Positions 1 to 64,000 of a stretch of 64,000 nt of DNA are shown here, in pieces. The notes below the pieces were generated by a model. It saw only the letters and a list, made by a program, of their open reading frames with translations, searched no databases and was not told the origin of the DNA. This stretch comes from a virus (lineage: Duplodnaviria; Caudoviricetes), in the IMG/VR virus record IMGVR_UViG_3300035696_002955, positions 424 to 64,423 of that record; one strand, 5' to 3'. Position 1 is the stretch's first letter. Each line of letters starts with the position of its first letter. The position numbers and the translations under genes were made by a program.

Positions 1-88
1 GCATCTTCCGTGGTTCCAGCAGGATGCGCGAAAACGGGTATTCGTTGGCGCTGCGCGTGGAGTCGATCTCGTGGAGGTTGGTTTCCAT
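1..88 (-). CDS. Hypothetical protein, runs off the left edge (METNLHEIDSTRSANEYPFSRILLEPRKM...)
   Basis: ATG at 88 on minus strand preceded by AGG; open to window edge; same orientation as neighbours. Confidence 0.5.
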   Translation of the reverse strand, partial: METNLHEIDSTRSANEYPFSRILLEPRKM

Positions 89-131
89 CCTGTTTTCCTG
101 GCAGCGTTTAGGCCCACTGGCGGGCGCTAGG

Positions 132-341
132 CTAGGCTGCTCCGTGGTAGACGGACTCATCGAACCGCTCGGCGTCCATGTCGCGCTGCTGCTGCTTGCC
201 GCAGCAGTCGCGTGCGCAAAGCAGCCGCTTATCTGCCGGGAAGTAAAGGGCGTCCTCGCCTTTCTTGATGCCCAGGCCGCAGCGGCCACACTTGCCGCCG
301 AACTTCGTCGTGATCCAGTAGGGTGCGCTGTTCCGTCTCAT
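132..341 (-). CDS. Small Cys-rich hypothetical protein (CGRC...CARDCC)
   Basis: 69-aa ORF, GGGAACC before ATG, putative Zn-binding Cys pattern. Confidence 0.65.
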   Translation of the reverse strand: MRRNSAPYWITTKFGGKCGRCGLGIKKGEDALYFPADKRLLCARDCCGKQQQRDMDAERFDESVYHGAA

Positions 342-426
342 GGTTCCCTTTCTGCCCGCTTGCCACGCTTGCGCGCTGTGGGCCCTTACTGTGTGGCCGG
401 TAACGCTTCCGGCCAGCGGCAGGACT

Positions 427-903
427 CTACTCCTTCGGGTCGTAACTGGCCACGATCTCGTCCTTGTGGTAGATGGTCCAAGCGTTCAGATTGTCGAAGG
501 TGGCTGCGCCGCGTGCCTCATGGAGCGTTTCGTAGTGGCCATGGCAGCTTGTGATGGTGTCATCGTCGTCGTCGAAGAGGGAGAAGGGGTAAGTCTGCAA
601 ATCTGTTGTTGGGTGCTCTTCTGCTTCCTCGGCGAGTTCCTCATCGCTTACGCATTGGCCGTGATCGGCGGCTGCCACGACCATATTGGCTGTCAGTTCG
701 GTGACTGTGCCCTTGGCGAAATCCAACCACTTGTCGCCGACTAACCGCTCGGTGTAGAGCATGACCACGCCGGAATCGTTGACGTAGGAGGTCCGCAGAC
801 TCACCCGGAACTTCTCGCCGGGGAAAGCTTTTAGGCCGAACTCTGCCGGAAACTGCTTCATCGCGTCCATAACCATTGCCTTCTGCTGTTCGTATCCGAT
901 CAT
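427..903 (-). CDS. Hypothetical protein
   Basis: 158-aa ORF with phage-like codon usage; AAAGGGG Shine-Dalgarno upstream. Confidence 0.75.
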   Translation of the reverse strand: MIGYEQQKAMVMDAMKQFPAEFGLKAFPGEKFRVSLRTSYVNDSGVVMLYTERLVGDKWLDFAKGTVTELTANMVVAAADHGQCVSDEELAEEAEEHPTTDLQTYPFSLFDDDDDTITSCHGHYETLHEARGAATFDNLNAWTIYHKDEIVASYDPKE

Positions 904-1023
904 TGATAGCCCCTTTCAAATGTCGCTTTCAAACTTACAACTGATACAATGCACCTAAAGTGATCGGATTGCAAGAAGAAAAGTGAATAATCTTCAACTA
1001 TTTTTCACTTTCGAGGTAAGTGC
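904..1023. promoter_or_regulatory. AT-rich divergent promoter/operator region
   Basis: AT-rich gap between divergent ORFs; imperfect inverted repeat AAAAGTGAATA...TATTTTTCACTTT. Confidence 0.5.
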
Positions 1024-1713
1024 ATGGCATTGGTTGCAGATAGCAGACCAGACGGAGAGCGATATACCCCCACCAGACCCACCGAAATGCCGTCGGAGCT
1101 GTCCTCCTTTGATCGACTCGATTACTGTCCCAACTTGAAGAGGGAGTTGCGCTCGTGCCAGGCTGCGATCATCGTGAGCTATCTCGAAACCTATTTTCCC
1201 CGTCCGCAGGACGCTCAAGGACGGCCATCTAGCGCCCCGGTGACCCTTCTACTCGACCGCATCTCGCGCGATTTGCAGATCTCCCGCAGGACTCTCCTGG
1301 TAACCCTCTCCATACTCGCCACCTGGTGGGGCACAGAAGCGGAGCGAAGCGCAGCGGCACGCACTGGACGCGAGTTTCTCAATCCCGCCCACTCGCTCCA
1401 CGGCAAGCTCAAGCCCTACTCCCTCACCGGCCGAAAACGCGCTCAATGGGGTGTTACATGGCATCTCCGACGTAATTGGCCCGTCCTCAATCGCCTCCTG
1501 AATCTCTCTCATGGCCAGCAATCGCAACAGGATGAACCGCATAGCCCAACACCTGGAAATATCCAGCCGCAGCATGAAGTGAACGCGTGCGCGACCCCTC
1601 AAACTGTGTCGATGCAGCCGTTTGAAAAGGTTTTACTCTCCAAATCGGTAATTGGGCAGGACCGGCGGAGCACGCGATACACGCGCAATAAGGCGTCAAA
1701 GGAACTCGATTAG
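1024..1713 (+). CDS. Hypothetical protein with probable winged-HTH resembling the N-terminus of phage replisome organisers
   Basis: YCPNLKRELRSCQAAIIVSYL...RISRDLQISRRTL pattern; true start uncertain (1024 or 1087). Confidence 0.55.
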   Translation: MALVADSRPDGERYTPTRPTEMPSELSSFDRLDYCPNLKRELRSCQAAIIVSYLETYFPRPQDAQGRPSSAPVTLLLDRISRDLQISRRTLLVTLSILATWWGTEAERSAAARTGREFLNPAHSLHGKLKPYSLTGRKRAQWGVTWHLRRNWPVLNRLLNLSHGQQSQQDEPHSPTPGNIQPQHEVNACATPQTVSMQPFEKVLLSKSVIGQDRRSTRYTRNKASKELD

Positions 1714-1904
1714 TTCCCGAAACGTGCTCGTAACCACCATATATATGATGTATTTGAGTGGCCCTCGTGAAATCGAAAACCGGGGTGCTGGGATACGTCG
1801 GAGGGTCCAGCGGACGCGCCACGGGGCTCCTAGAGGCTGTTTTGAGGCCAAAAGGGACGGTTGAACGCCGGTATTGGCGAAATCGGCCTGTGTACCATGT
1901 ACAC

Positions 1905-2186
1905 ATGAGCACAATCTGGAAAGCGGTCTGGCATTGCGATGTGTGCGGTCACGAATGGCTCAAAACGGACGGCGTAGTGACGCCTGAGACCTGTCCAGTC
2001 AGAACCTGCCGCTCTCGCCAATGGAACAAGGCCGCGCCGACGGCCGCCGCCACCACTGCAATGCCCGCCGCCGCCCCGCTGGCCCGGCCACAGCGCGTCT
2101 CCTGCCCAAAATGCGACACCAAACTGCTTGATTGGGGACCGCAGCACCAGCGCTGCCCTGAATGCTCCCAGAACTGGCCGCGCTAG
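1905..2186 (+). CDS. Double Zn-ribbon protein (CDVCGHEW...CPVRTCRSRQWN; CPKC...CPEC)
   Basis: Cys pairs; ATG 1905 in frame with ORF 1758-2186. Confidence 0.7.
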   Translation: MSTIWKAVWHCDVCGHEWLKTDGVVTPETCPVRTCRSRQWNKAAPTAAATTAMPAAAPLARPQRVSCPKCDTKLLDWGPQHQRCPECSQNWPR

Positions 2187-2583
2187 GTGCACAGTGTCAG
2201 ATATAGCTCTAAGACGATGGCCGCGATGTGTCAATGTTGCCGATTATCGACTCCAATCTGACAGATATAGTGTCAGGACACGATGAACGGCTGGGGTGTA
2301 CCCCAATCTGACGCCTTCGATCTGGATTCTGAGCCACCAATGGAGGGATACCCTCCCGATCCTGACCATCCACCAGCCTCAATCGGATGCGATCGACCTG
2401 GACAGGGAACCATCCCAGCCGGCCACCCTCCGCTCGACCCTCCAAAAGCCGTCCACAAAAAGACGATCTGCCGCGACGCCGCCTTCGCCGACGACCGATA
2501 CCGTGTATGCAAACGTGTATTTTCTCACCAAAAAAAATGAAAAAAAGTAGACCTGTAAAATTGGGAGACGAGGTGAAGAGGCG

Positions 2584-2814
2584 ATGACGGACGTGGTGAG
2601 ATGGGCTCGGAAGAAGGCAGTGACGCATTACCTGTACGACGCGACGATGATCGACGGCGAGGCGCTTGCGGCATCGCTGGAGAAATTCAGGCCGCACCTG
2701 ATAGGAGTAGTTGGTAATCCGAACACTTTGGCGCCTATAACGGTCGAGTGCCCAGTTCGTCCGTGTCGGTATGCGAGTCATGCGCCACGGGGTGTGAGGA
2801 GGGTTTCACGATGA
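2584..2814 (+). CDS. Hypothetical protein
   Basis: GAGG SD before ATG; ATGA overlap with the next gene. Confidence 0.6.
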   Translation: MTDVVRWARKKAVTHYLYDATMIDGEALAASLEKFRPHLIGVVGNPNTLAPITVECPVRPCRYASHAPRGVRRVSR

Positions 2815-3038
2815 CGAAGGACGAACTGAAGGCAGAGGTGACGCGTCGGCTGGGGTTGAAGGGGGAAGTGGACGCGGATAAGTTGGGGGAGATGATGGAC
2901 GCGCATCTGACGCCGTATGCGGGGACGTACAAGTTTGATGGAGGGGGAGTGGGGTGGTTAGAGCGGGAGATGACGCGGAAGATTACGGCGAATGGTCGGG
3001 CGGCGTTGAACCGGGCGCGAGAGGCGGCGCATAAATGA
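2811..3038 (+). CDS. Hypothetical protein (MTKDELKAEV...)
   Basis: GAGGAGGG SD; ATGA translational coupling at 2811-2814. Confidence 0.65.
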   Translation: MTKDELKAEVTRRLGLKGEVDADKLGEMMDAHLTPYAGTYKFDGGGVGWLEREMTRKITANGRAALNRAREAAHK

Positions 3039-3096
3039 GGCTGCTTAGGGTGGAACTGAGCCCGATTGCTGAAAAAATTCGTGGAGGTGGGCGGCC

Positions 3097-3273
3097 ATGA
3101 AGCACACGATGCGGTTTCTGCGGAGCCTTCGGTACTTGGAGTGGATTCGCGTCGGCCGACCTCGCGGATACGTTTTATGTCCCGATGGCGGCCTGATGGC
3201 GTACTGGCAGGTCAATAGCGGAACGCTGGCTGGCCTGGAACGTTCCGCTGCGCCCTTCCCGGCCTCCGAGTAG
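3097..3273 (+). CDS. 58-aa hypothetical protein below the ORF-track cutoff (MKHTMRFLRSLRYLEWIRVG...)
   Basis: GGAGGT SD upstream of ATG 3097; TAG at 3271-3273. Confidence 0.5.
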   Translation: MKHTMRFLRSLRYLEWIRVGRPRGYVLCPDGGLMAYWQVNSGTLAGLERSAAPFPASE

Positions 3274-3304
3274 CTTCTGGGGTGGGGTAGACGGCCTGCC
3301 GGGG

Positions 3305-3820
3305 TCAGGAAGCGGTCAGACTGGCCCCTGTCGGCAGCGCACGCATTTCCTCCATCGGAAGCCTTTCGCCTGAATAGGAAGGCTCCCAAACCGAGTCGCA
3401 GAAGGCGCAAATCCTATCTCTGCTCTGACCCATGCCATCCCATCCACCTGGGAAATCGGGGCCGGCAAGTCGCTCTGGTGAGTGAAATGAGCACTGGCCT
3501 GTCGGCAACTCGACGTAAAGAACCCATTCAAATCCCTTTGTCTTCGGATCTCGCTTCCATCCCCATGTCGGCGCCGACTCGAAAGCCGCCATCGCGTTCA
3601 AAATCCGGCATACCTCGCTCAAAGACCAGTTTTTTACCTCGTAGGCGTCACGAGTGAACCTCCTGCCGCGGTACTTCTTGGCGGCCATTGAACGCTTCTG
3701 AGAGCGGAAGAGAGCAACCGCAAGCTGTCCTTTGAGTCCGAAGGTGTTCATTTTGGCGTAATAGGCTTTTGTCACGTCGCCGTTTTGCTGGGTAAAGACT
3801 GAATCTGCAAGCATTTCCAA
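3305..3820 (-). CDS. Phage protein with an LPTGQxSFH...WDG motif (resembles the WDGH-type phage domain)
   Basis: WGWKRD...VLYVELPTGQCSFH...GPDFPGGWDG. Confidence 0.7.
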   Translation of the reverse strand: MEMLADSVFTQQNGDVTKAYYAKMNTFGLKGQLAVALFRSQKRSMAAKKYRGRRFTRDAYEVKNWSLSEVCRILNAMAAFESAPTWGWKRDPKTKGFEWVLYVELPTGQCSFHSPERLAGPDFPGGWDGMGQSRDRICAFCDSVWEPSYSGERLPMEEMRALPTGASLTAS

Positions 3821-4344
3821 CCATCCCTATCGGAGTTTTTCGCTTTTCGTGAATTTCATAAAATCAATCAAACACACTTAGGACTTTGGCTCAAATCGGC
3901 TAAATTCAAGATTCAGATTGTTTGCGCTATGTCGGCAGGACTCCGAAAAGTCCTGTTTTCCACGCCGGATCGTCCTGCGGCAGCTAGCCGTTTATCAGGT
4001 CCAAGTGCTGTCCACCTGGCGACGGTCACCCGTCGGAACACGCGGCCCAAGTCCCCGTCAACAGATTTTGGCCGGTACAGCCATTGCCTGCGGACGCTTC
4101 AAAGCCATTTGCGCTCTACTCTGTCACTCGTGCCGAGACGCAGAACTGCGCTTCAAGAAGAGCGGGCCGAATTGTCGGGGGCTGTTTCATGGAGCACTTC
4201 ACCTCAGCGAGAAAAGAATAGCACACAGAACCGGTTGACTGATACAATAATTTCAGCGGGGGAGAGGTGGCGCAACTCCCTCCTATCGGCTCTTTGCCTC
4301 AGCAGCTAGACCCGTCCCCCGCGACTCATCATTTAGAAAACAAA

Positions 4345-4360
4345 GGTTCCACGTGGAACA
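4345..4360. promoter_or_regulatory. parS centromere-like site GGTTCCACGTGGAACA
   Basis: Perfect 14-bp palindrome GTTCCACGTGGAAC; reverse complement TGTTCCACGTGGAACC fits the known chromosomal parS type; intergenic. Confidence 0.75.
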
Positions 4361-4393
4361 CCCTCGGCCAACCAGCCGGGGGTTCTCAGTTTT
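4356..4393 (+). terminator. Possible intrinsic terminator
   Basis: Stem CCCTCGGC/GCCGGGGG with outer GAAC/GTTC pairing, followed by TCAGTTTT. Confidence 0.4.
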
Positions 4394-4440
4394 GGCAGGA
4401 CTCTAATTTTAGAATCTGATAGATACAGTTGGCACTCTAG

Positions 4441-4797
4441 GTGTATTCTCTGAATGTGGCTTTAACAGAACCTATTGAACTCCCTCTCTGCGACGTTTGC
4501 GGAAACACATGGTTTCCGCGCGAGAAGGCGGCGCGCAAAGACCCAAGAGCCTACGACGCGGCCCAGCGCGCCCTTGGCGCCAAAGGAAAACCGCTGCGCT
4601 GCGGGATGTGCAAGTCGCCCAACTGGGACCGGGACTGGCTGAAAGAACAGAAAGCGGCGCCGGTGTCGACACCAGACGACGATCTCAGCGACGACCAACT
4701 GCGCATACGGTACGCAGTGAAAGCCGTTGTCGTTCCTGGCCGTTGCAAGCACCTGTTGCTGGACTGCCCGATCTGCCACCACACGGAGGACGCATGA
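4441..4797 (+). CDS. Zn-ribbon protein (CDVCGNTW...CGMCKSPNWD; CKH...CPIC)
   Basis: Cys pattern; ATGA overlap with next gene; start may be GTG 4456. Confidence 0.7.
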   Translation: MYSLNVALTEPIELPLCDVCGNTWFPREKAARKDPRAYDAAQRALGAKGKPLRCGMCKSPNWDRDWLKEQKAAPVSTPDDDLSDDQLRIRYAVKAVVVPGRCKHLLLDCPICHHTEDA

Positions 4798-5042
4798 AAG
4801 CTGACGAAGCAGCCAAGACCATCAGGGCCATCAAAATCGACGGGCCCACGCTGATCCTGATCGACCAGACGCAGATCGACATGGATGCTCTGGCTCTGAC
4901 TATGGCAGGATTCCCGTTCGAGGGTATAAACAAGAATGTATTGGTGATCGGCGTCGACGGCGCGCCTTCATTGGCGCAGTTTACTATCGAGCAGATCGAG
5001 CAAGTCCTCCGTCTCCTCAAGAGAAGCACGCAGGCCGTCTAG
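4794..5042 (+). CDS. Hypothetical protein (MKADEAAKT...)
   Basis: GGAGG SD; ATGA coupling at 4794-4797. Confidence 0.75.
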   Translation: MKADEAAKTIRAIKIDGPTLILIDQTQIDMDALALTMAGFPFEGINKNVLVIGVDGAPSLAQFTIEQIEQVLRLLKRSTQAV

Positions 5043-5045
5043 CGC

Positions 5046-5318
5046 ATGGACCCCCGCCTACAGCCCTACTACCTCTCCAGATGGAAGTGCCCCGTCCACG
5101 GGAAGTACACGGCTCGGACGAAAGACCCTGTGGACCCCGTGCGCAATCCGATCATGTGCCCTGAGTGCCGTTCGTGGATTCAATTTGAAGCCCAGATCAA
5201 GGGAATGACGGTGCAGAGCGTACCCCAAGTGAGCAAGCCACGCCTCCCGCAGGCCAAAGACAATTCCATGATCGTGTCAGCGAAAGCCCCGTCGCGGAAG
5301 CGCGGACACACGTTTTGA
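5046..5318 (+). CDS. Zn-finger hypothetical protein (CPVH...CPEC)
   Basis: 90-aa ORF tightly packed in the operon. Confidence 0.7.
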   Translation: MDPRLQPYYLSRWKCPVHGKYTARTKDPVDPVRNPIMCPECRSWIQFEAQIKGMTVQSVPQVSKPRLPQAKDNSMIVSAKAPSRKRGHTF

Positions 5319-5330
5319 AATGGGGGACTC

Positions 5331-5573
5331 GTGGTCGAGATCGAGAACCTTTCAGAGAGCGCCAGGGCTTGTTGGGAACGGTCCTGCGCCGGCAAAGAGA
5401 AGTTCCCCTCGATGAACGCCGCAGAAGCCTTTGCGAAAGCCATGCACGAAGGGAAGCTGCAACTCAGAAAAGATGTGCCACGGGGTGATTGGGGACTTCT
5501 GAACGCCTACGGCCCATGTGAGTTCTGCTCCACGCCTGAAAAACCTCAATTTCACCTTGGCCACGCAAAATAA
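5331..5573 (+). CDS. Small Zn-finger-like phage protein (CAGKEKF...CEFC...FHLGH)
   Basis: GGGGG SD before GTG; C-x2-K...C-x2-C...H pattern. Confidence 0.7.
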   Translation: MVEIENLSESARACWERSCAGKEKFPSMNAAEAFAKAMHEGKLQLRKDVPRGDWGLLNAYGPCEFCSTPEKPQFHLGHAK

Positions 5574-5579
5574 TCTGCA

Positions 5580-5588
5580 TGGTACTCT
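5580..5588 (+). promoter_or_regulatory. TGGTACTCT extended -10-like promoter motif, copy 1
   Basis: Intergenic, 26 nt before ATG 5615; 17 nt (TGGTACTCTCTACCCGC) identical to the copy at 27891. Confidence 0.7.
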
Positions 5589-5614
5589 CTACCCGCCAAA
5601 AGGGGTGCTCGTTC

Positions 5615-7549
5615 ATGTATCGGATAATCCGCTTTCTTATCGTTCTTTTGGGGCTCTCAGGAGCTATTCAGGCTCTTGCATCCACGCCGACACCGCTGCC
5701 GATCACCGGGAACCTGGGATCAATCTCTGGAAGTCCGCAGCCCTATGCCGGCATCCTCATTCAGCTTCAGAATTGCCCTAGTCCTGTCACCATCCCTGGC
5801 TACTACGGAATCGTCCAGCAGACACTCAAAATTCAGGCCAACTCCGCAGGACTCATTAACTCGACCATCTGGGCAAACGATGTTATCGACTGCGGCGGCG
5901 CCACGGGATTCAGTCAGTACAGCGAAGTGGCCATAGTGAACGGTGTCCCTAGCGGCACTCCGCAGTGCTACCAGATCACTTCGACGCAAGGCTCCTGGTA
6001 TCTCAACACCCAGCAGCCAGTGACCTGCAGCTCGACGCCTCCGGTCAGTTACGACGGGCAGTTCACTAACCTGAATATCTTGAATTGTGTCTCCTTCCAG
6101 AGCGGAACGTGCACGGGATTTCCATTAGTCTTGGGTGGGACGGGGGCGCAAACGGCCGCCGGCGCATGGACGAACATCTTTGGTGGAGCGGCGATCGCCA
6201 ATTCATGCAGCCTGCTGGCTACCAACAGTTCCGGTGCGCTGATATGTTCCCCTGTGACAATCGCCAGCGGTACAGTCTACGGGCCAGCCTATTACAACTC
6301 GACCGGAATAACCGGGGCGACTCCCTTCAACGGCTTGGGCTACTGGTCAACCAGCGCAGGGCCGGTTGCCGCTACCTCGCACAACGAGAGCACCCCGGCC
6401 AACTGCATCGCGGCGAGCGGCTCTGGCACGGCTTATACCTGCACTACATCCCCCACCTTTGTGCCAGGCAACGGCGATCACATCCAGTTCCGGGCCGACG
6501 TGGCCAACACTGGCTCGGCGACCCTAGCGGTCAACAGTCAGGCGGCAGCGACCATCAAAAAGTGGGGCGGCAGCGGCGCGCTCATCGCCAATGATCTGCT
6601 GGCCGCGCACTGGATCAGCGCCACCTACGACGGTACTTATTGGCAACTTGAAGGCCAGCTCGGCAACGCCAACTCGACTCAGATCAATGGTGTTACGCTC
6701 AGCGGCCTGGCCACCGGGATGCTCAAAAACACCACTGGCACGGGAGTGCCAACCGTCGGCGTCGCCGGCACGGACTATGTCGCGCCGGGGGGAGCCGGTG
6801 GAACCCCATCAAGCCTGACACTCACCAACGCCACCGGCTTGCCGCTCGCGACAGGCGTTAGTGGAACGCTGCCTATGGCTAATGGAGGCGCCGGCGCAGC
6901 CTTGACTGCTGCTGCGGGTGGCCTTGCCTACTCCACGTCATCAGCCGTTGCCATCGGGGTTGCCGGGACCGCTGGCCAAGCCGCTGTGTCAGGTGGCACA
7001 GGCGCGCCGGGATTCTCTGATCTGTGGCTTCCTGTGAAATTTGCCCCTGCGAACTGCAACAACGCCACAGCGGGCAACGGCATGAGCCTGCCCACGTCGG
7101 CCGCGCCCACGGCAGTCTGCCGAACAGGCACTTATGTGCAGGCTGGTTATCTGCAATTCACCGCATCAGAGAGCGCACAATGGCAGGACGAGGTGCCAGG
7201 GGATTGGGACTCAGCCAACGGGCCTTATGTGCGGCTGAATTACACCCAGGCGACGGCTACCGGCTCACAGAGCATCATTTTCACGGTCGCGGCGGTTTGC
7301 TCCACGACGGTAGACGATACCGTCTGGCCAGCGGTGCAGACCTTCGGCACCACTACCACGGGCACCACCATCAATACGCAGTATGTGCAGACCTTGCAAC
7401 TCAACTCCACGACGATGGCCAACTGCGCGGCGGGGAAGATTATTAACTTCCAGATCAATACGGCCAGTGGATCGAGCGCGACAGCTAATCTCCAGATGGT
7501 CACGGTGACCTGGCCGCACAAGACGCCGGGCGTGGCGGAGGCTAATTAA
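5615..7549 (+). CDS. Tail fibre/spike-like protein with an N-terminal Sec signal peptide
   Basis: MYRIIRFLIVLLGLSGAIQALA leader; G/T/S/A-rich beta repeats; LPMANGGAG fibre-type motif; 14 Cys counted. Confidence 0.75.
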   Translation: MYRIIRFLIVLLGLSGAIQALASTPTPLPITGNLGSISGSPQPYAGILIQLQNCPSPVTIPGYYGIVQQTLKIQANSAGLINSTIWANDVIDCGGATGFSQYSEVAIVNGVPSGTPQCYQITSTQGSWYLNTQQPVTCSSTPPVSYDGQFTNLNILNCVSFQSGTCTGFPLVLGGTGAQTAAGAWTNIFGGAAIANSCSLLATNSSGALICSPVTIASGTVYGPAYYNSTGITGATPFNGLGYWSTSAGPVAATSHNESTPANCIAASGSGTAYTCTTSPTFVPGNGDHIQFRADVANTGSATLAVNSQAAATIKKWGGSGALIANDLLAAHWISATYDGTYWQLEGQLGNANSTQINGVTLSGLATGMLKNTTGTGVPTVGVAGTDYVAPGGAGGTPSSLTLTNATGLPLATGVSGTLPMANGGAGAALTAAAGGLAYSTSSAVAIGVAGTAGQAAVSGGTGAPGFSDLWLPVKFAPANCNNATAGNGMSLPTSAAPTAVCRTGTYVQAGYLQFTASESAQWQDEVPGDWDSANGPYVRLNYTQATATGSQSIIFTVAAVCSTTVDDTVWPAVQTFGTTTTGTTINTQYVQTLQLNSTTMANCAAGKIINFQINTASGSSATANLQMVTVTWPHKTPGVAEAN

Positions 7550-7550
7550 C

Positions 7551-8381
7551 ATGAAGAAGCTACTGGTCCTTGGCTTGATGCTTTGTGCTTTGCTGGCGCC
7601 TGTTGAGGCTTCGGCGACGATTGCGCTGGTGAGCAACTATTTTAATTCCAACGCCAACTCAACTACTGTGGTTTCAGGATCGATAAGTACAACCGGGGCG
7701 TCGCTGATCGTCGTAACGTGCACCAGCGCTTACACTATTTCCTCAGTCTCCAACTCTGGAACGGCCGACTCCTGGAACCTTCTCGCAGATTATGGAGGTA
7801 GCAATGTTGGCTATACGCGCATGGCCTATGCCTATGCGCCCACCACGAGTTCATCGCAGACTTTTACCTGCACCTTTTCGAGCAGTGCTTCGCAACACTA
7901 CAACACTATTACCGTGCTTGCTGTTTCCGGTACTATGACCACAAGTGGGGTTCTCCGGACGAGCGTTGGACTTAATGATTCTGGCAGTACCTCTGTGTCC
8001 CCAGGAAGCATCACCCCATCCATAGTGGGTGAGCTAATTGTATCTTCAGCGATAGGGGCGGACAGCATTTCGGAACTTTGCACCAGCGTCACAACGCCCA
8101 CTTCTTTCACAAGCCTGGGTAATATATGCGGAGCCAATGCTGTATATAATCCTGCTGCCGCTGGCTATTACATCCCAAGCAGCACTTCAACGGTCACGCC
8201 GACTTGGGTGTTCAACAATGCCGCAGGTGCCCATGCGGCATCGGAGATGGCTGCTTTCTGTCCCGCGTCGGGTTGTACTGCTCCATCTTACGGCTTCCCT
8301 GGTTTCATACGCTCCAGCCTGGACTTCGACTTTGACCCTTACAACCTATGGAAATTTCAAGGAGAACACCATGCAGCTTGA
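7551..8381 (+). CDS. S/T-rich secreted beta-sandwich protein, possibly receptor-binding or fibre-associated
   Basis: MKKLLVLGLMLCALLAPVEASA signal peptide; lower GC than flanks; 6 Cys in the mature part. Confidence 0.75.
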   Translation: MKKLLVLGLMLCALLAPVEASATIALVSNYFNSNANSTTVVSGSISTTGASLIVVTCTSAYTISSVSNSGTADSWNLLADYGGSNVGYTRMAYAYAPTTSSSQTFTCTFSSSASQHYNTITVLAVSGTMTTSGVLRTSVGLNDSGSTSVSPGSITPSIVGELIVSSAIGADSISELCTSVTTPTSFTSLGNICGANAVYNPAAAGYYIPSSTSTVTPTWVFNNAAGAHAASEMAAFCPASGCTAPSYGFPGFIRSSLDFDFDPYNLWKFQGEHHAA

Positions 8382-8676
8382 TTACACGCTTTCCGGCTAC
8401 GTCTTTGAAGGCATCCCTGTACCCACAGCGGTGCTCCACATCGACCGCGTGATCTTCGATTTCTCCGGCACTGCGATTGTGCAAGGACGCATCTTTCCCA
8501 GCTTGGCGGAGATGCAGGCCAACGGCGCGGCGGCTACCTTCCAGTGGTCGTATCCAGTAGCCGATGCACAACCGCTGGCGCAGATTTGGGCGGGGCTGTG
8601 CGCTATGGCGGGGCTGACTGATTCTACTGGCGCTGCCGTGAACTTGGTGGGCGCAGTGCCCGTGCCGGGAGAGTAA
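8371..8676 (+). CDS. Small tail-fibre-associated protein (possible assembly chaperone)
   Basis: AAGGAGA SD before ATG 8371; follows the fibre genes. Confidence 0.65.
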   Translation: MQLDYTLSGYVFEGIPVPTAVLHIDRVIFDFSGTAIVQGRIFPSLAEMQANGAAATFQWSYPVADAQPLAQIWAGLCAMAGLTDSTGAAVNLVGAVPVPGE

Positions 8677-8739
8677 CGGGCCATCGGCCAGACCTCGGCG
8701 CAGATCGACGCGCTATTCGTGCTGGCGGGAACGCTTTAA
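8677..8739 (+). pseudogene. Orphan C-terminal gene remnant (RAIGQTSAQIDALFVLAGTL*)
   Basis: Open frame directly after TAA 8676 in the same frame; resembles the G-x-T-x-x-QIDALF-x-x-A C-terminus of common phage tail-accessory proteins. Confidence 0.5.
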
Positions 8740-8773
8740 GCCGCTGAATATCTCATTGAACGGAGAGCAACAA

Positions 8774-9100
8774 GTGGGCGACTACGAACAGCAGCAGCAA
8801 GACCCGGTACAGGCCAAACTCGACCGGATACTTGACCTTTTCAAGGACATGTCCGAGCGCCTGGCCGTGCAGAGCGTGCAGCTATTCGGTGCACCGGAAG
8901 ATCAGTTCACGGCTGGTCATCTTCCAGTGCTGAGAAAGGATATGTCGGACTTGACGGAGCGAGTGGTGGTCATCGAGAAGGTCCACGCCAAGGAGGCGGG
9001 TGCTTCCGGCATATTGCTCCCTTTTCTGAGGTGGTCGGGTAGCGCTCTCCTGCTGGCCGGTGGCGCTCTCTTGCAATGGTTTATGACGCGATCGAGGTAA
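8774..9100 (+). CDS. Coiled-coil protein with a C-terminal transmembrane helix (holin/antiholin candidate)
   Basis: GGAGAG SD before GTG 8774; hydrophobic C-terminus; TAATG overlap with the endolysin candidate. Confidence 0.6.
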   Translation: MGDYEQQQQDPVQAKLDRILDLFKDMSERLAVQSVQLFGAPEDQFTAGHLPVLRKDMSDLTERVVVIEKVHAKEAGASGILLPFLRWSGSALLLAGGALLQWFMTRSR

Positions 9101-9477
9101 TGCAAATGTGGAAGTACGAGCAGAAGAGCGGTAAGTTTATCAACCCGACAGGCAGCAGCGTTTGCATCGGCTACAGCGGCAACGGGGCAGGCCTGAACAA
9201 TCCAGCCATGCAGCAGGTCCACAAGGTCGGGCCGATTCCGCAGGGGATGTACAGCATCGGCACATTCTTTGACGACCCGGAGAAGGGGCCGATTGTCGCG
9301 CACCTGACGCCGCTGCCCGGCTCCGGCACCGACACCTTCGGGCGCGACGGATTCATGATCCACGGCGACAACCGCGCCGCCAATCACAGCGCCTCGGAGG
9401 GCTGCATCATCCTGCCGCACCCCATCCGTGAATCCATCATGGCATCCAGCGACCGCGTGCTGGAGGTGACGGCATGA
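9100..9477 (+). CDS. Tlde1/DUF2778 L,D-transpeptidase-fold peptidoglycan enzyme, probable endolysin
   Basis: YSGNG...GPIPQGMY...RDGFMIHGDN...SEGCIILP catalytic His/Cys motif; lysis cassette position. Confidence 0.85.
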   Translation: MQMWKYEQKSGKFINPTGSSVCIGYSGNGAGLNNPAMQQVHKVGPIPQGMYSIGTFFDDPEKGPIVAHLTPLPGSGTDTFGRDGFMIHGDNRAANHSASEGCIILPHPIRESIMASSDRVLEVTA

Positions 9478-9668
9478 TGCCGCAGCCGTTTTGGGCCGTC
9501 GCACTCGCAGCCCTGGGGGTGATTCTTGCACTATCCGTTCTTTTCCACCCGGACCCGGTGGCCATCGGCACCGCCGTCCTCGCCATCGCCAGCAACCTCG
9601 TTTCCGGCGCACTCGGAGCCTTTGCCGGCCGAGCCAGCGCCAAAGGCGACAACTCCTCAACCCAGTAA
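9474..9668 (+). CDS. Two-TM holin candidate
   Basis: 64 aa, two hydrophobic helices, dual Met start, GGAGGT SD, ATGA coupling. Confidence 0.65.
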   Translation: MMPQPFWAVALAALGVILALSVLFHPDPVAIGTAVLAIASNLVSGALGAFAGRASAKGDNSSTQ

Positions 9669-9693
9669 CCCCGCGCCCAAGGAGGCGCATCAG

Positions 9694-10011
9694 ATGATTA
9701 CATTCAAGAGCGTTGGACATTTCTTCGCTACCGCCTTTCAGCGCGTAGTGGCCGTTCTCCCCAAGGTCGAGGCCACCGAGGCCACCGTCGAAGCCGTTAC
9801 CGCCAAGATTCCCGTCTATGGCCCGCTGGGTTTGACCATCGAGAAGGCGGGTTACGCCGTGCTGGGCGAATTGTCCGCGGTGCTAACCGCTGGCGGCGCG
9901 GCTGCCAGGGCTAAACTGGCCGACGCAGGACTCGATGAGAACGTAATCACCACCGTCGAGGCTCTGGTTGCCAGCGTGCCCACGATCACGGCACTGGCGA
10001 AGACGCTTTAA
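9694..10011 (+). CDS. Amphipathic helical protein in the lysis cassette
   Basis: AAGGAGG SD before ATG 9694. Confidence 0.7.
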   Translation: MITFKSVGHFFATAFQRVVAVLPKVEATEATVEAVTAKIPVYGPLGLTIEKAGYAVLGELSAVLTAGGAAARAKLADAGLDENVITTVEALVASVPTITALAKTL

Positions 10012-10020
10012 CCCAAGATT

Positions 10021-10270
10021 GCGTGTCGGCTCAACCGGCGCGCAGGGGACGCAAATGGGCTCACCATTAAGGGGCGTCCCCACCAAAGTTTGAGAGGTTG
10101 GAGTGTAGGGACGGGCTGGAAACCCCAACCGCTGCGTGCAACTCGTAGAGCCTCTCACATAGTTTGCGCGGCTCTAGGCTGTTCTGGACCATCGGCCTGG
10201 ACTGACCAATGTAGCCGCGCAAAGGTTTTCCACTGTCGGCTGGTGCTTTAACGGGCATGCGCCGTCTTTT
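10021..10270 (+). ncRNA. Candidate structured RNA (four stem domains including a CCA-ended mini-tRNA-like helix) plus a terminator-like hairpin
   Basis: Stems GCGTGTCGG/CCGGCGCGC; GGGGACGC/GCGTCCCC+ACCA; TGAGAGGTT/AGCCTCTCA; TTTGCGCGGCT/AGCCGCGCAAA; CGGC..GCCG+TCTTTTT. Confidence 0.5.
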
Positions 10271-10282
10271 TCAAGGAGATTT

Positions 10283-10471
10283 ATGACAGCACCGATCATG
10301 AAGTATTTTTCCTACGCTCACCTCCCAGAGAATTTGCAGAAGGTGAGCAAGCCGATTGGAGATATTGCATCCGAGTTTGATGCTCTGCTGCCGGACGGCC
10401 CGGAGAAATCCGCAGGACTCCGTAAGTTGCTCGAGGCAAAAGACTGCTTCGTTCGCGCCAAACTAGCATGA
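10283..10471 (+). CDS. 62-aa helical hairpin protein, possibly of the Acb2/Tad1 hairpin class
   Basis: YFSYAHLPENLQ...LPDGPEKSAGLRKLLEAKDCFVRA; AAGGAG SD. Confidence 0.75.
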   Translation: MTAPIMKYFSYAHLPENLQKVSKPIGDIASEFDALLPDGPEKSAGLRKLLEAKDCFVRAKLA

Positions 10472-11172
10472 TACGCGCCATCCAATCCGCCTGTATCCTT
10501 CTCGTGCTGACGGTGACTCTTGCCGTTGGCGCGGTTGGTTTTGCGGCCTATCGCGCCTTCGACCATATTGCCGACGCCGGGAAAAAGGTCGGCGCCGCGG
10601 CCGATGGCATTACGGCCACGCTGGCAATCGTTAACCGTCCCTGCGCCTCAGTGGACGAGAAGGGCAAGCTCCTACTTGATGGACCCATCTGTGAGTTGGA
10701 CGAGGCTATTCACGACGTCCGCAAAATCACCACGGCATCAGGTGAGCAGGTTAAGCAAACAGGCCTCCTGATCTCGGCCACGGCGAAGATGATGGATGGG
10801 GCAGCGGGGGACGTGCATACTGTGTCCGGTGCACTCGCTGGAACGGCCAACGCGGCGACGGGAACGCTCACGGCGGCCACCGGCACCCTCGACGAGGGGA
10901 AACGTACCATCCAGGCAGCACAACCGCTGCTCGTGTCCTACACGCGCTCCGGCGACGACTTGGACACACTCCTGAAGCGCAAGGCCATCGGCGACACGCT
11001 CGACAGTCTGGCGGGGATCACCAGCCACGCCGATGCCATCACCGGCGACGCGCAGCGGGTGAGCGATGATCTGACGCGGCGGTATTTCGCGCCGGTCCCG
11101 TGGTGGCACAAGGTCGGCCCGTTCGCCGAATTTGGCGTCAAGGCGGGGAATAAAGCGCTCGGACTCTGGTAG
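10468..11172 (+). CDS. Membrane-anchored coiled-coil protein (i-spanin candidate)
   Basis: N-terminal TM helix, long heptad region, last gene before a terminator in the lysis block. Confidence 0.6.
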   Translation: MIRAIQSACILLVLTVTLAVGAVGFAAYRAFDHIADAGKKVGAAADGITATLAIVNRPCASVDEKGKLLLDGPICELDEAIHDVRKITTASGEQVKQTGLLISATAKMMDGAAGDVHTVSGALAGTANAATGTLTAATGTLDEGKRTIQAAQPLLVSYTRSGDDLDTLLKRKAIGDTLDSLAGITSHADAITGDAQRVSDDLTRRYFAPVPWWHKVGPFAEFGVKAGNKALGLW

Positions 11173-11195
11173 TTGCTCTTACCTCGCAGGATATG

Positions 11196-11230
11196 ACCCC
11201 GCCGGCCACAAACCAGCGGGGCTTTTCTTT
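11196..11230 (+). terminator. Intrinsic terminator
   Basis: CCCCGCCGG-loop-CCAGCGGGG stem followed by CTTTTCTTT. Confidence 0.75.
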
Positions 11231-11237
11231 GTGCCCG

Positions 11238-11246
11238 TGGTACTCT
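11238..11246 (+). promoter_or_regulatory. TGGTACTCT promoter motif, copy 2
   Basis: Immediately after the terminator, upstream of AAGGAGG SD and ATG 11271. Confidence 0.7.
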
Positions 11247-11270
11247 TCCGAGCGATCAAGGAGGGCTTCC

Positions 11271-11699
11271 ATGCCTTTGCTACCCGGTAAAGAGAACGTC
11301 GGCAACAACATCAGAGAATTTCATGGCGGGAAGACTTTCGCGCACACCGAGGATAAGTTCGGGAAGAAGACCGCCGACAAACAGGCCGTAGCGGTTTCCC
11401 TTCATGCCGCTGGGGGCGATAAGAGCGATCCCCACAAGCCGCACCGCGTAGCTATTGCCAAAATGCACCCCGTCCGTCTTCATCAACACATGCTGGACGC
11501 GGCGGCGGGCAAGCATGGCCCCTTGGCGCAGCAGTCTGCCCAGAGCATCATGCAGGGCGCGGGCGAACCTGACGGTGATGAGTCCGGCCAGCAGCAGCCC
11601 ACACGCGACTACAGTTCGATGTTCGGCGGCCAAGGCGCGGGGCAACCTTCCACACCGTCTCCCTCCGATCGTGGCTCGATGTTCGGTGGAGGTCAGTAA
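11271..11699 (+). CDS. Small basic phage protein (MPLLPGK...NIRE...KQAVAVSL..AG type), often found near packaging genes
   Basis: AAGGAGG SD; motif recognised by eye; TAATG overlap with next gene. Confidence 0.75.
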   Translation: MPLLPGKENVGNNIREFHGGKTFAHTEDKFGKKTADKQAVAVSLHAAGGDKSDPHKPHRVAIAKMHPVRLHQHMLDAAAGKHGPLAQQSAQSIMQGAGEPDGDESGQQQPTRDYSSMFGGQGAGQPSTPSPSDRGSMFGGGQ

Positions 11700-12046
11700 T
11701 GGGTGTCCTGACGCAGACTCCAACGACGGTAAACGCCTCTTCTGGCGCAAATGTGGCGCTCACCGCAATGACGTTTGCGCGCTACGTCGAGATCCAGGAA
11801 GATGGCCCAAGCGCCAACTGGCAGGGGCTCACGGTCACCTGGCCCAATGGCAGCGTGGACAATTACCCGGCCACCGGGGAGCCGATTGTCATTGGCAACA
11901 AGGCTGGCGCCCTTGGCGGATCAGGCGGCCCTCTTGTCGGCGTTCCGGCCAACTACAACGGCTCCAACAATCCGGCGACGACTTACTGCAACGTCAAATC
12001 GCTCACTGCGACAGCGACTTCAGTTCACGTTACGGAGTGGAACTAG
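11699..12046 (+). CDS. Small beta-rich probable virion protein
   Basis: 115 aa, T/G/N-rich; GGAGGT SD. Confidence 0.7.
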   Translation: MGVLTQTPTTVNASSGANVALTAMTFARYVEIQEDGPSANWQGLTVTWPNGSVDNYPATGEPIVIGNKAGALGGSGGPLVGVPANYNGSNNPATTYCNVKSLTATATSVHVTEWN

Positions 12047-12047
12047 C

Positions 12048-12545
12048 ATGGCGTGGCCCTGGATCAGCCGCGAGCACCACGCAGAGGTCGTCGCGGCCAA
12101 AGACGCGATCATCGACTGGCTGGGATCGCAGAATGACGCCCTGCGCGAGCGGCTGGCACAGCCCGTCGCCGTCACCGTGCAACTGCCCGAGGGCTTCGCG
12201 CTGATCCAGCCGGCCATTGTGCGGTCCCCTCGGGCACAGCAGCAGGACTCGAAGCCAATCAACTGGGCGAACGTGGACGAGAACGACGCCGAAGAGATGG
12301 CATTGCTGGCGGCACGGGAGTTTGGCCGCCGCGTGAGTCCTGACACGCTCTCCCGCTGGACGATCGCGGCCAAGATCAAGATCAGAGCGGCCCGGCGCGA
12401 CAAAAAGGCAGAAGCGGCTCTCCAGTCCGGCGTCGTTGGAATTGCCGGGGAGCAGCCTGAAAGCGCGGAGAGTCCTGTCAAGGAAGTCAGCGCCTACGTC
12501 CCGGCAGCCGTCCGGGAAATGATTGCGAACGCAGAGAGGGTCTAA
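12048..12545 (+). CDS. Hypothetical protein
   Basis: GGAG SD; ATG 12048 in frame with ORF 11775-12545. Confidence 0.65.
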   Translation: MAWPWISREHHAEVVAAKDAIIDWLGSQNDALRERLAQPVAVTVQLPEGFALIQPAIVRSPRAQQQDSKPINWANVDENDAEEMALLAAREFGRRVSPDTLSRWTIAAKIKIRAARRDKKAEAALQSGVVGIAGEQPESAESPVKEVSAYVPAAVREMIANAERV

Positions 12546-12549
12546 CAAA

Positions 12550-14958
12550 ATGGCAACGATGACAGCGCCTCTCAGCGCGATGGAGCAGGTTAAGGCGCAA
12601 GGCGCCGGAGCGAACCCCGCGAAGAGCAACGACCCTACAATAGATGCTCCGCAATTGGGAACGGAAGAAGATCAGGAAGCAAAAAAACTGCTTGACGACA
12701 AATGCCGGGCCGCACTGATCGAACTCCGCAGCACATTCAAGCTCCGCTACCAGCCCAAAAGGATGCTGTACGTCTCCGAGGCCATGCGTGCTTTCGAGGC
12801 GCTGCGCGGCAACACCTATGCCCTGCTGAACGATCAATCCGCGGCCCTGAGCAGCATCAACACCCTGATGGCCGGCTTCCTGGGCCAAGGCGACGACCCG
12901 CAGCTCTACGCGCACAACGACAACATCTACCAGGCGTTCGCCATGATCTTCATTGCGGCCCTGATGGTAGATCTTGGCAAGGTGCGCTACCAGCCCGTGG
13001 ACGCTCAGGATGAGGAAGACCTGGAGATCGCCAAGAAGGGCAGCACCATCCATGCGTTCAATGAGCGCAAGAACGACATTGCCTCCCTGCAGCAGTTGGA
13101 ACTGCTCTTCCTGTGGCTGACGGGAAGCTATTTTACCTACGTCCGGTACATCGTTGACGCCAATCGCGCCGGAACGTCGATGCAGGACCAGATCGAGACG
13201 CGTCCCACGAAGATTATTCCCGACGGGTATATGTGCCCGAAGTGCGGCGCGATGACCTCCGGCGACAGGACACAGATGTTCCAGTCCAGTCCGCAATGCC
13301 CGAAGTGCGGCACGGCATTGAACCAGAAGGACTGGTTCGAGGGGCCGGAACTTGACCTTCCGGTGAAGGTGGGGGAAATCGAAGTTGCCAACGGGATGAC
13401 AGCGTTCGACGTGGTGAATGGTCTGATGATCGATGCCAGCCCGGACGCGATGAAGTTGTGCGAGACGGAAATCCTTGATTACACGGTAGACATTTCAGCG
13501 GCCAAGATACGTTCTGCGTACCCTGCGATGTACACGCAGATCACGTCGCAGATGGGGGCGGACGCGAGCACAGAGGGGGATATGTCGAGCGTGGGGCGCC
13601 AGGGGATGACCACTCCTGGGTCGAACAACAGGCCCGTAACGACGCAAGGGCTGGTCGCTTACTCGCGGTGCTGGATCACGCGGGAGGCCTTCAACGAACT
13701 CGAAGACGAGGCAGTGGCGAAGGAGTTGGCGCAGCGGTATCCGAAGGGCTGCAAGCTGGTCCTGTGCGGGCAAGATACTTTCCTCGACGCGCAGAACGAG
13801 TCTTTGCTGGAACGGTGGACATGGTGCGGCACGGTCAAGGGCTTGGGCCTCTACCCTTACGCCGCCGGCAAGGTCGTACTCGACGTGCAGGAGCGCGTGA
13901 CCGGCAACGTCAACCGGATCGACGCTTACATGGACCGCGTGGCCTATGGAACCATGCTGGCGGATGGCGACTTCATCGACGGCGACGCCTTGACCAACAA
14001 AGTTCTGACGCCGGGAAACATCACGATGGTCAGCAGGACCGACGAAGAGACCGGCCAGCGCGTGCCGCTCTCGAACTTGTTCCATCAGATGACCTTTCAG
14101 ATCGACTCGGAGATTTACAAATACACCGACACGCTGACCACGCGCGCGCAGTTTCTCTGTGGCGTGATGCCGCAAGTATTCGGCGGCTCCGACAAGAACG
14201 TGCAGACGGCTGAAGGCCAGGAGCAGGCGCTCAATACCGCGCTCGGCCGGCTGAAGCAGTACATTAACCAGATGCGCGCAGAGAAGGCTGACCGCGCCCG
14301 GCTCTCCGTCAAGTGCTCAGTCGAGAACATGGACGAAGAGATCAAGATCGTCGAAGAGGGAGAGATCAAAGGCTCCTGGGAAACGATCAGGATGCTCAAG
14401 GCCGAACTTACGGGCGACTTCTTCACCTTCCCCGAGACCGACGAGGGCTTCCCGGCCACCTATGCCGAGATTCAGTCGCGCATCATGCAGATGTTGGCGG
14501 AGAACCAGAAGATGCCGTTCGTGTCGGCGATGCTCTCCGATCCTGACGTGGCCGCCGACGTGGCGCGGTATCTGCTGCCGCCGGAGATCGAGCTACCGAA
14601 CGACGCCGAGCGCGCGAAGATCAAGACCATCCTTCACCGGCTCTCGCAAGACCCGAAGGGCGCGATCACGACACCGAACCGGGCCAACCCGCAGGGACCG
14701 CCGGTGGTCATCCCTTCGATCATCCCCGAGCCCAACGTCGACGATCCTGCGATGTGCCAGTTGCTCGCCAAGAAATGGCTCTGCAAGAACTGGCAGCAGT
14801 TGGAGACCAATCCCAAGGGCTATGGGAACGTGCTGGCGTACCTCACTGTAAGTGCTCAGATGGCCAAAGAGCAGCAGGCACAAGCCGCTTTGACGATGGC
14901 CGCACAGCAGAATCAAGGCCAGCAGAACGGCGCGGGAGCCGGGCCACAAGCGGGCTAG
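12550..14958 (+). CDS. Portal protein (P22-like) with a Zn-ribbon insertion
   Basis: 802 aa directly upstream of scaffold and capsid; helical C-terminal barrel region; CPKC...CPKC insert. Confidence 0.75.
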   Translation: MATMTAPLSAMEQVKAQGAGANPAKSNDPTIDAPQLGTEEDQEAKKLLDDKCRAALIELRSTFKLRYQPKRMLYVSEAMRAFEALRGNTYALLNDQSAALSSINTLMAGFLGQGDDPQLYAHNDNIYQAFAMIFIAALMVDLGKVRYQPVDAQDEEDLEIAKKGSTIHAFNERKNDIASLQQLELLFLWLTGSYFTYVRYIVDANRAGTSMQDQIETRPTKIIPDGYMCPKCGAMTSGDRTQMFQSSPQCPKCGTALNQKDWFEGPELDLPVKVGEIEVANGMTAFDVVNGLMIDASPDAMKLCETEILDYTVDISAAKIRSAYPAMYTQITSQMGADASTEGDMSSVGRQGMTTPGSNNRPVTTQGLVAYSRCWITREAFNELEDEAVAKELAQRYPKGCKLVLCGQDTFLDAQNESLLERWTWCGTVKGLGLYPYAAGKVVLDVQERVTGNVNRIDAYMDRVAYGTMLADGDFIDGDALTNKVLTPGNITMVSRTDEETGQRVPLSNLFHQMTFQIDSEIYKYTDTLTTRAQFLCGVMPQVFGGSDKNVQTAEGQEQALNTALGRLKQYINQMRAEKADRARLSVKCSVENMDEEIKIVEEGEIKGSWETIRMLKAELTGDFFTFPETDEGFPATYAEIQSRIMQMLAENQKMPFVSAMLSDPDVAADVARYLLPPEIELPNDAERAKIKTILHRLSQDPKGAITTPNRANPQGPPVVIPSIIPEPNVDDPAMCQLLAKKWLCKNWQQLETNPKGYGNVLAYLTVSAQMAKEQQAQAALTMAAQQNQGQQNGAGAGPQAG

Positions 14959-14969
14959 ATTTTCGCTCG

Positions 14970-14978
14970 TGGTACTCT
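14970..14978 (+). promoter_or_regulatory. TGGTACTCT promoter motif, copy 3 (would give a leaderless scaffold mRNA)
   Basis: Only 8 nt between the hexamer and ATG 14987; no SD present. Confidence 0.7.
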
Positions 14979-14986
14979 CCTGCGCG

Positions 14987-16519
14987 ATGGAAACTACTAT
15001 CGCATCTCCCGCCGCCCCCTCTGCCGCCGCCGCGCCAGCTCCCGTTTCCGCGCCCGCATCTGTCTCTACGCCCTCATCTTCACCGGCAGTGTCGAGTCCT
15101 GCCGTAAGCACCCCCGTTACTCCGGCCGCTGCCCCCGATCCCAACACGCAGGCGCTTTCGTCTGAAGCGACTCAGGCTGCGATGGTCGCCGCCGCCCAGG
15201 CAAAGCTCGGAGTGGAAACGCCGAAGCCCGCGTCAGAGACGCCTGCAACACCCGCAGTGGAGACACCGGCCGCCGATACGGACGTGGACGGGGCCGAGGC
15301 CGAGGCCGAGGGTGTGCTCCCTGCCAGTGAGGCGCAGGACACGGACGACGGCTACTCGCTCGAAGAGGATGGTTTTGTCGGCGCCCGCGATCTGGCCGAG
15401 AAGCTGGACGCCAGCGAAGCGCTGAAGGCGGCTCTTCCCGCCGAACTCCGCAACGAGATCATGGCGAATGCGCGGCTGGCCGAAGTCGGCGCGCAGTACA
15501 AGGAATTGTTCTCTTCCCCCGAGGAAGCCAAGGTCATCACCAAGACGGCGACCGAGTATGCCGGCCTGACCGAGAGCTTTGACGGCATCCGCCGCAACCT
15601 GGGCGAAGGGACGACAGGCTTTCTCAAAGCGATGCTCCAAGCAACGGCGGCACGTGATGAAGAAGGGAACCCCGTCAAGAATGCCGACGGGAGCTACAAG
15701 ACGGACGGTTCCGTTTGGAAGATGTGTGAGGAGATCACAAATCGCGGAATCGCGAGCAAGATCATCAGCAAAGTAGAAGCGCTCGGCGACGAGAACGTAC
15801 AGGCGGCCCTTGATTTGGTCCTGGAGAGTGTAGGATTGCGGCCCTCCACCGCGGATCAAGACCAAAACCAAGACCCCGCACTGACGGCTCGTAAGGCCGA
15901 ACTCGACCAGCAGGAATCCCGGATCAAGCAGGAGAGGGAATCGTCGGCCAGGGAGCAGGCGACGCAGTACACCAACGCGCTCAAGACGGAGCAGGCCGCT
16001 CTGTACGAGGGCGAGGTTGGGAAGCTGCTGTCGAAAGCGACAGGACTCGACGACTTCACACGGAAGGCTGTGGAGGACAAGATCGCCGCAGCGTTCTCGG
16101 ATGCTCTGAAGCCGGGACGTGCAATCGCCTATCACCAGCGGTTGCGCGAAATCAAGCAACAGCCCATGAGTCCTGCGAGGCGTGAGCGTGAGCTTGCGTT
16201 GGCGCGGGAGTACACGCGGGACAACCTCGTAAGGATCGCCAGACCGATTCTTTCCGAGGCTGGCATCGCCGTGGGCAAGAAGGTCGGGGAGCGCCAGGCA
16301 GCACAGGCCGCACGGGCAGAGGGTGCTCGTAGCGAAGTCAATGGCGGAAGAGCAGTCGTCCCGATTCAGGCTGGGACCGAGACCAACTCTGCGCAGCAAC
16401 GCGCGGCGGTGGCCGAATCTCTTAAGGCCCAGAACGGCGGCAGGACACCGGACGAAAGCGAGATCACGCGGGCCATCATGGTTGCCGCGGCTCAAGCCAA
16501 GCTCGGGCGAATCGCCTAA
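14987..16519 (+). CDS. Scaffolding protein
   Basis: Disordered P/A/S/T-rich N-terminus, acidic coiled coil, between portal and capsid. Confidence 0.75.
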   Translation: METTIASPAAPSAAAAPAPVSAPASVSTPSSSPAVSSPAVSTPVTPAAAPDPNTQALSSEATQAAMVAAAQAKLGVETPKPASETPATPAVETPAADTDVDGAEAEAEGVLPASEAQDTDDGYSLEEDGFVGARDLAEKLDASEALKAALPAELRNEIMANARLAEVGAQYKELFSSPEEAKVITKTATEYAGLTESFDGIRRNLGEGTTGFLKAMLQATAARDEEGNPVKNADGSYKTDGSVWKMCEEITNRGIASKIISKVEALGDENVQAALDLVLESVGLRPSTADQDQNQDPALTARKAELDQQESRIKQERESSAREQATQYTNALKTEQAALYEGEVGKLLSKATGLDDFTRKAVEDKIAAAFSDALKPGRAIAYHQRLREIKQQPMSPARRERELALAREYTRDNLVRIARPILSEAGIAVGKKVGERQAAQAARAEGARSEVNGGRAVVPIQAGTETNSAQQRAAVAESLKAQNGGRTPDESEITRAIMVAAAQAKLGRIA

Positions 16520-16580
16520 GACATTCGCGTTGCGTTCAAAGGACGAAGTTCTAACCCTTTGATGAATAAGGAGAATTACA

Positions 16581-17861
16581 ATGGCCGCATTACAGGCAGG
16601 TGTGGGCGCTGCGGCGCTTATGATTGAGGGAGTTTGGAATCAGCCCCAGTTGACCATCGAAAAAGATTCGGTCCTGGACGCTTTGATTTCCTCCAGTGGC
16701 AAAGCAACAAAAGTTTCTCAGCACACCTATCGCGTTACCTTCCAGGATGCGATCCCGGCCGTGATCTCGGCTGTTTCGCTCGACTTGGCTGTGAACTTCC
16801 CCGCCCCCGGCTCTTCGGATTGGCAGGAAGGTTTCATGCAGCCCCTAAGCTGGTGCGTTCCTGTCGGCTGGACTGAACTGGCGAAGTTGACCACGGCCAG
16901 CACCGACCTGTCGGTTGTCGCCAACATCGTCGAAAAGGAAATGCGCAACACCGTTGCCAGTCTGAAGCGTGCGCGCGACATCAGTTTGTGCGCTGGTGAA
17001 GGAACCGGCTATCTGGCGACCATCACCGCCGCGACCGCTGGCACCCCGAACTACTACACCCTGAGTTCGGCTGACTTCGGCGCGCGCAACATCCAGAAGG
17101 GGCAGAACCTCGACATTTACAACGGACTGACCTACCTGGGAACGTCCAATGTCAGCGCGGTTCAGTCCACCCTCGGCGGCTCTCAGTACGTCTACGTGGA
17201 CAACCTCTACGGCGGCGGCTCCGGCACCATCCGCTTCGGCGGCCTGATCTCGGGCGCTCCGCAGTTCGTCTACGGGCTGCCCTACTGGAACAACAACAGC
17301 CAGACGGGACTCACCATCGGCATCGACCGCTCGCAGGCTGCGAACAACTTCATCCTGTCGAACGGCATTGCCGCCAGCGGCTCCAACTTGACGCCTCCCC
17401 TTTTCCGGCTCGGCCTGGATCAGATCATCCAGGCGATCGGCGAGGATGCTGTCAAGTCGGGCAAGTTCAAGATGCACATGCACCAGAGCCAGCAGGCGGT
17501 GTACGAGCAGAGTGGCTTGTCGCTCACGAACTTCTGGCGCAACGATGGCAGCGTCGGCACCGGCTTTGATCTGCTCACCACGGGCGATATGAAGGCGGCC
17601 GGCAACCCGTTTGTCAAAAACATCCACGCCAACCTGAGCCGCATCGACTTCCTCTACCTCGACACCTGGGGAAAGATCAAGTGGGGCGATGCACCGTTCT
17701 GGTTCAACGATGGCGGACGGACCATGTTCACCCAAGTCGGCACCAACGGACAGCCGACCGCCGTGACCAGTTCGTTCATGGTCGACACCGTTCAGTATTT
17801 TGTCGACAACGCCAAAACCCAAGCCTACATTTCTGGCTTGCCTGAGCCGACCGGCTACTAA
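16581..17861 (+). CDS. Major capsid protein
   Basis: 426 aa after the scaffold; strong AAGGAG SD; followed by a terminator; high codon bias. Confidence 0.8.
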   Translation: MAALQAGVGAAALMIEGVWNQPQLTIEKDSVLDALISSSGKATKVSQHTYRVTFQDAIPAVISAVSLDLAVNFPAPGSSDWQEGFMQPLSWCVPVGWTELAKLTTASTDLSVVANIVEKEMRNTVASLKRARDISLCAGEGTGYLATITAATAGTPNYYTLSSADFGARNIQKGQNLDIYNGLTYLGTSNVSAVQSTLGGSQYVYVDNLYGGGSGTIRFGGLISGAPQFVYGLPYWNNNSQTGLTIGIDRSQAANNFILSNGIAASGSNLTPPLFRLGLDQIIQAIGEDAVKSGKFKMHMHQSQQAVYEQSGLSLTNFWRNDGSVGTGFDLLTTGDMKAAGNPFVKNIHANLSRIDFLYLDTWGKIKWGDAPFWFNDGGRTMFTQVGTNGQPTAVTSSFMVDTVQYFVDNAKTQAYISGLPEPTGY

Positions 17862-17874
17862 TCAACGCTGAAGC

Positions 17875-17902
17875 GGCAGAACTCGAAAGGGTTCTGCCTT
17901 TT
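17875..17902 (+). terminator. Intrinsic terminator after the capsid gene
   Basis: GGCAGAACTC-GAAA-GGGTTCTGCC followed by TTTT. Confidence 0.85.
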
Positions 17903-17949
17903 CAGGTAAACAGACACAGGCAAGATCCCCACAAGGAAAGGTAAAACTC

Positions 17950-18849
17950 ATGCGTATCTTCGGCAGTAAATGCACCTTCAAGAGCGTGGCCCTGCTGGTC
18001 ATGCTCTTCATGCTTCTGGCCTTCACCCCCGTGGTGATCGCGCAATCGTTCAATCCGGCCGCCGTCGGCTCATTGGGTGGAACGGATAAGTACGGCAACG
18101 AGTTCCAGCCCTACAACACCGAGTCTTTCCAGACCGGCGCGTGGAGCTATCTGAGCAGTTGCCTCGCTCCCATCCCCGAGACGGTCACAATCTCCATCGC
18201 CAGTCCTGCGGTGATTACAGGCCCGAACTACTGCGCGGCGGGTCAAGAGGTTGTGTTCTACACAAGCGGGGCGCTGCCTACTGGCCTGACTGCGGGGACC
18301 ACGTACTTCGTGATCTCGACAGGACTCAGCAACACATCGTTTGAGGTATCCACAACCCTGGGCGGTGCGGCAGTCAATACCTCCGGCTCGCAGAGCGGCA
18401 TTCAGACCGCCAATGCGATTTACAGTAATGCCACGACCTCGTACACGGCTGCGATTCAGTTGCCTCCTGTCCCTCCTGGGTTGACTGTCCCCGGTCACTG
18501 CACGCTGTACTGGCAGTCGAGCAATACCAGCGGCACCTTGACGCTGGGCGCGCAGCCCAACAACACGACCTCCTCCCTGCAAGTGTTGAACACGGCCCAC
18601 ACTGGAGCGAACGGCGCGACCCTTGCCGATTTGTCCACCCTCATCACTTCCGCAACCACACCCACGGCCATCTCAAGCACCATGACTGCCGGCACGGCCA
18701 ACACCACCTACCGGGACGACATCGACATAATGCTGGCGACTTCGCCCACGGCCACATCTCCAACGCTGCTTTCGATTTACGCATTGTCGAGCAGCACGAG
18801 CTACACTATCTCCTTGCAGCCGGGCAGTGTTTGCGTCTGGGGATTCTAG
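17950..18849 (+). CDS. Decoration/cement-like protein with a Sec signal peptide
   Basis: KSVALLVMLFMLLAFTPVVIA-QS leader; TISIASPAVIT...LPTGLTAGTTYFV phage structural motif; AAGGAAAGG SD. Confidence 0.7.
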   Translation: MRIFGSKCTFKSVALLVMLFMLLAFTPVVIAQSFNPAAVGSLGGTDKYGNEFQPYNTESFQTGAWSYLSSCLAPIPETVTISIASPAVITGPNYCAAGQEVVFYTSGALPTGLTAGTTYFVISTGLSNTSFEVSTTLGGAAVNTSGSQSGIQTANAIYSNATTSYTAAIQLPPVPPGLTVPGHCTLYWQSSNTSGTLTLGAQPNNTTSSLQVLNTAHTGANGATLADLSTLITSATTPTAISSTMTAGTANTTYRDDIDIMLATSPTATSPTLLSIYALSSSTSYTISLQPGSVCVWGF

Positions 18850-18858
18850 AAATCCCTG

Positions 18859-19596
18859 ATGCGCACCCACAATGAACTCGACAGTTACAACGGCCCCGAG
18901 CCGCATGGCGTGAACGAACACCTTCGCCGGCGGCACGGGGACGGCTTTATGGGCTTCCCACTCTATCGCCTGGTCCACACAGCGTTCCTCTTCCGTCTCT
19001 CTGGCGGCGAGTGGGTGGATTGGGATGAGAACCTTCCCATCGACAAGCGCGGCAACCTTGTAGCCGACGAAACAGGAACCGCACCGGCGCCGAACACGCG
19101 CTGCGAACGTCACAAGCTGGAAATCCGCCGCGTGTGCAAGTACCCAGAGTTCGCCTCATCCCCTGGCTGGATGCTCGAACGCTGGATGGCACCGGCCTAC
19201 TTCGGGACTCCGAGTGAATGGAACTCGCGCGTCGTGCCGGGCACAACATTGAGTCAACTCGGGCCATACCCGTACCAAGGCCAGTACATCTCAACGACCG
19301 GGTACGGCTTCCTTCCCTATCCTCAAGCCCCGACAGGACCATTCCTCGACCGCATCATCGAGCAGTGGAATCTTATGCGGGATGAGACACTGGCAATGAG
19401 CGCCGGTGCCTACATTCGCAAGCGCGACTTCGAGGCGATTGAAGAGGACCGCGAGCGCGAAGAGCGGTGGAACCGTGACCAGCACGAGGCACACATGGTT
19501 GTGATGAACTCGTTTCTGTCAACCTTCCTGGAGGGCGGCCGAGCACGCCAGCAAGCCGCCGAACGCTGTGGCGTCTCCAGCAACTACGGCAACTAA
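18859..19596 (+). CDS. Hypothetical protein in the head-completion region
   Basis: 245-aa ORF tightly packed in the late operon. Confidence 0.7.
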   Translation: MRTHNELDSYNGPEPHGVNEHLRRRHGDGFMGFPLYRLVHTAFLFRLSGGEWVDWDENLPIDKRGNLVADETGTAPAPNTRCERHKLEIRRVCKYPEFASSPGWMLERWMAPAYFGTPSEWNSRVVPGTTLSQLGPYPYQGQYISTTGYGFLPYPQAPTGPFLDRIIEQWNLMRDETLAMSAGAYIRKRDFEAIEEDREREERWNRDQHEAHMVVMNSFLSTFLEGGRARQQAAERCGVSSNYGN

Positions 19597-19616
19597 ACCA
19601 AGGGAGATAATGGATC

Positions 19617-20744
19617 ATGGCATACGAAGCAATCGCAGACGATAATCCGAATGTGGCGCAGGAGCGCGCTGACGCATCAGCACTTCAATCGGGGGCGCTG
19701 ACGGGAGAAGTACAGCGCGTAACCTACGGGCAGAACATCGTGGAAGTCCCGACGATCAACCACAAGGCGATGGGGCGTCCTGTCGACGAGAAGTACAGCC
19801 GCGAGGTTATGAACACGGCTACGAGCCTGTTGACGATTGGCGTGGAGACGGCCTGCGTCATCAACTTTCTTCCCATTCCCCTGCGCAGCGATTCTTGTCT
19901 TGATCCACTCAGAAGGGCGTACATCCCGGCGCCGAAGGATAGCGACTCCCACACGGTCTACGTCTTCGACAACGCCTTCCTGGAGCCGGCACGGAAGGGT
20001 GTGGATGCACCGCTCACCCCGCACGTCTGGCATCCGATCATGCTGGCTATGGAGTTTCCGCGCTGCAACCCGATGGGCGTCTTCGCCTTCAAGGGAGTCC
20101 CGCAGGACATCGAGGATGAGGCCTGGAAGAGCAAGAAGAGCCGCGAGCCGCACCACGAGGGGCAGACTTACGGCGAGGCGCTGGAACGCGCCCGGCAGCG
20201 GGCGATCACATGGATGCAGGAGCAGCTTCGCCGCGGCGAGGACAATACCCGCGCGAACAAGGCGTGGACCGAACCCCAGAAAGCGTCGGCGCGCCGGCTG
20301 CATCATCTTGGCTTCATCAAGGAACTTCCGAAGGGGCTGGAGAAGGAGCGGGATCTCGCGCTGAAGATCGAGAACTGCCCTCAGTGCCAGAAGCCCTGCG
20401 AACCGAACGCGGCGTCTTGCAGTAACCCCGGATGCGGTGGAACCTTTGGACCCTACATCATCAACCCGCGTCGGGCCTACGAGATTGGCGCGATCGCTGA
20501 AGACCATCCGGCACTGGAACGGTTGACGCGCGCGGAAGTGGCCGACATGGGCATTTCGAAGTACGTGGCCGAGACCATCGACGAGAAGCCGAATCGCATG
20601 AAGCTCGGGATGCGCAAGCCGCTGAGTGAGGCGGCTATGGAAATCCTGCGCTCCGATGAGGAGTTCAAGGCTGTGCAGCGCCAGCAGGACGCGGAAGCGT
20701 TGGCTGAGGCTGTCAACACGAAGAACACGAAGCACAAGGAGTAG
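19617..20744 (+). CDS. Hypothetical protein with a Zn ribbon (CPQC...CSNPGC)
   Basis: 375-aa ORF; GGGAG SD. Confidence 0.75.
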   Translation: MAYEAIADDNPNVAQERADASALQSGALTGEVQRVTYGQNIVEVPTINHKAMGRPVDEKYSREVMNTATSLLTIGVETACVINFLPIPLRSDSCLDPLRRAYIPAPKDSDSHTVYVFDNAFLEPARKGVDAPLTPHVWHPIMLAMEFPRCNPMGVFAFKGVPQDIEDEAWKSKKSREPHHEGQTYGEALERARQRAITWMQEQLRRGEDNTRANKAWTEPQKASARRLHHLGFIKELPKGLEKERDLALKIENCPQCQKPCEPNAASCSNPGCGGTFGPYIINPRRAYEIGAIAEDHPALERLTRAEVADMGISKYVAETIDEKPNRMKLGMRKPLSEAAMEILRSDEEFKAVQRQQDAEALAEAVNTKNTKHKE

Positions 20745-20746
20745 TC

Positions 20747-21454
20747 ATGGCAATTCTCACGATGGGCGGAGTTATCAAGCGGTGCGGAGCGTTGCTCGAC
20801 GACCCCGCCAACGTGAGATTCACGCCGGACTACCTCCGACCTTATATCGACCAGGAAAACGAGTCGCTGGAGATCACGCTGGAGCGGGTGGGGGTCCAGC
20901 AGCAGCAGGCGGAGGCTATCTTCAGCATCCCCGCAGCCGCGTCATCTCCCAACGACCTTACCCCTTTCTTTGCGGCCGGCGGCCCCCTCCAATACTTTTT
21001 GCGTCCCAAATACTTCGATTGGAAATTGCAGGGCCAGCCAGACACGTCCTACAGCCCATCGGCCGCTGTTGACAAACTTGACGATGTTCCAGTGGGGAAC
21101 TTGGGCTGCCAGCAGTACAGATGGACGGGCGGCGTAATTCTTACGACTCCCAGCTACACGGCCGTCACCTTGCGCATCGGATTCTTTGCCCTGGCGTCGG
21201 ATATGTACGACGATGCGGCTCCTGTCATGCGCGGGATCGGCAACGTGCTGGCGCTTCAGGCCTCTGTGCTGGTTTGCGACCTCAACAACGGCATGGGGAA
21301 GCTGGGCGCGCGGCTCCAAAAGAACCTGGCGCGGGATAAGCAGAACTTCTGCAATCTGATTGTCATGCAGCAGCAGTCGAAGAACATTTTCCCGAGAAGC
21401 ACGAAACGTGGCGTCGCAACGCAAATCTCGGCGGGTGGTTCGCAGTTCATGTAG
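20747..21454 (+). CDS. Head-tail adaptor (P22 gp4/T7 gp11-like position and size)
   Basis: 235 aa; N-terminal helix pattern 'IKRCGALLDDP...YIDQENESLE'; upstream of the nozzle. Confidence 0.6.
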   Translation: MAILTMGGVIKRCGALLDDPANVRFTPDYLRPYIDQENESLEITLERVGVQQQQAEAIFSIPAAASSPNDLTPFFAAGGPLQYFLRPKYFDWKLQGQPDTSYSPSAAVDKLDDVPVGNLGCQQYRWTGGVILTTPSYTAVTLRIGFFALASDMYDDAAPVMRGIGNVLALQASVLVCDLNNGMGKLGARLQKNLARDKQNFCNLIVMQQQSKNIFPRSTKRGVATQISAGGSQFM

Positions 21455-21470
21455 CCGAATTTTGAGCGGG

Positions 21471-21479
21471 TGGTACTCT
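21471..21479 (+). promoter_or_regulatory. TGGTACTCT promoter motif, copy 4
   Basis: Intergenic, after TAG 21454, upstream of GAGGA SD and ATG 21528. Confidence 0.7.
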
Positions 21480-21527
21480 TCTTCACGTTGTAGCGGGGAA
21501 TCCTGTCCCGCAGAAGAGGAAACCACC

Positions 21528-22748
21528 ATGTCACTCGCACTCGCGGCACTGTCAGTCAAGCATCAGCTTCGCTCCAAGCGACTTTATATAACCGCAACGC
21601 CCAGCGGCCTGTATGTGCCGGGTGGCGATACGGTCAACCTCTCCTTGCTCACGAATCCTGTTGGAACGCAACTTGATGCGAGAGTCTGCTTCCCCGGCGT
21701 TATCGACGACTTCAGCGTACTCACCGCGCCCGCAGGATACTCGGCCAAGCTCATCAGGGGATCGGGCTTAACCAACTGGGGACTCAAGGTCTTCTCGGAG
21801 GCTTGCTCGGCCGGCATCCCGTTGACGCTGGGCGCTCTTTCCGCAGCCTCTACCGTGAGTGCAGTAGTAGCTCACGTTGGCACCATCACGATCGCCAACA
21901 CACTCTCTGCCGGCAACTTCGTCTACCTAAGCGGATTCACTCAGTTGGGCGCGCTGAATGGCTGCATCGTTCAGGTGGCTTCGGCAACGACTTCGCAGTT
22001 TACCTTCAACCTGGGCAGTGCGGCAGCCGTTACCTCCGGCGCTGACACGACCGGCCACTTCCAAGTGGTCTACGCCACACCTAACAACTTGGTGCAGCTC
22101 GGGACTTCGGCGACGATCACGAACTCACTGGCGACCACTTCGCTGCTGACTATGACCTGCGCGAACACGTTCACGCTGGGGCAGTTCGTGGTTCTGAACG
22201 GCCTCATCAACGGTGCAGTGGCGAATGGCGTAATTGTCAGAATCGCTTCCGCTTCCACCACGCAGTTCACGGCAGTCTGGACCGGAACGGCGATCTCAAC
22301 CGGCGCGGAAACCACAGCGACGGCGACCCTGCTAGTCACCAACGGCGCGGCTCCTATCCTGGCCGACTACATGACCAACGTCTCCAACTCTTTGGCGACG
22401 GCATCCTCGGCGGGTACGGCTGGACTCATCACCCTCACCGCTACACAGTCGATGGTTCCTGGTCAGTTGTTTCTGGTCAACGGCCTCACCAATGGTGCGG
22501 CGGTGAATGGCGATGTGCTGTCGGTGATTGCCGCAGGCACGACCAACGCCATCATCAAGGCCAACGGTCAAACTGCAGCCTTCTCGACCGCGGCCGATGT
22601 TGGCTCGATCTCATTGCTGATGACCGGCGACCCTGCTATCAATCCGGGGACTTCGGGAATGGTCGAGCTTCCGGCGGCTGCGTATCCTGCCGCTGTTCTT
22701 GCCGACGTGTTCACGCTGCTGTTTGAAGGCGCGAAGGGCAAGTTCTAA
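21528..22748 (+). CDS. Structural protein with three internal beta-sandwich repeats
   Basis: Repeats T(I/M/L)T.AN/QS...G(N/Q)F/L..(S/N)G...NG.(I/V)..(V/I); T/A/G-rich. Confidence 0.75.
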   Translation: MSLALAALSVKHQLRSKRLYITATPSGLYVPGGDTVNLSLLTNPVGTQLDARVCFPGVIDDFSVLTAPAGYSAKLIRGSGLTNWGLKVFSEACSAGIPLTLGALSAASTVSAVVAHVGTITIANTLSAGNFVYLSGFTQLGALNGCIVQVASATTSQFTFNLGSAAAVTSGADTTGHFQVVYATPNNLVQLGTSATITNSLATTSLLTMTCANTFTLGQFVVLNGLINGAVANGVIVRIASASTTQFTAVWTGTAISTGAETTATATLLVTNGAAPILADYMTNVSNSLATASSAGTAGLITLTATQSMVPGQLFLVNGLTNGAAVNGDVLSVIAAGTTNAIIKANGQTAAFSTAADVGSISLLMTGDPAINPGTSGMVELPAAAYPAAVLADVFTLLFEGAKGKF

Positions 22749-22772
22749 CCGGACGGCGGGGAGTCGAGATCA

Positions 22773-25544
22773 TTGAACTTTGAAGGCGCAAAGGCGATTT
22801 CAATTCCCCGCTACGGCTCTAGCTGTTCTTGGGACGATGAAGTAAATCTCCCTTACGGAATGGCCCGGATTGCGCGGAATCAGCGGTACACCGCGCAATC
22901 TACGGCCACCCGGTACGGCCACGCGACACAGATTCAAATTCCAAACTCCGGCGCTCTCACGGCGGGGAACGCGCTCACCGGCGGCGGCTTTCTGCGCTAC
23001 CTCGCGGCCCAGCCGGGAACGCTCAACCTGCAAGCCGTCGAAACCGTCCTGCTCTTTGCTTATGGCTCGGTCGACGGCAACATCTACGCCTGCCCCCCGT
23101 TCGTCCAATCGGCGCTTGTCCAACTGACCAATGCAGCGTTCTTCTCGAATACCGGGTTCGCGGCGCTCGCAGGACTCAATCCGGTGATGGCCCAGGGATT
23201 CAACCAGATGTTTATTGCTCTGGCGAATCTGCTTCTTCCCTCTCAATCCCCGCTGGTCTATAACTCCTCAGATGGGAATCTGTATCCTGCGTCAGACTTG
23301 CCCTTTGGCGCGCCGTGGCAGCCGGGCACTTACTATCGCGCTGGACAAGTGGTGTCGCCATCGCAGTTTCAGACCTTCGGCCAGACGAACGGCCAGGGAA
23401 CTTGGGTAGAAATCCAGACCGGCTACCTCTACCAGTGCGTGACGGCGGGAACCAGCGGCGCGGCCAATGCGCAGCCGACATGGCCCACGACCTACAACGG
23501 GACGGTCACAGACAACACCGTAAGCTGGAAGGAATGCACCCCCATTTTCATCTCGGGGCTGCCGGACGCCACGGCGCCACTCAGCCCCACGACCACGCTG
23601 GACGCCAATTCGCCGATCATTGCCGGCGCCACCGTTCATCTGGCTTGCACTCTGGTCAACAGCATCGGGGAAGGCAGCAACCGTCTGGTAAACGTGCAGG
23701 GTGTGCTGGACCCCACGAAAGTCCTGACGTGGGTGAATAACACCGGCAGCGCAGTAGACCTGACGGTGACTCTGCCGGCCATTCAAGCCTACTTGGCGAC
23801 CTCGGGCACGCTGGGGGCGACCTTCGGCGCGACCGCGCTCAACCTCTATGCCTTCATCGACGAGACCTCTTCCGCCGACGCCTCGGCCATCATCGACCCC
23901 AGCTACTACGCCCTAGTCAATGCCGCGCCAGTGGCCGCAGGGGCACAGGTGACCATCTCCGCCTTTCCTACCCTGCAAGCAATGCCGCAGACCTCCACGG
24001 CGGCCACCACGGCTACGGTGGGCAACGTCGACACCGGCATCCGCTACCTCACCACCTTCTTTCAGACCAACTCGCAGTACCAGACAGGATTCTCAAACTC
24101 TGCCCCCATTGCGGTGAACGTCACCCAGTCAGGCTGGCCCATTCAATGCCTGCGTCTGCCTATCGGACCCTACAACTGCCAGGCGCGCGTGGTCGCCGCC
24201 ACGGTTTCGGGTGCCAGCGCGGCTGGGCCGTTCACTTACATCTCACAGGCCGATGTGGAGACGCCGGGATTCAACCAGCCCAATGTGGCCATCACCGCGA
24301 CGCTGATTGAGGACAATACCAGCACGACGGCTAGTTTCAACTTCACGGACACCTATCTGCCGGGCGCCTCGGATGTGACCAACTTCTTCGACAAGATTCA
24401 GCTTCCGCCGGTGGTGGACGTTTACTTTGCGAAGACCTTGCAGCGCGTGGTCTACACTGGCGCCGTCGGCTATCAAAGCGGCCATCTCTTCTCGGATATT
24501 GCCGACCCGGAGACGGTGCGCGTCCCCGGTGGCAACTTCCAGGTCTCGGAGAATGACGGCGACAGGACCGTGTGCTACCGGGAAATTCGCGGCATCGGCT
24601 ATTCGTTCAAGGAAAACTCCGGCTTTGAAGTGCTGGCCAACGCCGGTGACCCTTCGACGTGGGAGCCGCGGCAGGCATGGGGAGGCACCGGGCCAGTGGG
24701 AGCCAAGGCGATCGACATTGCCGGCCAGGATGATTCCGAGTTCGCAATATGGGCTCACCGCAGCGGCGTGTACCTATTTGCTGGTCAGCACCCCACCCTC
24801 ATCAGCAGAGAGCAGCAGGACGCATGGGACACAATCAATTGGGACTACGGCCACCTGGTCACAGTGAGGATCGACCACAAGCGCCGGCTGGTTCACATCC
24901 TGGCGCCGATCAACGGATCGACGACCTGCAATGCGCGGTTCGTGATGAACTACTACTTCGGGACTGGAGACCCAGTAGTGTTCGTCCAGCGGCGCGGGAT
25001 TCTGGTGCCGAATGTCGAGGGTCGCAAGTGGTCACAGGACGACGTTGTTTTCAACGATGCGCTCTACATCCCGCAGAAGTCACGGAACGCCGTACAGTTG
25101 TCTACCCTCAACGTCGAGAACCAGATGTGTTTCTTTGCGGCCGACGGCTCGATCAAGAGCGTGGTGGATGGCCAATACTACGATGAGGACTACTACGGGA
25201 ACCAGGTCGGCTACTTCTCGAACTGGATTGGAGTGCTGGGGACAAACCCCGCTTCGACTTTCGACAAGCTGGTGGGCGCGAGGATGTGGGCCACCGGCAA
25301 CGGCCTGATGAACGTCACCGCCTACGACGACAATGACACCCCGTATGTGCTCACCGGGCCTTTTAGCCCATACCTACTTACGCCCGGCCAGCGGACGCGC
25401 ATGGACCTGCCGATGAGTGCGCAGGGCGTTTACTCTCAGCGCTGGTCTGTGGGCATGGATAATGGAGGAGTGGCCGGTTCATGGTGGGAAATCTTCAGGT
25501 CTGACCTGATGGTGATTCCGACGTGGCCTGGTTTGCCGGGGTAA
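22773..25544 (+). CDS. Tail nozzle/DNA-stabilisation protein (P22 gp10/T7 gp12-like)
   Basis: 923 aa; beta-propeller-like C-terminal half (LFSDIADPETV...IWAHRSGVYLFAG...WDTINW); inserted WQPGTYY...YQCVTAGTS module; TTG start. Confidence 0.7.
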   Translation: MNFEGAKAISIPRYGSSCSWDDEVNLPYGMARIARNQRYTAQSTATRYGHATQIQIPNSGALTAGNALTGGGFLRYLAAQPGTLNLQAVETVLLFAYGSVDGNIYACPPFVQSALVQLTNAAFFSNTGFAALAGLNPVMAQGFNQMFIALANLLLPSQSPLVYNSSDGNLYPASDLPFGAPWQPGTYYRAGQVVSPSQFQTFGQTNGQGTWVEIQTGYLYQCVTAGTSGAANAQPTWPTTYNGTVTDNTVSWKECTPIFISGLPDATAPLSPTTTLDANSPIIAGATVHLACTLVNSIGEGSNRLVNVQGVLDPTKVLTWVNNTGSAVDLTVTLPAIQAYLATSGTLGATFGATALNLYAFIDETSSADASAIIDPSYYALVNAAPVAAGAQVTISAFPTLQAMPQTSTAATTATVGNVDTGIRYLTTFFQTNSQYQTGFSNSAPIAVNVTQSGWPIQCLRLPIGPYNCQARVVAATVSGASAAGPFTYISQADVETPGFNQPNVAITATLIEDNTSTTASFNFTDTYLPGASDVTNFFDKIQLPPVVDVYFAKTLQRVVYTGAVGYQSGHLFSDIADPETVRVPGGNFQVSENDGDRTVCYREIRGIGYSFKENSGFEVLANAGDPSTWEPRQAWGGTGPVGAKAIDIAGQDDSEFAIWAHRSGVYLFAGQHPTLISREQQDAWDTINWDYGHLVTVRIDHKRRLVHILAPINGSTTCNARFVMNYYFGTGDPVVFVQRRGILVPNVEGRKWSQDDVVFNDALYIPQKSRNAVQLSTLNVENQMCFFAADGSIKSVVDGQYYDEDYYGNQVGYFSNWIGVLGTNPASTFDKLVGARMWATGNGLMNVTAYDDNDTPYVLTGPFSPYLLTPGQRTRMDLPMSAQGVYSQRWSVGMDNGGVAGSWWEIFRSDLMVIPTWPGLPG

Positions 25545-25547
25545 ATA

Positions 25548-27419
25548 ATGTCCGCAGGACCAACCATATCGCCGCAGAAGATACTTGCCGCCTCGCAGGG
25601 TGACTCCGCCAGCTTGCTGGAAGTCCTGAATCAGATCTGCCAGGTCTCGGTGCAGCAGCAGACCGTGACTGGCACCACCGCCACCGGCACCACCGCCGGG
25701 CAGCCCAATCCATCTGCGCGCCGCCCCGCGCAAGCCACGGGCACGGTGAGCCTTCTGAATGGCTCCTACATCGTCCAACTCGTGAATCCCGGTGGAAAAT
25801 CAGCCCTGAGCAACCTTCAAGCCGCCCAGGCCGCAAAAAACGCGACTTCGGCAACCCCCCTTCAGCCGGTAACGCCGATTTATCACCAGATCAGGGTTTC
25901 GACCAGCCGCGCCTTCAACGTGAACTCCAACACGCAGACGTTCGGGGGCGACACCGGGTCCACGCAAATCTATTGGACGTTGACAGGACTCGGAACCGGA
26001 AACTGGTATTTCCAGTTCCGCTCAAGCTATGACGGCGTGAACTGGAACACTTGGAAAAATACGAACGGCGGCCAGGGCTCTAGCATCGAAGAGGTCACCG
26101 TAGAGGATGAAGGAAACACGGTTTGGGCGGTGTTTAGCCTTCCCGGCAAAGAAACCATGGGCGTGGGAGAGGGATACCTCAGCGACCAAGAGGCGTTCGG
26201 CCTGCCTACAGGGCTGTACTCCTCGGGGATGGCGGCCATTGCTGGACCTAACGGCTTTGCAGTTGAGCCAGGGCAAATAAACTGCATCAATGAGTGCGAT
26301 GTACAACTCCAAGCCCCCACGACAGGCACGGGGGCCACGGGAACCCTTGATTATCCCCCTTATGTCGTAATGAAATATGGAGGAAGGGGAGATCCGCCTC
26401 CGCGCTACAGCGGGATCGCTAATGTGTTCGCCATAGCCTACGACCCCACAGGCGAGAACAACACCGTGTATTCCAGCCCACTCACCAGCGCGGGTTACCC
26501 AGACGTCAGCAATGACTACTCATCCTCCGCAGGAACTTGGGCCGTGTTCACGCTGCCAGGAGGGTCGCAATTTGCCGTTGGCTCGGGATGTGGATACAGC
26601 GGCGACACGATATTCACCCCTGCGGAGTGCCCTTGGATCAAAGCTGCAAATATGCTCTCTATCTGCTCGATTCAGAACAGCGATGTCGGCGACAATGGAG
26701 CGCACGGCATCAACCAGTGCTGTCTTACTGGGCTGACGCTGACAGCGACGTATGCGGACTACGGGAGCGCCGACAATGTGTGGACGGGGGGCGCGACGTG
26801 GCTGGCGGTGGCATGGTCGCCGGGCCACACGCCGGTATCCGTCACCGGTGGTGAGTTCCTCGTTATCAATCTGTCCGACGGAAACAAGATCGCCTTCGGT
26901 GCGGGTTCCTTGTTGAACGCGGGGGCCAGCTTCAGTCTGCCGCCTGGATTCTCAGAATCTCAATTGATGACGATCGGGATACCGGGTTCGTTCAGTGGGA
27001 GTGGAGACAACGTACTGCACGCTGTTTCTCAGTGCGATATATCAGGGACGACGGCCCAACTGACCTATGTGGATGGCTCGGGAAACAGTTGGAGCGGGGC
27101 TGTGAACTGGTTTGCCTTTGCGTGGGCCAATGCTTCGACCGTAAGTTCTGGCACCGCAGGCATCGTGGTTACCATCAGCCCGAATCAGGCCGTGCTCTAC
27201 ACGAATGGAACTTTGACCTTCACCGCCTACGTCAGCGGAACTCCCACCCAAACCGTCACTTGGTCCGTGGACGGCGTGGCGGGTGGTAACTCCACCGTGG
27301 GCACCATCACTTCCGGCGGCGTCTACACCGCCCCAGACACGCAGGGCCCGCACTACATTACTGCGGCGAGCACGGTCAACAGTCTCATCGTGGGCGGCGC
27401 CTCTGTCACCGTAAACTAG
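25548..27419 (+). CDS. Tail fibre/receptor-binding protein with three tandem repeats and a C-terminal Ig-like (Big_2-type) domain
   Basis: FN3-like YFQFRSSYDGVNW; repeats W(A)VF(S/T)LPG / FLVINLSDG; VTISP...VTWSV...GVYTAP. Confidence 0.75.
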   Translation: MSAGPTISPQKILAASQGDSASLLEVLNQICQVSVQQQTVTGTTATGTTAGQPNPSARRPAQATGTVSLLNGSYIVQLVNPGGKSALSNLQAAQAAKNATSATPLQPVTPIYHQIRVSTSRAFNVNSNTQTFGGDTGSTQIYWTLTGLGTGNWYFQFRSSYDGVNWNTWKNTNGGQGSSIEEVTVEDEGNTVWAVFSLPGKETMGVGEGYLSDQEAFGLPTGLYSSGMAAIAGPNGFAVEPGQINCINECDVQLQAPTTGTGATGTLDYPPYVVMKYGGRGDPPPRYSGIANVFAIAYDPTGENNTVYSSPLTSAGYPDVSNDYSSSAGTWAVFTLPGGSQFAVGSGCGYSGDTIFTPAECPWIKAANMLSICSIQNSDVGDNGAHGINQCCLTGLTLTATYADYGSADNVWTGGATWLAVAWSPGHTPVSVTGGEFLVINLSDGNKIAFGAGSLLNAGASFSLPPGFSESQLMTIGIPGSFSGSGDNVLHAVSQCDISGTTAQLTYVDGSGNSWSGAVNWFAFAWANASTVSSGTAGIVVTISPNQAVLYTNGTLTFTAYVSGTPTQTVTWSVDGVAGGNSTVGTITSGGVYTAPDTQGPHYITAASTVNSLIVGGASVTVN

Positions 27420-27436
27420 ACGGGGAGGGAAGAACA

Positions 27437-27877
27437 TTGGATGCGAGCTTCTGGAAGGGATACCGGCGCAAGACTGGCTCTCTGACCTGGAGGCTGGCCA
27501 CGCCTGAAGATGTGCCGCGCATCCGCCATCTTGGAAAAATCATGGAACGGTTTCTCGGGCTCAAGCAGGACTTCCCGGATATGTTCGCGCGTCCCGTGCT
27601 GCTCTGCCTGGTGGCGGAGAACGAGGCCGGCCAGATCGTTGACGGCCTCTACATCGAAGCCAAGGCGGAAATCCTCAAGATCAACTGCACGGCGCGCGGC
27701 TATGCCGGGATGGAAGAGATCAAAGATGACCTGCAGAACTGGCTTAAAGGCATCGGCTTCCGCTATGCCAATATCGTAGCTCCCCGCAAGATCAAGGGAA
27801 AGATGCTTCCCCAACTGAAGCGGATGGGGTTCTGGGAAATCGGCTCCCGGTTTTCTCACTGGATGCGCAGGCTGTAA
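27437..27877 (+). CDS. GNAT-fold-like virion assembly protein (T7 gp13/P22 gp14-like position)
   Basis: WRLATPEDVPRI...CLVAENEAGQIVDG...QLKRMGFWE acetyltransferase-like pattern; TTG start after GGGAGG. Confidence 0.6.
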   Translation: MDASFWKGYRRKTGSLTWRLATPEDVPRIRHLGKIMERFLGLKQDFPDMFARPVLLCLVAENEAGQIVDGLYIEAKAEILKINCTARGYAGMEEIKDDLQNWLKGIGFRYANIVAPRKIKGKMLPQLKRMGFWEIGSRFSHWMRRL

Positions 27878-27890
27878 GGGATTTCTCTCG

Positions 27891-27899
27891 TGGTACTCT
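27891..27899 (+). promoter_or_regulatory. TGGTACTCT promoter motif, copy 5
   Basis: Intergenic, before GGGGGAG SD and ATG 27928; 17-nt identity with copy 1. Confidence 0.7.
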
Positions 27900-27927
27900 C
27901 TACCCGCTTTAGGGGGAGATTGCCAGG

Positions 27928-28755
27928 ATGAGCAGCGCAGCAGGAGACCAGGCCAAAGTAGCGAACGCCGCGGCGACGACAGACGCAGGATACGCATCTT
28001 CGGCTCTCGGTTCGTATAACGGCGACATTGGCACCTATCTGAGCAACGTGAACTCGGCGCTCTCTGCCGGCAATCCCTTTCAGTCGAAAGACTACCTGAC
28101 CAAGCAAAACCTTCAAACCTCGGGTGCCATGAACTCGGCGAACGACGCAGAGAAGCAAGCCTTGGGCGAGACGGTAGCGCGCACCGGAACCAACAGCGCG
28201 GCCGTGGCCAACACGGTAGCTGACAGCGCCCGGCAAGGGCAGCGCGACTTGACGCAGTACAACGCCGGCCGCGATACGGCCAACGAGGATACCTGGCTGA
28301 ACCAGCAGGACAAGCTGATGGGCGACCAGTTGGCTGGAGCCAACTCCCAGGCCGGGGTCTACGCAACTTCGCTCGGTGGCCAGAACAGCACTCTCGAAAC
28401 GGCGCAGCAGGGCGCAGACGCGCAGACAGCGGCGAACGATGGAATGATCGATGCCGGCATGACGGCGGCAGGAACTGCTGCTGGCGGATATTTCACAGGC
28501 AAGTGCTGGATTGCCGCGGAACTGTACGGCGGCTGGGATGACCCGCGCACGGTGCTGGTGCGCAGGTGGGTCAGAGATGACCTTCCAAAGACGTGGCTTG
28601 GCCGAATTGCCGATGCGGCTTACGGGCGGTGGGGAGAGCAGTACGCCGTCCGCATCAAGACGCATCGCATTGAGCGCGCAATCATGCAGCACGTCTTTGA
28701 CTGCGCACTGATGGCTGCACGCAAAAAGTACGAGAAGCCAGCGGGAGGCCGCTAG
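27928..28755 (+). CDS. DNA ejection protein 1 with a C-terminal CFI-box-like domain
   Basis: A/Q/S/N-rich helical body; GKCWIAAELYG...LVRRWVRDDL. Confidence 0.7.
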   Translation: MSSAAGDQAKVANAAATTDAGYASSALGSYNGDIGTYLSNVNSALSAGNPFQSKDYLTKQNLQTSGAMNSANDAEKQALGETVARTGTNSAAVANTVADSARQGQRDLTQYNAGRDTANEDTWLNQQDKLMGDQLAGANSQAGVYATSLGGQNSTLETAQQGADAQTAANDGMIDAGMTAAGTAAGGYFTGKCWIAAELYGGWDDPRTVLVRRWVRDDLPKTWLGRIADAAYGRWGEQYAVRIKTHRIERAIMQHVFDCALMAARKKYEKPAGGR

Positions 28756-28756
28756 G

Positions 28757-30319
28757 ATGCCAAGTCCTTCATTTGATGGAGAAGACGAAGAAGCGACGCC
28801 TGTAGTCACTCCTGCGGACTCGCTGTACGGGTTGGCCTACGAAGATCAACCGCAAGCGCCACCTGACGCCGCGCCTGCGCCCGTCGAGGTTGTAGCTCCC
28901 GACCAATCGCAGGGGCAAGTGGACCCGCGTGCGCAGACTTATCTAACTGCGCAGGATGCGGAAGCGCCCACCGATTATGCCAGTAAAGGTGACGGCGTGG
29001 GCGGTCAGCCCTTGCAGGACAGCATGACGGATATGAGTCTGCTGGCGATGAAGCCGACCAGCCTACCCACCGATTACAGCCATGCCAGCCAGCCGCTCTC
29101 TCCCCCCAACTACGAGCAGTACCAGCAATATGGTGATCATTCCGCGGATATGGCCGCCTATACCGCGCAGAAAGCGGCCGAGGCCAAGGAGAACACCAAG
29201 CCGAGTGTCTGGCGCCGGTTGGGTGCCGGTCTGGCGGGCGGCATGGTGGCCTTCGGGACGAAAAGCGGCGAGCAGGGGATGAAGGTGGCCGAAGAGGTCA
29301 ATGGTGCTCCGCTGGCCAACGCCCAGCGGCGCTGGGCGCAAGCAGAAGCCCCGCTACAGGCAAAACTGCAAGCCGACCAGGGACAGGACGCGGTGACCGC
29401 CCGCAACAATACTCTGATCGGGCAGCGGAATAACCTGGCGCAAACCACCTACGCTGACCAGATCCGTGAGGGCTTGTACAACGCCCACGAGAATCAATTC
29501 AACGCCACGGCGAACAAGACAGACAACACGCCATTGGGCTTCACTCCTGATGATCCGAACAACCCCTACGCGGGTGGCACCATCACGAATGCGGATGGCA
29601 AGACGGTAAAAGGACCGCCCCCTGACAAGTGGATCGCAAACTGGGAGAAAAGCCCGGAGAACCAAGCAAAGAAGGGTTTGATTACGCTCCGAGCGATGCA
29701 AGCCGGAGGAATCAAGCTCACTCCCGAGCAGCAAGCCATTGTCGCCTCTGGCGGCAAGGTCACTCCCAGCGTCCATACCAGCATCAACATTGCCGAGAAC
29801 CCCGATGGTTCGGCCAGGGTTCCCGCCGGAAGCGTGGTCAATTCGCCCGATGCGCTGATCGCCAAGAGTATGCAGGACAAGGCAGATTTTGCGAACCAAT
29901 GGACCAGGGTAGGACACGACCAGGCTTCGGACGTCATACCGGAAGGTTCCTACATGAATACCTCGACCAACGCTCTCATGTCAGGACCGGAGTACAACAG
30001 CAGGATTGAAAGCTTCCGAACTAATCTGAACGCCAACCCCTACATGCGCAAGGCCGGCATCATGGTCGACAGGCAAGGCAACACGATTACCGACCGCTTC
30101 TCGCGGAACCCGCAAGTGCAAGCGCCGGCAGCCGCCCAGCAGCCAGCGCAGCCGGCACACGCCCAGCGTCCTGCCGCTCCCGCCCAGCGTCAACCATCTC
30201 CACAGGCTACGGCAGCAAAAGCGAGCCAATTAAAGCCCGGTGCTCACATTCTTGTTGACGGCAAGCCGGCAATCTTTAAGGGATACGACCCGAAGACGGG
30301 CAAAATCCAAACCCAGTAA
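28757..30319 (+). CDS. DNA ejection protein 2
   Basis: 520 aa, Q/A/P-rich with a central GLAGGMVAFG membrane-like segment; between ejection protein 1 and the giant protein. Confidence 0.7.
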   Translation: MPSPSFDGEDEEATPVVTPADSLYGLAYEDQPQAPPDAAPAPVEVVAPDQSQGQVDPRAQTYLTAQDAEAPTDYASKGDGVGGQPLQDSMTDMSLLAMKPTSLPTDYSHASQPLSPPNYEQYQQYGDHSADMAAYTAQKAAEAKENTKPSVWRRLGAGLAGGMVAFGTKSGEQGMKVAEEVNGAPLANAQRRWAQAEAPLQAKLQADQGQDAVTARNNTLIGQRNNLAQTTYADQIREGLYNAHENQFNATANKTDNTPLGFTPDDPNNPYAGGTITNADGKTVKGPPPDKWIANWEKSPENQAKKGLITLRAMQAGGIKLTPEQQAIVASGGKVTPSVHTSINIAENPDGSARVPAGSVVNSPDALIAKSMQDKADFANQWTRVGHDQASDVIPEGSYMNTSTNALMSGPEYNSRIESFRTNLNANPYMRKAGIMVDRQGNTITDRFSRNPQVQAPAAAQQPAQPAHAQRPAAPAQRQPSPQATAAKASQLKPGAHILVDGKPAIFKGYDPKTGKIQTQ

Positions 30320-30332
30320 TGAGGCACAAAAC

Positions 30333-33300
30333 ATGGCAACCGCGCCCGTCAGTTTTTCGTCTGCGGAGGTTGATCCGAGTTCTGCGCAGAACGCTTCGCA
30401 GCCGGTATCGTTTTCTTCGTCAGAAGTAGACCAGCATCCCCAGCAGCAGGGTCCGGTAAACCCCTACGCGAACAAGACACCCTCGGCGCCATGGTACGAA
30501 CGCGCGCGCCAGTATGTCGCCAACGGGCCGGTAGGAAAAACGCTCCAGGCTGATGCTCCGGGCGTAGCTCAGACGCTGCATCTCCAGCCGACGCCGGACC
30601 AATCGCCAATACCAACGAACAGCGTTTATCAGAATAACGATGTGCTGCATGATCCGCTGGGGATGAAAACCGCGCCCCCGGTGAACAACCATAATCTGCG
30701 CCCACTGGTCACTGCAAAGCCCACCATCAAGACCCCGAACCCCGCGGAGGAAGAGTTCAATAGCGAGTTCAAGGGGCCAAGCTGGGAACCAGCGGCGCGG
30801 CCGGCACCGGCGAACGCTTACGTCGAGATGGAGCAAGATGCCCACCCGGCCCCATTCGTTCCTGTTGCGCCAAACCCTGTGTACGAGCTTGCGCAACCGA
30901 CTCCACCCAACATGGACGCGATGCAGCAGCAGCATGACTCGCGCGTGGCAGCCTTCATCAAGGCAAACCCTTTAGTCGTGAATGACCCGTCCTTCGGACA
31001 ACTTGACCCAAACCAAACCGACCTCCCCAATGACCTCAAGCAGCAGGCGTCGCTGGAGTATTCCGCATTAGCCAAGGCGGGGCTTTCCGCAAGGGATGTG
31101 ACGGACTATTTACGACAAAATAGCGCGTTCAACTGGCATCCGATTCAGGCTGTAAAGGAAGCAAATCAGGGACTCGGAAACATCGCACAGAGTCTCGGAA
31201 CAGATGAATACGCACGGTTGCAAAGCCTTTACCCGGACGCGAGCGAAAAAGAGATAGATGAACTGGTAGGACAGGAAAGAGCAAAAGCAGGGCAGGGAAA
31301 GGTTAATTGGAACCAGACGGCGCAAGGCGGGACGCAGGTCATTGGCGGAGCAATGGGACTCAGCCAGCCGTTAATGGCGGCAGGTGTCGCTGCTGCCCCC
31401 TACAAGATGATCGCCGGTTATGTTGCGGGCGTGACGGCGGGATACGGCTCTGACTATATGGCCGACAAGCTGAAGATGAGTCCTGAGATGAAGGAGCTTG
31501 CCCACACGGTAGCTTTCGTAGCCCCGAACGCTTTTGCCGACTTTATGTCGCTACGAGGTTCTGTTGGTGAAACCACGGCACGCATTCCCGATCCTGTCAC
31601 GGGCGAGATACGAGAGGTTCCTGTCAAGACCGCTGCTGCCGGTGGGCGCGGCTTCGGTGTGGGAGTAGGTAAAGGCGAGGATGGCTCCTACTATGCCGCA
31701 GGACGCGTGGGACCATTCTCCGCTCGTGCGAAGTGGGGGGGGGCGCCTGATGGAGCTCCGAGTCCTGCCGGCGCGTCCAGGGAACTGACCGCCGGTGCGG
31801 GAGCGCCCGGTGAGCCGCCGGCCCCCGGCTCCGAGCCCCCGGCCGCGCCGGCCGCTCCCTCCGACGCGACGACGATCCAAATGCAGGCGCAAATGCAGAC
31901 GGTGCAGGAGACGGCCGCGCGCGCCGCGGGGGTTCAAAAGCAAGCCGAGCAGGTTGCCGGCATGACCCCGCCGCCGCCGCTGGCGCCGAAGCCGGGAGAG
32001 CCGGGATCGGGCAAGCTACCGAGTCCTGCCGGCATGGACGATGGGCACCTCTCGCAGGACACGGTGGACAAGGCTGGCCAAGCCATCCAGATGCTGCCGG
32101 AAGCGAACCGGCCGGGAGCCATCCGTGAGGCCGTCGGCAATCTCGCCTCGTGGATGTTCGACAAGAAAACAGTGGTGGGCCCCGACAACAAAGTGGTGAA
32201 CGTGGACAGCCAGCGGGCCGCCCAGACCGAGGCCGTGAAGATCATCAACGCCGAGGTTGACCGGCAGGCCGAGAAGGCGCAGAACGCCGCGGAGCAGCAG
32301 CAGGAAGCCATCGAACAGCGCCAGGAGAGCGCGACCCAGGCGCAGCAGGAGAGAGATGAGGCACTTTCACCCCAAAAGGCTACGAAACCCACAGCAGATG
32401 CAGGGCCGGTGGAGATTCCCAACACGCCATCCGTCCAGAAAGCTCGTAACGTGCTGGCGTCCGCTCCGATGGACACGCCGGCAGCAGACCTTGATGTGCT
32501 GATTCGCAGGACCGCGACGGTCACGACGCCGGTGCGCAAGGCGCTGGTGCAGGAAGAGGTCACGCGCCGGGCCAATCAGGAGCAGGACCAGGCACAAGTG
32601 GCCATGACCGGCCAGCCCACCCCGGAGGGCCAGAGCCGCGAGGAGTTGCAGCGGTGGGCCGACGGCGTGAAGGCTGGCGAACATCCCTTCGTCCACATCC
32701 CCCAGGAATCGAACTTCAAGCCGCAGGGTGTGGAAGACCTGACGCGGACGCCGGTCAAGGGCGCCGGGGCCTTCAGCGGAACGTACTACCACGCTCCCGA
32801 GGTCAGCGCGGCAGACATTCGCAAGGCGGCGCGGGACAAGAAAGACCCCCAGGGCGCGCTCGATGCGCTGGTGGCCGGATTCAAGGGTGAGGAGAAGCCG
32901 GTCGAGTTCGCAGGACACGAGGTTGAGGCCGCGCCGGTCGAACTGAAGCCGGAAGAAGTCTCGCAGGAAGCGCCCGTACCTGTCATAGGGCGCCCGGAGC
33001 GTACCGACCAAATCGGGGATCAGCACAAAGCCGAGGGGGGAGCAGAAGCCCCTGTCGAAGCCGCCCCCGTGGGACAAAACGCTGTTCCTCTATCGACGAT
33101 GGATCGTTTCAAGAAAGCCCAACAAGCCAAGGCTGACAAGTACCTAGACACCGAAGGCAGGATGCCTGATGGGAAAACCTCTACGCGCCGCGAACGCATA
33201 GATAAGAGGCTTGCGGATGGTTGGAGGGTATCTGTAGAGCAAGTCAAGGACGATGCTGGAATACGGCGCATCGAACGCGAAATAAAAGAGTTGGGACGCG

Positions 33301-36300
33301 GCCATGATGGATGGGGGGCACCCGCCAACGAGAATCACCCGGACAGGATCAAGCTCAATGGGCTCAAGGCAAAGCTGAAGGAAGGTCCGACAATCCCCGA
33401 GTACGTAATCAGTGATGGCAACGGGGATGACAGGATTATCTCGAAGACTGAATTTGACTATGCAAAGTCGATCGAGGGCAACTCGGCCGAGGTAGAAAAA
33501 CCAGAAACGGAGTTAAAACGAAACATTTCCGGGCCTGAATCCCCAATAACGAAACCGGCCCAAGGGGTTTCGTTATCCCACCCCAAAGCGTTTGAGCAGG
33601 GCCGCTCTCAGATCGGGAAGAAGTATGGCGAACCGGGGTACATGGACAACCCCTACAAGCCTGAGACCGAGAGCCATGCCGCTTTTGAGGCTGGAAAAGC
33701 AAGCACGAGTACCCCGACTGAGACGAAATCGCCAGAGGTTGAGACGAAACCCGCTGAGCAAGAACCCAAAGCGGTAGAAGACGAGACAACGGAATCGCAC
33801 CTTGAGAAGGCAAAGAGCAGCCAAGAGGCCATCGAGAACGCCTCGAAGGTTCGCCCCCTCAAGGAACTGACGGTTCGACCCACCAAAGCCGTTCGGCAGG
33901 GATACGTCAAATCTTTTGACCCGGACAACGGGTGGATCACCGACGGGTATATTGGCATCGACACGAAGCAAGCTGTACCCACGGCCAAGAAGAAGATCGA
34001 GAAGATCATGCCGCCGGCAGATGGCCCCAAGTTTGGATCGACTCCGTGGGGAATTCTGAAAGACACGCTGGCCGCCGCGACGGTGCCGGCTGAACCGTTG
34101 GGGTGGATCAAGACCTCTCTCTTTACCGACAAAAAGGGGCAGGAATCCCCGCCAGCAGATGTTGTTTTCTTTGGAGACAAGGACGGGAACACCTACACCT
34201 TTAACGCCCACATGGTGAAGTACCTTGATCAGGTTCTCGCCCCGGACTCGTATCGTATCGACCCGAATCCAAAGATGATCGCGCTGGTCCAGATCAAGGA
34301 CGGCAAGCCAGCCGGATTTGCCATGGCTTTGAGACTTCCTAAGCCGTACCCGCTGGATCACGATACTGCGCGTCAAACGATTGGTTCGATAGGTACATCT
34401 AAAGAGCCTGTAAAACTACCAGATGAAGCAGTATCCGGTCTCTCTCAGATCGCCGAAGAAGCCGTTTCCGAAGACCCGCGCGCTACCCTTGACGACGTTC
34501 TCCGTGACCCGAATGATGGCAAGATAATTGCAGAAGCCCTTGTGAATGACGGTATAATCACCGAGAGTGATGACAACGTGAATCCTGCCACAGCCCTGCT
34601 AACGACCTCCGCGCGCGCCAAAGTTGGGGATGCTCTTCTCTCGACCGTCATTGGTCCTGAACTGGCCGCTTCAACACCATCTTTCATCAAAGAGAAACTG
34701 CTTGGCAGCATGGGATCAATCGGGTCTATTTCCGGGGCTGACGATCGCTGGAACCTGAAGCCGGCACTCATCGAGGCGGTCAGCCAGTTCGGCCAGCACT
34801 TCAGGGGCGAGGACGACGTGCCCGACGCCGGGCCGGTGGTCGACGCCATCCTGAAGAAACTTGACTCCCCGATAGATCGGGTGCGGCAAGCGTTCACGAC
34901 CTACGCCGTGGCGCAGACGAACGCAGAACCAGAAGACGACCCGGTGATGGACTTTAATCTGGCGTTCGGTACTGAACTCACCGAGGAGCAGTTCGCGGAC
35001 GGCATCAAGGCCGAAGCGAAGGACCATCGCGCTGCCGCAGGAGCGACGGATTTCGAGATCGTAACTCGGCCGGATGGCGGTTTTAAAGTGGTATCTCCGG
35101 GGTATGCGACTTCATGGTGGACGGGATGGAACCGAGAAGGAGCTGAGAAGTGGATCGCTGAGGCTAGGCAGAACAATGCTAGCCACCAATCGGTTGAGAA
35201 GGTATCATCTGCCAAGGTGCGCCTTAACGCAATCCCTGATGATGGATTGAAGCCGGGAAACCTTCTCACCAGAAATTTCCTGCCGGTTGATATAAGTGAA
35301 GGCGCATCTGCGTTAAATGCCGCGTTTTCAGACGCAGCATCGAGAGATAAGGCGCTTTCAAAGGCCCGAATTGAAGATGTACCAGTAAGCCAAATCATCA
35401 CGCCGCAAAATGTCGTTTCTCGAAAAACGATTGAGGGATACCTGTCTGGGAGGCCCATTACCGATTCCTCGGTGATCCTCGTCAAGCACGGGGAAAACTA
35501 CTACATTGACGATGGAAACCACGCGACTGTAGCTCAAATCCTGCAAGGCGCTAAGACGATTCGCGCTAGGGTGATCGACGCAGACTCCTCCCCTCGTCCT
35601 CTCCAGAAGGGCGACAAGGTCACCTACAGGACCAACAAGGGCAAGGAGCGCACCGGAGAAGTCGCCTGGACGGACGGCAAGAAAGTACGGGTCAAGGACG
35701 GCAAGTCGGAAGTCAGCAAGAATATCGAGGACGTGAAGCCGGTCAAGGCCGCGAGTCCTGCCGCTGTTGAGCCATCCGCCCCCGAAGTGGCCGCCGACGC
35801 CACCCTCGTAGACGCCCTGCAACTGGCTTTCGAGCACGGGCGCGGCCCGAAAGACTACAACGGCCTGAAGAAGATCGTGGAGGAGTTCGACGGCAAGAAA
35901 CCTGACCAGCTTCGCATGAAGGAGGGTCAGGAAGCCTACGAGGCCATGCTGAACCGGGTGGCATCCCAGCTTGTCATCAAAGAGGAGGGGCACAGCAGCC
36001 GCGAAGTCTACGACCGCCTGACCAGGCTCTACGAGGGTCAGCCCAACCTCGCCATCCGAACCAGCACCAGCATCGACAATCAGGCATACTCCACGCCGTT
36101 ACCGCTGGCTTTCATCGCTGACAAGTTTGCCGGCATCAGCTTCAGGGATGGAACCACCGTCTACGAGCCGACGGCTGGCAACGGAGCGCTGCTGATTGGC
36201 GCCGACCCCCGGAAGGCCACGGCCAACGAACTGAACCCGGCGCGCGCCGCCATGCTCGAAGCCGAGGGCTTCAGCGTCAGCCGCAATGACGCGACGACCT

Positions 36301-39300
36301 GGACGCCCACAGGACGCTACGACGCGGTGGTGGCCAACCCACCCTTTGCCAAGCTGGCTGGCCCGGTCGAGATCGATGGCTACAAGCTCGTCAAGCTGGA
36401 CCATCTGATTGCAGCCAAGGCACTTGGAGTGATGAAGGACGCTGGAAAGGCTTGCATCATCATCGGCGCCGGTGACCGGAATGAACCGGGAAATGTGACG
36501 AATATCGCCCGGCCGTTCTTCAATTGGCTGTATTCTCACTACAACGTGGTCTCCGACTTCGAGTTGGATGGAGACCTGTACGCGCGCCAGGGGGCATCGT
36601 GGCCCGTGCGCGTGATCGCCATTGACGGCAGGGCGCGCACCGCCAAGGTGAGTCCTGTCGCTGAAGAGATTCAACGTCTGAAGACGTGGGGTGAGGTCTA
36701 TGACAAAGCAAGTGAGCATCTGGGCGCCAATCTTGAAGATCAACGACGAGCCGACGATGGAACTGGCGATCCAGTGCGGGTTTCAACCGACAGAGCAGCA
36801 GTATCGGGAACTCCTGGAGGACAGGCTGGTGTTGCTCATCAAGGAGAATCCGAAAGGGGCGCAACAGGACATGGATCAGATGGACGGGCGGGTGTGCCCC
36901 GACCTGTGCAACATACGGGCGGAGTACCAGACCCGCGAGTGGGCAGTCCAGATCTCACAGTCCGATCAGATGGGGATGTTGCTCAGTCGAATCGACTGGC
37001 AGAGGGAGAACCCGCCGCGCATCCTGTCAGACGAGAACCTGGCAAGCCTGATGGACATTCTGCAAATGCTCTAGCTGATGAAAGCAACCAGTTCCAAGGC
37101 ACGTACCATCCTGTTTCGTCGAAGCAGGACGTAAACGTAATGGCCCCCAAGGCCCTCATCGACCCGATGCGTGAGGCCATGGAGCGCATCAAGGCCGACG
37201 TTGGGGACATTGACGAGTGGGTTGCTGGCGAACTGGGATACCCCGACATTGAGACGATGCACGAGGTCTTCATGGGCCTGCAAGTGGACGCGGTGGCTGC
37301 CGCAATCCACAGCCTTCAGCAAGGGAAGGCGCTCATCGCCGCCGATCAGACCGGAGTTGGGAAAGGGCGCGTCGCCGCCGCGATTATCCGCTGGGCCGAG
37401 ATGCACGGACACCTTCCCGTCTTTGTCACCGCTGGCGATCAACTCTTCACGGATATGCACCGCGACCTGCACGACATTGGTTCTGGGGATGTGATCTGCC
37501 CGCTGATCTTCAATGCCGGCTCGACCATCACTGACGCGGTGACCGGAAAGAAAATCTTCGGGAATAATGGCGCGATGCGTCCTGTCTTCGAGCGTATCCA
37601 GGAGACGGGCGAGATTCCGGCAGGACGCAACGCCGTCTTCCTCACGTACTCGCAGATCAACACCGAGAACCGCCAGCAACTCGCCCTGCTCCGATTGGCG
37701 CCGAAAGCGGTCTTTGTCCTTGACGAAAGCCATAATGCCGGCGGCGATTCAAACACGGGCCACTTCCTTCAGGGGGTGCTCGCTGCCTCGAAGGGAGCGG
37801 TTTTCCTGTCGGCGACCTGGGCGAAGCGGCCTGACAACCTTCCGCTCTACGCCGCCAAGACGGACATCGCTATCGCCATCCCAGACAAGGACCGGATTGC
37901 AGGTGCAATCGCTGCTGGAGGCGCGCCGCTCCAGGCAGTAGTGACTCACCAACTTGCCGAGGCCGGGGAGCTTGTCCGCCGGGAGCGTTCCTTCGATGGC
38001 ATCGAGATCAGCAACTATGTGGACGAGGCTCATAAAAAGCAGCATGAGGTCATCGCCGACAAGGTGACTGAAGTCCTGCGGTCCATCGTGGCCGCCGACA
38101 GCGCCTATCACAAGCTCGACTTTGAACGCCTCCAGGCGGAGTTGAAAAAGGCCGGAAAGTCCGGGAGGAGCGATAAGGTCGTGGTCAACCACATGGAGTT
38201 CTCTTCCACCGTCCACAACCTCGTGAGGCAACTCCTGCTGGCGCTCAAGGCGGACAACGCGGCTGATCTTATCGTCAAGGCAATCGAAGACGGGAAGAAG
38301 CCCATCTTTGCCCTTGAGAACACAATGGGATCGTTCCTTGACGGTTACATCACCTCACACGGCATGAGCGAGGGAGACATTCTGGGCGACTTGACGTACT
38401 CGAAGATCGCCGACCGCGCTCTGATGCGCACGCGCTATTACAACGAGACCGACCAGATGGGCAACAAGACGCGCATCGAGGTTCCGCTGGACAAACTGAG
38501 CGCGAAGGTACGGGAAGCCTACGACGCGGCCCAGGCATTGATCGACAACCTGAATGTTGACCTTCCCGTTTCGCCCATCGACCACATCCGCAACAAGGTA
38601 GAGCAGGCCGGCTACAAGATCGCGGAGATTACCGGCAGGAAGTCGTGCATTGACTACAGCGGCAGTGTTCCGAAGCTGGCCACGGTCCCAGGCATCGAGC
38701 AGAACGACCGCGTGAACACAGCCAGCCAGTTCAACAATGGCGGGGGTGACGCGCTCATCATCAACCAGGCAGGCTCGACGGGCATCTCTCTCCACGCTTC
38801 CGAAAAGTTCCACGACCAGCGCCCGCGGCTGATGATCGTGGGCCAGCCGGCCGGCGACGTGAATATCGTCATGCAGATTCTTGGCAGGATCAACAGGACC
38901 GGCCAGGTGGCCCTCCCGAGCTACATCATGCAAGCGGTGGCGCTCCCCGCCGAGATGCGTCCGGCCATCAACCTTGCCAAGAAGATGAAGTCTTTGAACG
39001 CCAACGTGTCCAGCAACACGCGCTCGGCCACATCGGTTCATGCCGTGGACCTGATGAACAAGTACGGCGACCAGGTGATTGCCCAATATCTCGTGGACAA
39101 CCCGGAGATGATGAAACAGCTTGGCTTGGACATTCACGAGCCGGAAGCTGGCACAAAGTTTTCAGCGGACGAGATAGGGAATATCTCGATGAAGGCGACG
39201 GCGCGCTCGGCATTGCTGCCCGTGAAGCAGCAGCGCGAGTTCATGGACGCGATCAGCGAGGCGTACACCAACTACATCAACTTCCTCGACGAGACCGGGC

Positions 39301-42300
39301 AGAACGATTTGGAGCCGAAGACGTGCGATTACGACGCCCGCGAGACGCATCTTGAGCAAATTTATCAAGGCACGGACTCAACTTCTCCCTTCGGGCAGGA
39401 CGCGCATTACGGCGAGTATTCGATCAAGCGTCAAGGCAAGCCTTTCACTGCGGAAGAAGTTCAGGCGAAGATCGCCGACACGTTCGGTCCTGCGGCGATG
39501 CAGCTTTCACCGCGCGAGCGCGACACGCTGGCGGCCCGCGATCTGGCGGCGCACATGGAAGGCCTCTTCAAGCCTTACTCCGATGAGCTGAAGACGGACC
39601 ACGCGATCGAGAAGGCCGAAACGATGCGCTCGATGGGCCGCACCCTTCTGAGCGACTACCGGGTTGGGACAGGACTCCGAGTAGATTTCGACGGCAACAC
39701 GTTCAATGCCGTGGTGACCAACATCGAAAGCGCCAAGAAACCCAGCGGGAACCCCTATGCTCCCTCGACCTTGCAATTCACCCTGGCGGTCAACGGAGCC
39801 TTGCGGCAAGTGAGGGTTCCAGGTTCGCAACTCCACGTCATCTGCGTCTCGAACCTTGGACGCAACGCGGATATAAAGGAGCTTTTCAGGGACTATTCGA
39901 GCGACCGGCAGAAGGGCGTCAAGATCATCACCGGGAACCTGCTTGGGGCCTTCGGACAGTTCAACAAGGGCACCAGGGGGCGCATCATCAGCTTCACCAT
40001 GTCGGATGGCAGCACGAAGATGGGGATTCTGATGCCAAGCAAGTTCGACGTGAAGACCGACTTGACCGACACCTACGCCATGCGGTCGCCGGAAGGCGCG
40101 ATGCACTTCCTCCAGCGCGACGCAAAGCAAACCCTCATAAGCAGCAACGGGGAAGTGGGAGTCATCGGCAACGACCAGACCGGCATGGAGATCAGGACCA
40201 AGGTTTCCAAGGCCGCATCCGGCCAGTTCTTTCTCGACCCTAAGCTACTGGAGTTGGTTGTCGGTGGCGACTTCGCAAGCTCGAACGGCTTGATGAAGGC
40301 CGCAGTCAAAGAGGGACGCGAGTCGGATGTGCTGAACAACATCATGGGCAAGATCGCGCTCTACCCCACGCCCTCGATGATCGACCAGGCGCGCGAGTCG
40401 GATGTGCAGGTTGCGGCAGGACTCACAACCAAGCCAAGCGCGGCAAAGCATCTTGCCTCCAGCGGTGAGGCGTACTCCTTCCTGGGAAGCTACCAGATAG
40501 CCCAGGGGGCGCGCAGGACCATGGAGGACGTTGGGAAGCTCGGCAAGTGGTTGAAGGGAACGGCGGCGCCGGGAACCTGGGGCGAACTGACGAAGGCAGC
40601 GACGACGGCCGGGGCTACGGGAAAGCAGATGGCCTACGAGTTGGCCTCGGTCCTGTATCCGCCGATGCTGGCCGATGCCGATGCGCGCGACATCATGGGC
40701 CGGGCGCTTGGTGAGCCTGCGCTTGAACTCTTCAAGGCCGGCCAGTTCCTTGAAGGCGTGGACAAGATGTTTGAGGGAATGCCGCTCAAGGATCAGGTCG
40801 AGTTTGTGGACCGAATGCAGAACGGCAAGGAGCAGCCCACCAATGACCTGAAGCAAGCGCAGGGGATGCTTGAATCGGTCCTCGAAGCGCAACGCGCACG
40901 CGAGCAGGAAGTGGTCAACCTTGGCCGTTCCTCCAAGCAGAAGCCGATCGAACTGAAGAACCGCGCCGGCTACTTCCCGAACCGCTACTCTACCCCGCCG
41001 GGGAGCGAGAAAGCCCTGACCGAGCAGGAGCAGATGGCGCGCATCTTCCCCAAGCGTCCGTTCGAGGGTCCGAAGAACTTCACCAAACAGCAGAAATACA
41101 CGCTGAAAGAGGCTGTGGCGGCCGGCGCTGTTCCGCTCGGAAACCCCGTCAGGATGGTCCTGCGCAGGATTCAAGAGGGCGCGAAGTTTGTGGGCGCCAA
41201 TGAGGCCATGTGGAACTTTCGGCAGTCCGGCATCGCGGTCTTCAAGAGCCCGCGCGCCAAGACGCCTGATGATTACGTGAAGGTGCAGGACAAGATCGCG
41301 CAAGTTTGGCGTCCTGTCGAGACAGCGGAAGGCGGCATAGCGTTCATTCCCGGCGGCGAATGGGTGATGCAGAAGGACGCGGCCCGGCTGCTCAACAATT
41401 ACCTGAGCACAGACCACATTCGCGGCTCGGCTATCGGACGCGGATTCGTGGCGCTGAAGACCTCTTCGACGGCAATGAAGATGGGCCTGTCGCTCTTCCA
41501 CTATGGCGTTATCACCTTCTGGCAGGTAGACGGCGGGTTGCATTCCGGTCTCGATGAACTCTGGAACCAGGGCGTGCGCGACCTGAGCGGCGAGAAAGCA
41601 GTCCACGGCGTCAAGCAACTGGCCACGGCCATATTCTCTCCAGTCACATCCGTTCGCGGCGGCAGCAAGATTATGAACTATCTCAAAGACCCCGATAGCT
41701 TCCTGTCCACCAAGGCGGGTGAGAAGTTGGCGCGGGACTATCCTGACCTCCCTGAACTGCTACGGCTCGTCTTTGCCGGCGGCTTCCGGCCGGGGTTCAA
41801 TGAAGACCTGCCGGGCAAGTTCGATACCAGCATCGGTTCGGACTTGAAGGTGGGTAAACTCGTCAGCGGGACGATGAAGGCCATCCCTTGGCTGGCGCGC
41901 TCCGTGGCTATCCCCCTGTTCCAATACATCACGCCGCGGACGAAGCTCATGTTCAACGTGCAGATGCTGGCGCAGAAACTCGACCAGTACAGCGGTGCGA
42001 TCGCCGACGGGACCATCACCCCGGAGACCATCGCGCGCAACGTCGTGGCCTTGAATGACAACCGCTTTGGCGAGATCAATTACCAGAACAATTTCTGGAA
42101 CAACACCGTAAAGACGGCGATGCAACTCCTTTTCCTGGCTCCTGGCTGGAAGGAAGGCACATGGCGCGGCGCGGCCCAAGCCGTGCGCGAGACGTTCACC
42201 CAGGCGCACGACGACGGCTTCTATGACAGCCTTGAGCACGCTAGTGGAGCAGGCGCAGCAGGGAACGGGGGTGGCGGTACAGGAGGCCGGGGCACAGCAG

Positions 42301-43208
42301 GAAACAATGCGGAGCCGGGCGGCGGCCGTCGCGGTGACTGGGCGCGGCAGTACACGCACAAGCTCCCGCAACTGGGCCTGAACGCCGGCAGTCTGGTAAC
42401 CGCTGCGATCCTGGCCACGGCCATCGCTACCCTGATCGACAAGGAGCGCACGGGCAAATGGATCTGGGAACAAATTGAAGAGGACCGCAAGAAGAATGGC
42501 CTGAACTGGCTGCAAGCCGGAACGCTCGAAGCGTTGCACCCTCGCACCGGAAAGGTCAATCCGCAGACGGGCGCTCCAGTTCGCTTCAACCTACCGTCCG
42601 ATCTGCGCGATTACGAGCACGCGGTCGTGGCTCCTGCGGCCTACGTCTACAGTTCGCTGGCGCCGTGGCTCACCGGGATCATTAACACGCTGCGCAATCG
42701 GGACTCTCTCGGAAACTACGTCTACAACCCTGGTGCCTACTTGGCCACGCGCTTTAAGCAGGGCATAGCCTACAACCTGTCGCAGAGCTTCGATCCGATC
42801 ACGGCATCGAACTACACCAGCAAGTTTGGCCCACAGGACACAGAGACCAGGGTGGAGAAGACGTTTGGCGTTATCGGTGGAGCACCGCCAGAGTGGGACA
42901 TGACCCGCGCCACGGCCCGCGCTGAAGAGTTGAGGGGTCCACGTACCCCGATGACGCCGGAGCAGCAGCAAGCGGCTGCCTACGCGAAGGAAGCGCCCCC
43001 TACGCGCCACGCTGTTCTGAAAGCGATGCGCGAGAAGAACGTGACCGAACTGCAACGCATGGCGAAGATGAGTCCTGTCGTGGGGGGCTTGAGCTACCCT
43101 CAACTGAAGGACATTTACGACCATTACGCGAACCCGGACGAGCGCAAGATGCTCCAGCCGATCATGCGGCAGAAGCAGATAGCGGCAGTTATGGCGAGCA
43201 GGAGATAA
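30333..43208 (+). CDS. Giant (4291 aa) polyvalent ejection protein: ParB/Srx-like domain, N6-adenine methyltransferase, Strawberry-notch-type SF2 helicase (DarB-like)
   Basis: MTase YSTP...EPTAGNG...NPPF; helicase ADQTGVGKGR, DESH, LSAT, NQAGSTGISLH, QILGRINRTGQ; ParB-like YYIDDGNHA. Confidence 0.9.
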   Translation: MATAPVSFSSAEVDPSSAQNASQPVSFSSSEVDQHPQQQGPVNPYANKTPSAPWYERARQYVANGPVGKTLQADAPGVAQTLHLQPTPDQSPIPTNSVYQNNDVLHDPLGMKTAPPVNNHNLRPLVTAKPTIKTPNPAEEEFNSEFKGPSWEPAARPAPANAYVEMEQDAHPAPFVPVAPNPVYELAQPTPPNMDAMQQQHDSRVAAFIKANPLVVNDPSFGQLDPNQTDLPNDLKQQASLEYSALAKAGLSARDVTDYLRQNSAFNWHPIQAVKEANQGLGNIAQSLGTDEYARLQSLYPDASEKEIDELVGQERAKAGQGKVNWNQTAQGGTQVIGGAMGLSQPLMAAGVAAAPYKMIAGYVAGVTAGYGSDYMADKLKMSPEMKELAHTVAFVAPNAFADFMSLRGSVGETTARIPDPVTGEIREVPVKTAAAGGRGFGVGVGKGEDGSYYAAGRVGPFSARAKWGGAPDGAPSPAGASRELTAGAGAPGEPPAPGSEPPAAPAAPSDATTIQMQAQMQTVQETAARAAGVQKQAEQVAGMTPPPPLAPKPGEPGSGKLPSPAGMDDGHLSQDTVDKAGQAIQMLPEANRPGAIREAVGNLASWMFDKKTVVGPDNKVVNVDSQRAAQTEAVKIINAEVDRQAEKAQNAAEQQQEAIEQRQESATQAQQERDEALSPQKATKPTADAGPVEIPNTPSVQKARNVLASAPMDTPAADLDVLIRRTATVTTPVRKALVQEEVTRRANQEQDQAQVAMTGQPTPEGQSREELQRWADGVKAGEHPFVHIPQESNFKPQGVEDLTRTPVKGAGAFSGTYYHAPEVSAADIRKAARDKKDPQGALDALVAGFKGEEKPVEFAGHEVEAAPVELKPEEVSQEAPVPVIGRPERTDQIGDQHKAEGGAEAPVEAAPVGQNAVPLSTMDRFKKAQQAKADKYLDTEGRMPDGKTSTRRERIDKRLADGWRVSVEQVKDDAGIRRIEREIKELGRGHDGWGAPANENHPDRIKLNGLKAKLKEGPTIPEYVISDGNGDDRIISKTEFDYAKSIEGNSAEVEKPETELKRNISGPESPITKPAQGVSLSHPKAFEQGRSQIGKKYGEPGYMDNPYKPETESHAAFEAGKASTSTPTETKSPEVETKPAEQEPKAVEDETTESHLEKAKSSQEAIENASKVRPLKELTVRPTKAVRQGYVKSFDPDNGWITDGYIGIDTKQAVPTAKKKIEKIMPPADGPKFGSTPWGILKDTLAAATVPAEPLGWIKTSLFTDKKGQESPPADVVFFGDKDGNTYTFNAHMVKYLDQVLAPDSYRIDPNPKMIALVQIKDGKPAGFAMALRLPKPYPLDHDTARQTIGSIGTSKEPVKLPDEAVSGLSQIAEEAVSEDPRATLDDVLRDPNDGKIIAEALVNDGIITESDDNVNPATALLTTSARAKVGDALLSTVIGPELAASTPSFIKEKLLGSMGSIGSISGADDRWNLKPALIEAVSQFGQHFRGEDDVPDAGPVVDAILKKLDSPIDRVRQAFTTYAVAQTNAEPEDDPVMDFNLAFGTELTEEQFADGIKAEAKDHRAAAGATDFEIVTRPDGGFKVVSPGYATSWWTGWNREGAEKWIAEARQNNASHQSVEKVSSAKVRLNAIPDDGLKPGNLLTRNFLPVDISEGASALNAAFSDAASRDKALSKARIEDVPVSQIITPQNVVSRKTIEGYLSGRPITDSSVILVKHGENYYIDDGNHATVAQILQGAKTIRARVIDADSSPRPLQKGDKVTYRTNKGKERTGEVAWTDGKKVRVKDGKSEVSKNIEDVKPVKAASPAAVEPSAPEVAADATLVDALQLAFEHGRGPKDYNGLKKIVEEFDGKKPDQLRMKEGQEAYEAMLNRVASQLVIKEEGHSSREVYDRLTRLYEGQPNLAIRTSTSIDNQAYSTPLPLAFIADKFAGISFRDGTTVYEPTAGNGALLIGADPRKATANELNPARAAMLEAEGFSVSRNDATTWTPTGRYDAVVANPPFAKLAGPVEIDGYKLVKLDHLIAAKALGVMKDAGKACIIIGAGDRNEPGNVTNIARPFFNWLYSHYNVVSDFELDGDLYARQGASWPVRVIAIDGRARTAKVSPVAEEIQRLKTWGEVYDKASEHLGANLEDQRRADDGTGDPVRVSTDRAAVSGTPGGQAGVAHQGESERGATGHGSDGRAGVPRPVQHTGGVPDPRVGSPDLTVRSDGDVAQSNRLAEGEPAAHPVRREPGKPDGHSANALADESNQFQGTYHPVSSKQDVNVMAPKALIDPMREAMERIKADVGDIDEWVAGELGYPDIETMHEVFMGLQVDAVAAAIHSLQQGKALIAADQTGVGKGRVAAAIIRWAEMHGHLPVFVTAGDQLFTDMHRDLHDIGSGDVICPLIFNAGSTITDAVTGKKIFGNNGAMRPVFERIQETGEIPAGRNAVFLTYSQINTENRQQLALLRLAPKAVFVLDESHNAGGDSNTGHFLQGVLAASKGAVFLSATWAKRPDNLPLYAAKTDIAIAIPDKDRIAGAIAAGGAPLQAVVTHQLAEAGELVRRERSFDGIEISNYVDEAHKKQHEVIADKVTEVLRSIVAADSAYHKLDFERLQAELKKAGKSGRSDKVVVNHMEFSSTVHNLVRQLLLALKADNAADLIVKAIEDGKKPIFALENTMGSFLDGYITSHGMSEGDILGDLTYSKIADRALMRTRYYNETDQMGNKTRIEVPLDKLSAKVREAYDAAQALIDNLNVDLPVSPIDHIRNKVEQAGYKIAEITGRKSCIDYSGSVPKLATVPGIEQNDRVNTASQFNNGGGDALIINQAGSTGISLHASEKFHDQRPRLMIVGQPAGDVNIVMQILGRINRTGQVALPSYIMQAVALPAEMRPAINLAKKMKSLNANVSSNTRSATSVHAVDLMNKYGDQVIAQYLVDNPEMMKQLGLDIHEPEAGTKFSADEIGNISMKATARSALLPVKQQREFMDAISEAYTNYINFLDETGQNDLEPKTCDYDARETHLEQIYQGTDSTSPFGQDAHYGEYSIKRQGKPFTAEEVQAKIADTFGPAAMQLSPRERDTLAARDLAAHMEGLFKPYSDELKTDHAIEKAETMRSMGRTLLSDYRVGTGLRVDFDGNTFNAVVTNIESAKKPSGNPYAPSTLQFTLAVNGALRQVRVPGSQLHVICVSNLGRNADIKELFRDYSSDRQKGVKIITGNLLGAFGQFNKGTRGRIISFTMSDGSTKMGILMPSKFDVKTDLTDTYAMRSPEGAMHFLQRDAKQTLISSNGEVGVIGNDQTGMEIRTKVSKAASGQFFLDPKLLELVVGGDFASSNGLMKAAVKEGRESDVLNNIMGKIALYPTPSMIDQARESDVQVAAGLTTKPSAAKHLASSGEAYSFLGSYQIAQGARRTMEDVGKLGKWLKGTAAPGTWGELTKAATTAGATGKQMAYELASVLYPPMLADADARDIMGRALGEPALELFKAGQFLEGVDKMFEGMPLKDQVEFVDRMQNGKEQPTNDLKQAQGMLESVLEAQRAREQEVVNLGRSSKQKPIELKNRAGYFPNRYSTPPGSEKALTEQEQMARIFPKRPFEGPKNFTKQQKYTLKEAVAAGAVPLGNPVRMVLRRIQEGAKFVGANEAMWNFRQSGIAVFKSPRAKTPDDYVKVQDKIAQVWRPVETAEGGIAFIPGGEWVMQKDAARLLNNYLSTDHIRGSAIGRGFVALKTSSTAMKMGLSLFHYGVITFWQVDGGLHSGLDELWNQGVRDLSGEKAVHGVKQLATAIFSPVTSVRGGSKIMNYLKDPDSFLSTKAGEKLARDYPDLPELLRLVFAGGFRPGFNEDLPGKFDTSIGSDLKVGKLVSGTMKAIPWLARSVAIPLFQYITPRTKLMFNVQMLAQKLDQYSGAIADGTITPETIARNVVALNDNRFGEINYQNNFWNNTVKTAMQLLFLAPGWKEGTWRGAAQAVRETFTQAHDDGFYDSLEHASGAGAAGNGGGGTGGRGTAGNNAEPGGGRRGDWARQYTHKLPQLGLNAGSLVTAAILATAIATLIDKERTGKWIWEQIEEDRKKNGLNWLQAGTLEALHPRTGKVNPQTGAPVRFNLPSDLRDYEHAVVAPAAYVYSSLAPWLTGIINTLRNRDSLGNYVYNPGAYLATRFKQGIAYNLSQSFDPITASNYTSKFGPQDTETRVEKTFGVIGGAPPEWDMTRATARAEELRGPRTPMTPEQQQAAAYAKEAPPTRHAVLKAMREKNVTELQRMAKMSPVVGGLSYPQLKDIYDHYANPDERKMLQPIMRQKQIAAVMASRR
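36700..37074 (+). CDS. 124-aa nested gene in the +1 frame of the giant gene (MTKQVSIWAPILKINDEP...)
   Basis: GGGGTGAGG SD; 31 of the first 40 codons end in G/C versus 13 of 40 in the giant frame; giant frame here is a G/R/P-rich linker. Confidence 0.65.
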   Translation: MTKQVSIWAPILKINDEPTMELAIQCGFQPTEQQYRELLEDRLVLLIKENPKGAQQDMDQMDGRVCPDLCNIRAEYQTREWAVQISQSDQMGMLLSRIDWQRENPPRILSDENLASLMDILQML

Positions 43209-43215
43209 TGGAGCT

Positions 43216-43782
43216 ATGAGCGAAGAAACTCCCAACCCGATCATGCCGAAGCGCCCTGTGGGACGGCCCCCGAAGGCACGGCCTGAAGGCAAGCGCAAGC
43301 CAGCGAAGACACTCCCCTTGCGCCAGCAGGACGAAGAGAACATCGAAGAGGTCGAGCACAAAGCGGAACTGCTGACCCTTGACCAGCTCGGCTGCATCCT
43401 GATGGCAATCCAGTGGAGCCCGGAAGCGGCTGCGGAACGGCTAGGATGGACGCTTAAGAAGGTGGATGAAACCCTTCGCCTTCCCCAGTCCCGATACATC
43501 TCGAAGAAGACCACCGACAAGATCATCGACAAGATCGCCAACGCGCAGGTGAACGCCATGAAGAAGGTGGGAATCTCGCGGGGGGTTATCGAGGCCCGGC
43601 TGATGGAACTGGCGATGATGGACCCCTCCGACACCAAGGGAGACATTGCCGGCCAGGTGAAGGCGGCGACGGCTCTGGCTGAGAAGTTCGGCTACGCGAA
43701 GAAGGAAGACCCGCTGGAGGGCAAGAGCAAGGAAGAACTTGAGGGTATCGTGCGCAAGGGCGGCCTGCTACTTGTGGGCTGA
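43216..43782 (+). CDS. Terminase small subunit
   Basis: HTH (PEAAAERLGWTL), GQVKAATALAEKFG pattern, directly before TerL. Confidence 0.7.
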   Translation: MSEETPNPIMPKRPVGRPPKARPEGKRKPAKTLPLRQQDEENIEEVEHKAELLTLDQLGCILMAIQWSPEAAAERLGWTLKKVDETLRLPQSRYISKKTTDKIIDKIANAQVNAMKKVGISRGVIEARLMELAMMDPSDTKGDIAGQVKAATALAEKFGYAKKEDPLEGKSKEELEGIVRKGGLLLVG

Positions 43783-43795
43783 GTAAACTGAGGAC

Positions 43796-44572
43796 ATGAG
43801 TTCTCACGATGAACTAGCGTCACTGCGTCAGGCCGCCCTGGCCACGCTGATCCTCGAACAGCAGCAGGAAGAGATTGACCGCGCGCGCCGATCGAGCAAT
43901 ATGCTCTCGGATGGGCAGCGGAAGAAGCGGGCCGAAGAGGTCCGCGACGCCACGTCGAGCACCTACCGCTGGCTGACCAAGTTCACCAAGACTTACAATC
44001 CCCACTGGAAAGAGCAGAAGTTGGCAGGACCATACCTGCCCTTTCCCGACTGGCCATTCTTTCCGGTCCTGCTGGAGTATCTCGAAGACGACACCGAGAA
44101 CGTCAAGCTGATCGAGAAGAGCAGGACCATGATGGTGACGTGGGCCATTACCGGATATTTCACGCTCCAGGCGATGCTGGTTCCCGAGCGTGAAATCGTC
44201 ATTCAGACGATGACGGACGAAAAGGGTGAGCAGCCCATCGAGTATGCGAAGCACCTTTGGCAGAGCCAGCCTGAGTGGTTGCGCAACGAGTTCCCGCTGA
44301 AGGAAGGCAAGCCGGTAGACAAGCAGCCCAAGAACGAGTTCCGCTTCGCCAACGGCTCGGTGATCTTCGGTATCCCGGCCGGCGCCGGCAAGATTCGCTC
44401 CTACCATCCCTGGGGCTACTTCAACGACGAGACAGCCTTCCAGGCAGAAGCCGGAGTGGCCTACGATGAAGCACTGTCAGCCTGCAAGAAACTCGTGCTG
44501 AACTCAACCGCGGCGGCCGGCTGGTACTTCGACTTCACCAATGATTCCGAAATGGCGGAGGCGACGGCATGA
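43796..44572 (+). CDS. Terminase large subunit, ATPase half
   Basis: Walker A IEKSRTMMVTW, Walker B YFNDETAF, motif III NSTA. Confidence 0.85.
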   Translation: MSSHDELASLRQAALATLILEQQQEEIDRARRSSNMLSDGQRKKRAEEVRDATSSTYRWLTKFTKTYNPHWKEQKLAGPYLPFPDWPFFPVLLEYLEDDTENVKLIEKSRTMMVTWAITGYFTLQAMLVPEREIVIQTMTDEKGEQPIEYAKHLWQSQPEWLRNEFPLKEGKPVDKQPKNEFRFANGSVIFGIPAGAGKIRSYHPWGYFNDETAFQAEAGVAYDEALSACKKLVLNSTAAAGWYFDFTNDSEMAEATA

Positions 44573-45762
44573 GCATCACCCTCCTGCAGGAAGCCATTAA
44601 GAGGCTGAATGACGTTCCTCCGCAGACCCCCTTCGAGGTAATCCGGGGAGTAACGATCCGGCGCAAAAAAAAGGGCTTGACGGTGATGCGCATCCATTAC
44701 ACGGCAATCCCCGACCGTGACCCGGAGACGCCCAAGGGAAAGGAATGGTTCGACCACGAGTACGCCCGGTACGCCTCGAAAGCGATGTGGAGGAAGGAGC
44801 AGGAGATCGACGCCTACGCCACCGGCGGCGAGGCAGTCTTCGGCTCCGTGCTCGGCAATGAGCAGCTTTACCAGGTCGTCGTCATCAGCGACCCGCTCTG
44901 GTCGCCGTACACGCATATACCCGGCGCCGGCGTCGTGGCAGGATTCGACCACGGCGTAACGAACGCCACGGCAATGCTGAAGGGCTACGTCCCGCGCGAG
45001 AGCTTCGACCCCAAGACGGGCCGGCGCAACCCCCCGGAACTCTACCTGTGCGGGGAGTTCTACCGCTTCCGCTCGAATGAGTGGCAGAACAATGTCGATG
45101 AGAACGTGGCCGAGATGAAGCAGATGCCGGACCTGGAGCGGGCCCGGTGGATCAAGGCTGATCCCTCGATCTTCTACGACGCCGTGGCGACGGACAAGGG
45201 CGCGCCGACGAACATCTACCAGACCTACAAAAAGAACAATATGTGGCCGATGACTCCCTACGACGGCGTACGCTCGGACGTGACCTTTGTCGAGTGGGTC
45301 ATGTCGGACTGGTGGCGCGGCATTGCCAACGGCAGGAAGCCCCGGCTCTACATCGTCTGCCGCAACCCGAGTGACCGTCCGCAGCCGGGCCTGCACCCCT
45401 ACGACTGCCCGAACCTGCTGTGGGAGATGAAGCGCGCCAAGCGCGTGCAGATGACTAGCCGGCAGTTGCTCACCAAGAACCCGTCAGAGGCGTTGCAGAA
45501 CAAAAATAACCACCTTTGCGATTGCTTCAAGCAAGTTCTGGGCACCCTGCGCAACCCCACGGAGATACCGGTCGACGAAGAAATCAACGAGGCGCTGGCA
45601 GGACTCGACGCTGCTACGGGGTCCATGCCGGCCCGGTTCCTGATGTCAAAGTTGGCCTTGCAGGGGAAGATTGATCCGCAGACGGGGAAGCCGCGCAATA
45701 AGAAAGGAGCCCGGCAGATTGATCTCCGTCGGGCTCCTGGGGTTGTGGCGCAGCATCGTTGA
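44569..45762 (+). CDS. Terminase large subunit, nuclease half
   Basis: HYTAIP lid region, VAGFDHG, ADPSIF, NHLCDCFK RNase H-like acidic motifs; ATGA overlap with own GGAGG SD. Confidence 0.85.
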   Translation: MSITLLQEAIKRLNDVPPQTPFEVIRGVTIRRKKKGLTVMRIHYTAIPDRDPETPKGKEWFDHEYARYASKAMWRKEQEIDAYATGGEAVFGSVLGNEQLYQVVVISDPLWSPYTHIPGAGVVAGFDHGVTNATAMLKGYVPRESFDPKTGRRNPPELYLCGEFYRFRSNEWQNNVDENVAEMKQMPDLERARWIKADPSIFYDAVATDKGAPTNIYQTYKKNNMWPMTPYDGVRSDVTFVEWVMSDWWRGIANGRKPRLYIVCRNPSDRPQPGLHPYDCPNLLWEMKRAKRVQMTSRQLLTKNPSEALQNKNNHLCDCFKQVLGTLRNPTEIPVDEEINEALAGLDAATGSMPARFLMSKLALQGKIDPQTGKPRNKKGARQIDLRRAPGVVAQHR

Positions 45763-45770
45763 GTCCTGCG

Positions 45771-46130
45771 TTAGATTCCAAGCGTGGCTCTAACGACTAG
45801 GCCAAACATTGCATCCTTGAGACGCTGATTTTCCGGCAGTTGACCATACGGCAAAAAGCATGGATGTTCTTTCGTCTCAGGGTTCTTGACGGGTCCGTAC
45901 TTCCAACCGTCTGCTTTCTTTGCTGCCAGCCAGCCTTCATGTGACTGTTGCGGGGTGGTTGAAGGGTTGTCTTCGATCATCTGGACGCCTTTGACTGCGC
46001 TGGACTTCTGCCATTCGGGAGCATCTTCCCACGATGTTTGCGAGTTATCTCCGAGTGCCTGGCAAAGAATCCTGTTTGCTTCATGGGCGGTTTGAGCGGC
46101 AAGGCGCTCACGTTCGACTGTCTGCTGCAT
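45771..46130 (-). CDS. RyR-domain phage protein
   Basis: SHEGWLAAKKADGWKYGPVKN...KEHPCFLPYGQLPENQRLKD. Confidence 0.85.
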   Translation of the reverse strand: MQQTVERERLAAQTAHEANRILCQALGDNSQTSWEDAPEWQKSSAVKGVQMIEDNPSTTPQQSHEGWLAAKKADGWKYGPVKNPETKEHPCFLPYGQLPENQRLKDAMFGLVVRATLGI

Positions 46131-46194
46131 GATCCTGTCTCCTGTGAACTGGTAAGTAATCCTTACAAGTTTGGTTATGCGCCGAAGCGCGGGA

Positions 46195-46788
46195 TTATTC
46201 GACTATTTCCCAGTCCTCCGCGAGTGCATCCGAGCATGAGACAGCACAGGGTTCCACATCACCCTGTGCTGTCTTGAGTGCCAAATATGGCCGGTAGGGG
46301 ACAAGTGCGTCCTCACCGAAGAATGACTTGGCTGCTCCGGTCTGAGCTTTATAGGAGTTCACAGGCACGAGGTAGATGAACGAGCCCTTGCCGTTCCAAC
46401 CAGTGCGGGAAACCTTCAAGCCTTTTTTCAGTGCCTCGAGTGCCGCGCCGAACGAGAGCAGCCTCGTGGTGGTCGATTGCGGATTGTCTGCCGGCGCTTG
46501 CGCTGGCGAGTTGCCTTCCTCGAACTGCTTGGCGGGACTGAAAGAAATGTACCCGTCTGCGTACTGCACCAGATACCAGCCAGCTTCAGGAACGGGCTTG
46601 TGGCCGATGTTGATGCGGCGTGAGGCGTAGCGTGCATCCACGAAGTGTACTTCGATGATCTCCCCTTCGTCGGTGGTCGTGTCAGTCCCTACGTTGACGA
46701 TGCTGGCGATCTTGAGCGCCCATACGGTCTTGTGCGAGGTATAGCGGGGCATCTCGATATTGACGCCGCTCTCTGCTGCTGTGACCAT
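46195..46788 (-). CDS. Two-domain protein ending in a DUF2829/Tad2-like (Thoeris anti-defence sponge) domain
   Basis: FGAALEALKKGLKVSRTGWNGKG...YLALKTAQG...SDALAEDW; N-terminal YTSHKTV...YLVQYADGYISFSP domain. Confidence 0.85.
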   Translation of the reverse strand: MVTAAESGVNIEMPRYTSHKTVWALKIASIVNVGTDTTTDEGEIIEVHFVDARYASRRINIGHKPVPEAGWYLVQYADGYISFSPAKQFEEGNSPAQAPADNPQSTTTRLLSFGAALEALKKGLKVSRTGWNGKGSFIYLVPVNSYKAQTGAAKSFFGEDALVPYRPYLALKTAQGDVEPCAVSCSDALAEDWEIVE

Positions 46789-46838
46789 GGTTCTAATCCC
46801 CTTTCAAGTTGAACTGCGTGGAGGTTAAAGCGGGACTC

Positions 46839-48557
46839 TTAGCGTCCTGCCACGGGTAACTGGTTGGTGGTTTCCCTGCCCAATATCGCCTCAGTTTTCA
46901 GCAAGACAGATGCCGCACTGGCAGCCGAGTTGAGCGCGGCCCGCACGACGCGGAGAGGGTCAACAATGCCAGCGTCGATCATGTCGGGAAGGAACGCGCC
47001 GGTGGCTGCATCAAAGCCGCCCCTGTCGGTCCCGGAGTAGATGGCATTGGCTTCCTTGACCTGTTGCACGATCTTCTCCCCGTTGTGCCCGGCGTTCTCG
47101 GCGATCTTCATAATGGGCCGTTGGAGGCATCCCAGCAGCAGCCAGTAGCCCCTCCCCTCGTCGGTCACATCATCGTCTACGCAAACCGCCGCTTCCGCTC
47201 CTTCCCCAGCGAACAAGAGAGCACTGCCGCCGCCCGGCACAACCCCCTCCGAGACGGCCGCGCGCGTGGCATGAATGGCGTCCTCGACCTGGAACTTGAC
47301 CTGGCGCACCGATTCGATCGACGTGCCGCCAACCTTGATTTCAGCTACGCCGCCGGTGAGCGCCGCCAGCCGGCCCTTCGCTGCGTCGATCTGGTCAGGG
47401 CGCAGGGAAGTGTCGTTGATGATGGTCCTGAGTTTGTCGAGGTAGGGGTTCAGCTTCTTGTCGACGTAGAACTCGGACGGCTTGGACGCGGTGAGGATCG
47501 TTGTCGTGGCAGTGACGACCACCTTCTCGGCATAGCCGAAATCATTGGCTGTCAACCCCTCGTAGGATTTGCCACGGCCGGACTCGATGCGCTGAGCTTC
47601 CGTGAGGATGGCAATATCTTCGAGCAGATCCCGGCGCGCATCTCCCCAGAGCGGGGTCTGGACTACGACGATGGGGATGGGAGACTCGCGCCGCAGTTTG
47701 TTGGTCAGCACGTTCTCCATCGCCTGCTTGTCGATCTCGTTGCAGAACACGATGATGTTGTAGGGTCGGCTCTTGCCCTTGGCCGCCATAATTGCCGCTT
47801 GCATGATCCTGGAGGCCTCGTCCGCGTTGTTGATGCGGTTGTCGATCAGGCAGACGGTGACCCGCTCGTAGACGGCCCGGTTGCGCTGCACGTCAGTGAT
47901 GAGGTACGGATGGGCGTACCCCGCTTTGATCTGCATCCCCTCCACCGTCTCTACGGAATGGTCCTGCGAGTAGCTGTCACCGATGGTGAGCGCGCCGTCG
48001 ACGCCAACCTTGAGCACAGCCTCCGACACGACTCTGGCAATCCCCTCGTCGCCATTGGCGCTGATGCGCGCGGCCTGGAAGGCCAGTTCCGGCGAGCAGG
48101 GAACTGCAAGGGATTCAAGGATGCCGCCGGAAAACTTCTTCGCCGCGAGGTCGTAGTTGCCGACCACATCCTTGACTGCCCGCTCGATGCCGCGGACAAG
48201 CTGCACCGGCTCTGCTCCTTCGTCTATGGCCTTGCAGCCGGCCTCGTAGATGGCGTGGCAAAGCAGGGTTGCCGTCGTGGTCCCGTCGCCGGCTTCATCG
48301 ACGGCCTGGCCAGCGGCCGCCTTCACCATCCTGGCGCCCAGGTTCTCGTACTGGTCGGGCAGATTGATCTCGCGGGCCACGGTCACGCCGTCCTTGGTGC
48401 TGATGGCGAGCCCCTGATGATCGAACAGCACCCAGCGGCCAGCAGGACCGAGAGTGGAGCAGACGGCCTGACTGATCTGTTGGACTCCCGCGAGGATGCG
48501 GGCGCGTGCGTCAGCGCCATACTTGTTGGCGCGGATAACTTCGACTGCTTCTTGCAT
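46839..48557 (-). CDS. groEL: Phage chaperonin GroEL-like (572 aa)
   Basis: TLGP.GR, TKDGVTVA, AGDGTTTAT, VEDAIHATRAA, GVVPGGG; GGGAGA SD before ATG 48557; no GGM tail. Confidence 0.95.
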   Translation of the reverse strand: MQEAVEVIRANKYGADARARILAGVQQISQAVCSTLGPAGRWVLFDHQGLAISTKDGVTVAREINLPDQYENLGARMVKAAAGQAVDEAGDGTTTATLLCHAIYEAGCKAIDEGAEPVQLVRGIERAVKDVVGNYDLAAKKFSGGILESLAVPCSPELAFQAARISANGDEGIARVVSEAVLKVGVDGALTIGDSYSQDHSVETVEGMQIKAGYAHPYLITDVQRNRAVYERVTVCLIDNRINNADEASRIMQAAIMAAKGKSRPYNIIVFCNEIDKQAMENVLTNKLRRESPIPIVVVQTPLWGDARRDLLEDIAILTEAQRIESGRGKSYEGLTANDFGYAEKVVVTATTTILTASKPSEFYVDKKLNPYLDKLRTIINDTSLRPDQIDAAKGRLAALTGGVAEIKVGGTSIESVRQVKFQVEDAIHATRAAVSEGVVPGGGSALLFAGEGAEAAVCVDDDVTDEGRGYWLLLGCLQRPIMKIAENAGHNGEKIVQQVKEANAIYSGTDRGGFDAATGAFLPDMIDAGIVDPLRVVRAALNSAASAASVLLKTEAILGRETTNQLPVAGR

Positions 48558-48603
48558 GTGTGCTTCTCCCTTTGGTGCGTTAGATGAACGGTTGGCGGTT
48601 GGC

Positions 48604-48948
48604 TTACGAGACGATGGTTCCCATGCCCAGCGGCAGGCACGGTTCGCTGTCAAATGGGGTGAGGAGCTTCTCTCCCAGCAATTCCGACTCGGCCAGGATC
48701 AGGTACTCGACCCCATCAAGGGTTTGCGGGTAACCGGAATACTGTCCGAACAGGACGCGGGTTCCCTCGACGGCTTCCTTGCAGTCGCGTCCTGCGGCGA
48801 TGACGGTTCCCTCGACGGCCTTCTGAAGAGGGTCACTCTGGGTTTCGATCAGAGGAGCGTCCTCGATCTGGATGGTCTTTCCTTTTAACTCGACCGGCAG
48901 GACCAGATAGCGGCTGCCGAACGGCCTGAATGCTGGTGTGGTGCTCAT
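48604..48948 (-). CDS. groES: Phage co-chaperonin GroES-like
   Basis: RPFGSRYLV, GTVIAAG, VLFGQYSG, YLILAESELLG; adjacent to groEL. Confidence 0.9.
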   Translation of the reverse strand: MSTTPAFRPFGSRYLVLPVELKGKTIQIEDAPLIETQSDPLQKAVEGTVIAAGRDCKEAVEGTRVLFGQYSGYPQTLDGVEYLILAESELLGEKLLTPFDSEPCLPLGMGTIVS

Positions 48949-48981
48949 GTGGGTATGCTCTCCTTCTGTGTTTGGTGTCAG

Positions 48982-49446
48982 TTAGAACGGAATGTCATCG
49001 TCTGTGATTTCGGTGTTTTGGTTGGTGCTGGTGCTAGTGCGGGGATTGCTGTAAACCTCCGTGCCTCCCGCGTAGCCCTGAGCACTTGCCGTCTGCTGTT
49101 CTTTCTGGCCGCCCTCCTTCGCGCCCAGCATCGACAGTTCGCGGATGACGATCTCGGTTGTGTACCGCTTCTCGCCATCCTTGTCATAGGAGCGCGTCTG
49201 AAGCTGTCCCTCGATGTACAGCGGAGAACCCTTCTTGACGTAATCGCGGATGATCTCTGCGGTCCTACTGAAGGCCACCAGCCGGTGCCATTCCGTGACC
49301 TCGTTTACAGGTTTGCCGTCCTTGCCGCCCGTCTTGTAACTGGTGGCTAGCGACAGGTTGGCGATGAGTGCGCCGCTCTGGGTGGTTAAAATCTTCGGTT
49401 CTTGGCCCACATAACCCATCAGGATTACTTTGTTGACTGTTCGCAT
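48982..49446 (-). CDS. ssb: Single-stranded DNA-binding protein
   Basis: VNKVILMG, TEWHRLV, GQLQTRSY, C-terminal DDIPF. Confidence 0.97.
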   Translation of the reverse strand: MRTVNKVILMGYVGQEPKILTTQSGALIANLSLATSYKTGGKDGKPVNEVTEWHRLVAFSRTAEIIRDYVKKGSPLYIEGQLQTRSYDKDGEKRYTTEIVIRELSMLGAKEGGQKEQQTASAQGYAGGTEVYSNPRTSTSTNQNTEITDDDIPF

Positions 49447-50204
49447 GATCCCCTCGTTTCGGTTGCTGTTTCATCAAAACCGGCATAGTAAAACTCCATC
49501 ATGGCGTTGAATGCGACCGCTGCCAGGTTGTGCTTCAGCGTGTGGAAGCGGTCATGCTCGATACGGAGAAGGTAATCAACAAAGTGCTGATTGGCGTGCC
49601 GCGCGATCACAGAGGGCTGGTTCCGTTCCATGCAGTTGCGGGAAGTGTCGCCTTCGATCCGGCGCGCGTGAAACGAATCCTTTCCATACTTCTCATTCCC
49701 GTAGCGGCCAATGTCGTTCATTGCCTCAAGGAATCCGGCAATAAGAAATTCAAGCCTGCCAGCGCTATATCCCATCGGCAACTCTTCGTAGGCCACTCCG
49801 GCCTCGCCCAACATCCCCCGAGCGATCTTGCACGGCACTTGCCAACGCTCAGGGACAGTAACGCGAAGAACTACCACCTTGACCACCCCGGCCTGGATCA
49901 GCAGGGCCGCGCACTGCGGGCAGGGACACATAGTGACGTAAGCGGTGGCGCCGCGCAGACTGTGGCCGTGGCGGGCGGCGGCGGCTACGGCGTTGGCTTC
50001 TGCATGGACGATGCGCGGATACTTGGCCACCCGGTCAGTCAATCGACCATCGTCGGCAATGCCTCGCGGAAAACCGTTGTACCCCTCGGAGAGTTGCGCG
50101 TGATCGTCGTCGACGATGACACATCCGACTTTCGTGCTGGGGTCTTTCGACCAGGATGCGACCAGCGCGGCCACCTCCAGAAACTTTCGATCCCAATTAC
50201 TCAT
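49425..50204 (-). CDS. dCMP deaminase fused to a DUF5664 (dATP/dGTP diphosphohydrolase-like) domain
   Basis: SKDPSTKVG, GYNG, HAEAN, PCPQC; then GRYGNEKYG...RHANQHF...HNLAAVAFNAMM in the same frame. Confidence 0.85.
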   Translation of the reverse strand: MSNWDRKFLEVAALVASWSKDPSTKVGCVIVDDDHAQLSEGYNGFPRGIADDGRLTDRVAKYPRIVHAEANAVAAAARHGHSLRGATAYVTMCPCPQCAALLIQAGVVKVVVLRVTVPERWQVPCKIARGMLGEAGVAYEELPMGYSAGRLEFLIAGFLEAMNDIGRYGNEKYGKDSFHARRIEGDTSRNCMERNQPSVIARHANQHFVDYLLRIEHDRFHTLKHNLAAVAFNAMMEFYYAGFDETATETRGSCEQSTK

Positions 50205-50524
50205 GCTGCTTTACCCCCTTTGAGGTGCATTCCGACAAGGTGGCATCTCCAACATCCCCATCGGAGGTTGTCTTCTCCCCAGCCACCAAGTGACCGAGAA
50301 CGGATGTGAACCAGATGGCCGTGACTCCAAGGGTCCGGTCCATCCAGCGGCAGGACTCCAGAGATGCAGTCGGGCATTAACTTCAACTCGCAGCAGCCGC
50401 CGGCACGCTCGTAAATCTTGAGACGAATGGCTGCCTTCTCGGCTGCCGTGGGCTGCCCGCGGCGCGGTGGGCCGGTACGCTTCTTACGAACGGGTGTCCT
50501 GCGGATAAATGCGGTTCGGTTCAT
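50201..50524 (-). CDS. HNH-like endonuclease
   Basis: ERAGGCCE...HGHLVHIRSRSLGG...NLRWGCWRCH. Confidence 0.7.
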   Translation of the reverse strand: MNRTAFIRRTPVRKKRTGPPRRGQPTAAEKAAIRLKIYERAGGCCELKLMPDCISGVLPLDGPDPWSHGHLVHIRSRSLGGWGEDNLRWGCWRCHLVGMHLKGGKAA

Positions 50525-50609
50525 TACTCATCCTGTCTCGCGCACCAAAGCGCGAATAGAATCAATGCCACGGCCAGAGCGCCGCCCAACCAAGTGTCAT
50601 GTGCGGGCA

Positions 50610-50936
50610 TCACTTATTCTTCTTCTTCTTCCTCGTAGGGGAAGCCTCTTGCTTTTCCGCACAACTGTCGCCGGGGTTGGTGGTGTACTTGCTGCGCGCG
50701 CCGTGTCCGGGCTGTTCACACAAAGGGCAATACGCTCTTACGAGCGATCCGTCGAGCAAGAAGGGCTCTGCGTGATTGCGGCAGATGCACTGCTTTTTGA
50801 AGTTGGTCAGTGGAACTTTCTTGGGGCCAGCCTTGGCGCTGTCGTCGTCGTGGTCCGTGATTCCCAAGGCGGCAAAATCATCGCTGGTGTGCATCCCCGG
50901 CCCGGTTCGGTAGCTTGCGTTCGTCTGCATTTCCAT
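50610..50936 (-). CDS. Small Zn-finger protein with a basic tail
   Basis: AAAGGAG SD; CICRNH...CPLC...H. Confidence 0.6.
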   Translation of the reverse strand: MEMQTNASYRTGPGMHTSDDFAALGITDHDDDSAKAGPKKVPLTNFKKQCICRNHAEPFLLDGSLVRAYCPLCEQPGHGARSKYTTNPGDSCAEKQEASPTRKKKKNK

Positions 50937-50955
50937 TGTCTTGTTACGTCTCCTT

Positions 50956-53355
50956 TCAGTTGTGAAATTCGTCGTAATCCAGTTCGGCGGGCGCGTCAAA
51001 ACAAAGCCTGTGGGTGTCGAACTCACAGTCCACGTTGCCCGATGATCCGCCGCCGCGCAGAAGGGCCAAGTTGAGGTTGGCCTTCCTCGTCATCTTCAGC
51101 GTTTCCTTGTCCATGTATCTGTGCAGCAGGAGCATGGCGAAGCAATCCTGCAACGGTTTCTTGCTCTCGCCAATGTCCCCTGCTTGGGGCCGCTTGTCGG
51201 AGAACTCGCGGGGAACCTCGTTGAGTTGGAACAAAGAGAGTAGCGCGGCCTTTTTGTGTTTCATCTTCCTGCGCAGCCGGTCGGAGTTCTCGACGTACCG
51301 CTTGCGTATATCCTTCTCCGAGCTAGTCATCAGGCCAAAGTGGTCGAGGATGAACAGCACCTCGTCTCCCTTGCGCGTCTCGCGGTCGATGGTCCAGCAG
51401 ACTTGATCGCAGTCCATGTCGCCGTCGTAGACCGACAGGGGCCAGGACTCGACAATGGTTCCGATCGCCTGGGTGATGGCTCGGTGCTGCTCCGGGGTCT
51501 GCGCCCATGGCCGGTTGACCACCACGTTGGGAATGTCTACGACATAGGGCACATGATTCTTGAGGATCTCGTCGCGCTCCATTTCCAGAGAGAACCACAC
51601 CACGCGCCGGCCTTTTTGGAGGTTGTAGGCGGACGAACTGACAGCAAAACCAGTGTTGTGAGTGACGACATAACCGTGCCCAGCAATGTACAGTTCACTT
51701 GGATGACTGACTGTAATGCACTGGGCTCCTTGAATAGCCGTCGGTTTTACAGATGAAATTGTCAACCTGTTCTCGCGTCTTTGGTTCTGTAACTTATTGC
51801 GCTTGCGTGGGATGCTGACGAAGTTGCGAAGCCTTCGGTGAGAAATCATCACGCGATAAGCCTTAGATCCGCTTCTGAGTTCTCCCTTATATGGATACTG
51901 AGGGGCTTCTCTCGAAACAATCTTCGCTGTTGCCCCCAACGAACGAGCCAATTCCTGCACGTCTAATGCCAACTGTCTGCTGGAAGTATTGAAGGATAAG
52001 GTACCTCCCCCTTCAATACTCCCATCGGTGTCCATAAGGCCCCGGAGTAATTGCTTCCGCGATCTTTCTGATGCATTTAGATAAATCTTTGGGATGAATT
52101 TTCTTTTCGACCCCACGCCTCTCAAACCAAGTTGTTCAAGAGCAAGAAAGGCGATGCTATGCAGTTGTCTCCTCTTCCCTTTACCTTTCCACGCCTTGCC
52201 GTTGAGCCGGTAATTGTAGTTGTCTCCTACTTTAAGATCGCATCCTACCGGCATCGTCCTTCTTACCTTCTCCACCATCCAAGCATCAGCGGTGGTGAAT
52301 CTACATGATGTTTTATGAGTAAAGCCACCATCACCAATCAGCGCACCAAGCAGCCAGGGATGCAGGGGAAGGGACTCGTCTATTCCAAAATTCCCGCTCA
52401 CTGTGTCAATCCACATCCTCTTTTGGTATCGTTTGTGTGTGAGTTTTTCGAGCACTTGCAGCGTCGTCAGGACACGCGGCGCGGACCATTGACGGAAATA
52501 GACAAGCCACAAGTGTTCTCCGTCGCACTCAAGTGATCGGCCGTCTGAAAAGGCAACTGAGTACATCTTTCTCATCCCTTGGGGGTAAATCGCAGTTACA
52601 AAGGACGGTTCGCCGTCTATCGAAGCGACTTCATCGCCGACCTGGAGTTCGCCGTTGTTCTTCCATCCAGCAGGAGTCTTGATTGGCTCATCAAGACGCA
52701 GAGCTTTACCGATCTTCGGCCGAGCGGCGACGATGGTGATCTTTCCCATCCTGTAGCCGCCGCCAGTCTTTGCGTCGAGCCAGGCGTTGCCCGAGGGGAT
52801 GCAGGGAGTCTTCTTGGTCTGATACTCACTCACCATCCTGTCGAGCACGGCAACGGCAAAGTCGGCTACGGCAGGACCAGTAGACCCGCTAGATGCCGCT
52901 GTAAGTCCCTCCAGTTGCCCCTGGACGCTGCCGATGATCTCCAGCGAGGGTTCGCCCTGGTCCTGTGCCCTCTGGAGCGCCTGGGAGCACACAGCCATCA
53001 AGCGGCGCAACTGGCTTTTGTCCTTGACGATGCGGATGTACTCTTCGATGACCGGGCGCCGCGGCAATCCTTCCGTCAGGCTGGCCAGGTAGCTCACGCC
53101 GCCGATAACGTCGCGCTCGTGGTAACGGTCCAGTTCGGCGGCCAGCGTCACAATGTCTACTGCCCGTTCCTTTTTGAACAGGCCAGCCATGCGCAGAGCT
53201 ATGCGGCGATGCGAGTCGAGGCTGAAATCGTCCGGCCGCATCCCGGCATGAATCTCATCCCATGCCTTGTTGTCCAGCAGGACTGCCCCAAGCAAAGTTC
53301 TTTCGGCTTCGATGCTGGCCGGAAGATCGCTGTCGAATTGGGGAGGGTTGGTCAT
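50956..53355 (-). CDS. dnaB: Replicative DNA helicase, intein-containing
   Basis: PASIEAERTLLG N-domain; Walker A ARPKIGK/T split by the intein; FSLEM, ILDH, QLNE motifs. Confidence 0.95.
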   Translation of the reverse strand: MTNPPQFDSDLPASIEAERTLLGAVLLDNKAWDEIHAGMRPDDFSLDSHRRIALRMAGLFKKERAVDIVTLAAELDRYHERDVIGGVSYLASLTEGLPRRPVIEEYIRIVKDKSQLRRLMAVCSQALQRAQDQGEPSLEIIGSVQGQLEGLTAASSGSTGPAVADFAVAVLDRMVSEYQTKKTPCIPSGNAWLDAKTGGGYRMGKITIVAARPKIGKALRLDEPIKTPAGWKNNGELQVGDEVASIDGEPSFVTAIYPQGMRKMYSVAFSDGRSLECDGEHLWLVYFRQWSAPRVLTTLQVLEKLTHKRYQKRMWIDTVSGNFGIDESLPLHPWLLGALIGDGGFTHKTSCRFTTADAWMVEKVRRTMPVGCDLKVGDNYNYRLNGKAWKGKGKRRQLHSIAFLALEQLGLRGVGSKRKFIPKIYLNASERSRKQLLRGLMDTDGSIEGGGTLSFNTSSRQLALDVQELARSLGATAKIVSREAPQYPYKGELRSGSKAYRVMISHRRLRNFVSIPRKRNKLQNQRRENRLTISSVKPTAIQGAQCITVSHPSELYIAGHGYVVTHNTGFAVSSSAYNLQKGRRVVWFSLEMERDEILKNHVPYVVDIPNVVVNRPWAQTPEQHRAITQAIGTIVESWPLSVYDGDMDCDQVCWTIDRETRKGDEVLFILDHFGLMTSSEKDIRKRYVENSDRLRRKMKHKKAALLSLFQLNEVPREFSDKRPQAGDIGESKKPLQDCFAMLLLHRYMDKETLKMTRKANLNLALLRGGGSSGNVDCEFDTHRLCFDAPAELDYDEFHN
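51655..52704 (-). mobile_element. 350-aa class 3 intein with a LAGLIDADG homing endonuclease
   Basis: Starts ALRLDEP, ends VVTHN/T; WCT triplet (EHLW, QCITV, THN); LLGALIGDG and LRGLMDTDG; lower GC. Confidence 0.92.
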
Positions 53356-53829
53356 TTACGCCGCAGCCTGCCCCGTCTTCTCTGCCAGCAGAGATTGCAG
53401 TCTCTCGATCTCCGACTGGATCTCGTCGACCGTGACTCTGTTTTGTCTTGATCCTGCCAGAGAGACGCCGTACTCCTTCAACTTCCGGTAGAGCGTTGTT
53501 TTGCTGATGCGGATCTTCGCGGCCAACTGCTCTCCTGTGAGCCCATACCACCGCTGGTACGCGCGCCGGATGAACCACTCTTCCATCGCGTCCCACGTTT
53601 CAGGAACTTCCGAATCCACCGCAGGACTCAGCATTTGCTCTTCTTTTTGCTTGATCTGCGCGGCGGCCTGGAAGAGTCTGTCTGCTGTCGCGGTCAAGGT
53701 GGCATGGTATTGGATAATGTCTGGCGGCAGTCCGGGGAGACTTTCAAAGGCCTTCCGAATGCGATGCCAGTCTGCTCCATTCAGGCCAATGGCCATTAGC
53801 GACGTTTTCACCTGCTCTGGAATCTGCAT
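53356..53829 (-). CDS. Fis-like HTH transcription regulator
   Basis: AAKIRISKTTLYRKLKEYG; TGATG coupling at 53829. Confidence 0.8.
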   Translation of the reverse strand: MQIPEQVKTSLMAIGLNGADWHRIRKAFESLPGLPPDIIQYHATLTATADRLFQAAAQIKQKEEQMLSPAVDSEVPETWDAMEEWFIRRAYQRWYGLTGEQLAAKIRISKTTLYRKLKEYGVSLAGSRQNRVTVDEIQSEIERLQSLLAEKTGQAAA

Positions 53830-54128
53830 CAGTCGATCTCCCTCTCGCGCAAAACTCCGCACGCTACCAGTAAGCGCGCCGGCGAGGGCATGAAGTCCTC
53901 GTCCCGCAGAATCTCGCGGTACGCGCGGTTCAAGTCCTCCAGGCTCCGGTGTCCCACGGTGAGGACGTAGGCACCGAGCGACTTGTCGGTGAGCACGAAC
54001 CTTGACTTATGCCCCAGCGTGTCGGCCAGCGACTTCACGATCTCGACGCAACTGAGCAGCTTGGGCTTCGAGTCTTGCGGTGGTTTCGTCACTGATGGCT
54101 GCTGCTGGTGTGCTATTGCGGTTGCCAT
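53829..54128 (-). CDS. Probable helicase loader/inhibitor-like small protein
   Basis: GGAGG SD; ...EDLNRAYREIL...FMPSPARL pattern upstream of dnaB. Confidence 0.55.
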   Translation of the reverse strand: MATAIAHQQQPSVTKPPQDSKPKLLSCVEIVKSLADTLGHKSRFVLTDKSLGAYVLTVGHRSLEDLNRAYREILRDEDFMPSPARLLVACGVLREREID

Positions 54129-54438
54129 TGCTTCCTCCGTTGGGTTTGAGCCATTCGGCTGGGTCGTCTAGGAATCGGTCCTGGTTGAACCATGTGGACG
54201 GATGAGGGCGGTAGTCGCACGGAATGTCGCACGGAGCTTGTCCCGCCGGACTTGATGCGTAATCGGTGGCCATCATCCAGAGGAAGCGGCGCGCGTGAAC
54301 AGGAGAAACATGGTCCTGGGTTCCGTTTCCTTTGACGATGCGCGCTATTGCTTTCTCAATCGCCTTAATCGCAGCCCGCTTGCCGATGTGCCTTGGATAT
54401 GCCTGGTAGATAGCCTCAATTTGTTCGATTTCATTCAC
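54007..54438 (-). CDS. Stand-alone C-terminal domain of a phage replication initiator
   Basis: AAGGA SD before GTG 54438; IYQAYPRHIGKRAA...PHPSTWFNQDRFLD. Confidence 0.7.
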   Translation of the reverse strand: MNEIEQIEAIYQAYPRHIGKRAAIKAIEKAIARIVKGNGTQDHVSPVHARRFLWMMATDYASSPAGQAPCDIPCDYRPHPSTWFNQDRFLDDPAEWLKPNGGSNGNRNSTPAAAISDETTARLEAQAAQLRRDREVAGRHAGA

Positions 54439-54612
54439 GTGAGAATCCTTGTCAACACCGATATATTTAGCGTGTTCCCAAATTGGATTGATTTGCAGAG
54501 GAGCAGCCCCGCAGCTTTCAGGGAGTAAAAAAGCGTTCGGGCCGCTCGACCCTGCGTGTGGAGTTGTTGTGTCCTTCCGGGTCCGCCAACCCGGCCTGAC
54601 CTCCACGCGCAG

Positions 54613-54621
54613 AGAGTACCA
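54613..54621 (-). promoter_or_regulatory. TGGTACTCT promoter motif, copy 6 (minus strand)
   Basis: AGAGTACCA on plus strand, intergenic just past the stop at 54641, oriented into the replication genes. Confidence 0.65.
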
Positions 54622-54640
54622 TCGAGCAACTTGCGCGGAG

Positions 54641-55195
54641 CTAGGCGGCTGGCGGTTCCGGCACGACGGGATCACCTTCGGCCGCCGGGGGCGCCGGGGC
54701 CGCTGGTGGTGTTGGTGCTGGCTCATCCTCTTCTGCAGCCGGCAAGGGCGGTCCAGCCGGAACCTCTCCTGTCTCGACGGCAGCCTGTGCCGCGGCCGGG
54801 GGAGCTACTGCAGGAACCGGATCGGGAGCGATGGTGCGGGCAAAGACAGGATTCTCAGGCAGCGGTCCCGGCGCCGGGATCTCCGCTTCATCGTCTCCAA
54901 CTTCCGGGAGGGCGTACTCCCAGGCCGCGGAAGTCCTGCCGGCCTTGACCTCGGGGTGCGAGACGTGCAGGATGCCAGTCAGCCGGGCATACCCGCGCTG
55001 CCAGTTGGCGCTGCCGAGAATACCGACAGGGGAGTTGGGATCGGGAAAGGCGGCGGTGATGTTGGGGTGCCCTGATTCGTCTACCTGCCCGACAGAGTGA
55101 ATGTGCGCGGCGACGCGGTGAACTTTGTGAGTGGCGTCCCAGAACGACAGGATTACCAAGTTACCCGCTACCGGCTGAGTGGATGTTTCATCCAT
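54641..55195 (-). CDS. Hypothetical protein with an acidic Pro-rich tail
   Basis: 184-aa ORF; GGAG SD. Confidence 0.7.
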   Translation of the reverse strand: MDETSTQPVAGNLVILSFWDATHKVHRVAAHIHSVGQVDESGHPNITAAFPDPNSPVGILGSANWQRGYARLTGILHVSHPEVKAGRTSAAWEYALPEVGDDEAEIPAPGPLPENPVFARTIAPDPVPAVAPPAAAQAAVETGEVPAGPPLPAAEEDEPAPTPPAAPAPPAAEGDPVVPEPPAA

Positions 55196-55255
55196 GATTC
55201 GATCTCCTGATGGTGATTCACTGGTTGTGGTGCGTTGTGGGTTGTACGCGCAGCG

Positions 55256-55897
55256 CTAGTTGACTTGCTTCGCGTGAAATGAGGCCAGTTCCCTAGGGCC
55301 GGACTTCTGACGAGCGCCAGCGGCGACGACGGGCTCAACCTTGTCATCGTCTTCATCCTCGTCCGGCGCATCGTCTTCGTCGTCAGCGGATTCGGATTCC
55401 TCGCCAACTTCGCCGGAGCCGAAGTCCATCTCGGTCTGCGAGTAGACAGCTTCCAGGTGGAACTCTTTGTGCAGGTGTTCCCATGCCCAATCGCGCAGTT
55501 GCACGCTGGCAGGAACGTAGGCGACCATTACCAGGTCGAGGGTGCGCTTCTCTCCCTCGCCGGCCGCCACCAAAGCCAGCTTGAGTATCTTGACGCCGGT
55601 CGAGGACACGGCAGGAATCCGATGTTCGGCGGTAGAGAAGGCTTCGAGGGTCATGCCTTCCATCTCGACGTTGAGGGTGGTCCTGTCGATCTTCGATTCG
55701 TTCTTTGCCATGACGCCGAAGGCCTCCGCGATGGCGTCGTTGATACCTTGCACGGACTCGTTGAGCAAGGGCAGCTTGAGGTCCAGCTTGATGCGGGACT
55801 CTCCGGCCTTGGTGCGAAGGTGCGACCAGGCGACGAGAAACGCCTTGCGCCGATGACCTTCAAAAAGGTTTTGTAACTTCGTGGGCTTGCTTTTCAC
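55256..55897 (-). CDS. Hypothetical protein with an acidic tract
   Basis: GTG start abutting the upstream stop; GGAG SD. Confidence 0.75.
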   Translation of the reverse strand: MKSKPTKLQNLFEGHRRKAFLVAWSHLRTKAGESRIKLDLKLPLLNESVQGINDAIAEAFGVMAKNESKIDRTTLNVEMEGMTLEAFSTAEHRIPAVSSTGVKILKLALVAAGEGEKRTLDLVMVAYVPASVQLRDWAWEHLHKEFHLEAVYSQTEMDFGSGEVGEESESADDEDDAPDEDEDDDKVEPVVAAGARQKSGPRELASFHAKQVN

Positions 55898-56428
55898 TTA
55901 GAACTCTCCTAACTCTGCCATCCCTGCGAACGCAAGCGATGGCTGTACTTTGGTTGGGTCATGCTTTTTACCCTTGGCAAAGTGGCGCATCATCTTACCG
56001 ACACCACCGTTGATAAGTGTCCCTTCCAGCCGTTGCCGGAAATGTGCTCCCTCCTTCTCCATGAACGTCACCAGCAAGCGGAACTCATCAGCGGTCAACT
56101 CTCCCTTGCATTGGTTGCAGCGACGGCAGATGCACTCCCGGTTCTCAAAGCTCATGTCACCGCCGCGGCGCAGAGGAACCTTGTGGTCTAACTCCATGCT
56201 CAGAATGTCGATGGGCGCGTGGCAGTAGGGGCAGAGGATTACTTGAAGCTGTATCTGCGACCAGAGCCACTTACCAAACTGCGCCTGCGTGTACGGCAAG
56301 ACTTCAGCGGCCGGAATGTCGAGCTTCACGCCCTTGGGTGCGCCCTTCTCCAGCACCTTGCGCCAGCGCGCCCGGTCGTTCGAGTAGAGCGTGGCAACCT
56401 TCTTTTTGTAGTCACTCATCGACAGCAT
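55898..56428 (-). CDS. HNH endonuclease
   Basis: CPYC...LDHKVPLRRGG...N...CRRCNQCKG. Confidence 0.85.
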   Translation of the reverse strand: MLSMSDYKKKVATLYSNDRARWRKVLEKGAPKGVKLDIPAAEVLPYTQAQFGKWLWSQIQLQVILCPYCHAPIDILSMELDHKVPLRRGGDMSFENRECICRRCNQCKGELTADEFRLLVTFMEKEGAHFRQRLEGTLINGGVGKMMRHFAKGKKHDPTKVQPSLAFAGMAELGEF

Positions 56429-56431
56429 CAG

Positions 56432-56581
56432 TTACCCTCTCACCCATCTGGTTCCAGTCCACCGCGCGACATTCCAACCTCTAGGCGCGGAAATCACCTT
56501 GGTTTCGTCGCCTGTAATTCGAGCAATCAATTGAGCTACTAAGTTCGCAATATCGCGATCTGGAAGTAACTTGCCAATCAT
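56432..56581 (-). CDS. 49-aa hypothetical protein below the ORF-track cutoff (MIGKLLPDRDIANLVAQL...)
   Basis: ATG abuts the upstream stop and fills the gap to the next gene exactly. Confidence 0.5.
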   Translation of the reverse strand: MIGKLLPDRDIANLVAQLIARITGDETKVISAPRGWNVARWTGTRWVRG

Positions 56582-57274
56582 CTAGTTCACCCTTCCGAAT
56601 GTGATAGCCCACACCCAGGGGTTAACATCCCAGCCAAAGCCGTGCTTGGCGTAGATGGAATGCCAGAGAGAGAGGAATCCCCCGCGATAGTTCCATTCCT
56701 GATCGGGCGAACACGCACAAGATTGGATCACACCTTCGGCTTGCGCATCTTCCTCACTGATCTCCTGCACCCGCTGAACGCGCACGTCGGTGACTTCCAG
56801 TGTGATGCGACTAGCCCAACGAGGCATATGGATGGATGGACGCCATTTGATCGGGTTATCAACGCCGTCCCATTGAAACAGCCCGTCGTCGTCAAGTTCC
56901 ATGCCAGCGGAAATACACTCATCAGAAAGTTGCTCAATTAGGCGGTCGTGCCAGTCTAGTCCCTTGAGTGTGTCGGGAATGGCAATATCCGAAACCTTGT
57001 TGTCTGCTTTGAACTGTACTGTCCACTCATTCGGATACCAACTATATGGCCTCCACGTTTCCCGCACCCATAGCCGATCTCCGGGCTTGCCGGACGGGCA
57101 TCTGTAAACCGCACGTCCATCGTCAAAATTTGCATTAGCAGGAAATACTTTGCTCATGGTGCCACGAGTATCCCGCGAGGGCTGCGATTTCATAGTTCGC
57201 CGCGTCTGCGTCTTGCGACCTTCGAGGATGGCGCGTACCATCTCGCCGTTGAATAAAATCGGTCCCTCCTTCAT
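56582..57274 (-). CDS. ASCH/PUA-like phage protein
   Basis: PILFNGEMVRAILEGRKTQTRR, PGDRLWVRETW, WRPSIHMPRWASRITLEV, AEGV. Confidence 0.85.
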   Translation of the reverse strand: MKEGPILFNGEMVRAILEGRKTQTRRTMKSQPSRDTRGTMSKVFPANANFDDGRAVYRCPSGKPGDRLWVRETWRPYSWYPNEWTVQFKADNKVSDIAIPDTLKGLDWHDRLIEQLSDECISAGMELDDDGLFQWDGVDNPIKWRPSIHMPRWASRITLEVTDVRVQRVQEISEEDAQAEGVIQSCACSPDQEWNYRGGFLSLWHSIYAKHGFGWDVNPWVWAITFGRVN

Positions 57275-57583
57275 CTAGTTCACCGTCATCTTCCTAGTTG
57301 CATCCGGCACCTTGCGCTGTAACTCGAACGCGGGGTGCGTCTGTAACTCTGCGAGTAAGGTCATAAAGTCCTCGGGGATCAACTGCTGGGCTAAAGCTCC
57401 GATAAGGTTCACCATCATCTGTGAGTTACCATTGACCCGGACTCGCACCTCCAGCCCATAGGAAAGCGGCACGATGACGCCAATCACGCTGTTATCTGCC
57501 TGCAAGGCTTTCAAGCGCTGGATGAACTGGCCGCTTAACTCGTCAAGTTGCGCGACGATCTGCTTGTCCTGCTCGGGTGTCAT
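57275..57583 (-). CDS. Hypothetical protein
   Basis: 102 aa, coupled to both neighbours. Confidence 0.7.
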   Translation of the reverse strand: MTPEQDKQIVAQLDELSGQFIQRLKALQADNSVIGVIVPLSYGLEVRVRVNGNSQMMVNLIGALAQQLIPEDFMTLLAELQTHPAFELQRKVPDATRKMTVN

Positions 57584-59496
57584 AGCCTATCGACCTTCCC
57601 CGCGGCCACGCGGTAGTAGGCCACTCCCGCCTTGTGCGGTGCTTCGGTCCTGTTGTCGGCAAGGATGACGAACGCCTGGTCAAGCTGGCCGTCGTCGATC
57701 ATGGCCTTGACCGAGCCGAACAGCCGGTTGCGCTGTGAGTCCACCATCGTCTGCGCTTCATCTACGACAACCAACTTGATCTTGGAGTAGACGGCAATCG
57801 CGCACTGTAGCGCCACACCGAAGGCAAGCTGCTCGAAGCCGCTCAACTGCTTCACCGGCAGGAACTCCGGCGCCGTCTTGGGGCTCTGGACAAAGAACTC
57901 GTCAGCGTCCTGCGAGAGCTTGGCCGAGTATCCCCAGGCGGCAAGCACATCGTTGATCGTGCCGGTGAACGCCTGTACGTGCTTGGCAATCAACTCGGCC
58001 TTGATGCCGTCCTTGCCAAAGGTCGAGCACAGCGTTTCCAGGTCGTTGACCACCGCTTGGAACTCGTCCTGCTGTTTGCTCAGGCGGTCGATCTGGCTCA
58101 GGGTGGCGTCGTAGTTGAGCGCAGGACTCAGCAGCGCTTCCCACTCCTCGATCTCTTTATTGAGAGCATCGAGGGCGGAGGTATCGGCGGGCTCGGACAC
58201 TTCCTGCTGCGCGGTGGTCAGTTCCTTTTCCAGCCCAGCAATGGCCTTCTCGATGCCCGCAATTGTATCGGTGGCGCGCACCACGCTCTTGACCAGATCC
58301 AGCTTGCGGTCGACGCGCGCGCGGTTCTCGGCAATCTCGCGCTCCGCGCCGGCAATGTCACCCAAGGCCTTCTGCTCGGTCAGGAGGGTGGCTGCGGCCG
58401 CGTTGGCGGACTCTTCCAGTTTTTTGTGCTCGGCGATCTTGCCGTCGATGAACTGGCGGGTGATGGACTGCGTGCAGGTGGGGCAGCAAGCCTCATCGAC
58501 AGGATTCCCCTGCTCGTCCTGCAGCAGCTCGGCAAAGATGGCACGGGCCGCGCGCTGCGCCTCTCCCTCCTGGTCCAGCGTGTCGATCTGGCTTTGAATT
58601 GAGTCGAACAGCTTGCGACCGGCGGCCCTCTTCTCCAGTGCCGTAAAGTCCGCTCCGCTGATAATGTCCTTGTCGATCTCGTTGCGCTGTTGGATGGACT
58701 CGGTGCGGTCGTCCAGGGCTTTGGTCAGCCCCTCGCGCTCCTGCTCCAGCTCCTGCTCGACGCGGCCGACCGCCGTTGAGCCCCCGCCTTTCAGCTTTTT
58801 GGTTTCCTTGGCCGCCTCGGCGCGCAGCTTAGTCAACTTGTGCTGCACCTTCTGCGCGTCGTGGGCCGGCTTGTCCGGGGTGGGCGGTATGTAAATGGCG
58901 CCCAGCGCCGCCTTCGCCTCCCGGCGCGCTCTGTAGGCCGTGTCGTAGACCTGATCTATGACCGCGACAGGACTCTTGGACCAGTCGAACTTGCCCAGGC
59001 GGCTGGTAGCCATCTCCACCATTGCCGGATCGAACTCGTGACTGGTGGGCAGGATCAGCGCGGCCAGAATATCCTTCTGGTCTGTCTTGGGGTTGAAGAA
59101 GTAGCTGGTATCAAGGCAGCAGGACAGAGCCTCGCTCTGCCTGTCGAGGAAAAGCCCGAATCCTGCCGCGACCGCAGACGATCCGTTCTTGATGCTCTGG
59201 TTGCGAACCTTGGTGCCGGGCCCGTAGGTGGTGAAGATCTGGACAGCGCCCTTGGCTGTGTCGATTGCGGCGATGATCTCCGCTTTCTTCGCGCCCAGGC
59301 GTATGTTGTCGTTCGCTCCTCCGCCGCGCTTGTCGGTGTTGGGGCAGCGCGGGGTGAGCGTGAAGCGCAGCGCGTTGGCGAGGGTGGTCTTTCCTTGTGC
59401 GTTGTCACCCCCGATGATGGAGAGCGGCTGATCGAACTGGACCTCCGCCTCTTCATAGGGGCCGAAGTCGTGGAGGGCAATGGAGGCAATCTTCAT
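57580..59496 (-). CDS. SbcC/Rad50-like SMC ATPase
   Basis: Walker A GDNAQGKTT, coiled coil with CPTC zinc hook, signature LSGFEQ, Walker B VVVDEA. Confidence 0.9.
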   Translation of the reverse strand: MKIASIALHDFGPYEEAEVQFDQPLSIIGGDNAQGKTTLANALRFTLTPRCPNTDKRGGGANDNIRLGAKKAEIIAAIDTAKGAVQIFTTYGPGTKVRNQSIKNGSSAVAAGFGLFLDRQSEALSCCLDTSYFFNPKTDQKDILAALILPTSHEFDPAMVEMATSRLGKFDWSKSPVAVIDQVYDTAYRARREAKAALGAIYIPPTPDKPAHDAQKVQHKLTKLRAEAAKETKKLKGGGSTAVGRVEQELEQEREGLTKALDDRTESIQQRNEIDKDIISGADFTALEKRAAGRKLFDSIQSQIDTLDQEGEAQRAARAIFAELLQDEQGNPVDEACCPTCTQSITRQFIDGKIAEHKKLEESANAAAATLLTEQKALGDIAGAEREIAENRARVDRKLDLVKSVVRATDTIAGIEKAIAGLEKELTTAQQEVSEPADTSALDALNKEIEEWEALLSPALNYDATLSQIDRLSKQQDEFQAVVNDLETLCSTFGKDGIKAELIAKHVQAFTGTINDVLAAWGYSAKLSQDADEFFVQSPKTAPEFLPVKQLSGFEQLAFGVALQCAIAVYSKIKLVVVDEAQTMVDSQRNRLFGSVKAMIDDGQLDQAFVILADNRTEAPHKAGVAYYRVAAGKVDRL

Positions 59497-59531
59497 GGGC
59501 AATACACTTTCTGCGCGGTGGCGGCGCGGGC

Positions 59532-59720
59532 TTAGATGCTGATACGGAAATTCGACAAGAACGCGCGATCGGCTTGAGTAAGCCAAAAGTCAAAGATTTG
59601 CTGCGTTGCCTGGTCGTCGCGGGCTTGGAGGGCGCGCATCACCGGGCTATCAGTTTCCTGCCGATGCGTGCGCCGGTACTCGCGCAGCAGGTTTTGGGCA
59701 ACTTCACGAACGGATTCCAT
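59532..59720 (-). CDS. Hypothetical protein
   Basis: 62 aa; start overlaps the upstream stop; GGAG SD. Confidence 0.6.
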   Translation of the reverse strand: MESVREVAQNLLREYRRTHRQETDSPVMRALQARDDQATQQIFDFWLTQADRAFLSNFRISI

Positions 59721-61042
59721 CAGAATGCGATCTCCTCATCTCCGTCTGCATCCCAGGTTCTGTGCTCTTCTCCGGTCCCGTCGTCAACGGATGCGTCGCG
59801 CGTGATGGTGTACTCGACCTTGTTCTCGGTAAGAGCCACGTCCTTGATGGCGTTGTCGATGATCTCGCGCTTCTTCGCCTTCAGGTAGCTCTTGAGTTGG
59901 GTCGAGCCGATGCGGAGATTGAGAAACCACGGCTTGCCGCCGCGCTTTGGCTGGAGGTCTTCGGGGTTGGCGTTCTGCCAGTCGAGCAGCCGGTCCACGA
60001 CGGGCAGCGTGAAGCCGCCCTGGCCGTCCTCGGCGAATAGCGGGAAGGTGATCTTCTGCTTCTCGACAGGACCAAAGCTGTAGACCTTGCCGTTCGCGTC
60101 CTGCGAGTAGATGCTTGCGCCGGTGCCTTCTACGTGCTGCTTGAGCGCCTGGTCGTTCACGCGCTTCATGGCGTCATGCACCAGCCGCCAGTTCAGCCGG
60201 TCGTCCGGCTTCATGTTGGTCATGGGATTGAGCCGCATGATGGGGCACTGCACATCTTCAGGCGCCAGCACGCAGGGACAGTAGGCGCAATGGCTGCCGC
60301 CGCGGGTGCGCAGCGGCATCTGATCGGCCACCTTCTCGTGAATCTCCCGCTGGCGGTTGCGCACGCGGCGCACGTCCTCCATCATCTGCGGAACATCGGC
60401 GCGGAAATACTTGTGCGTCGTGACCACGTTGGCATAGCGCACGAACTTCAGGCCGAACTCAACTTCGGTCAGTTCGGGCAGGTGCATCATCAGCATCAGG
60501 TTGTAGAGCTTGCCTTGGAAGGAATCCGCCGGGAACGCGCGGGGATGCGATTTCCAGTCCACGATGCGCGCCACCTTGCCGCCGGGCATCAGATAGATGG
60601 TGTCGAGGATGCCGCAATAGGCGGGAGTCTTGTCGGTGCCGGGGAAGTCCCACACGTCGCTGATCTCCACGCGCTGCAAGTCGTGGTCGACGCTCCACGT
60701 TGCCTGGAAGTCGCGGTCAAGGCCCATGCTGATTTCAGCGGCCATGAAGTTCTGCCAGTCGATCGTCAGTGACTCGCGGCAGGACTCAAGAATCTCGGCG
60801 GCCTCATCTCCCAGGGACGTGCAGAGGAATTCGAGGTACATGAAGTCGGCCGGGACGTGCTTCTTGGCGCAATGCTCGGCGTACTGTGCGAGCACCGCGT
60901 GAATATCTGTGCCGCGGTCAGACTGCTGGGTGTTCGGTGGCTTGATGCCGTCGATGTAGACCAGCTTGTAGCAGTACTCGCACGCCATCGTTTCCATGCG
61001 CGACTGGCTTAGCGGAGGTGGTATCGCAAGTGCTTGGCCCAT
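59720..61042 (-). CDS. PD-(D/E)XK exonuclease (RecB/Cas4-like)
   Basis: LSQSR...C..C, GTDIH, GILD...IVDWKS, HCAYCP...CP; AAAGGAG SD before ATG 61042. Confidence 0.85.
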   Translation of the reverse strand: MGQALAIPPPLSQSRMETMACEYCYKLVYIDGIKPPNTQQSDRGTDIHAVLAQYAEHCAKKHVPADFMYLEFLCTSLGDEAAEILESCRESLTIDWQNFMAAEISMGLDRDFQATWSVDHDLQRVEISDVWDFPGTDKTPAYCGILDTIYLMPGGKVARIVDWKSHPRAFPADSFQGKLYNLMLMMHLPELTEVEFGLKFVRYANVVTTHKYFRADVPQMMEDVRRVRNRQREIHEKVADQMPLRTRGGSHCAYCPCVLAPEDVQCPIMRLNPMTNMKPDDRLNWRLVHDAMKRVNDQALKQHVEGTGASIYSQDANGKVYSFGPVEKQKITFPLFAEDGQGGFTLPVVDRLLDWQNANPEDLQPKRGGKPWFLNLRIGSTQLKSYLKAKKREIIDNAIKDVALTENKVEYTITRDASVDDGTGEEHRTWDADGDEEIAF

Positions 61043-61060
61043 AGCGGTGGGCTCCTTTCG

Positions 61061-61157
61061 GGTTGAATGTGCTGCCGTCTCGGCTCCCAGAGGAATGCTC
61101 CGGGGCAAGCTGTTTGCTGTGGCCATTGGAGCGGAGCCGAGACGGCAGGACACAACC
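61061..61157. other. Long intergenic hairpin with a perfect 16-bp stem
   Basis: CTGCCGTCTCGGCTCC (61072-61087) / GGAGCCGAGACGGCAG (61133-61148), plus inner GCTCC/GGAGC and outer GGTTG/CAACC pairing. Confidence 0.75.
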
Positions 61158-61253
61158 TGCCTTGTTGCTTGCGCGACCTGCCCGTTTAGCTTGCCTTCGC
61201 GAAGTGGTACGGGCGCATCGTCGGTGCCTCTTGCGAGGGGCCGCGCAATCTCT

Positions 61254-62486
61254 CTACCAGGCGTCTTCCTCGATCGGAGGAGGAGCAGAACTGGTATGGG
61301 TGGGGGTAGGGGATTGCTCAACAGGATCAGGAGAGTCCTGCGGCGGCTCGGCGTCGGGGTTCTCGGCTTGCGCGGCCTTTGCGTGCTTCGCGGCTTCCTT
61401 CTCGGGATCGGTCTTTTTCTCTTCCGTCTTCTTGCTGCTGCCGTCGTTGCGCTTCTTGGCGACTTCGGCGGTGAGCCACTCCAACAATTCTTTGCCGCGA
61501 CCCACATACTTGGCTTTGGTCTTGCGGATCTGAGCCGGGGGAATTTCCAGCTTCTCGAACTCGGCCGCGATCAGCGTGTCCAAGTCTTCGTCTCCGCCCT
61601 CTTCCTTAGCCGCCAGTACCGCCTTCCAAGTGGTTTGCCCCTCGGAGATGCCGGCATAGATCACGCGCATAGTCTCGATCTCGGCGGGGGTCAGGTCGTT
61701 GCTGTGCCCGATGTAGGCCTTCACGTCCTCGATGGAGACGCCAAGCACCGCAAAGGCGGCAAAGAGACGCTTGCGCGCGGTATCGGGATCTATTGCATCG
61801 ACGGTTCGCTGGGTGGTGCGAATCTCTTCCTTAGCCGCTTCTTTGAGCCAGCCGGGCAGCATGGAAAGAATCAGGTTGCGCTTCACCTTGCTGTACTGCG
61901 CCCGTTTGGCCGTGTCCATCTCTTCGGCAGTGGCGCGGATGATATACACGGGCTTGCCGTCGCTGTTGGTGCGCTGCGACAGGACATAATCGGTATCCTT
62001 CGTCCTGCGGCGCTCTACCGTCTTGGGAACGACGATGATCTCGCCCTCGGCCACGTTGCTCTCATAGTCGATGCGCACGGCACGAAAGACGCGCTGATTG
62101 TCGTCCTCGCCCATCGGCCAGAGGTCCACAGACACATTCTTGATGAGCGGCAGGGCCATCTCGGCAAAGCGGATGGTCAGGTCACGGATGATGTTGGGCA
62201 CCCATTGTCCGTTGTTATATTGCCCACCGCGCGGCACGCCATACATGGCGAGGCTGGACCCGTATTTCTTGGGGTCGGGGTCAATGGCGCAGAACTGTGG
62301 ACGCTTGCACTCTTTGAGGATCTTTGCCTCAATCACGTCGAAGTCTCGCGGATGCCGTTCGGACATAACGTAGGCTGATTGGATCTGCGCCTGGGCGAGT
62401 TGCTGAACCATCGAGACGTTTTGTTCGGTGTACTCGGCGAGGGCTGTGGGTGATTGAGGTACAAGTTCAAGGCTGGCGGTTGCCAT
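61254..62486 (-). CDS. Probable single-strand annealing/recombination protein
   Basis: HPRD...CKRP...YGVPRGG...TIRFAE pattern; adjacent to the exonuclease; acidic C-terminus ending EEDAW. Confidence 0.6.
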   Translation of the reverse strand: MATASLELVPQSPTALAEYTEQNVSMVQQLAQAQIQSAYVMSERHPRDFDVIEAKILKECKRPQFCAIDPDPKKYGSSLAMYGVPRGGQYNNGQWVPNIIRDLTIRFAEMALPLIKNVSVDLWPMGEDDNQRVFRAVRIDYESNVAEGEIIVVPKTVERRRTKDTDYVLSQRTNSDGKPVYIIRATAEEMDTAKRAQYSKVKRNLILSMLPGWLKEAAKEEIRTTQRTVDAIDPDTARKRLFAAFAVLGVSIEDVKAYIGHSNDLTPAEIETMRVIYAGISEGQTTWKAVLAAKEEGGDEDLDTLIAAEFEKLEIPPAQIRKTKAKYVGRGKELLEWLTAEVAKKRNDGSSKKTEEKKTDPEKEAAKHAKAAQAENPDAEPPQDSPDPVEQSPTPTHTSSAPPPIEEDAW

Positions 62487-62676
62487 GCGTTTTATTCCTC
62501 CTGCTGGCGCGTTGAGGCTCGTTCCAAAACTGTACCAATCAACTGCACCAGTTCAATTGTGATAATAGTACCTATCACCGAATGGCGCGTCAAGGCTAAA
62601 TAATGATTATTTTTGTGTGTTACTATCACTTCGTATACCGGACTTTGAATTAAGCACAATCAATAGGGGGTTTTGT
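62487..62676. promoter_or_regulatory. Divergent control region with operator-like TATCAC half-sites
   Basis: AT-rich; GTGATA-N8-TATCAC (62559-62578) and a third TATCAC at 62624. Confidence 0.55.
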
Positions 62677-62922
62677 ATGGTGGATTCATCGAACGATAAG
62701 CTGCTTACGCCGGGCGACCTGTCTACGAGGTTGGCTGTCGGCGTGGCCACGCTGGCGAATTGGCGCACACAGGGCATTGGCCCGGCATATTTGAAGACCA
62801 CGCCGGGGCAGCAGGGGCGCGTACGCTACTGGCTCTCCGACGTGAGGAAGTGGGAACAATCGCTGAACCGGATACAGCCGGCCGTGGCGCTGAACGTGGA
62901 GGCGGCCTATGACCATCTCTAA
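62677..62922 (+). CDS. Excisionase/AlpA-type HTH
   Basis: LLTPGDLSTRLAVGVATLANWR...GPAY...RVRY; upstream of the integrase. Confidence 0.85.
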   Translation: MVDSSNDKLLTPGDLSTRLAVGVATLANWRTQGIGPAYLKTTPGQQGRVRYWLSDVRKWEQSLNRIQPAVALNVEAAYDHL

Positions 62923-64000
62923 ACGCGGGGAGTTCTACCACTACCGCTTCATGCTCGATGGGCAACTCTTCCGGGGGAGCACCAAAGAGAAGTCTGTCGG
63001 CAAGGCCAAGCAGTTCGAGGCGATGCTGATGACGAAGATCCGCGAGGGCGGTGCGAATCAAGTGCTTCGAAGGGCACCCCTGCTATCAGAGTTCGCTCCT
63101 CACTTCCTGCGGCACATCGACAAGTGTGTGGAGGCTGGGCAGCTCGCTAAAAACACGCAGGAGTATTACCATCGCGGGTGGAAACTACTCTCCGAGACAG
63201 ATGTTGCGGGGAGACGCGTTGACCAGATTCATACCGCTCACGCCGCCACACTGCAATTCCCCTTCGGACCATCGACCGCCAACACGGCGCTGCGCACCCT
63301 GAGCCGGATGCTCTCCTACGCCGAGGAGAAGGGCCTTGTGAAGGCCACGCCGCGGATCAAGCTCCTACGGGAAGTACAGCGGGATGCTGTCGTCGAGCCC
63401 TGGCTGGAAGAATTGCTCCTGGAGTTTGCTCCCCCGTACCTGGGCGACGTAATCACGATCATGCTGGACGCCGGGATGCGGCCGGAAGAGGTGCGCAGGA
63501 TGCGCTGGGAGCACGTTTACCTCGACAGGAATACGATCCTGGTGCCCAACGGCAAAACCCTACGCTCCAGGCGCCACGTTGGCATCACCGACCGGATACG
63601 CGAGCGGTTGCAACGGATCATGGCAGAGCAGGGGGCCCAGCCGTCAGAGTGGGTCTTTCCGTCAACCTGTCATCCCCCGTCAGCCACCGGCCACCGCAGC
63701 GAAGAGAAAAAGATTTGGAGCAAGACGCTAACCGTGGTGCGCGCGGCTGCCAAGGAGCGCGGCTTGCCTGATGTGCCCAAGGGACTGGTCCTTTACTCCT
63801 GCCGGCACACGTTCGCTACCAACTTCCTGTCTGCTGGAGGCGACATTGGCAAGCTCATGGCAGTGATGGGGCACTCGTCGATGCTGACCTGCCAGCGATA
63901 CATCCATCCGTCCACGGCGGGATCGGCGGAACTGATGAACGAGCACAACCGGGCCAATGAGAGGGCGCTGAGTAGGCTGCATCTGGTCAAGAGCGCGTGA
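62909..64000 (+). CDS. int: Tyrosine integrase
   Basis: GMRPEE, GKT, YSCRH, MGHSS, RYIH catalytic motifs; N-terminal arm-binding domain. Confidence 0.95.
   Translation: MTISKRGEFYHYRFMLDGQLFRGSTKEKSVGKAKQFEAMLMTKIREGGANQVLRRAPLLSEFAPHFLRHIDKCVEAGQLAKNTQEYYHRGWKLLSETDVAGRRVDQIHTAHAATLQFPFGPSTANTALRTLSRMLSYAEEKGLVKATPRIKLLREVQRDAVVEPWLEELLLEFAPPYLGDVITIMLDAGMRPEEVRRMRWEHVYLDRNTILVPNGKTLRSRRHVGITDRIRERLQRIMAEQGAQPSEWVFPSTCHPPSATGHRSEEKKIWSKTLTVVRAAAKERGLPDVPKGLVLYSCRHTFATNFLSAGGDIGKLMAVMGHSSMLTCQRYIHPSTAGSAELMNEHNRANERALSRLHLVKSA

Follow-up and report, generated by a model that had tools for sequence, protein, structure and literature searches.

Chi, KOPS, uptake sequences and stoperators are short DNA words that each led to a DNA-reading machine. 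Chi sites are asymmetric 5- to 8-mers recognised by RecBCD or AddAB (e.g., GCTGGTGG in E. coli); they are over-represented in the host chromosome, where they point along with its replication, and the Chi of the host is also abundant in some phages, P1 among them. KOPS, which like SRS orient FtsK/SpoIIIE and are read by the FtsK gamma domain, belong to the chromosome of the host and are very strongly skewed, with a reversal at dif. Stoperators of Cluster A mycobacteriophages are 13-14 bp long and are mainly encountered in short intergenic gaps, and the sites of MmeI-type and BREX methylases are asymmetric six-base words with an A at position 5, a format that CAGGAC matches. Besides these, HIP1 of cyanobacteria is a palindromic, hyperabundant octamer of the host genome at silent codon positions, for which links with methylases have been proposed. 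The uptake sequences of Neisseria (DUS) and the Pasteurellaceae (USS) mark the genome of the competent bacterium, whose competence machinery takes them up preferentially. They number hundreds to thousands, at about one per kb in either orientation; their core is bordered by graded flanks, and some copies pair up as inverted repeats that form terminator-like hairpins. They use the reading frames of common tripeptides and leave an imprint on the proteome (PMC2817400). PMC8022716 deals with how over-represented Chi is in the genomes of Proteobacteria and how its orientation is biased. Stoperators vary in sequence and number between related phages (PMC6550527, PMC9283540) and predominantly take one orientation relative to transcription (PMC6550527).

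This paper describes RCAGGACTC, a word with statistics as extreme as those of an uptake sequence, yet owned by a phage, in a stretch of 64,000 nucleotides of a Caudoviricetes genome (IMG/VR record IMGVR_UViG_3300035696_002955; hereafter the window) and in its relatives. It is private to the phage, and for Chi, KOPS, uptake sequences and stoperators alike at least one defining test goes against it. New elements are the link between provirus and host, the chance-level frequency in host DNA, the word-free distant relatives, and a bias of about 62% toward one DNA strand.

Results

Abundance and composition of the word

The octamer CAGGACTC occurs in exactly 33 copies in the window, 22 on the plus and 11 on the minus strand (Table 1), at the coordinates where the first-pass annotation had recorded at least that number. 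Dinucleotide shuffles yielded 2.80 +/- 1.71 copies (maximum 7), and the octamer ranked as the most over-represented 8-mer of the phage genome under Markov models of order 1, 3 and 4. The purine described earlier as its usual predecessor was present at position -1 in 30 of the 33 copies, G or C occupied position -2 in 32, and every AGGACTC of the window was preceded by C. The full word, (C)-S-R-CAGGAC-T-C, is asymmetric, non-palindromic and 9-11 nt long including its flanks, which lack conservation beyond positions -3 to +1; tolerance at position 7 and in the flanks is graded. The core CAGGAC was found 124 times in the window versus 55 expected, several one-mismatch neighbours of the word were depleted (0.2-0.6x), and transition neighbours were elevated about 3.4-fold. 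The copies were spaced much as in a Poisson process (coefficient of variation near 1) and thus gave no sign of selection for even coverage. The inverted pair noticed previously is real and resembles a terminator hairpin because it is followed by TTTT, while only one of the two copies said to sit on stop codons (45761) overlaps its stop, the other merely touching one by a single base.

Table 1. Positions of the word copies and of the candidate reader and integrase genes in the window.
Feature	Position	Strand	Context
word copy	420..427	+	Q-D-S frame of ORF 24-554; one-base contact with stop of minus-strand ORF 427-903
word copy	1287..1294	+	R-T-L frame, ORF 1024-1713
word copy (3936-3943) and inverted 7-mer AGTCCTG, then TTTT	3936..3955	+	terminator-like hairpin made of the word
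word copy	4396..4403	+	intergenic
word copy	5847..5854	+	sense, A-G-L
word copy	9926..9933	+	sense, A-G-L
word copy	10413..10420	+	sense, A-G-L
word copy	12243..12250	+	uncalled stretch upstream of 811-aa portal-like gene
word copy	12335..12342	-	uncalled stretch upstream of 811-aa portal-like gene
word copy	12470..12477	-	uncalled stretch upstream of 811-aa portal-like gene
word copy	15094..15101	-	antisense, S-P-A
word copy	16041..16048	+	sense, T-G-L
word copy	16168..16175	-	antisense, S-P-A
word copy	18320..18327	+	sense, T-G-L; retained in G001
word copy	23170..23177	+	sense, A-G-L; retained in 3 relatives
word copy	25984..25991	+	sense, T-G-L; retained in 3 relatives; CAGGATTG (decayed) in G411
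word copy	31478..31485	-	antisense within giant gene, S-P-E
word copy	31760..31767	-	antisense, S-P-A
word copy	32021..32028	-	antisense, S-P-A
word copy	35753..35760	-	antisense, S-P-A
word copy	36650..36657	-	antisense, S-P-V; retained in G003
word copy	39670..39677	+	sense, T-G-L; retained in G003
word copy	40417..40424	+	sense, A-G-L
word copy	43070..43077	-	antisense, S-P-V
word copy	45599..45606	+	sense, A-G-L
word copy	45761..45768	-	overlaps TGA stop 45760-45762 of ORF 44569-45762
word copy	50351..50358	+	antisense to minus-strand gene, G-V-L (rare frame)
word copy	51443..51450	+	antisense within DnaB gene, E-S-W
word copy	53622..53629	+	antisense, S-P-A
word copy	58122..58129	+	antisense within SbcC-like gene, S-P-A; retained in 3 relatives
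word copy	58968..58975	+	antisense within SbcC-like gene, S-P-V; retained in 3 relatives; GAGTCCCG in G411
word copy	60780..60787	+	antisense within PD-(D/E)XK gene, E-S-C
word copy	61333..61340	-	sense, Q-D-S, ORF 61254-62486
giant 4322-aa virion protein	30240..43208	+	candidate reader; present in every motif-rich relative
SbcC-like ATPase	57580..59586	-	candidate reader module; in every motif-rich relative, not found in motif-free relatives
PD-(D/E)XK exonuclease	59720..61507	-	distribution among relatives as for SbcC
tyrosine integrase at provirus end	62909..64000	+	host DNA starts ~130 bp past it, contig L027

Reading frames, codons and orientation

Codon-preserving shuffles, which maintain proteins and codon usage, predicted 2.0 in-gene sites in the window versus 23 observed, and 3.5, 2.9 and 3.1 in three further genomes that contain 39, 37 and 22, respectively. 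None of 300 shuffles reached the observed counts in these four genomes, and the same excess was seen in G412 and G413, so that the enrichment persists under the codon-aware null model that had been named beforehand as its possible refuter. Independence of reading frame, as proposed initially, was confirmed in that all six frames occur, but 21 of the 23 in-gene copies sit in two of them, RCA-GGA-CTC (A/T-G-L) and G-AGT-CCT-GYN (S-P-A/V). This preference follows from the number of compatible peptides available, occupancy lying at 14-64% whichever of the six frames is considered, with the full 9-mer as the requirement. The word spells 6 of 12 A-G-L, 4 of 10 T-G-L, 8 of 14 S-P-A and 4 of 7 S-P-V tripeptides, i.e., about half of the A/T-G-L and S-P-A/V tripeptides where about 1% is expected, and S-P-A itself is in roughly 2-fold excess in all four proteomes. 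Selection installs the word at about half of the positions permitted by protein sequence, and the word has roughly doubled the frequency of S-P-A. In the favoured frames it consists of rare codons (GCA/ACA, GGA, AGT, CCT), and the Q-D-S frame, with common codons, is a minority among in-gene copies.

Copies were distributed over the two DNA strands at 164:101 (about 62% on one strand), counts that are not independent since the genomes are related. The split was 82:45 for plus-strand and 40:29 for minus-strand genes; the favoured DNA strand is the same for genes of either direction, with antisense copies in the majority in minus-strand genes, and a bias toward the sense strand alone is rejected. 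Sense and antisense copies stood at about 57:43 overall, and at 11:12, 22:17, 23:14 and 10:12 in four individual genomes, in agreement with the earlier statement that orientation is independent of transcription. Per genome, the favoured strand has a modest surplus (55-78% of copies), and inspection of copy positions by eye revealed no conserved polarity switch along the genome.

Conservation and spread in related phages

The excess is common to seven related IMG/VR phages, at 0.2-2 copies per kb and with 33-57 copies per genome in the word-rich members. Density in the peat-soil prophage and its close relatives is about 13-40 times that of the Acidobacteria host chromosome, and differs 10-fold between close relatives. 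At sites where the peptide is conserved in relatives, the exact 8-mer was retained in 15 of 19 cases, versus a background of 18% among ordinary codon triplets whose amino acids are conserved; this check of synonymous sites had been suggested with the original claim of a selected cis-signal, and, together with the codon-preserving shuffles, it upholds selection at the DNA level. In G411 (0.22 copies per kb), none of 3 words was retained in the 59% of the genome available, the losses having occurred via silent transitions. Old copies are kept at silent positions, and lineage-specific ones have been added.

Prophages of the same bacterial family, with 25-30% portal identity, contained neither RCAGGACTC nor another hyperabundant word. 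Among the homologues compared, the word was present only with a methylase-helicase at least 67% identical; homologues at 33-50% identity, including those in complete 68-kb genomes of similar layout, were without RCAGGACTC, and most of them without any hyperabundant word. RCAGGACTC is a signal at the level of DNA and is peculiar to a single clade of Acidobacteriaceae phages, and on the basis of silent-site selection and phage-restricted density it is probably a signal for a putative DNA-reading protein.

Host DNA

The window represents a provirus joined to bacterial DNA of a Terracidiphilus-like member of the Acidobacteriaceae, and the junction identified the host. Five host-like genomes (2.7-5.8 Mb) contained 66-139 copies of the word versus 34-131 of its reversed control, and RCAGGACTC was at about control level across 401 sampled genomes of the family, the three with the largest excess over the control being devoid of dense islands. 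In 1.36 Mb of host loci 55 copies were found versus 37.8 expected, with the sub-words CAGGAC and GGACTC at 1.0-1.2x. The idea that the phage mimics a genome-wide motif of its host is consequently refuted for the sampled hosts. A link with GANTC is not supported, since GACTC outside the word is no commoner in phage than in host: the observed/expected ratio was 0.63 in the host, compared with about 0.5-0.6 for four of the five full phage genomes and 0.9 for the fifth, G003. Searches of the five host genomes revealed no RecC, and the sole AddB-like candidate was a weak ORF that scored under the family cut-off.

Candidate reader proteins

In the giant virion protein, NPPF at residue 2033 resembles motif IV of an amino-methyltransferase, and residues about 2348-2953 form a Strawberry-notch-type SF2 helicase; this methylase-helicase module is the best-conserved part of the protein (70-72% identity). 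The methylase-like domain is short (about 260 residues), lacks an evident target-recognition domain and gave no Pfam methylase match. The PD-(D/E)XK exonuclease was found only inside the word-bearing clade; relatives align to it only from about residue 150, so its true start is probably downstream. Neither a helicase or Chi-scanning domain nor a PDB relative was detected for it, and its structure model was unusable (pLDDT 37.5). Beside this exonuclease and the SbcC-like ATPase no recognisable AddB or RecC was encountered in the phage. The Fis-like HTH protein put forward earlier as a reader (53356-53862) is not supported in that role: it is the sole HTH protein seen and lacks a homologue in the remaining motif-rich genomes, in which no conserved HTH protein was found. 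As a reader, p213 was ruled out as well. No tyrosine or serine recombinase was detected in the complete word-rich relatives. G411 retains all candidate reader genes, with the methylase-helicase at 67% identity, while losing the word.

Discussion

Like Chi, the phage word is short and asymmetric, lies in genes as well as between them, has a DNA-strand bias that ignores gene direction and would fit a function for which more copies are better, and its density resembles that reported for Chi in phage P1. Unlike Chi, it shows no excess in the chromosome of the host, and given this, the failure to find RecC and the weakness of the AddB-like ORF, any reader would have to be phage-encoded. To our knowledge, there is no precedent for a phage-encoded reader of a Chi-type word. 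The word shares with uptake sequences a density of about one copy per kb (0.5-2 here), both orientations, tripeptide-led frames, the proteome imprint, a core with graded flanks and a hairpin-forming inverted pair, but those sequences mark the bacterium, whereas here the phage alone has the word and the bacterial copies stay at the number of a control. As with stoperators, tens of asymmetric copies are spread over a phage genome with no enrichment in the host; the phage word differs in its shorter length, its location mainly in genes at silent positions, its adherence to DNA strand instead of transcription, and its occurrence in relatives without detectable integrase, stoperators needing an immunity repressor. 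KOPS and SRS are likewise asymmetric 8-mers, which orient a double-strand DNA translocase, and the giant protein has an SF2 helicase, but the phage skew is modest and no conserved reversal of it was seen. HIP1 is matched in hyperabundance at silent codon positions and differs in being a palindrome and a word of the host genome. Finally, phages usually avoid restriction-modification and BREX targets, whereas this word is enriched.

The reading tentatively preferred here is that the word is a Chi-like 'self' tag recognised by a phage-encoded DNA-tracking enzyme. An enzyme moving along phage DNA would meet the asymmetric word and switch its behaviour, either by ceasing degradation or by loading. 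The outcome, protection or processing, would apply to word-rich phage DNA but not to the word-poor DNA of the host or of a competitor. Two candidates for the reader are considered, the SbcC-like ATPase together with the PD-(D/E)XK exonuclease and, alternatively, the helicase portion of the giant protein, because all word-rich genomes retain them and the word-free relatives were not found to have them, a co-occurrence that is inseparable from shared ancestry. A function in which more copies are better would account for both the near-saturation of permitted positions and the rapid density swings between close relatives. Against the tag count the modest strand bias, the Poisson-like spacing, the exonuclease's lack of a detected helicase or Chi-scanning domain, and G411, which has every candidate gene and yet is losing the word. 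It is conceivable, if doubtful, that this soil-phage clade tags its own DNA by a phage-private nine-base word in place of chemical modification, with a phage-encoded nuclease-helicase or an ejected translocase as reader and with word density tracking gain and loss of that reader.

The word could instead be the multi-copy site of a phage DNA-binding protein, such as a stoperator-like repressor, an organiser or condenser of the genome, or a factor for replication or packaging that requires many sites; a monomer would recognise it as double-stranded DNA. Length, asymmetry, stoperator-like copy numbers confined to the phage, graded tolerance and the hairpin made of the word are consistent with such a site, as is the repressor described in PMC9283540, a monomer with an asymmetric target and many genome-wide sites. 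This explanation is nevertheless rather unlikely, because simple binding is not expected to yield a DNA-strand bias, stoperators mostly adopt one orientation to transcription (PMC6550527), and neither the only HTH protein nor p213 qualifies; a lysogeny repressor is unlikely as a general role since complete word-rich relatives lack a detected recombinase. An unlikely possibility is that the giant protein methylates the word, at adenine 5 of CAGGAC, or loads its helicase there upon entry. The restriction of the word to genomes with a closely related module, the conservation of that module, its NPPF motif and the six-base format of CAGGAC argue for this, but methylation alone provides no reason for multiplying sites that are usually avoided, the domain is small and devoid of an evident recognition part, more distant homologues do without the word, and G411 is losing it in the presence of the module.

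Molecular drive without benefit to the phage, in which biased repair, gene conversion or recombination favours word alleles in mixed infections, as proposed for uptake sequences, is decidedly improbable, even though the statistics resemble those of uptake sequences (cf. PMC2817400), near-cognate words are depleted and density spans a 10-fold range among close relatives. Drive would still require a word-specific enzyme, so that the need for a reader remains, and a candidate mismatch endonuclease is absent: the HNH protein resembles an endonuclease VII-type resolvase, and the ORF that replaces it in G411 was judged RusA-like from sequence alone. The phage genome in the other runs is essentially identical. 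That the phage copies a word abundant in its host (be it Chi, KOPS, an uptake sequence or, like GANTC, a methylation motif) would agree with the uptake-like density and two orientations and with the richness of phages like P1 in host Chi, but is refuted for the sampled hosts by the near-control level in the five genomes, the family genomes and the host loci and by the GACTC frequencies, leaving it a very slight chance. An artefact of codon usage, dipeptides or repeats, which the preferred codon pair CAG-GAC and the marked frame preference might suggest, is refuted and can practically be dismissed, as the observed counts stay far out of reach of the shuffles, the favoured frames are built of rare codons and not of the common Q-D-S ones, the outer flanks are unconserved and copies are also intergenic.

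If the Chi-like tag is real, these phages would own an equivalent of the 'self' system that Chi provides in bacteria, and with a nuclease or translocase as reader this would constitute virus-owned discrimination of self from non-self by sequence. A known host without the word, belonging to the dominant and poorly studied soil group Acidobacteriaceae, narrows the search for the reader to a handful of conserved phage proteins. In metagenomes from soil, the word also offers a practical marker by which members of the clade can be recognised.

Abundance and Consensus of the Octamer

The octamer CAGGACTC is a phage-private, strongly selected, and weakly polar DNA word. The count of 33 copies and the coordinates in the first-pass annotation were exact for the window (22 copies on the + strand and 11 on the - strand), compared with 2.80 +/- 1.71 copies (maximum 7) in dinucleotide-preserving shuffles, and no other 8-mer of the 64,423-bp record was as over-represented under Markov models of order 1, 3, and 4. 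Within the window, AGGACTC was preceded by C in 33 of 33 cases, the purine reported to precede the word was found in 30 of the 33 copies, and position -2 was G or C in 32 of them. A refined consensus was pooled from 166 copies in four related genomes, in which positions 1-6 (CAGGAC) were strict, position 7 was best occupied by T (15-fold), with A, C, and G also enriched 4- to 6-fold, and position 8 was C; the pooled flanks comprised a purine at -1 (157/166), G or C at -2 (142/166), and C at -3 (94/166). Several one-mismatch neighbors were depleted (CTGGACTC, CAGGCCTC, and CAGTACTC, each at 0.2-fold) and the transition neighbors CGGGACTC and CAGGATTC were both enriched approximately 3.4-fold, as would be expected from mutation-selection balance if the word is under selection. 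A search of the published literature for the word itself found nothing.

Even spacing of the copies was rejected, as their coefficient of variation was near 1 (Poisson-like). The previously noted inverted pair of copies was confirmed (coordinates of this and other features are tabulated) and, because TTTT follows it, looks like a terminator-like hairpin made from the word. The k-mer table of the window also contained 6 copies of AGAGTACCA (equal to TGGTACTCT), with 0.27 expected.

Coordinates of features in the window and in the adjoining host flank
Feature	Coordinates	Strand	Remarks
Inverted pair of the word	3936-3955
Segment matched by high-depth contigs	9228-9372		81 bases (9257-9339) omitted by these contigs
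Giant protein	30240..43208	+	4322 aa; NPPF at residue 2033 and Strawberry-notch-type helicase
Word copy on a stop codon	45761		Overlap with TGA confirmed
Tad2-like anti-Thoeris domain protein	46195-46788	-
Phage GroEL	46839-48653	-
GroES-like gene	48604-48948	-
dCMP deaminase fusion	49425-50204	-
DnaB-type helicase	50956-53355	-	LAGLIDADG/Hom_end intein-like insert, residues about 431-513
Long ORFs	59720-61507 and 61254-62486	-	Overlap of 254 nt; the former is the PD-(D/E)XK exonuclease ORF
Integrase	62909-64000		Last gene of the record; host DNA about 130 bp beyond
Host flank	L027:1-6810		518-aa ORF, TlyA-like methyltransferase, NAD kinase (nadK), polyprenyl synthase (ispA-like)

Codon Usage and Reading Frames

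Genes were called with a self-trained codon model, covering approximately 80% of each genome, and synonymous codons were shuffled inside each gene, thereby preserving the proteins and the per-gene codon usage. Under this codon-preserving null model, proposed in the first-pass annotation as a possible refutation, the enrichment persisted since the shuffled counts stayed far below those observed: 23 in-gene copies versus 2.0 in the window phage, and 39 versus 3.5, 37 versus 2.9, and 22 versus 3.1 in three relatives, with the observed counts of these four genomes never being reached in 300 shuffles. Two further relatives displayed 38 versus 1.9 and 29 versus 2.1 copies.

The earlier description of the word as independent of reading frame holds in that all six frames were occupied, but the word is not frame-blind, as 21 of the 23 in-gene copies in the window fell in two frames: 10 read [RCA][GGA][CTC], encoding A/T-G-L, and 11 were antisense as G|AGT|CCT|GYN, encoding S-P-A/V. 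These favored frames rely on rare codons (GCA 16%, ACA 12%, GGA 22%, AGT 9%, and CCT 17% of their families), and the word spelled 6/12 A-G-L, 4/10 T-G-L, 8/14 S-P-A, and 4/7 S-P-V tripeptides, for which codon usage predicts about 1%. When the 9-mer RCAGGACTC was required, occupancy of protein-compatible positions in the six frames was 38, 44, 64, 57, 14, and 54%; the frame preference therefore mostly reflects the abundance of compatible peptides. The frame with the lowest occupancy, G/R-V-L (2/14), is slightly odd. The proteome bears the imprint of the word, and S-P-A was in approximately twofold excess in each of four genomes (in total 62 versus 29.7 expected).

Strand Polarity

With all genomes set to the orientation of the window, the + DNA strand carried 164 copies and the - strand 101, a modest bias in counts that derive from related genomes and are not independent samples. 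The split was 82:45 in + genes and 40:29 in - genes, whereas about 35% would be expected in the latter if the preference were purely for the sense strand. The bias thus follows the DNA strand and not the sense strand, in line with the earlier observation that orientation is independent of transcription. As judged by eye, the polarity seemed to switch in the window at approximately 12.3 and 38 kb, which was not reproduced in the relative G001.

Conservation among Related Phages

Contigs at 62-74% identity were recovered from IMG/VR with the 811-aa portal-like protein, and the complete relatives contained 49, 49, 35, and 57 copies of the word, with 1-3 copies of the reversed control in the three in which it was counted. 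The word was the top k-mer in the window phage and in the relatives G001, G002, G412, and G413, and narrowly second in G003; across the clade its density varied between about 0.2 and 2 copies per kb. At most of the 23 in-gene copies of the window the relatives have a different peptide, and these copies are therefore lineage-specific gains. Where the peptide is conserved, the exact 8-mer was kept in 15 of 19 comparisons, compared with nucleotide identity in 18% of ordinary codon triplets that encode conserved amino acids, which bears out the predicted conservation at synonymous sites. The low-density relative G411 (40 kb, 59% complete; 9 copies) had lost the word at 3/3 conserved-peptide sites by silent transitions, once to CAGGATTG and twice to GAGTCCCG, the signature of relaxed selection in its lineage. 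Other peat runs carried an essentially identical phage (2 differences in 20 kb).

Outside the clade, DNA and protein searches of INPHARED phages gave no match to the window phage, and its structural proteins matched nothing in PHROGs and Pfam. A first profile search of genome contigs with the portal alignment returned none, and four of 401 family genomes carried portal homologues; two of these four are prophages at 25-30% identity that contain 0-1 copies of the word and lack any other hyperabundant one. Among 80 IMG/VR loci encoding homologues of the giant protein's methylase-helicase segment, the word was enriched only at 67% identity or more and absent at 33-50%, including the complete 68-kb genome G414.

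Host Assignment and Word Counts in Host DNA

The record is classed as a provirus in IMG/VR and occurs in peat metagenome runs. An exact match to the final 40 bases of the window was given by one JGI metagenome contig (L027), which begins with 1099 bases identical to those that close the record; its remaining 6.8 kb (63% G+C, one word copy) showed no similarity to the phages. The NAD kinase encoded there was 97% identical to that of a bog MAG labeled Acidobacteriaceae and 77-87% identical to those of the other 79 loci returned, mostly Terracidiphilus or Acidobacteriaceae MAGs, and the flank aligned at 89.6% with that same bog MAG, which is prophage-free, from about 130 bp past the integrase. 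Judged from these sequences, the host is an Acidobacteriaceae or Terracidiphilus-like peat bacterium. No tRNA genes were found in the window, in the flank, or at the junction. GroEL, which clusters with viral chaperonins, and the plasmid homologues of the helicase, which are widespread, were rejected as host clues.

Five host-like genomes (2.7-5.8 Mb) contained 66, 88, 96, 106, and 139 word copies, with 34, 89, 90, 91, and 131 copies of the reversed control, and RCAGGACTC was at about control level across all 401 sampled family genomes, a statement independent of the five unpublished genomes included (G278, G257, G012, G035, and G183). In the three examined genomes with the largest (twofold) excess over the control the copies were dispersed, and no word-rich islands were found. 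In 1.36 Mb of host DNA, 55 copies were counted versus 37.8 expected (0.04 per kb versus 0.5-1.2 per kb in the phages), and the sub-words CAGGAC and GGACTC were at 1.0-1.2-fold. Since host DNA has no excess, the phage is not copying a host word, be it an uptake sequence, Chi, KOPS, or a methylation motif. The suggested link to GANTC likewise found no support, because in four of five full phage genomes GACTC outside the word was about as rare as in host DNA (G003 being nearer expectation), with neither enrichment nor avoidance beyond host composition.

Candidate Readers and Interpretation

The Fis-like HTH protein, put forward previously as a reader of the word, was excluded, as was the integrase, since neither has a homologue in G001-G003. 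The phage protein p213 was also excluded, being absent from G413, the genome with the highest word density, and the HNH protein, which looks like an endonuclease VII-type resolvase, was excluded by its distribution, G411 having in its place an ORF that appears RusA-like by eye. The giant protein, the SbcC-like ATPase, the PD-(D/E)XK exonuclease, p410, terminase pieces, GroEL, and GroES were kept in all word-rich genomes and were not found in the word-free relatives G116 and G062, and the word-free G414 retains a giant-protein homologue (46%). Outside the clade, a profile search with the exonuclease returned clade members only. Its structure model was unusable (pLDDT 37.5), the p410 model (pLDDT 60) gave no significant PDB fold match and only a faint Sak-type annealase row, and PDB sequence searches were empty. 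The first in-frame start codon of the exonuclease is probably not the true one, which would lie further downstream, because the alignment of the relatives begins at about residue 150.

As the best-fitting function is one in which each extra copy would help and the strand would matter, the best explanation, offered tentatively, is a Chi-like tag that would be read by an enzyme traveling on DNA; Chi is also read by a moving enzyme, the proposed difference being a candidate reader encoded by the phage. A multi-copy binding site is a possible but rather doubtful alternative, use of the word by the giant protein as a methylation or loading site is unlikely, and spread by drive without benefit is quite improbable. 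Mimicry of a genome-wide host motif, as suggested in the first-pass annotation, is very improbable as it is refuted by the host word counts, and a codon artefact, refuted by the codon-preserving shuffles, has a negligible chance. A role tied to lysogeny is argued against by the complete word-rich relatives, in which no integrase was detected.

Other Abundant Words and Additional Observations

Another octamer, CGACGGGA, was dispersed over G411 (L207-L209, IMG/VR contig 3300030503_000341) in 20 copies (4:16 by strand), with 19 in genes versus 3.7 from codon shuffles and nearly all sense in the frame x-D-G-T/I; it was also raised in G413 (7 copies) and may represent either an additional word or the result of a codon-pair effect. 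Two loci with approximately 35% methylase-helicase identity each show an abundant word, namely AGTTAAC in L191 (23 times in 23.5 kb, 1.4 expected; both strands, around GTTAAC) and ACCGCCT in L205 (14 times, 0.8 expected; one strand throughout), and other phages with the giant-protein module may thus own different words. In G002 (L014-L017), the 9-mer AGCCAGCCT occurred 21 times and A-G-L was spelled GCTGGCTTG 14 times, which points to an intragenic repeat without connection to the main word.

The Tad2-like gene adjoins the GroEL and GroES-like genes, and the fusion partner of the dCMP deaminase is a domain weakly like the N-terminal dATP/dGTP diphosphohydrolase domain (E = 0.0013), which hints at altered nucleotide metabolism. 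Finally, a single stretch of the window was matched by high-depth contigs (up to 90 versus about 7) in all four peat runs; past the omitted bases these contigs enter unrelated sequence, and the short segment appears to be common to a far more abundant element.

Follow-up and report, generated by a model that had tools for sequence, protein, structure and literature searches.

A small gene probably nested out of frame in the methyltransferase–helicase linker of a giant phage gene

Can the stretch that joins two enzyme domains of a giant phage protein also encode a second, separately started protein? The question is raised by a 64,000-nucleotide stretch of Caudoviricetes DNA, referred to here as the window, which carries on its plus strand an ORF of 4,322 codons (30240–43208) that opens with GTG at 30240 and has its first ATG at 30333. 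This ORF encodes a polyvalent protein in which a ParB-like segment, an N6-methyltransferase (MTase), a linker and an SF2 helicase of the Strawberry-notch type are followed by a long C-terminal part. The MTase part (36701 being its last base and 35772 its first, plus strand; about residues 1845–2154) contains the N6-adenine MTase motifs I and IV as EPTAGNG and NPPF, is matched by PHROG methyltransferases over residues 1941–2129 and ends in K-T-W-G-E-V-Y. The helicase part (37077–39098, plus strand) opens with a conserved motif around N-Q-F-Q-x-x-Y-x-P-x-S-S, followed by matches to AAA_34/ResIII (residues 2348–2604) and Helicase_C_4 (residues 2792–2953), and this order of an SF2 helicase C-terminal to an MTase is that of a methylase-helicase dyad. 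The linker between them (36702–37076, plus strand; about residues 2155–2279) is of low complexity and rich in G, A, D, R, P and V. Placed exactly between the two enzyme parts, on the same strand and in the +1 frame, is an ATG-started ORF of 124 codons plus TAG (36700–37074, stop at 37072–37074) that lies wholly inside 30240–43208.

The length of the nested ORF is unexceptional, as other stop-free +1-frame runs of 117–132 codons exist in the giant gene, among them runs of 130, 121 and 117 codons, and it was called a gene because of a frame switch and conservation. The first 40 codons end in G or C 31 times in the nested frame and 13 times in the giant one; across the entire overlap, the nested frame has a GC3 of 0.81 and the giant frame one of 0.33. 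When the positional GC of the giant frame was calculated between 36636 and 37130, the three codon positions gave 0.78/0.57/0.37 versus about 0.60/0.42/0.78 in the rest of the gene. These values reproduce the usual coding pattern with an offset of one base, and the frame switch is confined to the overlap. An ORF of the same size taken as control (37567–37941) had no coding signature and was not conserved. A Shine-Dalgarno-like GGGGTGAGG (36688–36696, plus strand) ends 3 nt before the nested ATG, a short spacing when counted from the GAGG core, and is made of the Trp-Gly-Glu codons of the giant-frame motif W-G-E-V-Y; a GGAGG/GGGAG-like run occupies the equivalent place in 11 of the 11 nested relatives examined. 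The ORF with its coordinates, its stop and its Shine-Dalgarno, the two codon counts and the disordered G/R/P/D-rich character of the giant frame had all been described in an initial annotation of the letters, and they held on re-examination, the codon counts being exact.

The conservation of the locus was then examined in both frames. Seven related peat phage contigs (L001–L006 and L051), the hosts of which are probably Acidobacteria, contain a full-length nested ATG ORF of 125–128 amino acids with the giant ORF open across the whole locus, and the nested protein is 53–66% identical to those of L001–L006 over its full length. Four distant lineages (L007, L013/14, L068 and L069/70) with about 25–30% identity have the ORF nested at the equivalent place, where it starts with TAT-G after W-x-[ED]-V-Y as in the window, and their giant frame is also open. 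The stops in the +1 frame of homologues that the initial annotation had named as counter-evidence were absent from close relatives and distant lineages alike. The rate of changes that alter both proteins relative to that of changes silent in the nested frame (dNN/dSN) was 0.30 (CI 0.22–0.40), and the corresponding giant-frame ratio (dNN/dNS) was 0.75 (CI 0.55–1.00). Changes that are silent in the nested frame and replace residues in the giant frame accumulated at d = 0.87, which is close to neutral, and the alignment of the MTase part gave a mean column identity of 79%. Judged from these substitution patterns, purifying selection is acting on the nested frame and is weak on the giant one. Slight constraint on the sequence of the giant-frame linker may exist, the upper bound of the 0.75 ratio being 1.00. 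Openness of the giant frame is a different matter. When the nested gene was resampled synonymously, the giant frame stayed open with a probability of 0.011–0.018 per genome (about 99% close), and yet it was found open in every relative, that is in the 7 close ones and in the 4 distant lineages. Such openness against a chance of about 1–2% argues for selection on the giant frame and therefore for its translation. The linker thus appears to be kept open while its amino acid sequence is barely constrained, which agrees with the earlier suggestion that selection acts on the nested frame and the giant frame has only to stay open.

The nested protein belongs to a family of its own. A profile search recovered at least 139 clusters at E <= 1e-3, nearly all of 95–180 amino acids and none of them giant. 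The family had no match in Pfam, PHROG, NCBIfam or PADLOC, and TnpV (PF14198) was matched neither in the genome at E <= 10 nor in 62 family members. Searches of GenBank phages with the nested ORF and its region (tblastn and blastn) and of PLSDB plasmids with the distant family members P0051 and P0120 (tblastn) gave no match. The AF2 model of the nested protein is an alpha/beta structure of pLDDT 96.1 and pTM 0.87. With this model, Foldseek gave nothing significant (best E = 2.9 in PDB and 0.72 in BFVD), the best VIA Z-score was 2.9, and the Protein Atlas returned only weak, uninformative neighbours for the protein; the predicted structure is a possible new fold.

Stand-alone homologues, the search for which had been proposed earlier, were also found. 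A free copy is located beside hsdR/hsdS of a type I R-M system (L011), another on a Rep3/ParA plasmid, and an orphan copy in Granulicella sp. S156 (NZ_LMUH01000022) is about 3 kb from GajA/GajB (Gabija). In a further member (P0016) the family domain is fused to Mrr_cat of an Mrr nuclease. The free-standing members start with Met at the alignment position of the nested ATG, and several orphan copies retain remnants of the giant frame. In the family tree, which is unrooted and in which the context is known for only about 17 members, each of the four major clades has nested members, and the free, fused and orphan copies branch within clades that include nested ones. This pattern together with the giant-frame remnants suggests departure from the nested state more than capture into it. 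The initial annotation had offered as one origin an ancestral three-gene operon fused through its middle gene. This received no direct support, and no operon of MTase, small gene and helicase was found. Among the related phages examined, the nested family co-occurs strictly with the MTase part, and complete genomes of a sister phage clade carry a helicase-only gene without the MTase part and without the nested family.

Other methylase-helicase genes were searched by tblastn with the dyad of the window (E <= 1e-10), which matched Bacteroides phage BS-TP4 and two records of Acinetobacter phage MD-2021a and did not retrieve P1. The clade of BS-TP4 has a different nested gene at the same linker spot, the nested-frame ratio being 0.22 and the giant-frame ratio 1.32. 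In BS-TP4 itself, which infects B. salyersiae, this ORF occupies 10032–10388 of record PQ571277, and only the giant CDS is annotated in the GenBank record of this phage. The comparison of the window family with the BS-TP4-type protein by hhalign gave a probability of 0.2 or less; TnpV was not matched in the BS-TP4-type protein, and its model found nothing significant in VIA wide or in Foldseek (PDB, BFVD) either. By sequence, the BS-TP4 nested gene would be independent of and unrelated to the family of the window, homology being neither shown nor excluded. The models of the window-type and BS-TP4-type nested proteins both begin with a beta-hairpin and a long helix, a weak evidence of kinship. 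In P1 darB, a +1 run of 177 codons was considered as a nested gene and rejected, because it overlies ordered sequence with a normal codon signature and reads as a chance off-frame run.

We propose that 36700–37074 is read in two frames, once as a spacer of the giant protein and once as an independently started small protein, and that the nested ORF is a real gene; we put the probability of this reading at roughly 0.85. Ribosomes translating the 4,322-codon gene would cross the overlap and make a disordered spacer joining the methyltransferase to the helicase, of which the openness and probably also the length and flexibility would be selected. Other ribosomes would start independently at the ATG at 36700, using the Shine-Dalgarno supplied by the W-G-E codons, and this second reading would yield a separate acidic alpha/beta protein of 124 residues. 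A crude scan found no sigma-70-like promoter upstream of the nested ORF, where the promoter type of the host may differ, and in the lack of a promoter-like site the small protein would have to come from the mRNA of the giant gene. Ribosomes elongating on this mRNA may hinder internal initiation at the nested ATG. No RNA run was found to contain the sequence of this uncultured phage. From its context, the nested protein would work together with the methylase-helicase pair. The functional reading that we prefer, tentatively and at less than even odds, has the small protein produced in cis, off the giant mRNA, as a dedicated binding partner, for instance an inhibitor, a chaperone or a regulator. 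A binding partner would explain why the nested protein is present only where the MTase part is present, and it would also explain the escaped copies in host defence loci including the Mrr-type fusion, where they possibly act as decoy or sensor for the injected phage protein.

The acidic nature of the protein (pI 4.45; family median 4.9) would suit a DNA mimic no less than a binding partner. The nested protein could accordingly be conceived as an anti-defence factor in its own right, such as an acidic DNA mimic like Ocr or ArdA, that hitch-hikes in the linker for co-expression with an anti-restriction giant protein and does not bind that protein. The outer gene encodes a DarB-type methylase-helicase pair, which the literature ties to anti-restriction (PMC5512222), and the stand-alone copies on the Rep3/ParA plasmid and beside the type I R-M genes are in line with such a role. 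The failure to match Pfam, where known anti-restriction families would be included, or PADLOC speaks against it, although a similar function would still be compatible with that result. The fusion to an Mrr-type nuclease and the copies in host defence islands fit poorly with an anti-defence factor, and the strict co-occurrence with the MTase part in those related phages that were examined also counts against it. We consider this explanation unlikely, and the dedicated partner is retained as the preferred function.

The manner in which the nested frame is entered was considered separately. Two-product frameshifting designs are common in phages, and the nested ORF begins exactly at the end of the MTase part, so a programmed +1 frameshift from the giant frame could be imagined to produce a truncated isoform with the N-terminal and MTase parts ending in the 124-residue domain. 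But the nested frame has a TGA stop at 36679–36681 (plus strand), 6 codons upstream of the ATG, and in L001–L006 it likewise opens only 18 nt before the ATG. This leaves 18 nt for the shift, in which no recognised slippery motif was seen. Furthermore, the nested ATG is always built from the Tyr codon TAT and the next G in 11 of the 11 nested relatives examined, despite TAT being the rarer Tyr codon (TAT:TAC is 26:77 elsewhere in the giant gene), and the Met of the free-standing members at the same alignment position argues in the same direction. Frameshifting is for these reasons regarded as quite improbable in comparison with independent initiation at 36700.

Still less credible is the view that the giant ORF represents three genes, for the MTase, the small protein and the helicase, and that the open giant frame over the overlap is untranslated. 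In its favour, the helicase of the sister clade is encoded by a separate gene that starts about 25 codons upstream of the conserved Y-x-x-x-S-S. In the clade of the window, however, the MTase part has no terminating stop and the helicase part no conserved start, and an untranslated giant frame is contradicted by its openness in every relative as against the closure expected under resampling. Lastly, a chance origin of the nested ORF, or its creation by misassembly or compensating frameshifts in a GC-rich gene, could be argued from the stop-free +1 runs elsewhere in the gene and from the reverse resampling, in which the +1 frame was open by chance in 12–31% when the giant protein sequence was held, but it is contradicted by the conservation, selection, family and fold evidence, by the control ORF, which shows how a chance ORF looks, and by contigs from two independent peat metagenome runs, which are identical over the covered parts without indels, and it can practically be set aside. 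An intron, an intein or a translational bypass at the overlap was rejected, the outer frame being kept open by selection and the inner ORF being out of frame.

The closest precedent for the arrangement is the Rz/Rz1 pair of phage lambda, in which Rz1 is wholly embedded in the +1 frame of Rz with its own ribosome-binding site and the two products are partners in one complex. As in Rz/Rz1, a same-strand out-of-frame gene lies fully inside a larger phage gene here, a precedent for the partner hypothesis. Unlike that pair, in which both frames are constrained, the outer frame here encodes a spacer under almost no constraint, set between two enzyme domains of a protein that exceeds 4,000 residues, and the embedded protein is predicted to be a soluble acidic domain and not a lipoprotein like Rz1. 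The DNA methylase-helicase dyad, as in P1 DarB, has been described in polyvalent proteins, a few of which carry a Strawberry-notch-like helicase (Iyer et al, 2017, PMC5512222), and the methylase-helicase pair ranks among the commonest modules in the anti-restriction proteins that phages and conjugative elements inject (PMC5512222). The giant protein resembles them in having an N6-adenine MTase followed by an SF2 helicase, here of the Strawberry-notch type, inside a multidomain phage protein; from the position of its gene and this literature (PMC5512222), it would be packaged in the virion, injected and act against restriction. The published account of the dyad (PMC5512222), unlike ours, mentions no overlapping gene, and P1 darB itself is without a nested gene. 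Our literature search, the coverage of which was incomplete, found no published report of this nested arrangement in a methylase-helicase linker. In viral overprinted genes one frame is under much stronger purifying selection, and disorder is predicted for the majority of overprinted proteins (Sabath et al, 2012, PMC3494269; PMC8227390). The present locus is similar in giving two proteins from one stretch under unequal purifying selection, and it differs from most overprinted genes in that the embedded protein is confidently folded in the model and the outer frame disordered, and from the usual ones in that the family also has free-standing genes and members fused as a domain into other proteins.

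Because nested members occupy every major clade, the whole family was possibly born by overprinting in the linker. A wider and doubtful extension of the partner reading is that the nested protein is dedicated to binding the injected methylase-helicase and has repeatedly escaped into host genomes, where it would serve defence, next to Gabija as a free decoy and in an Mrr-type nuclease as the sensor domain, with the entire family perhaps overprinted in the linker in origin.

These findings bear on annotation as well as on the biology of giant phage proteins. Gene finders forbid fully nested genes on the same strand, so members of the nested family are called only where a short contig truncates the giant ORF; in complete genomes the family stays hidden, and standard annotation misses it. 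An inter-domain linker whose amino acid sequence is nearly free would provide coding space for a second, strongly constrained protein. The conserved small protein tied to the methylase-helicase pair offers a lead on how giant proteins may be controlled, chaperoned or countered, and this lead is strengthened by the presence at this linker position of two or more versions unrelated in sequence and by the copies taken up by host defence loci. If the overprinted origin and the escape are true, the family would document how a de novo overlapping gene can become an independent, domain-shuffled family in the arms race between phages and their hosts.

The window covers nearly the whole of a 64.4-kb virus record, and peat metagenomes contain contigs identical to it. 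Its giant ORF of 4,322 codons (30240–43208, + strand) encodes an N6-adenine methyltransferase (MTase) part with the motifs EPTAGNG and NPPF and PHROG methyltransferase matches at residues 1941–2129, and a Strawberry-notch-type SF2 helicase part (AAA_34/ResIII at 2348–2604 and Helicase_C_4 at 2792–2953). The two are the "DNA methylase-helicase dyad" of polyvalent proteins, of which P1 DarB is the archetype (PMC5512222). The 11 large ORFs lying 5' of the giant gene (12523–30319) gave no PHROGs match (E ≤ 1e-5; 9 tested) and no Pfam match (E ≤ 1e-3; 8 tested), and this phage group thus has a structural module very remote from those of known phages. Elsewhere in the window, a DnaB-type replicative helicase of 799 aa (50956–53355, − strand) carries LAGLIDADG/Hom_end homing-endonuclease domains (residues about 431–513) between DnaB_N and DnaB_C, and the insert is probably an intein.

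The +1-frame ORF that the initial annotation had placed between the MTase and helicase domains was present, with 124 codons running from ATG 36700 to TAG 37072–37074 on the + strand and a Shine-Dalgarno-like GGGGTGAGG (36688–36696, + strand) ahead of the ATG. Its length by itself is no evidence for a gene; the +1 frame of this GC-rich giant gene has further stop-free runs of 117–130 codons, and it was open by chance in 12–31% of synonymous resamplings in which the giant protein sequence was held. What counts as evidence is the codon signature. Positional G+C is about 0.60/0.42/0.78 throughout the giant gene and turns to 0.78/0.57/0.37 in 36636–37130 only, which is the usual pattern shifted one base later. 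The reported excess of G/C-ending codons was exact (31 of 40 in the nested frame versus 13 of 40 in the giant frame), and GC3 across the overlap was 0.81 for the nested and 0.33 for the giant frame. An equal-sized ORF at 37567–37941, used as an internal control, had neither the codon signature nor conservation.

The IMG/VR search with the nested protein returned six loci with full-length matches of 53–66% identity, each containing an ATG ORF of 125–128 codons at +1 inside a giant ORF that is open over the whole 6.3-kb locus. The same arrangement was found on an Acidobacteria MAG contig, and the nested ORF is kept free of stops there as in the six loci. The aligned nested proteins showed an ordinary pattern of conserved hydrophobic and Trp/Pro positions, with indels of whole codons. 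Nucleotide differences by nested codon position were 0.26/0.25/0.38 in the overlap and, by giant-frame position, 0.20/0.15/0.52 in the flanks. When each change was classed by its effect in both frames (OLGenie-style count, bootstrap CI), dNN/dSN was 0.30 (CI 0.22–0.40) for the nested frame and dNN/dNS was 0.75 (CI 0.55–1.00) for the giant frame, and changes that left the nested protein unaltered but replaced a giant-frame residue were near neutral (d = 0.87). The giant frame was never closed in the relatives compared, although it stayed open in only 1.1–1.8% of resamplings, with about 3.8 stops expected, when the nested protein was fixed and codons were redrawn from the gene's own usage. Because the giant frame is near neutral in sequence yet never closed and the nested ratio is low, the nested ORF is selected for its protein and the giant frame essentially for openness, as had been proposed. 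Both frames of the overlap are under selection.

A profile built from seven nested proteins and searched against 1.84 billion representatives (E ≤ 1e-3) found 139 clusters, nearly all of 95–180 aa. None was a giant protein, so the family sequence does not occur in frame within the dyad. Several matches were frame chimeras in which the nested frame runs into the giant frame, and these betray the overlap. The family had no match in Pfam, PHROG, NCBIfam or PADLOC. The AlphaFold2 model of the nested protein (62-member alignment; pLDDT 96.1, pTM 0.87) has a beta-hairpin at its N-terminus, followed by five helices, one short strand and a final helix. The protein is acidic, with a pI of 4.45 against a family median of 4.9. 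No resembling solved or viral predicted structure was found by Foldseek (best E = 2.9 in PDB and 0.72 in BFVD), and the best Z-score by VIA was 2.9 over 48,161 chains.

The DNA of members from across the family was fetched, and the nested copies in MTase-linker-helicase ORFs included L007 (protein P0021), L013/14 (P0051), L068 (P0060) and L069/70 (P0064), at about 25–30% identity to the window's protein. In all 11 nested cases the start is formed as TAT-G at the Tyr of W-x-[ED]-V-Y, and a GGAGG/GGGAG-like run encoded by Trp and Gly/Glu codons precedes the ATG. The Tyr codons of the giant gene outside the overlap are mostly TAC (77 versus 26 TAT), so the invariant TAT at the nested start is a sign of selection for the nested ATG. 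On L068, a 10.9-kb metagenome contig, the gene caller gave only antisense ORFs and the nested gene and missed the giant methylase-helicase ORF (770–5041), showing how such loci get mis-annotated.

The search for stand-alone homologues found orphan, free and fused copies. In the orphans (L008, L010, L052 and L073) the MTase and helicase are not attached, and the gene is flanked by giant-frame remnants, namely the very end of the MTase part and the initial 20–30 residues of the helicase part. An intact orphan (L052, 6001–6387; 52% identity) lies on the Granulicella sp. S156 chromosome NZ_LMUH01000022 with the remnant G-E-V-Y-A-K-A directly before its ATG, between an imuA/imuB/dnaE2 cassette on one side and two unknown genes, SRAP and GajA/GajB on the other. 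The island at L010 has the same layout and adjoins an integrase, with a TIR gene nearby. In the free or fused copies (L011/12, L015/16, L071/72 and L009) the other frame is full of stops; the free copy of L011/12 adjoins a type I R-M system and a resolvase, and that of L015/16 is carried on a Rep3/ParA plasmid. The 518-aa P0016 (L009, 281–1837) carries a hydrophobic segment at its N-terminus and an Mrr_cat nuclease domain with PADLOC matches to PDC-S02, ZorD-type Mrr nuclease and type IV methyl-directed REase; its C-terminus is the nested-family domain. P0065 joins this domain to Sel1/TPR repeats. Separately, a 175-nt low-depth peat contig (run X1, record 3) aligns to the nested gene over its initial 39 nt only (36700–36738), and the contig sequence upstream of that stretch has a giant-frame TAG directly following the Trp codon; the contig may represent a further orphan or diverged copy from this peat community. 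In the maximum-likelihood family tree, which is unrooted, has few columns and has known context for about 17 tips, each of the four major clades contains nested members and every orphan, free or fused copy falls inside a clade with nested members. This distribution suggests that the nested state is old, with repeated escape of copies.

In a sister phage clade (L023–L050, IMG/VR; 57–63% identity in the helicase; 58–61 kb, with terminal repeats in three of four checked) the helicase is a separate gene with its own start and stops upstream. Four complete sister-clade genomes lack the MTase part as well as the nested family, and a complete genome of the window's clade has both. Thus, the nested gene travels with the MTase-linker module and not with the helicase.

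The closest GenBank phage, the cultured Bacteroides phage BS-TP4 (35% identity over the dyad; 45% G+C), has a second, sequence-unrelated nested gene at the same place. Its ATG-started ORF of 119 codons (PQ571277 10032–10388; L053 2291–2650) lies at +1 of the G/R/E/D-rich linker of a 5,391-codon methylase-helicase CDS, which is the sole annotation there in GenBank. The ORF is kept in relatives down to 45% identity with the giant frame open, whereas the third frame has 9–16 stops in the same span, and the ratios were 0.22 (CI 0.14–0.35) for the nested frame, which is under purifying selection, and 1.32 (0.96–1.83) for the giant frame. The product is acidic (pI 4.26), has no profile similarity to the window's family, and its model (pLDDT 81.6 from only five sequences) had no PDB match. 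Neither this product nor the window's family is TnpV, as the Pfam profile PF14198 matched neither the BS-TP4-type protein nor any of 62 members of the window's family, and gave nothing in the window's genome at E ≤ 10. As controls, Acinetobacter phage MD-2021a has an acidic linker with no nested ORF, and P1 darB, unlike the window's giant gene, is without a nested gene. A 177-codon +1 run in darB was rejected, as it overlies ordered sequence with a normal codon signature. The annotated P1 iddB (L074 26577–26975, AF234172) is a nested gene of a different kind; it runs antisense within ddrB of the dar operon, beside the DarB packaging genes.

The reading we prefer, at a probability of roughly one in three, is that the small protein is a putative partner of the dyad made in cis, for example an inhibitor, chaperone or regulator. 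It fits the tie of the nested gene to the MTase module, the precedent of the lambda spanin genes Rz/Rz1, and the finding that host defence loci have taken up the domain, possibly to serve them as decoy or sensor. The main rival, a putative independent anti-restriction factor of acidic character, seems less likely. As to origin, codon usage, the compactly folded inner protein and the free-standing members speak for a derived linker frame; conversely, the tree and those orphans that retain giant-frame remnants point to a long history of the nested gene inside the linker. Codon usage is, moreover, not informative where an overlap is old, since an overprinted gene of great age may match the usage of its genome and be under tighter constraint than the overlapped frame (PMC3494269). 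The suggested ancestral three-gene operon fused through its middle gene found no counterpart, as no operon of MTase, small gene and helicase was found.

The inner frame has a conserved start, Shine-Dalgarno-like motif and stop, and a crude sigma-70-like scan, which may not represent the host's promoter type, found no promoter-like site 5' of it; the small protein would be initiated internally on the mRNA of the giant gene. Entry by frameshifting from the giant frame is unlikely because a TGA (36679–36681, + strand) closes the nested frame six codons ahead of the ATG, and because the Met at which free family members begin is also that of the nested ones. Embedded genes on the same strand are already known in phages, and no description of one in a methylase-helicase linker was found in the literature searched. 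The window adds a new embedded family whose fold is possibly also new and of which escaped copies reside in host defence loci.
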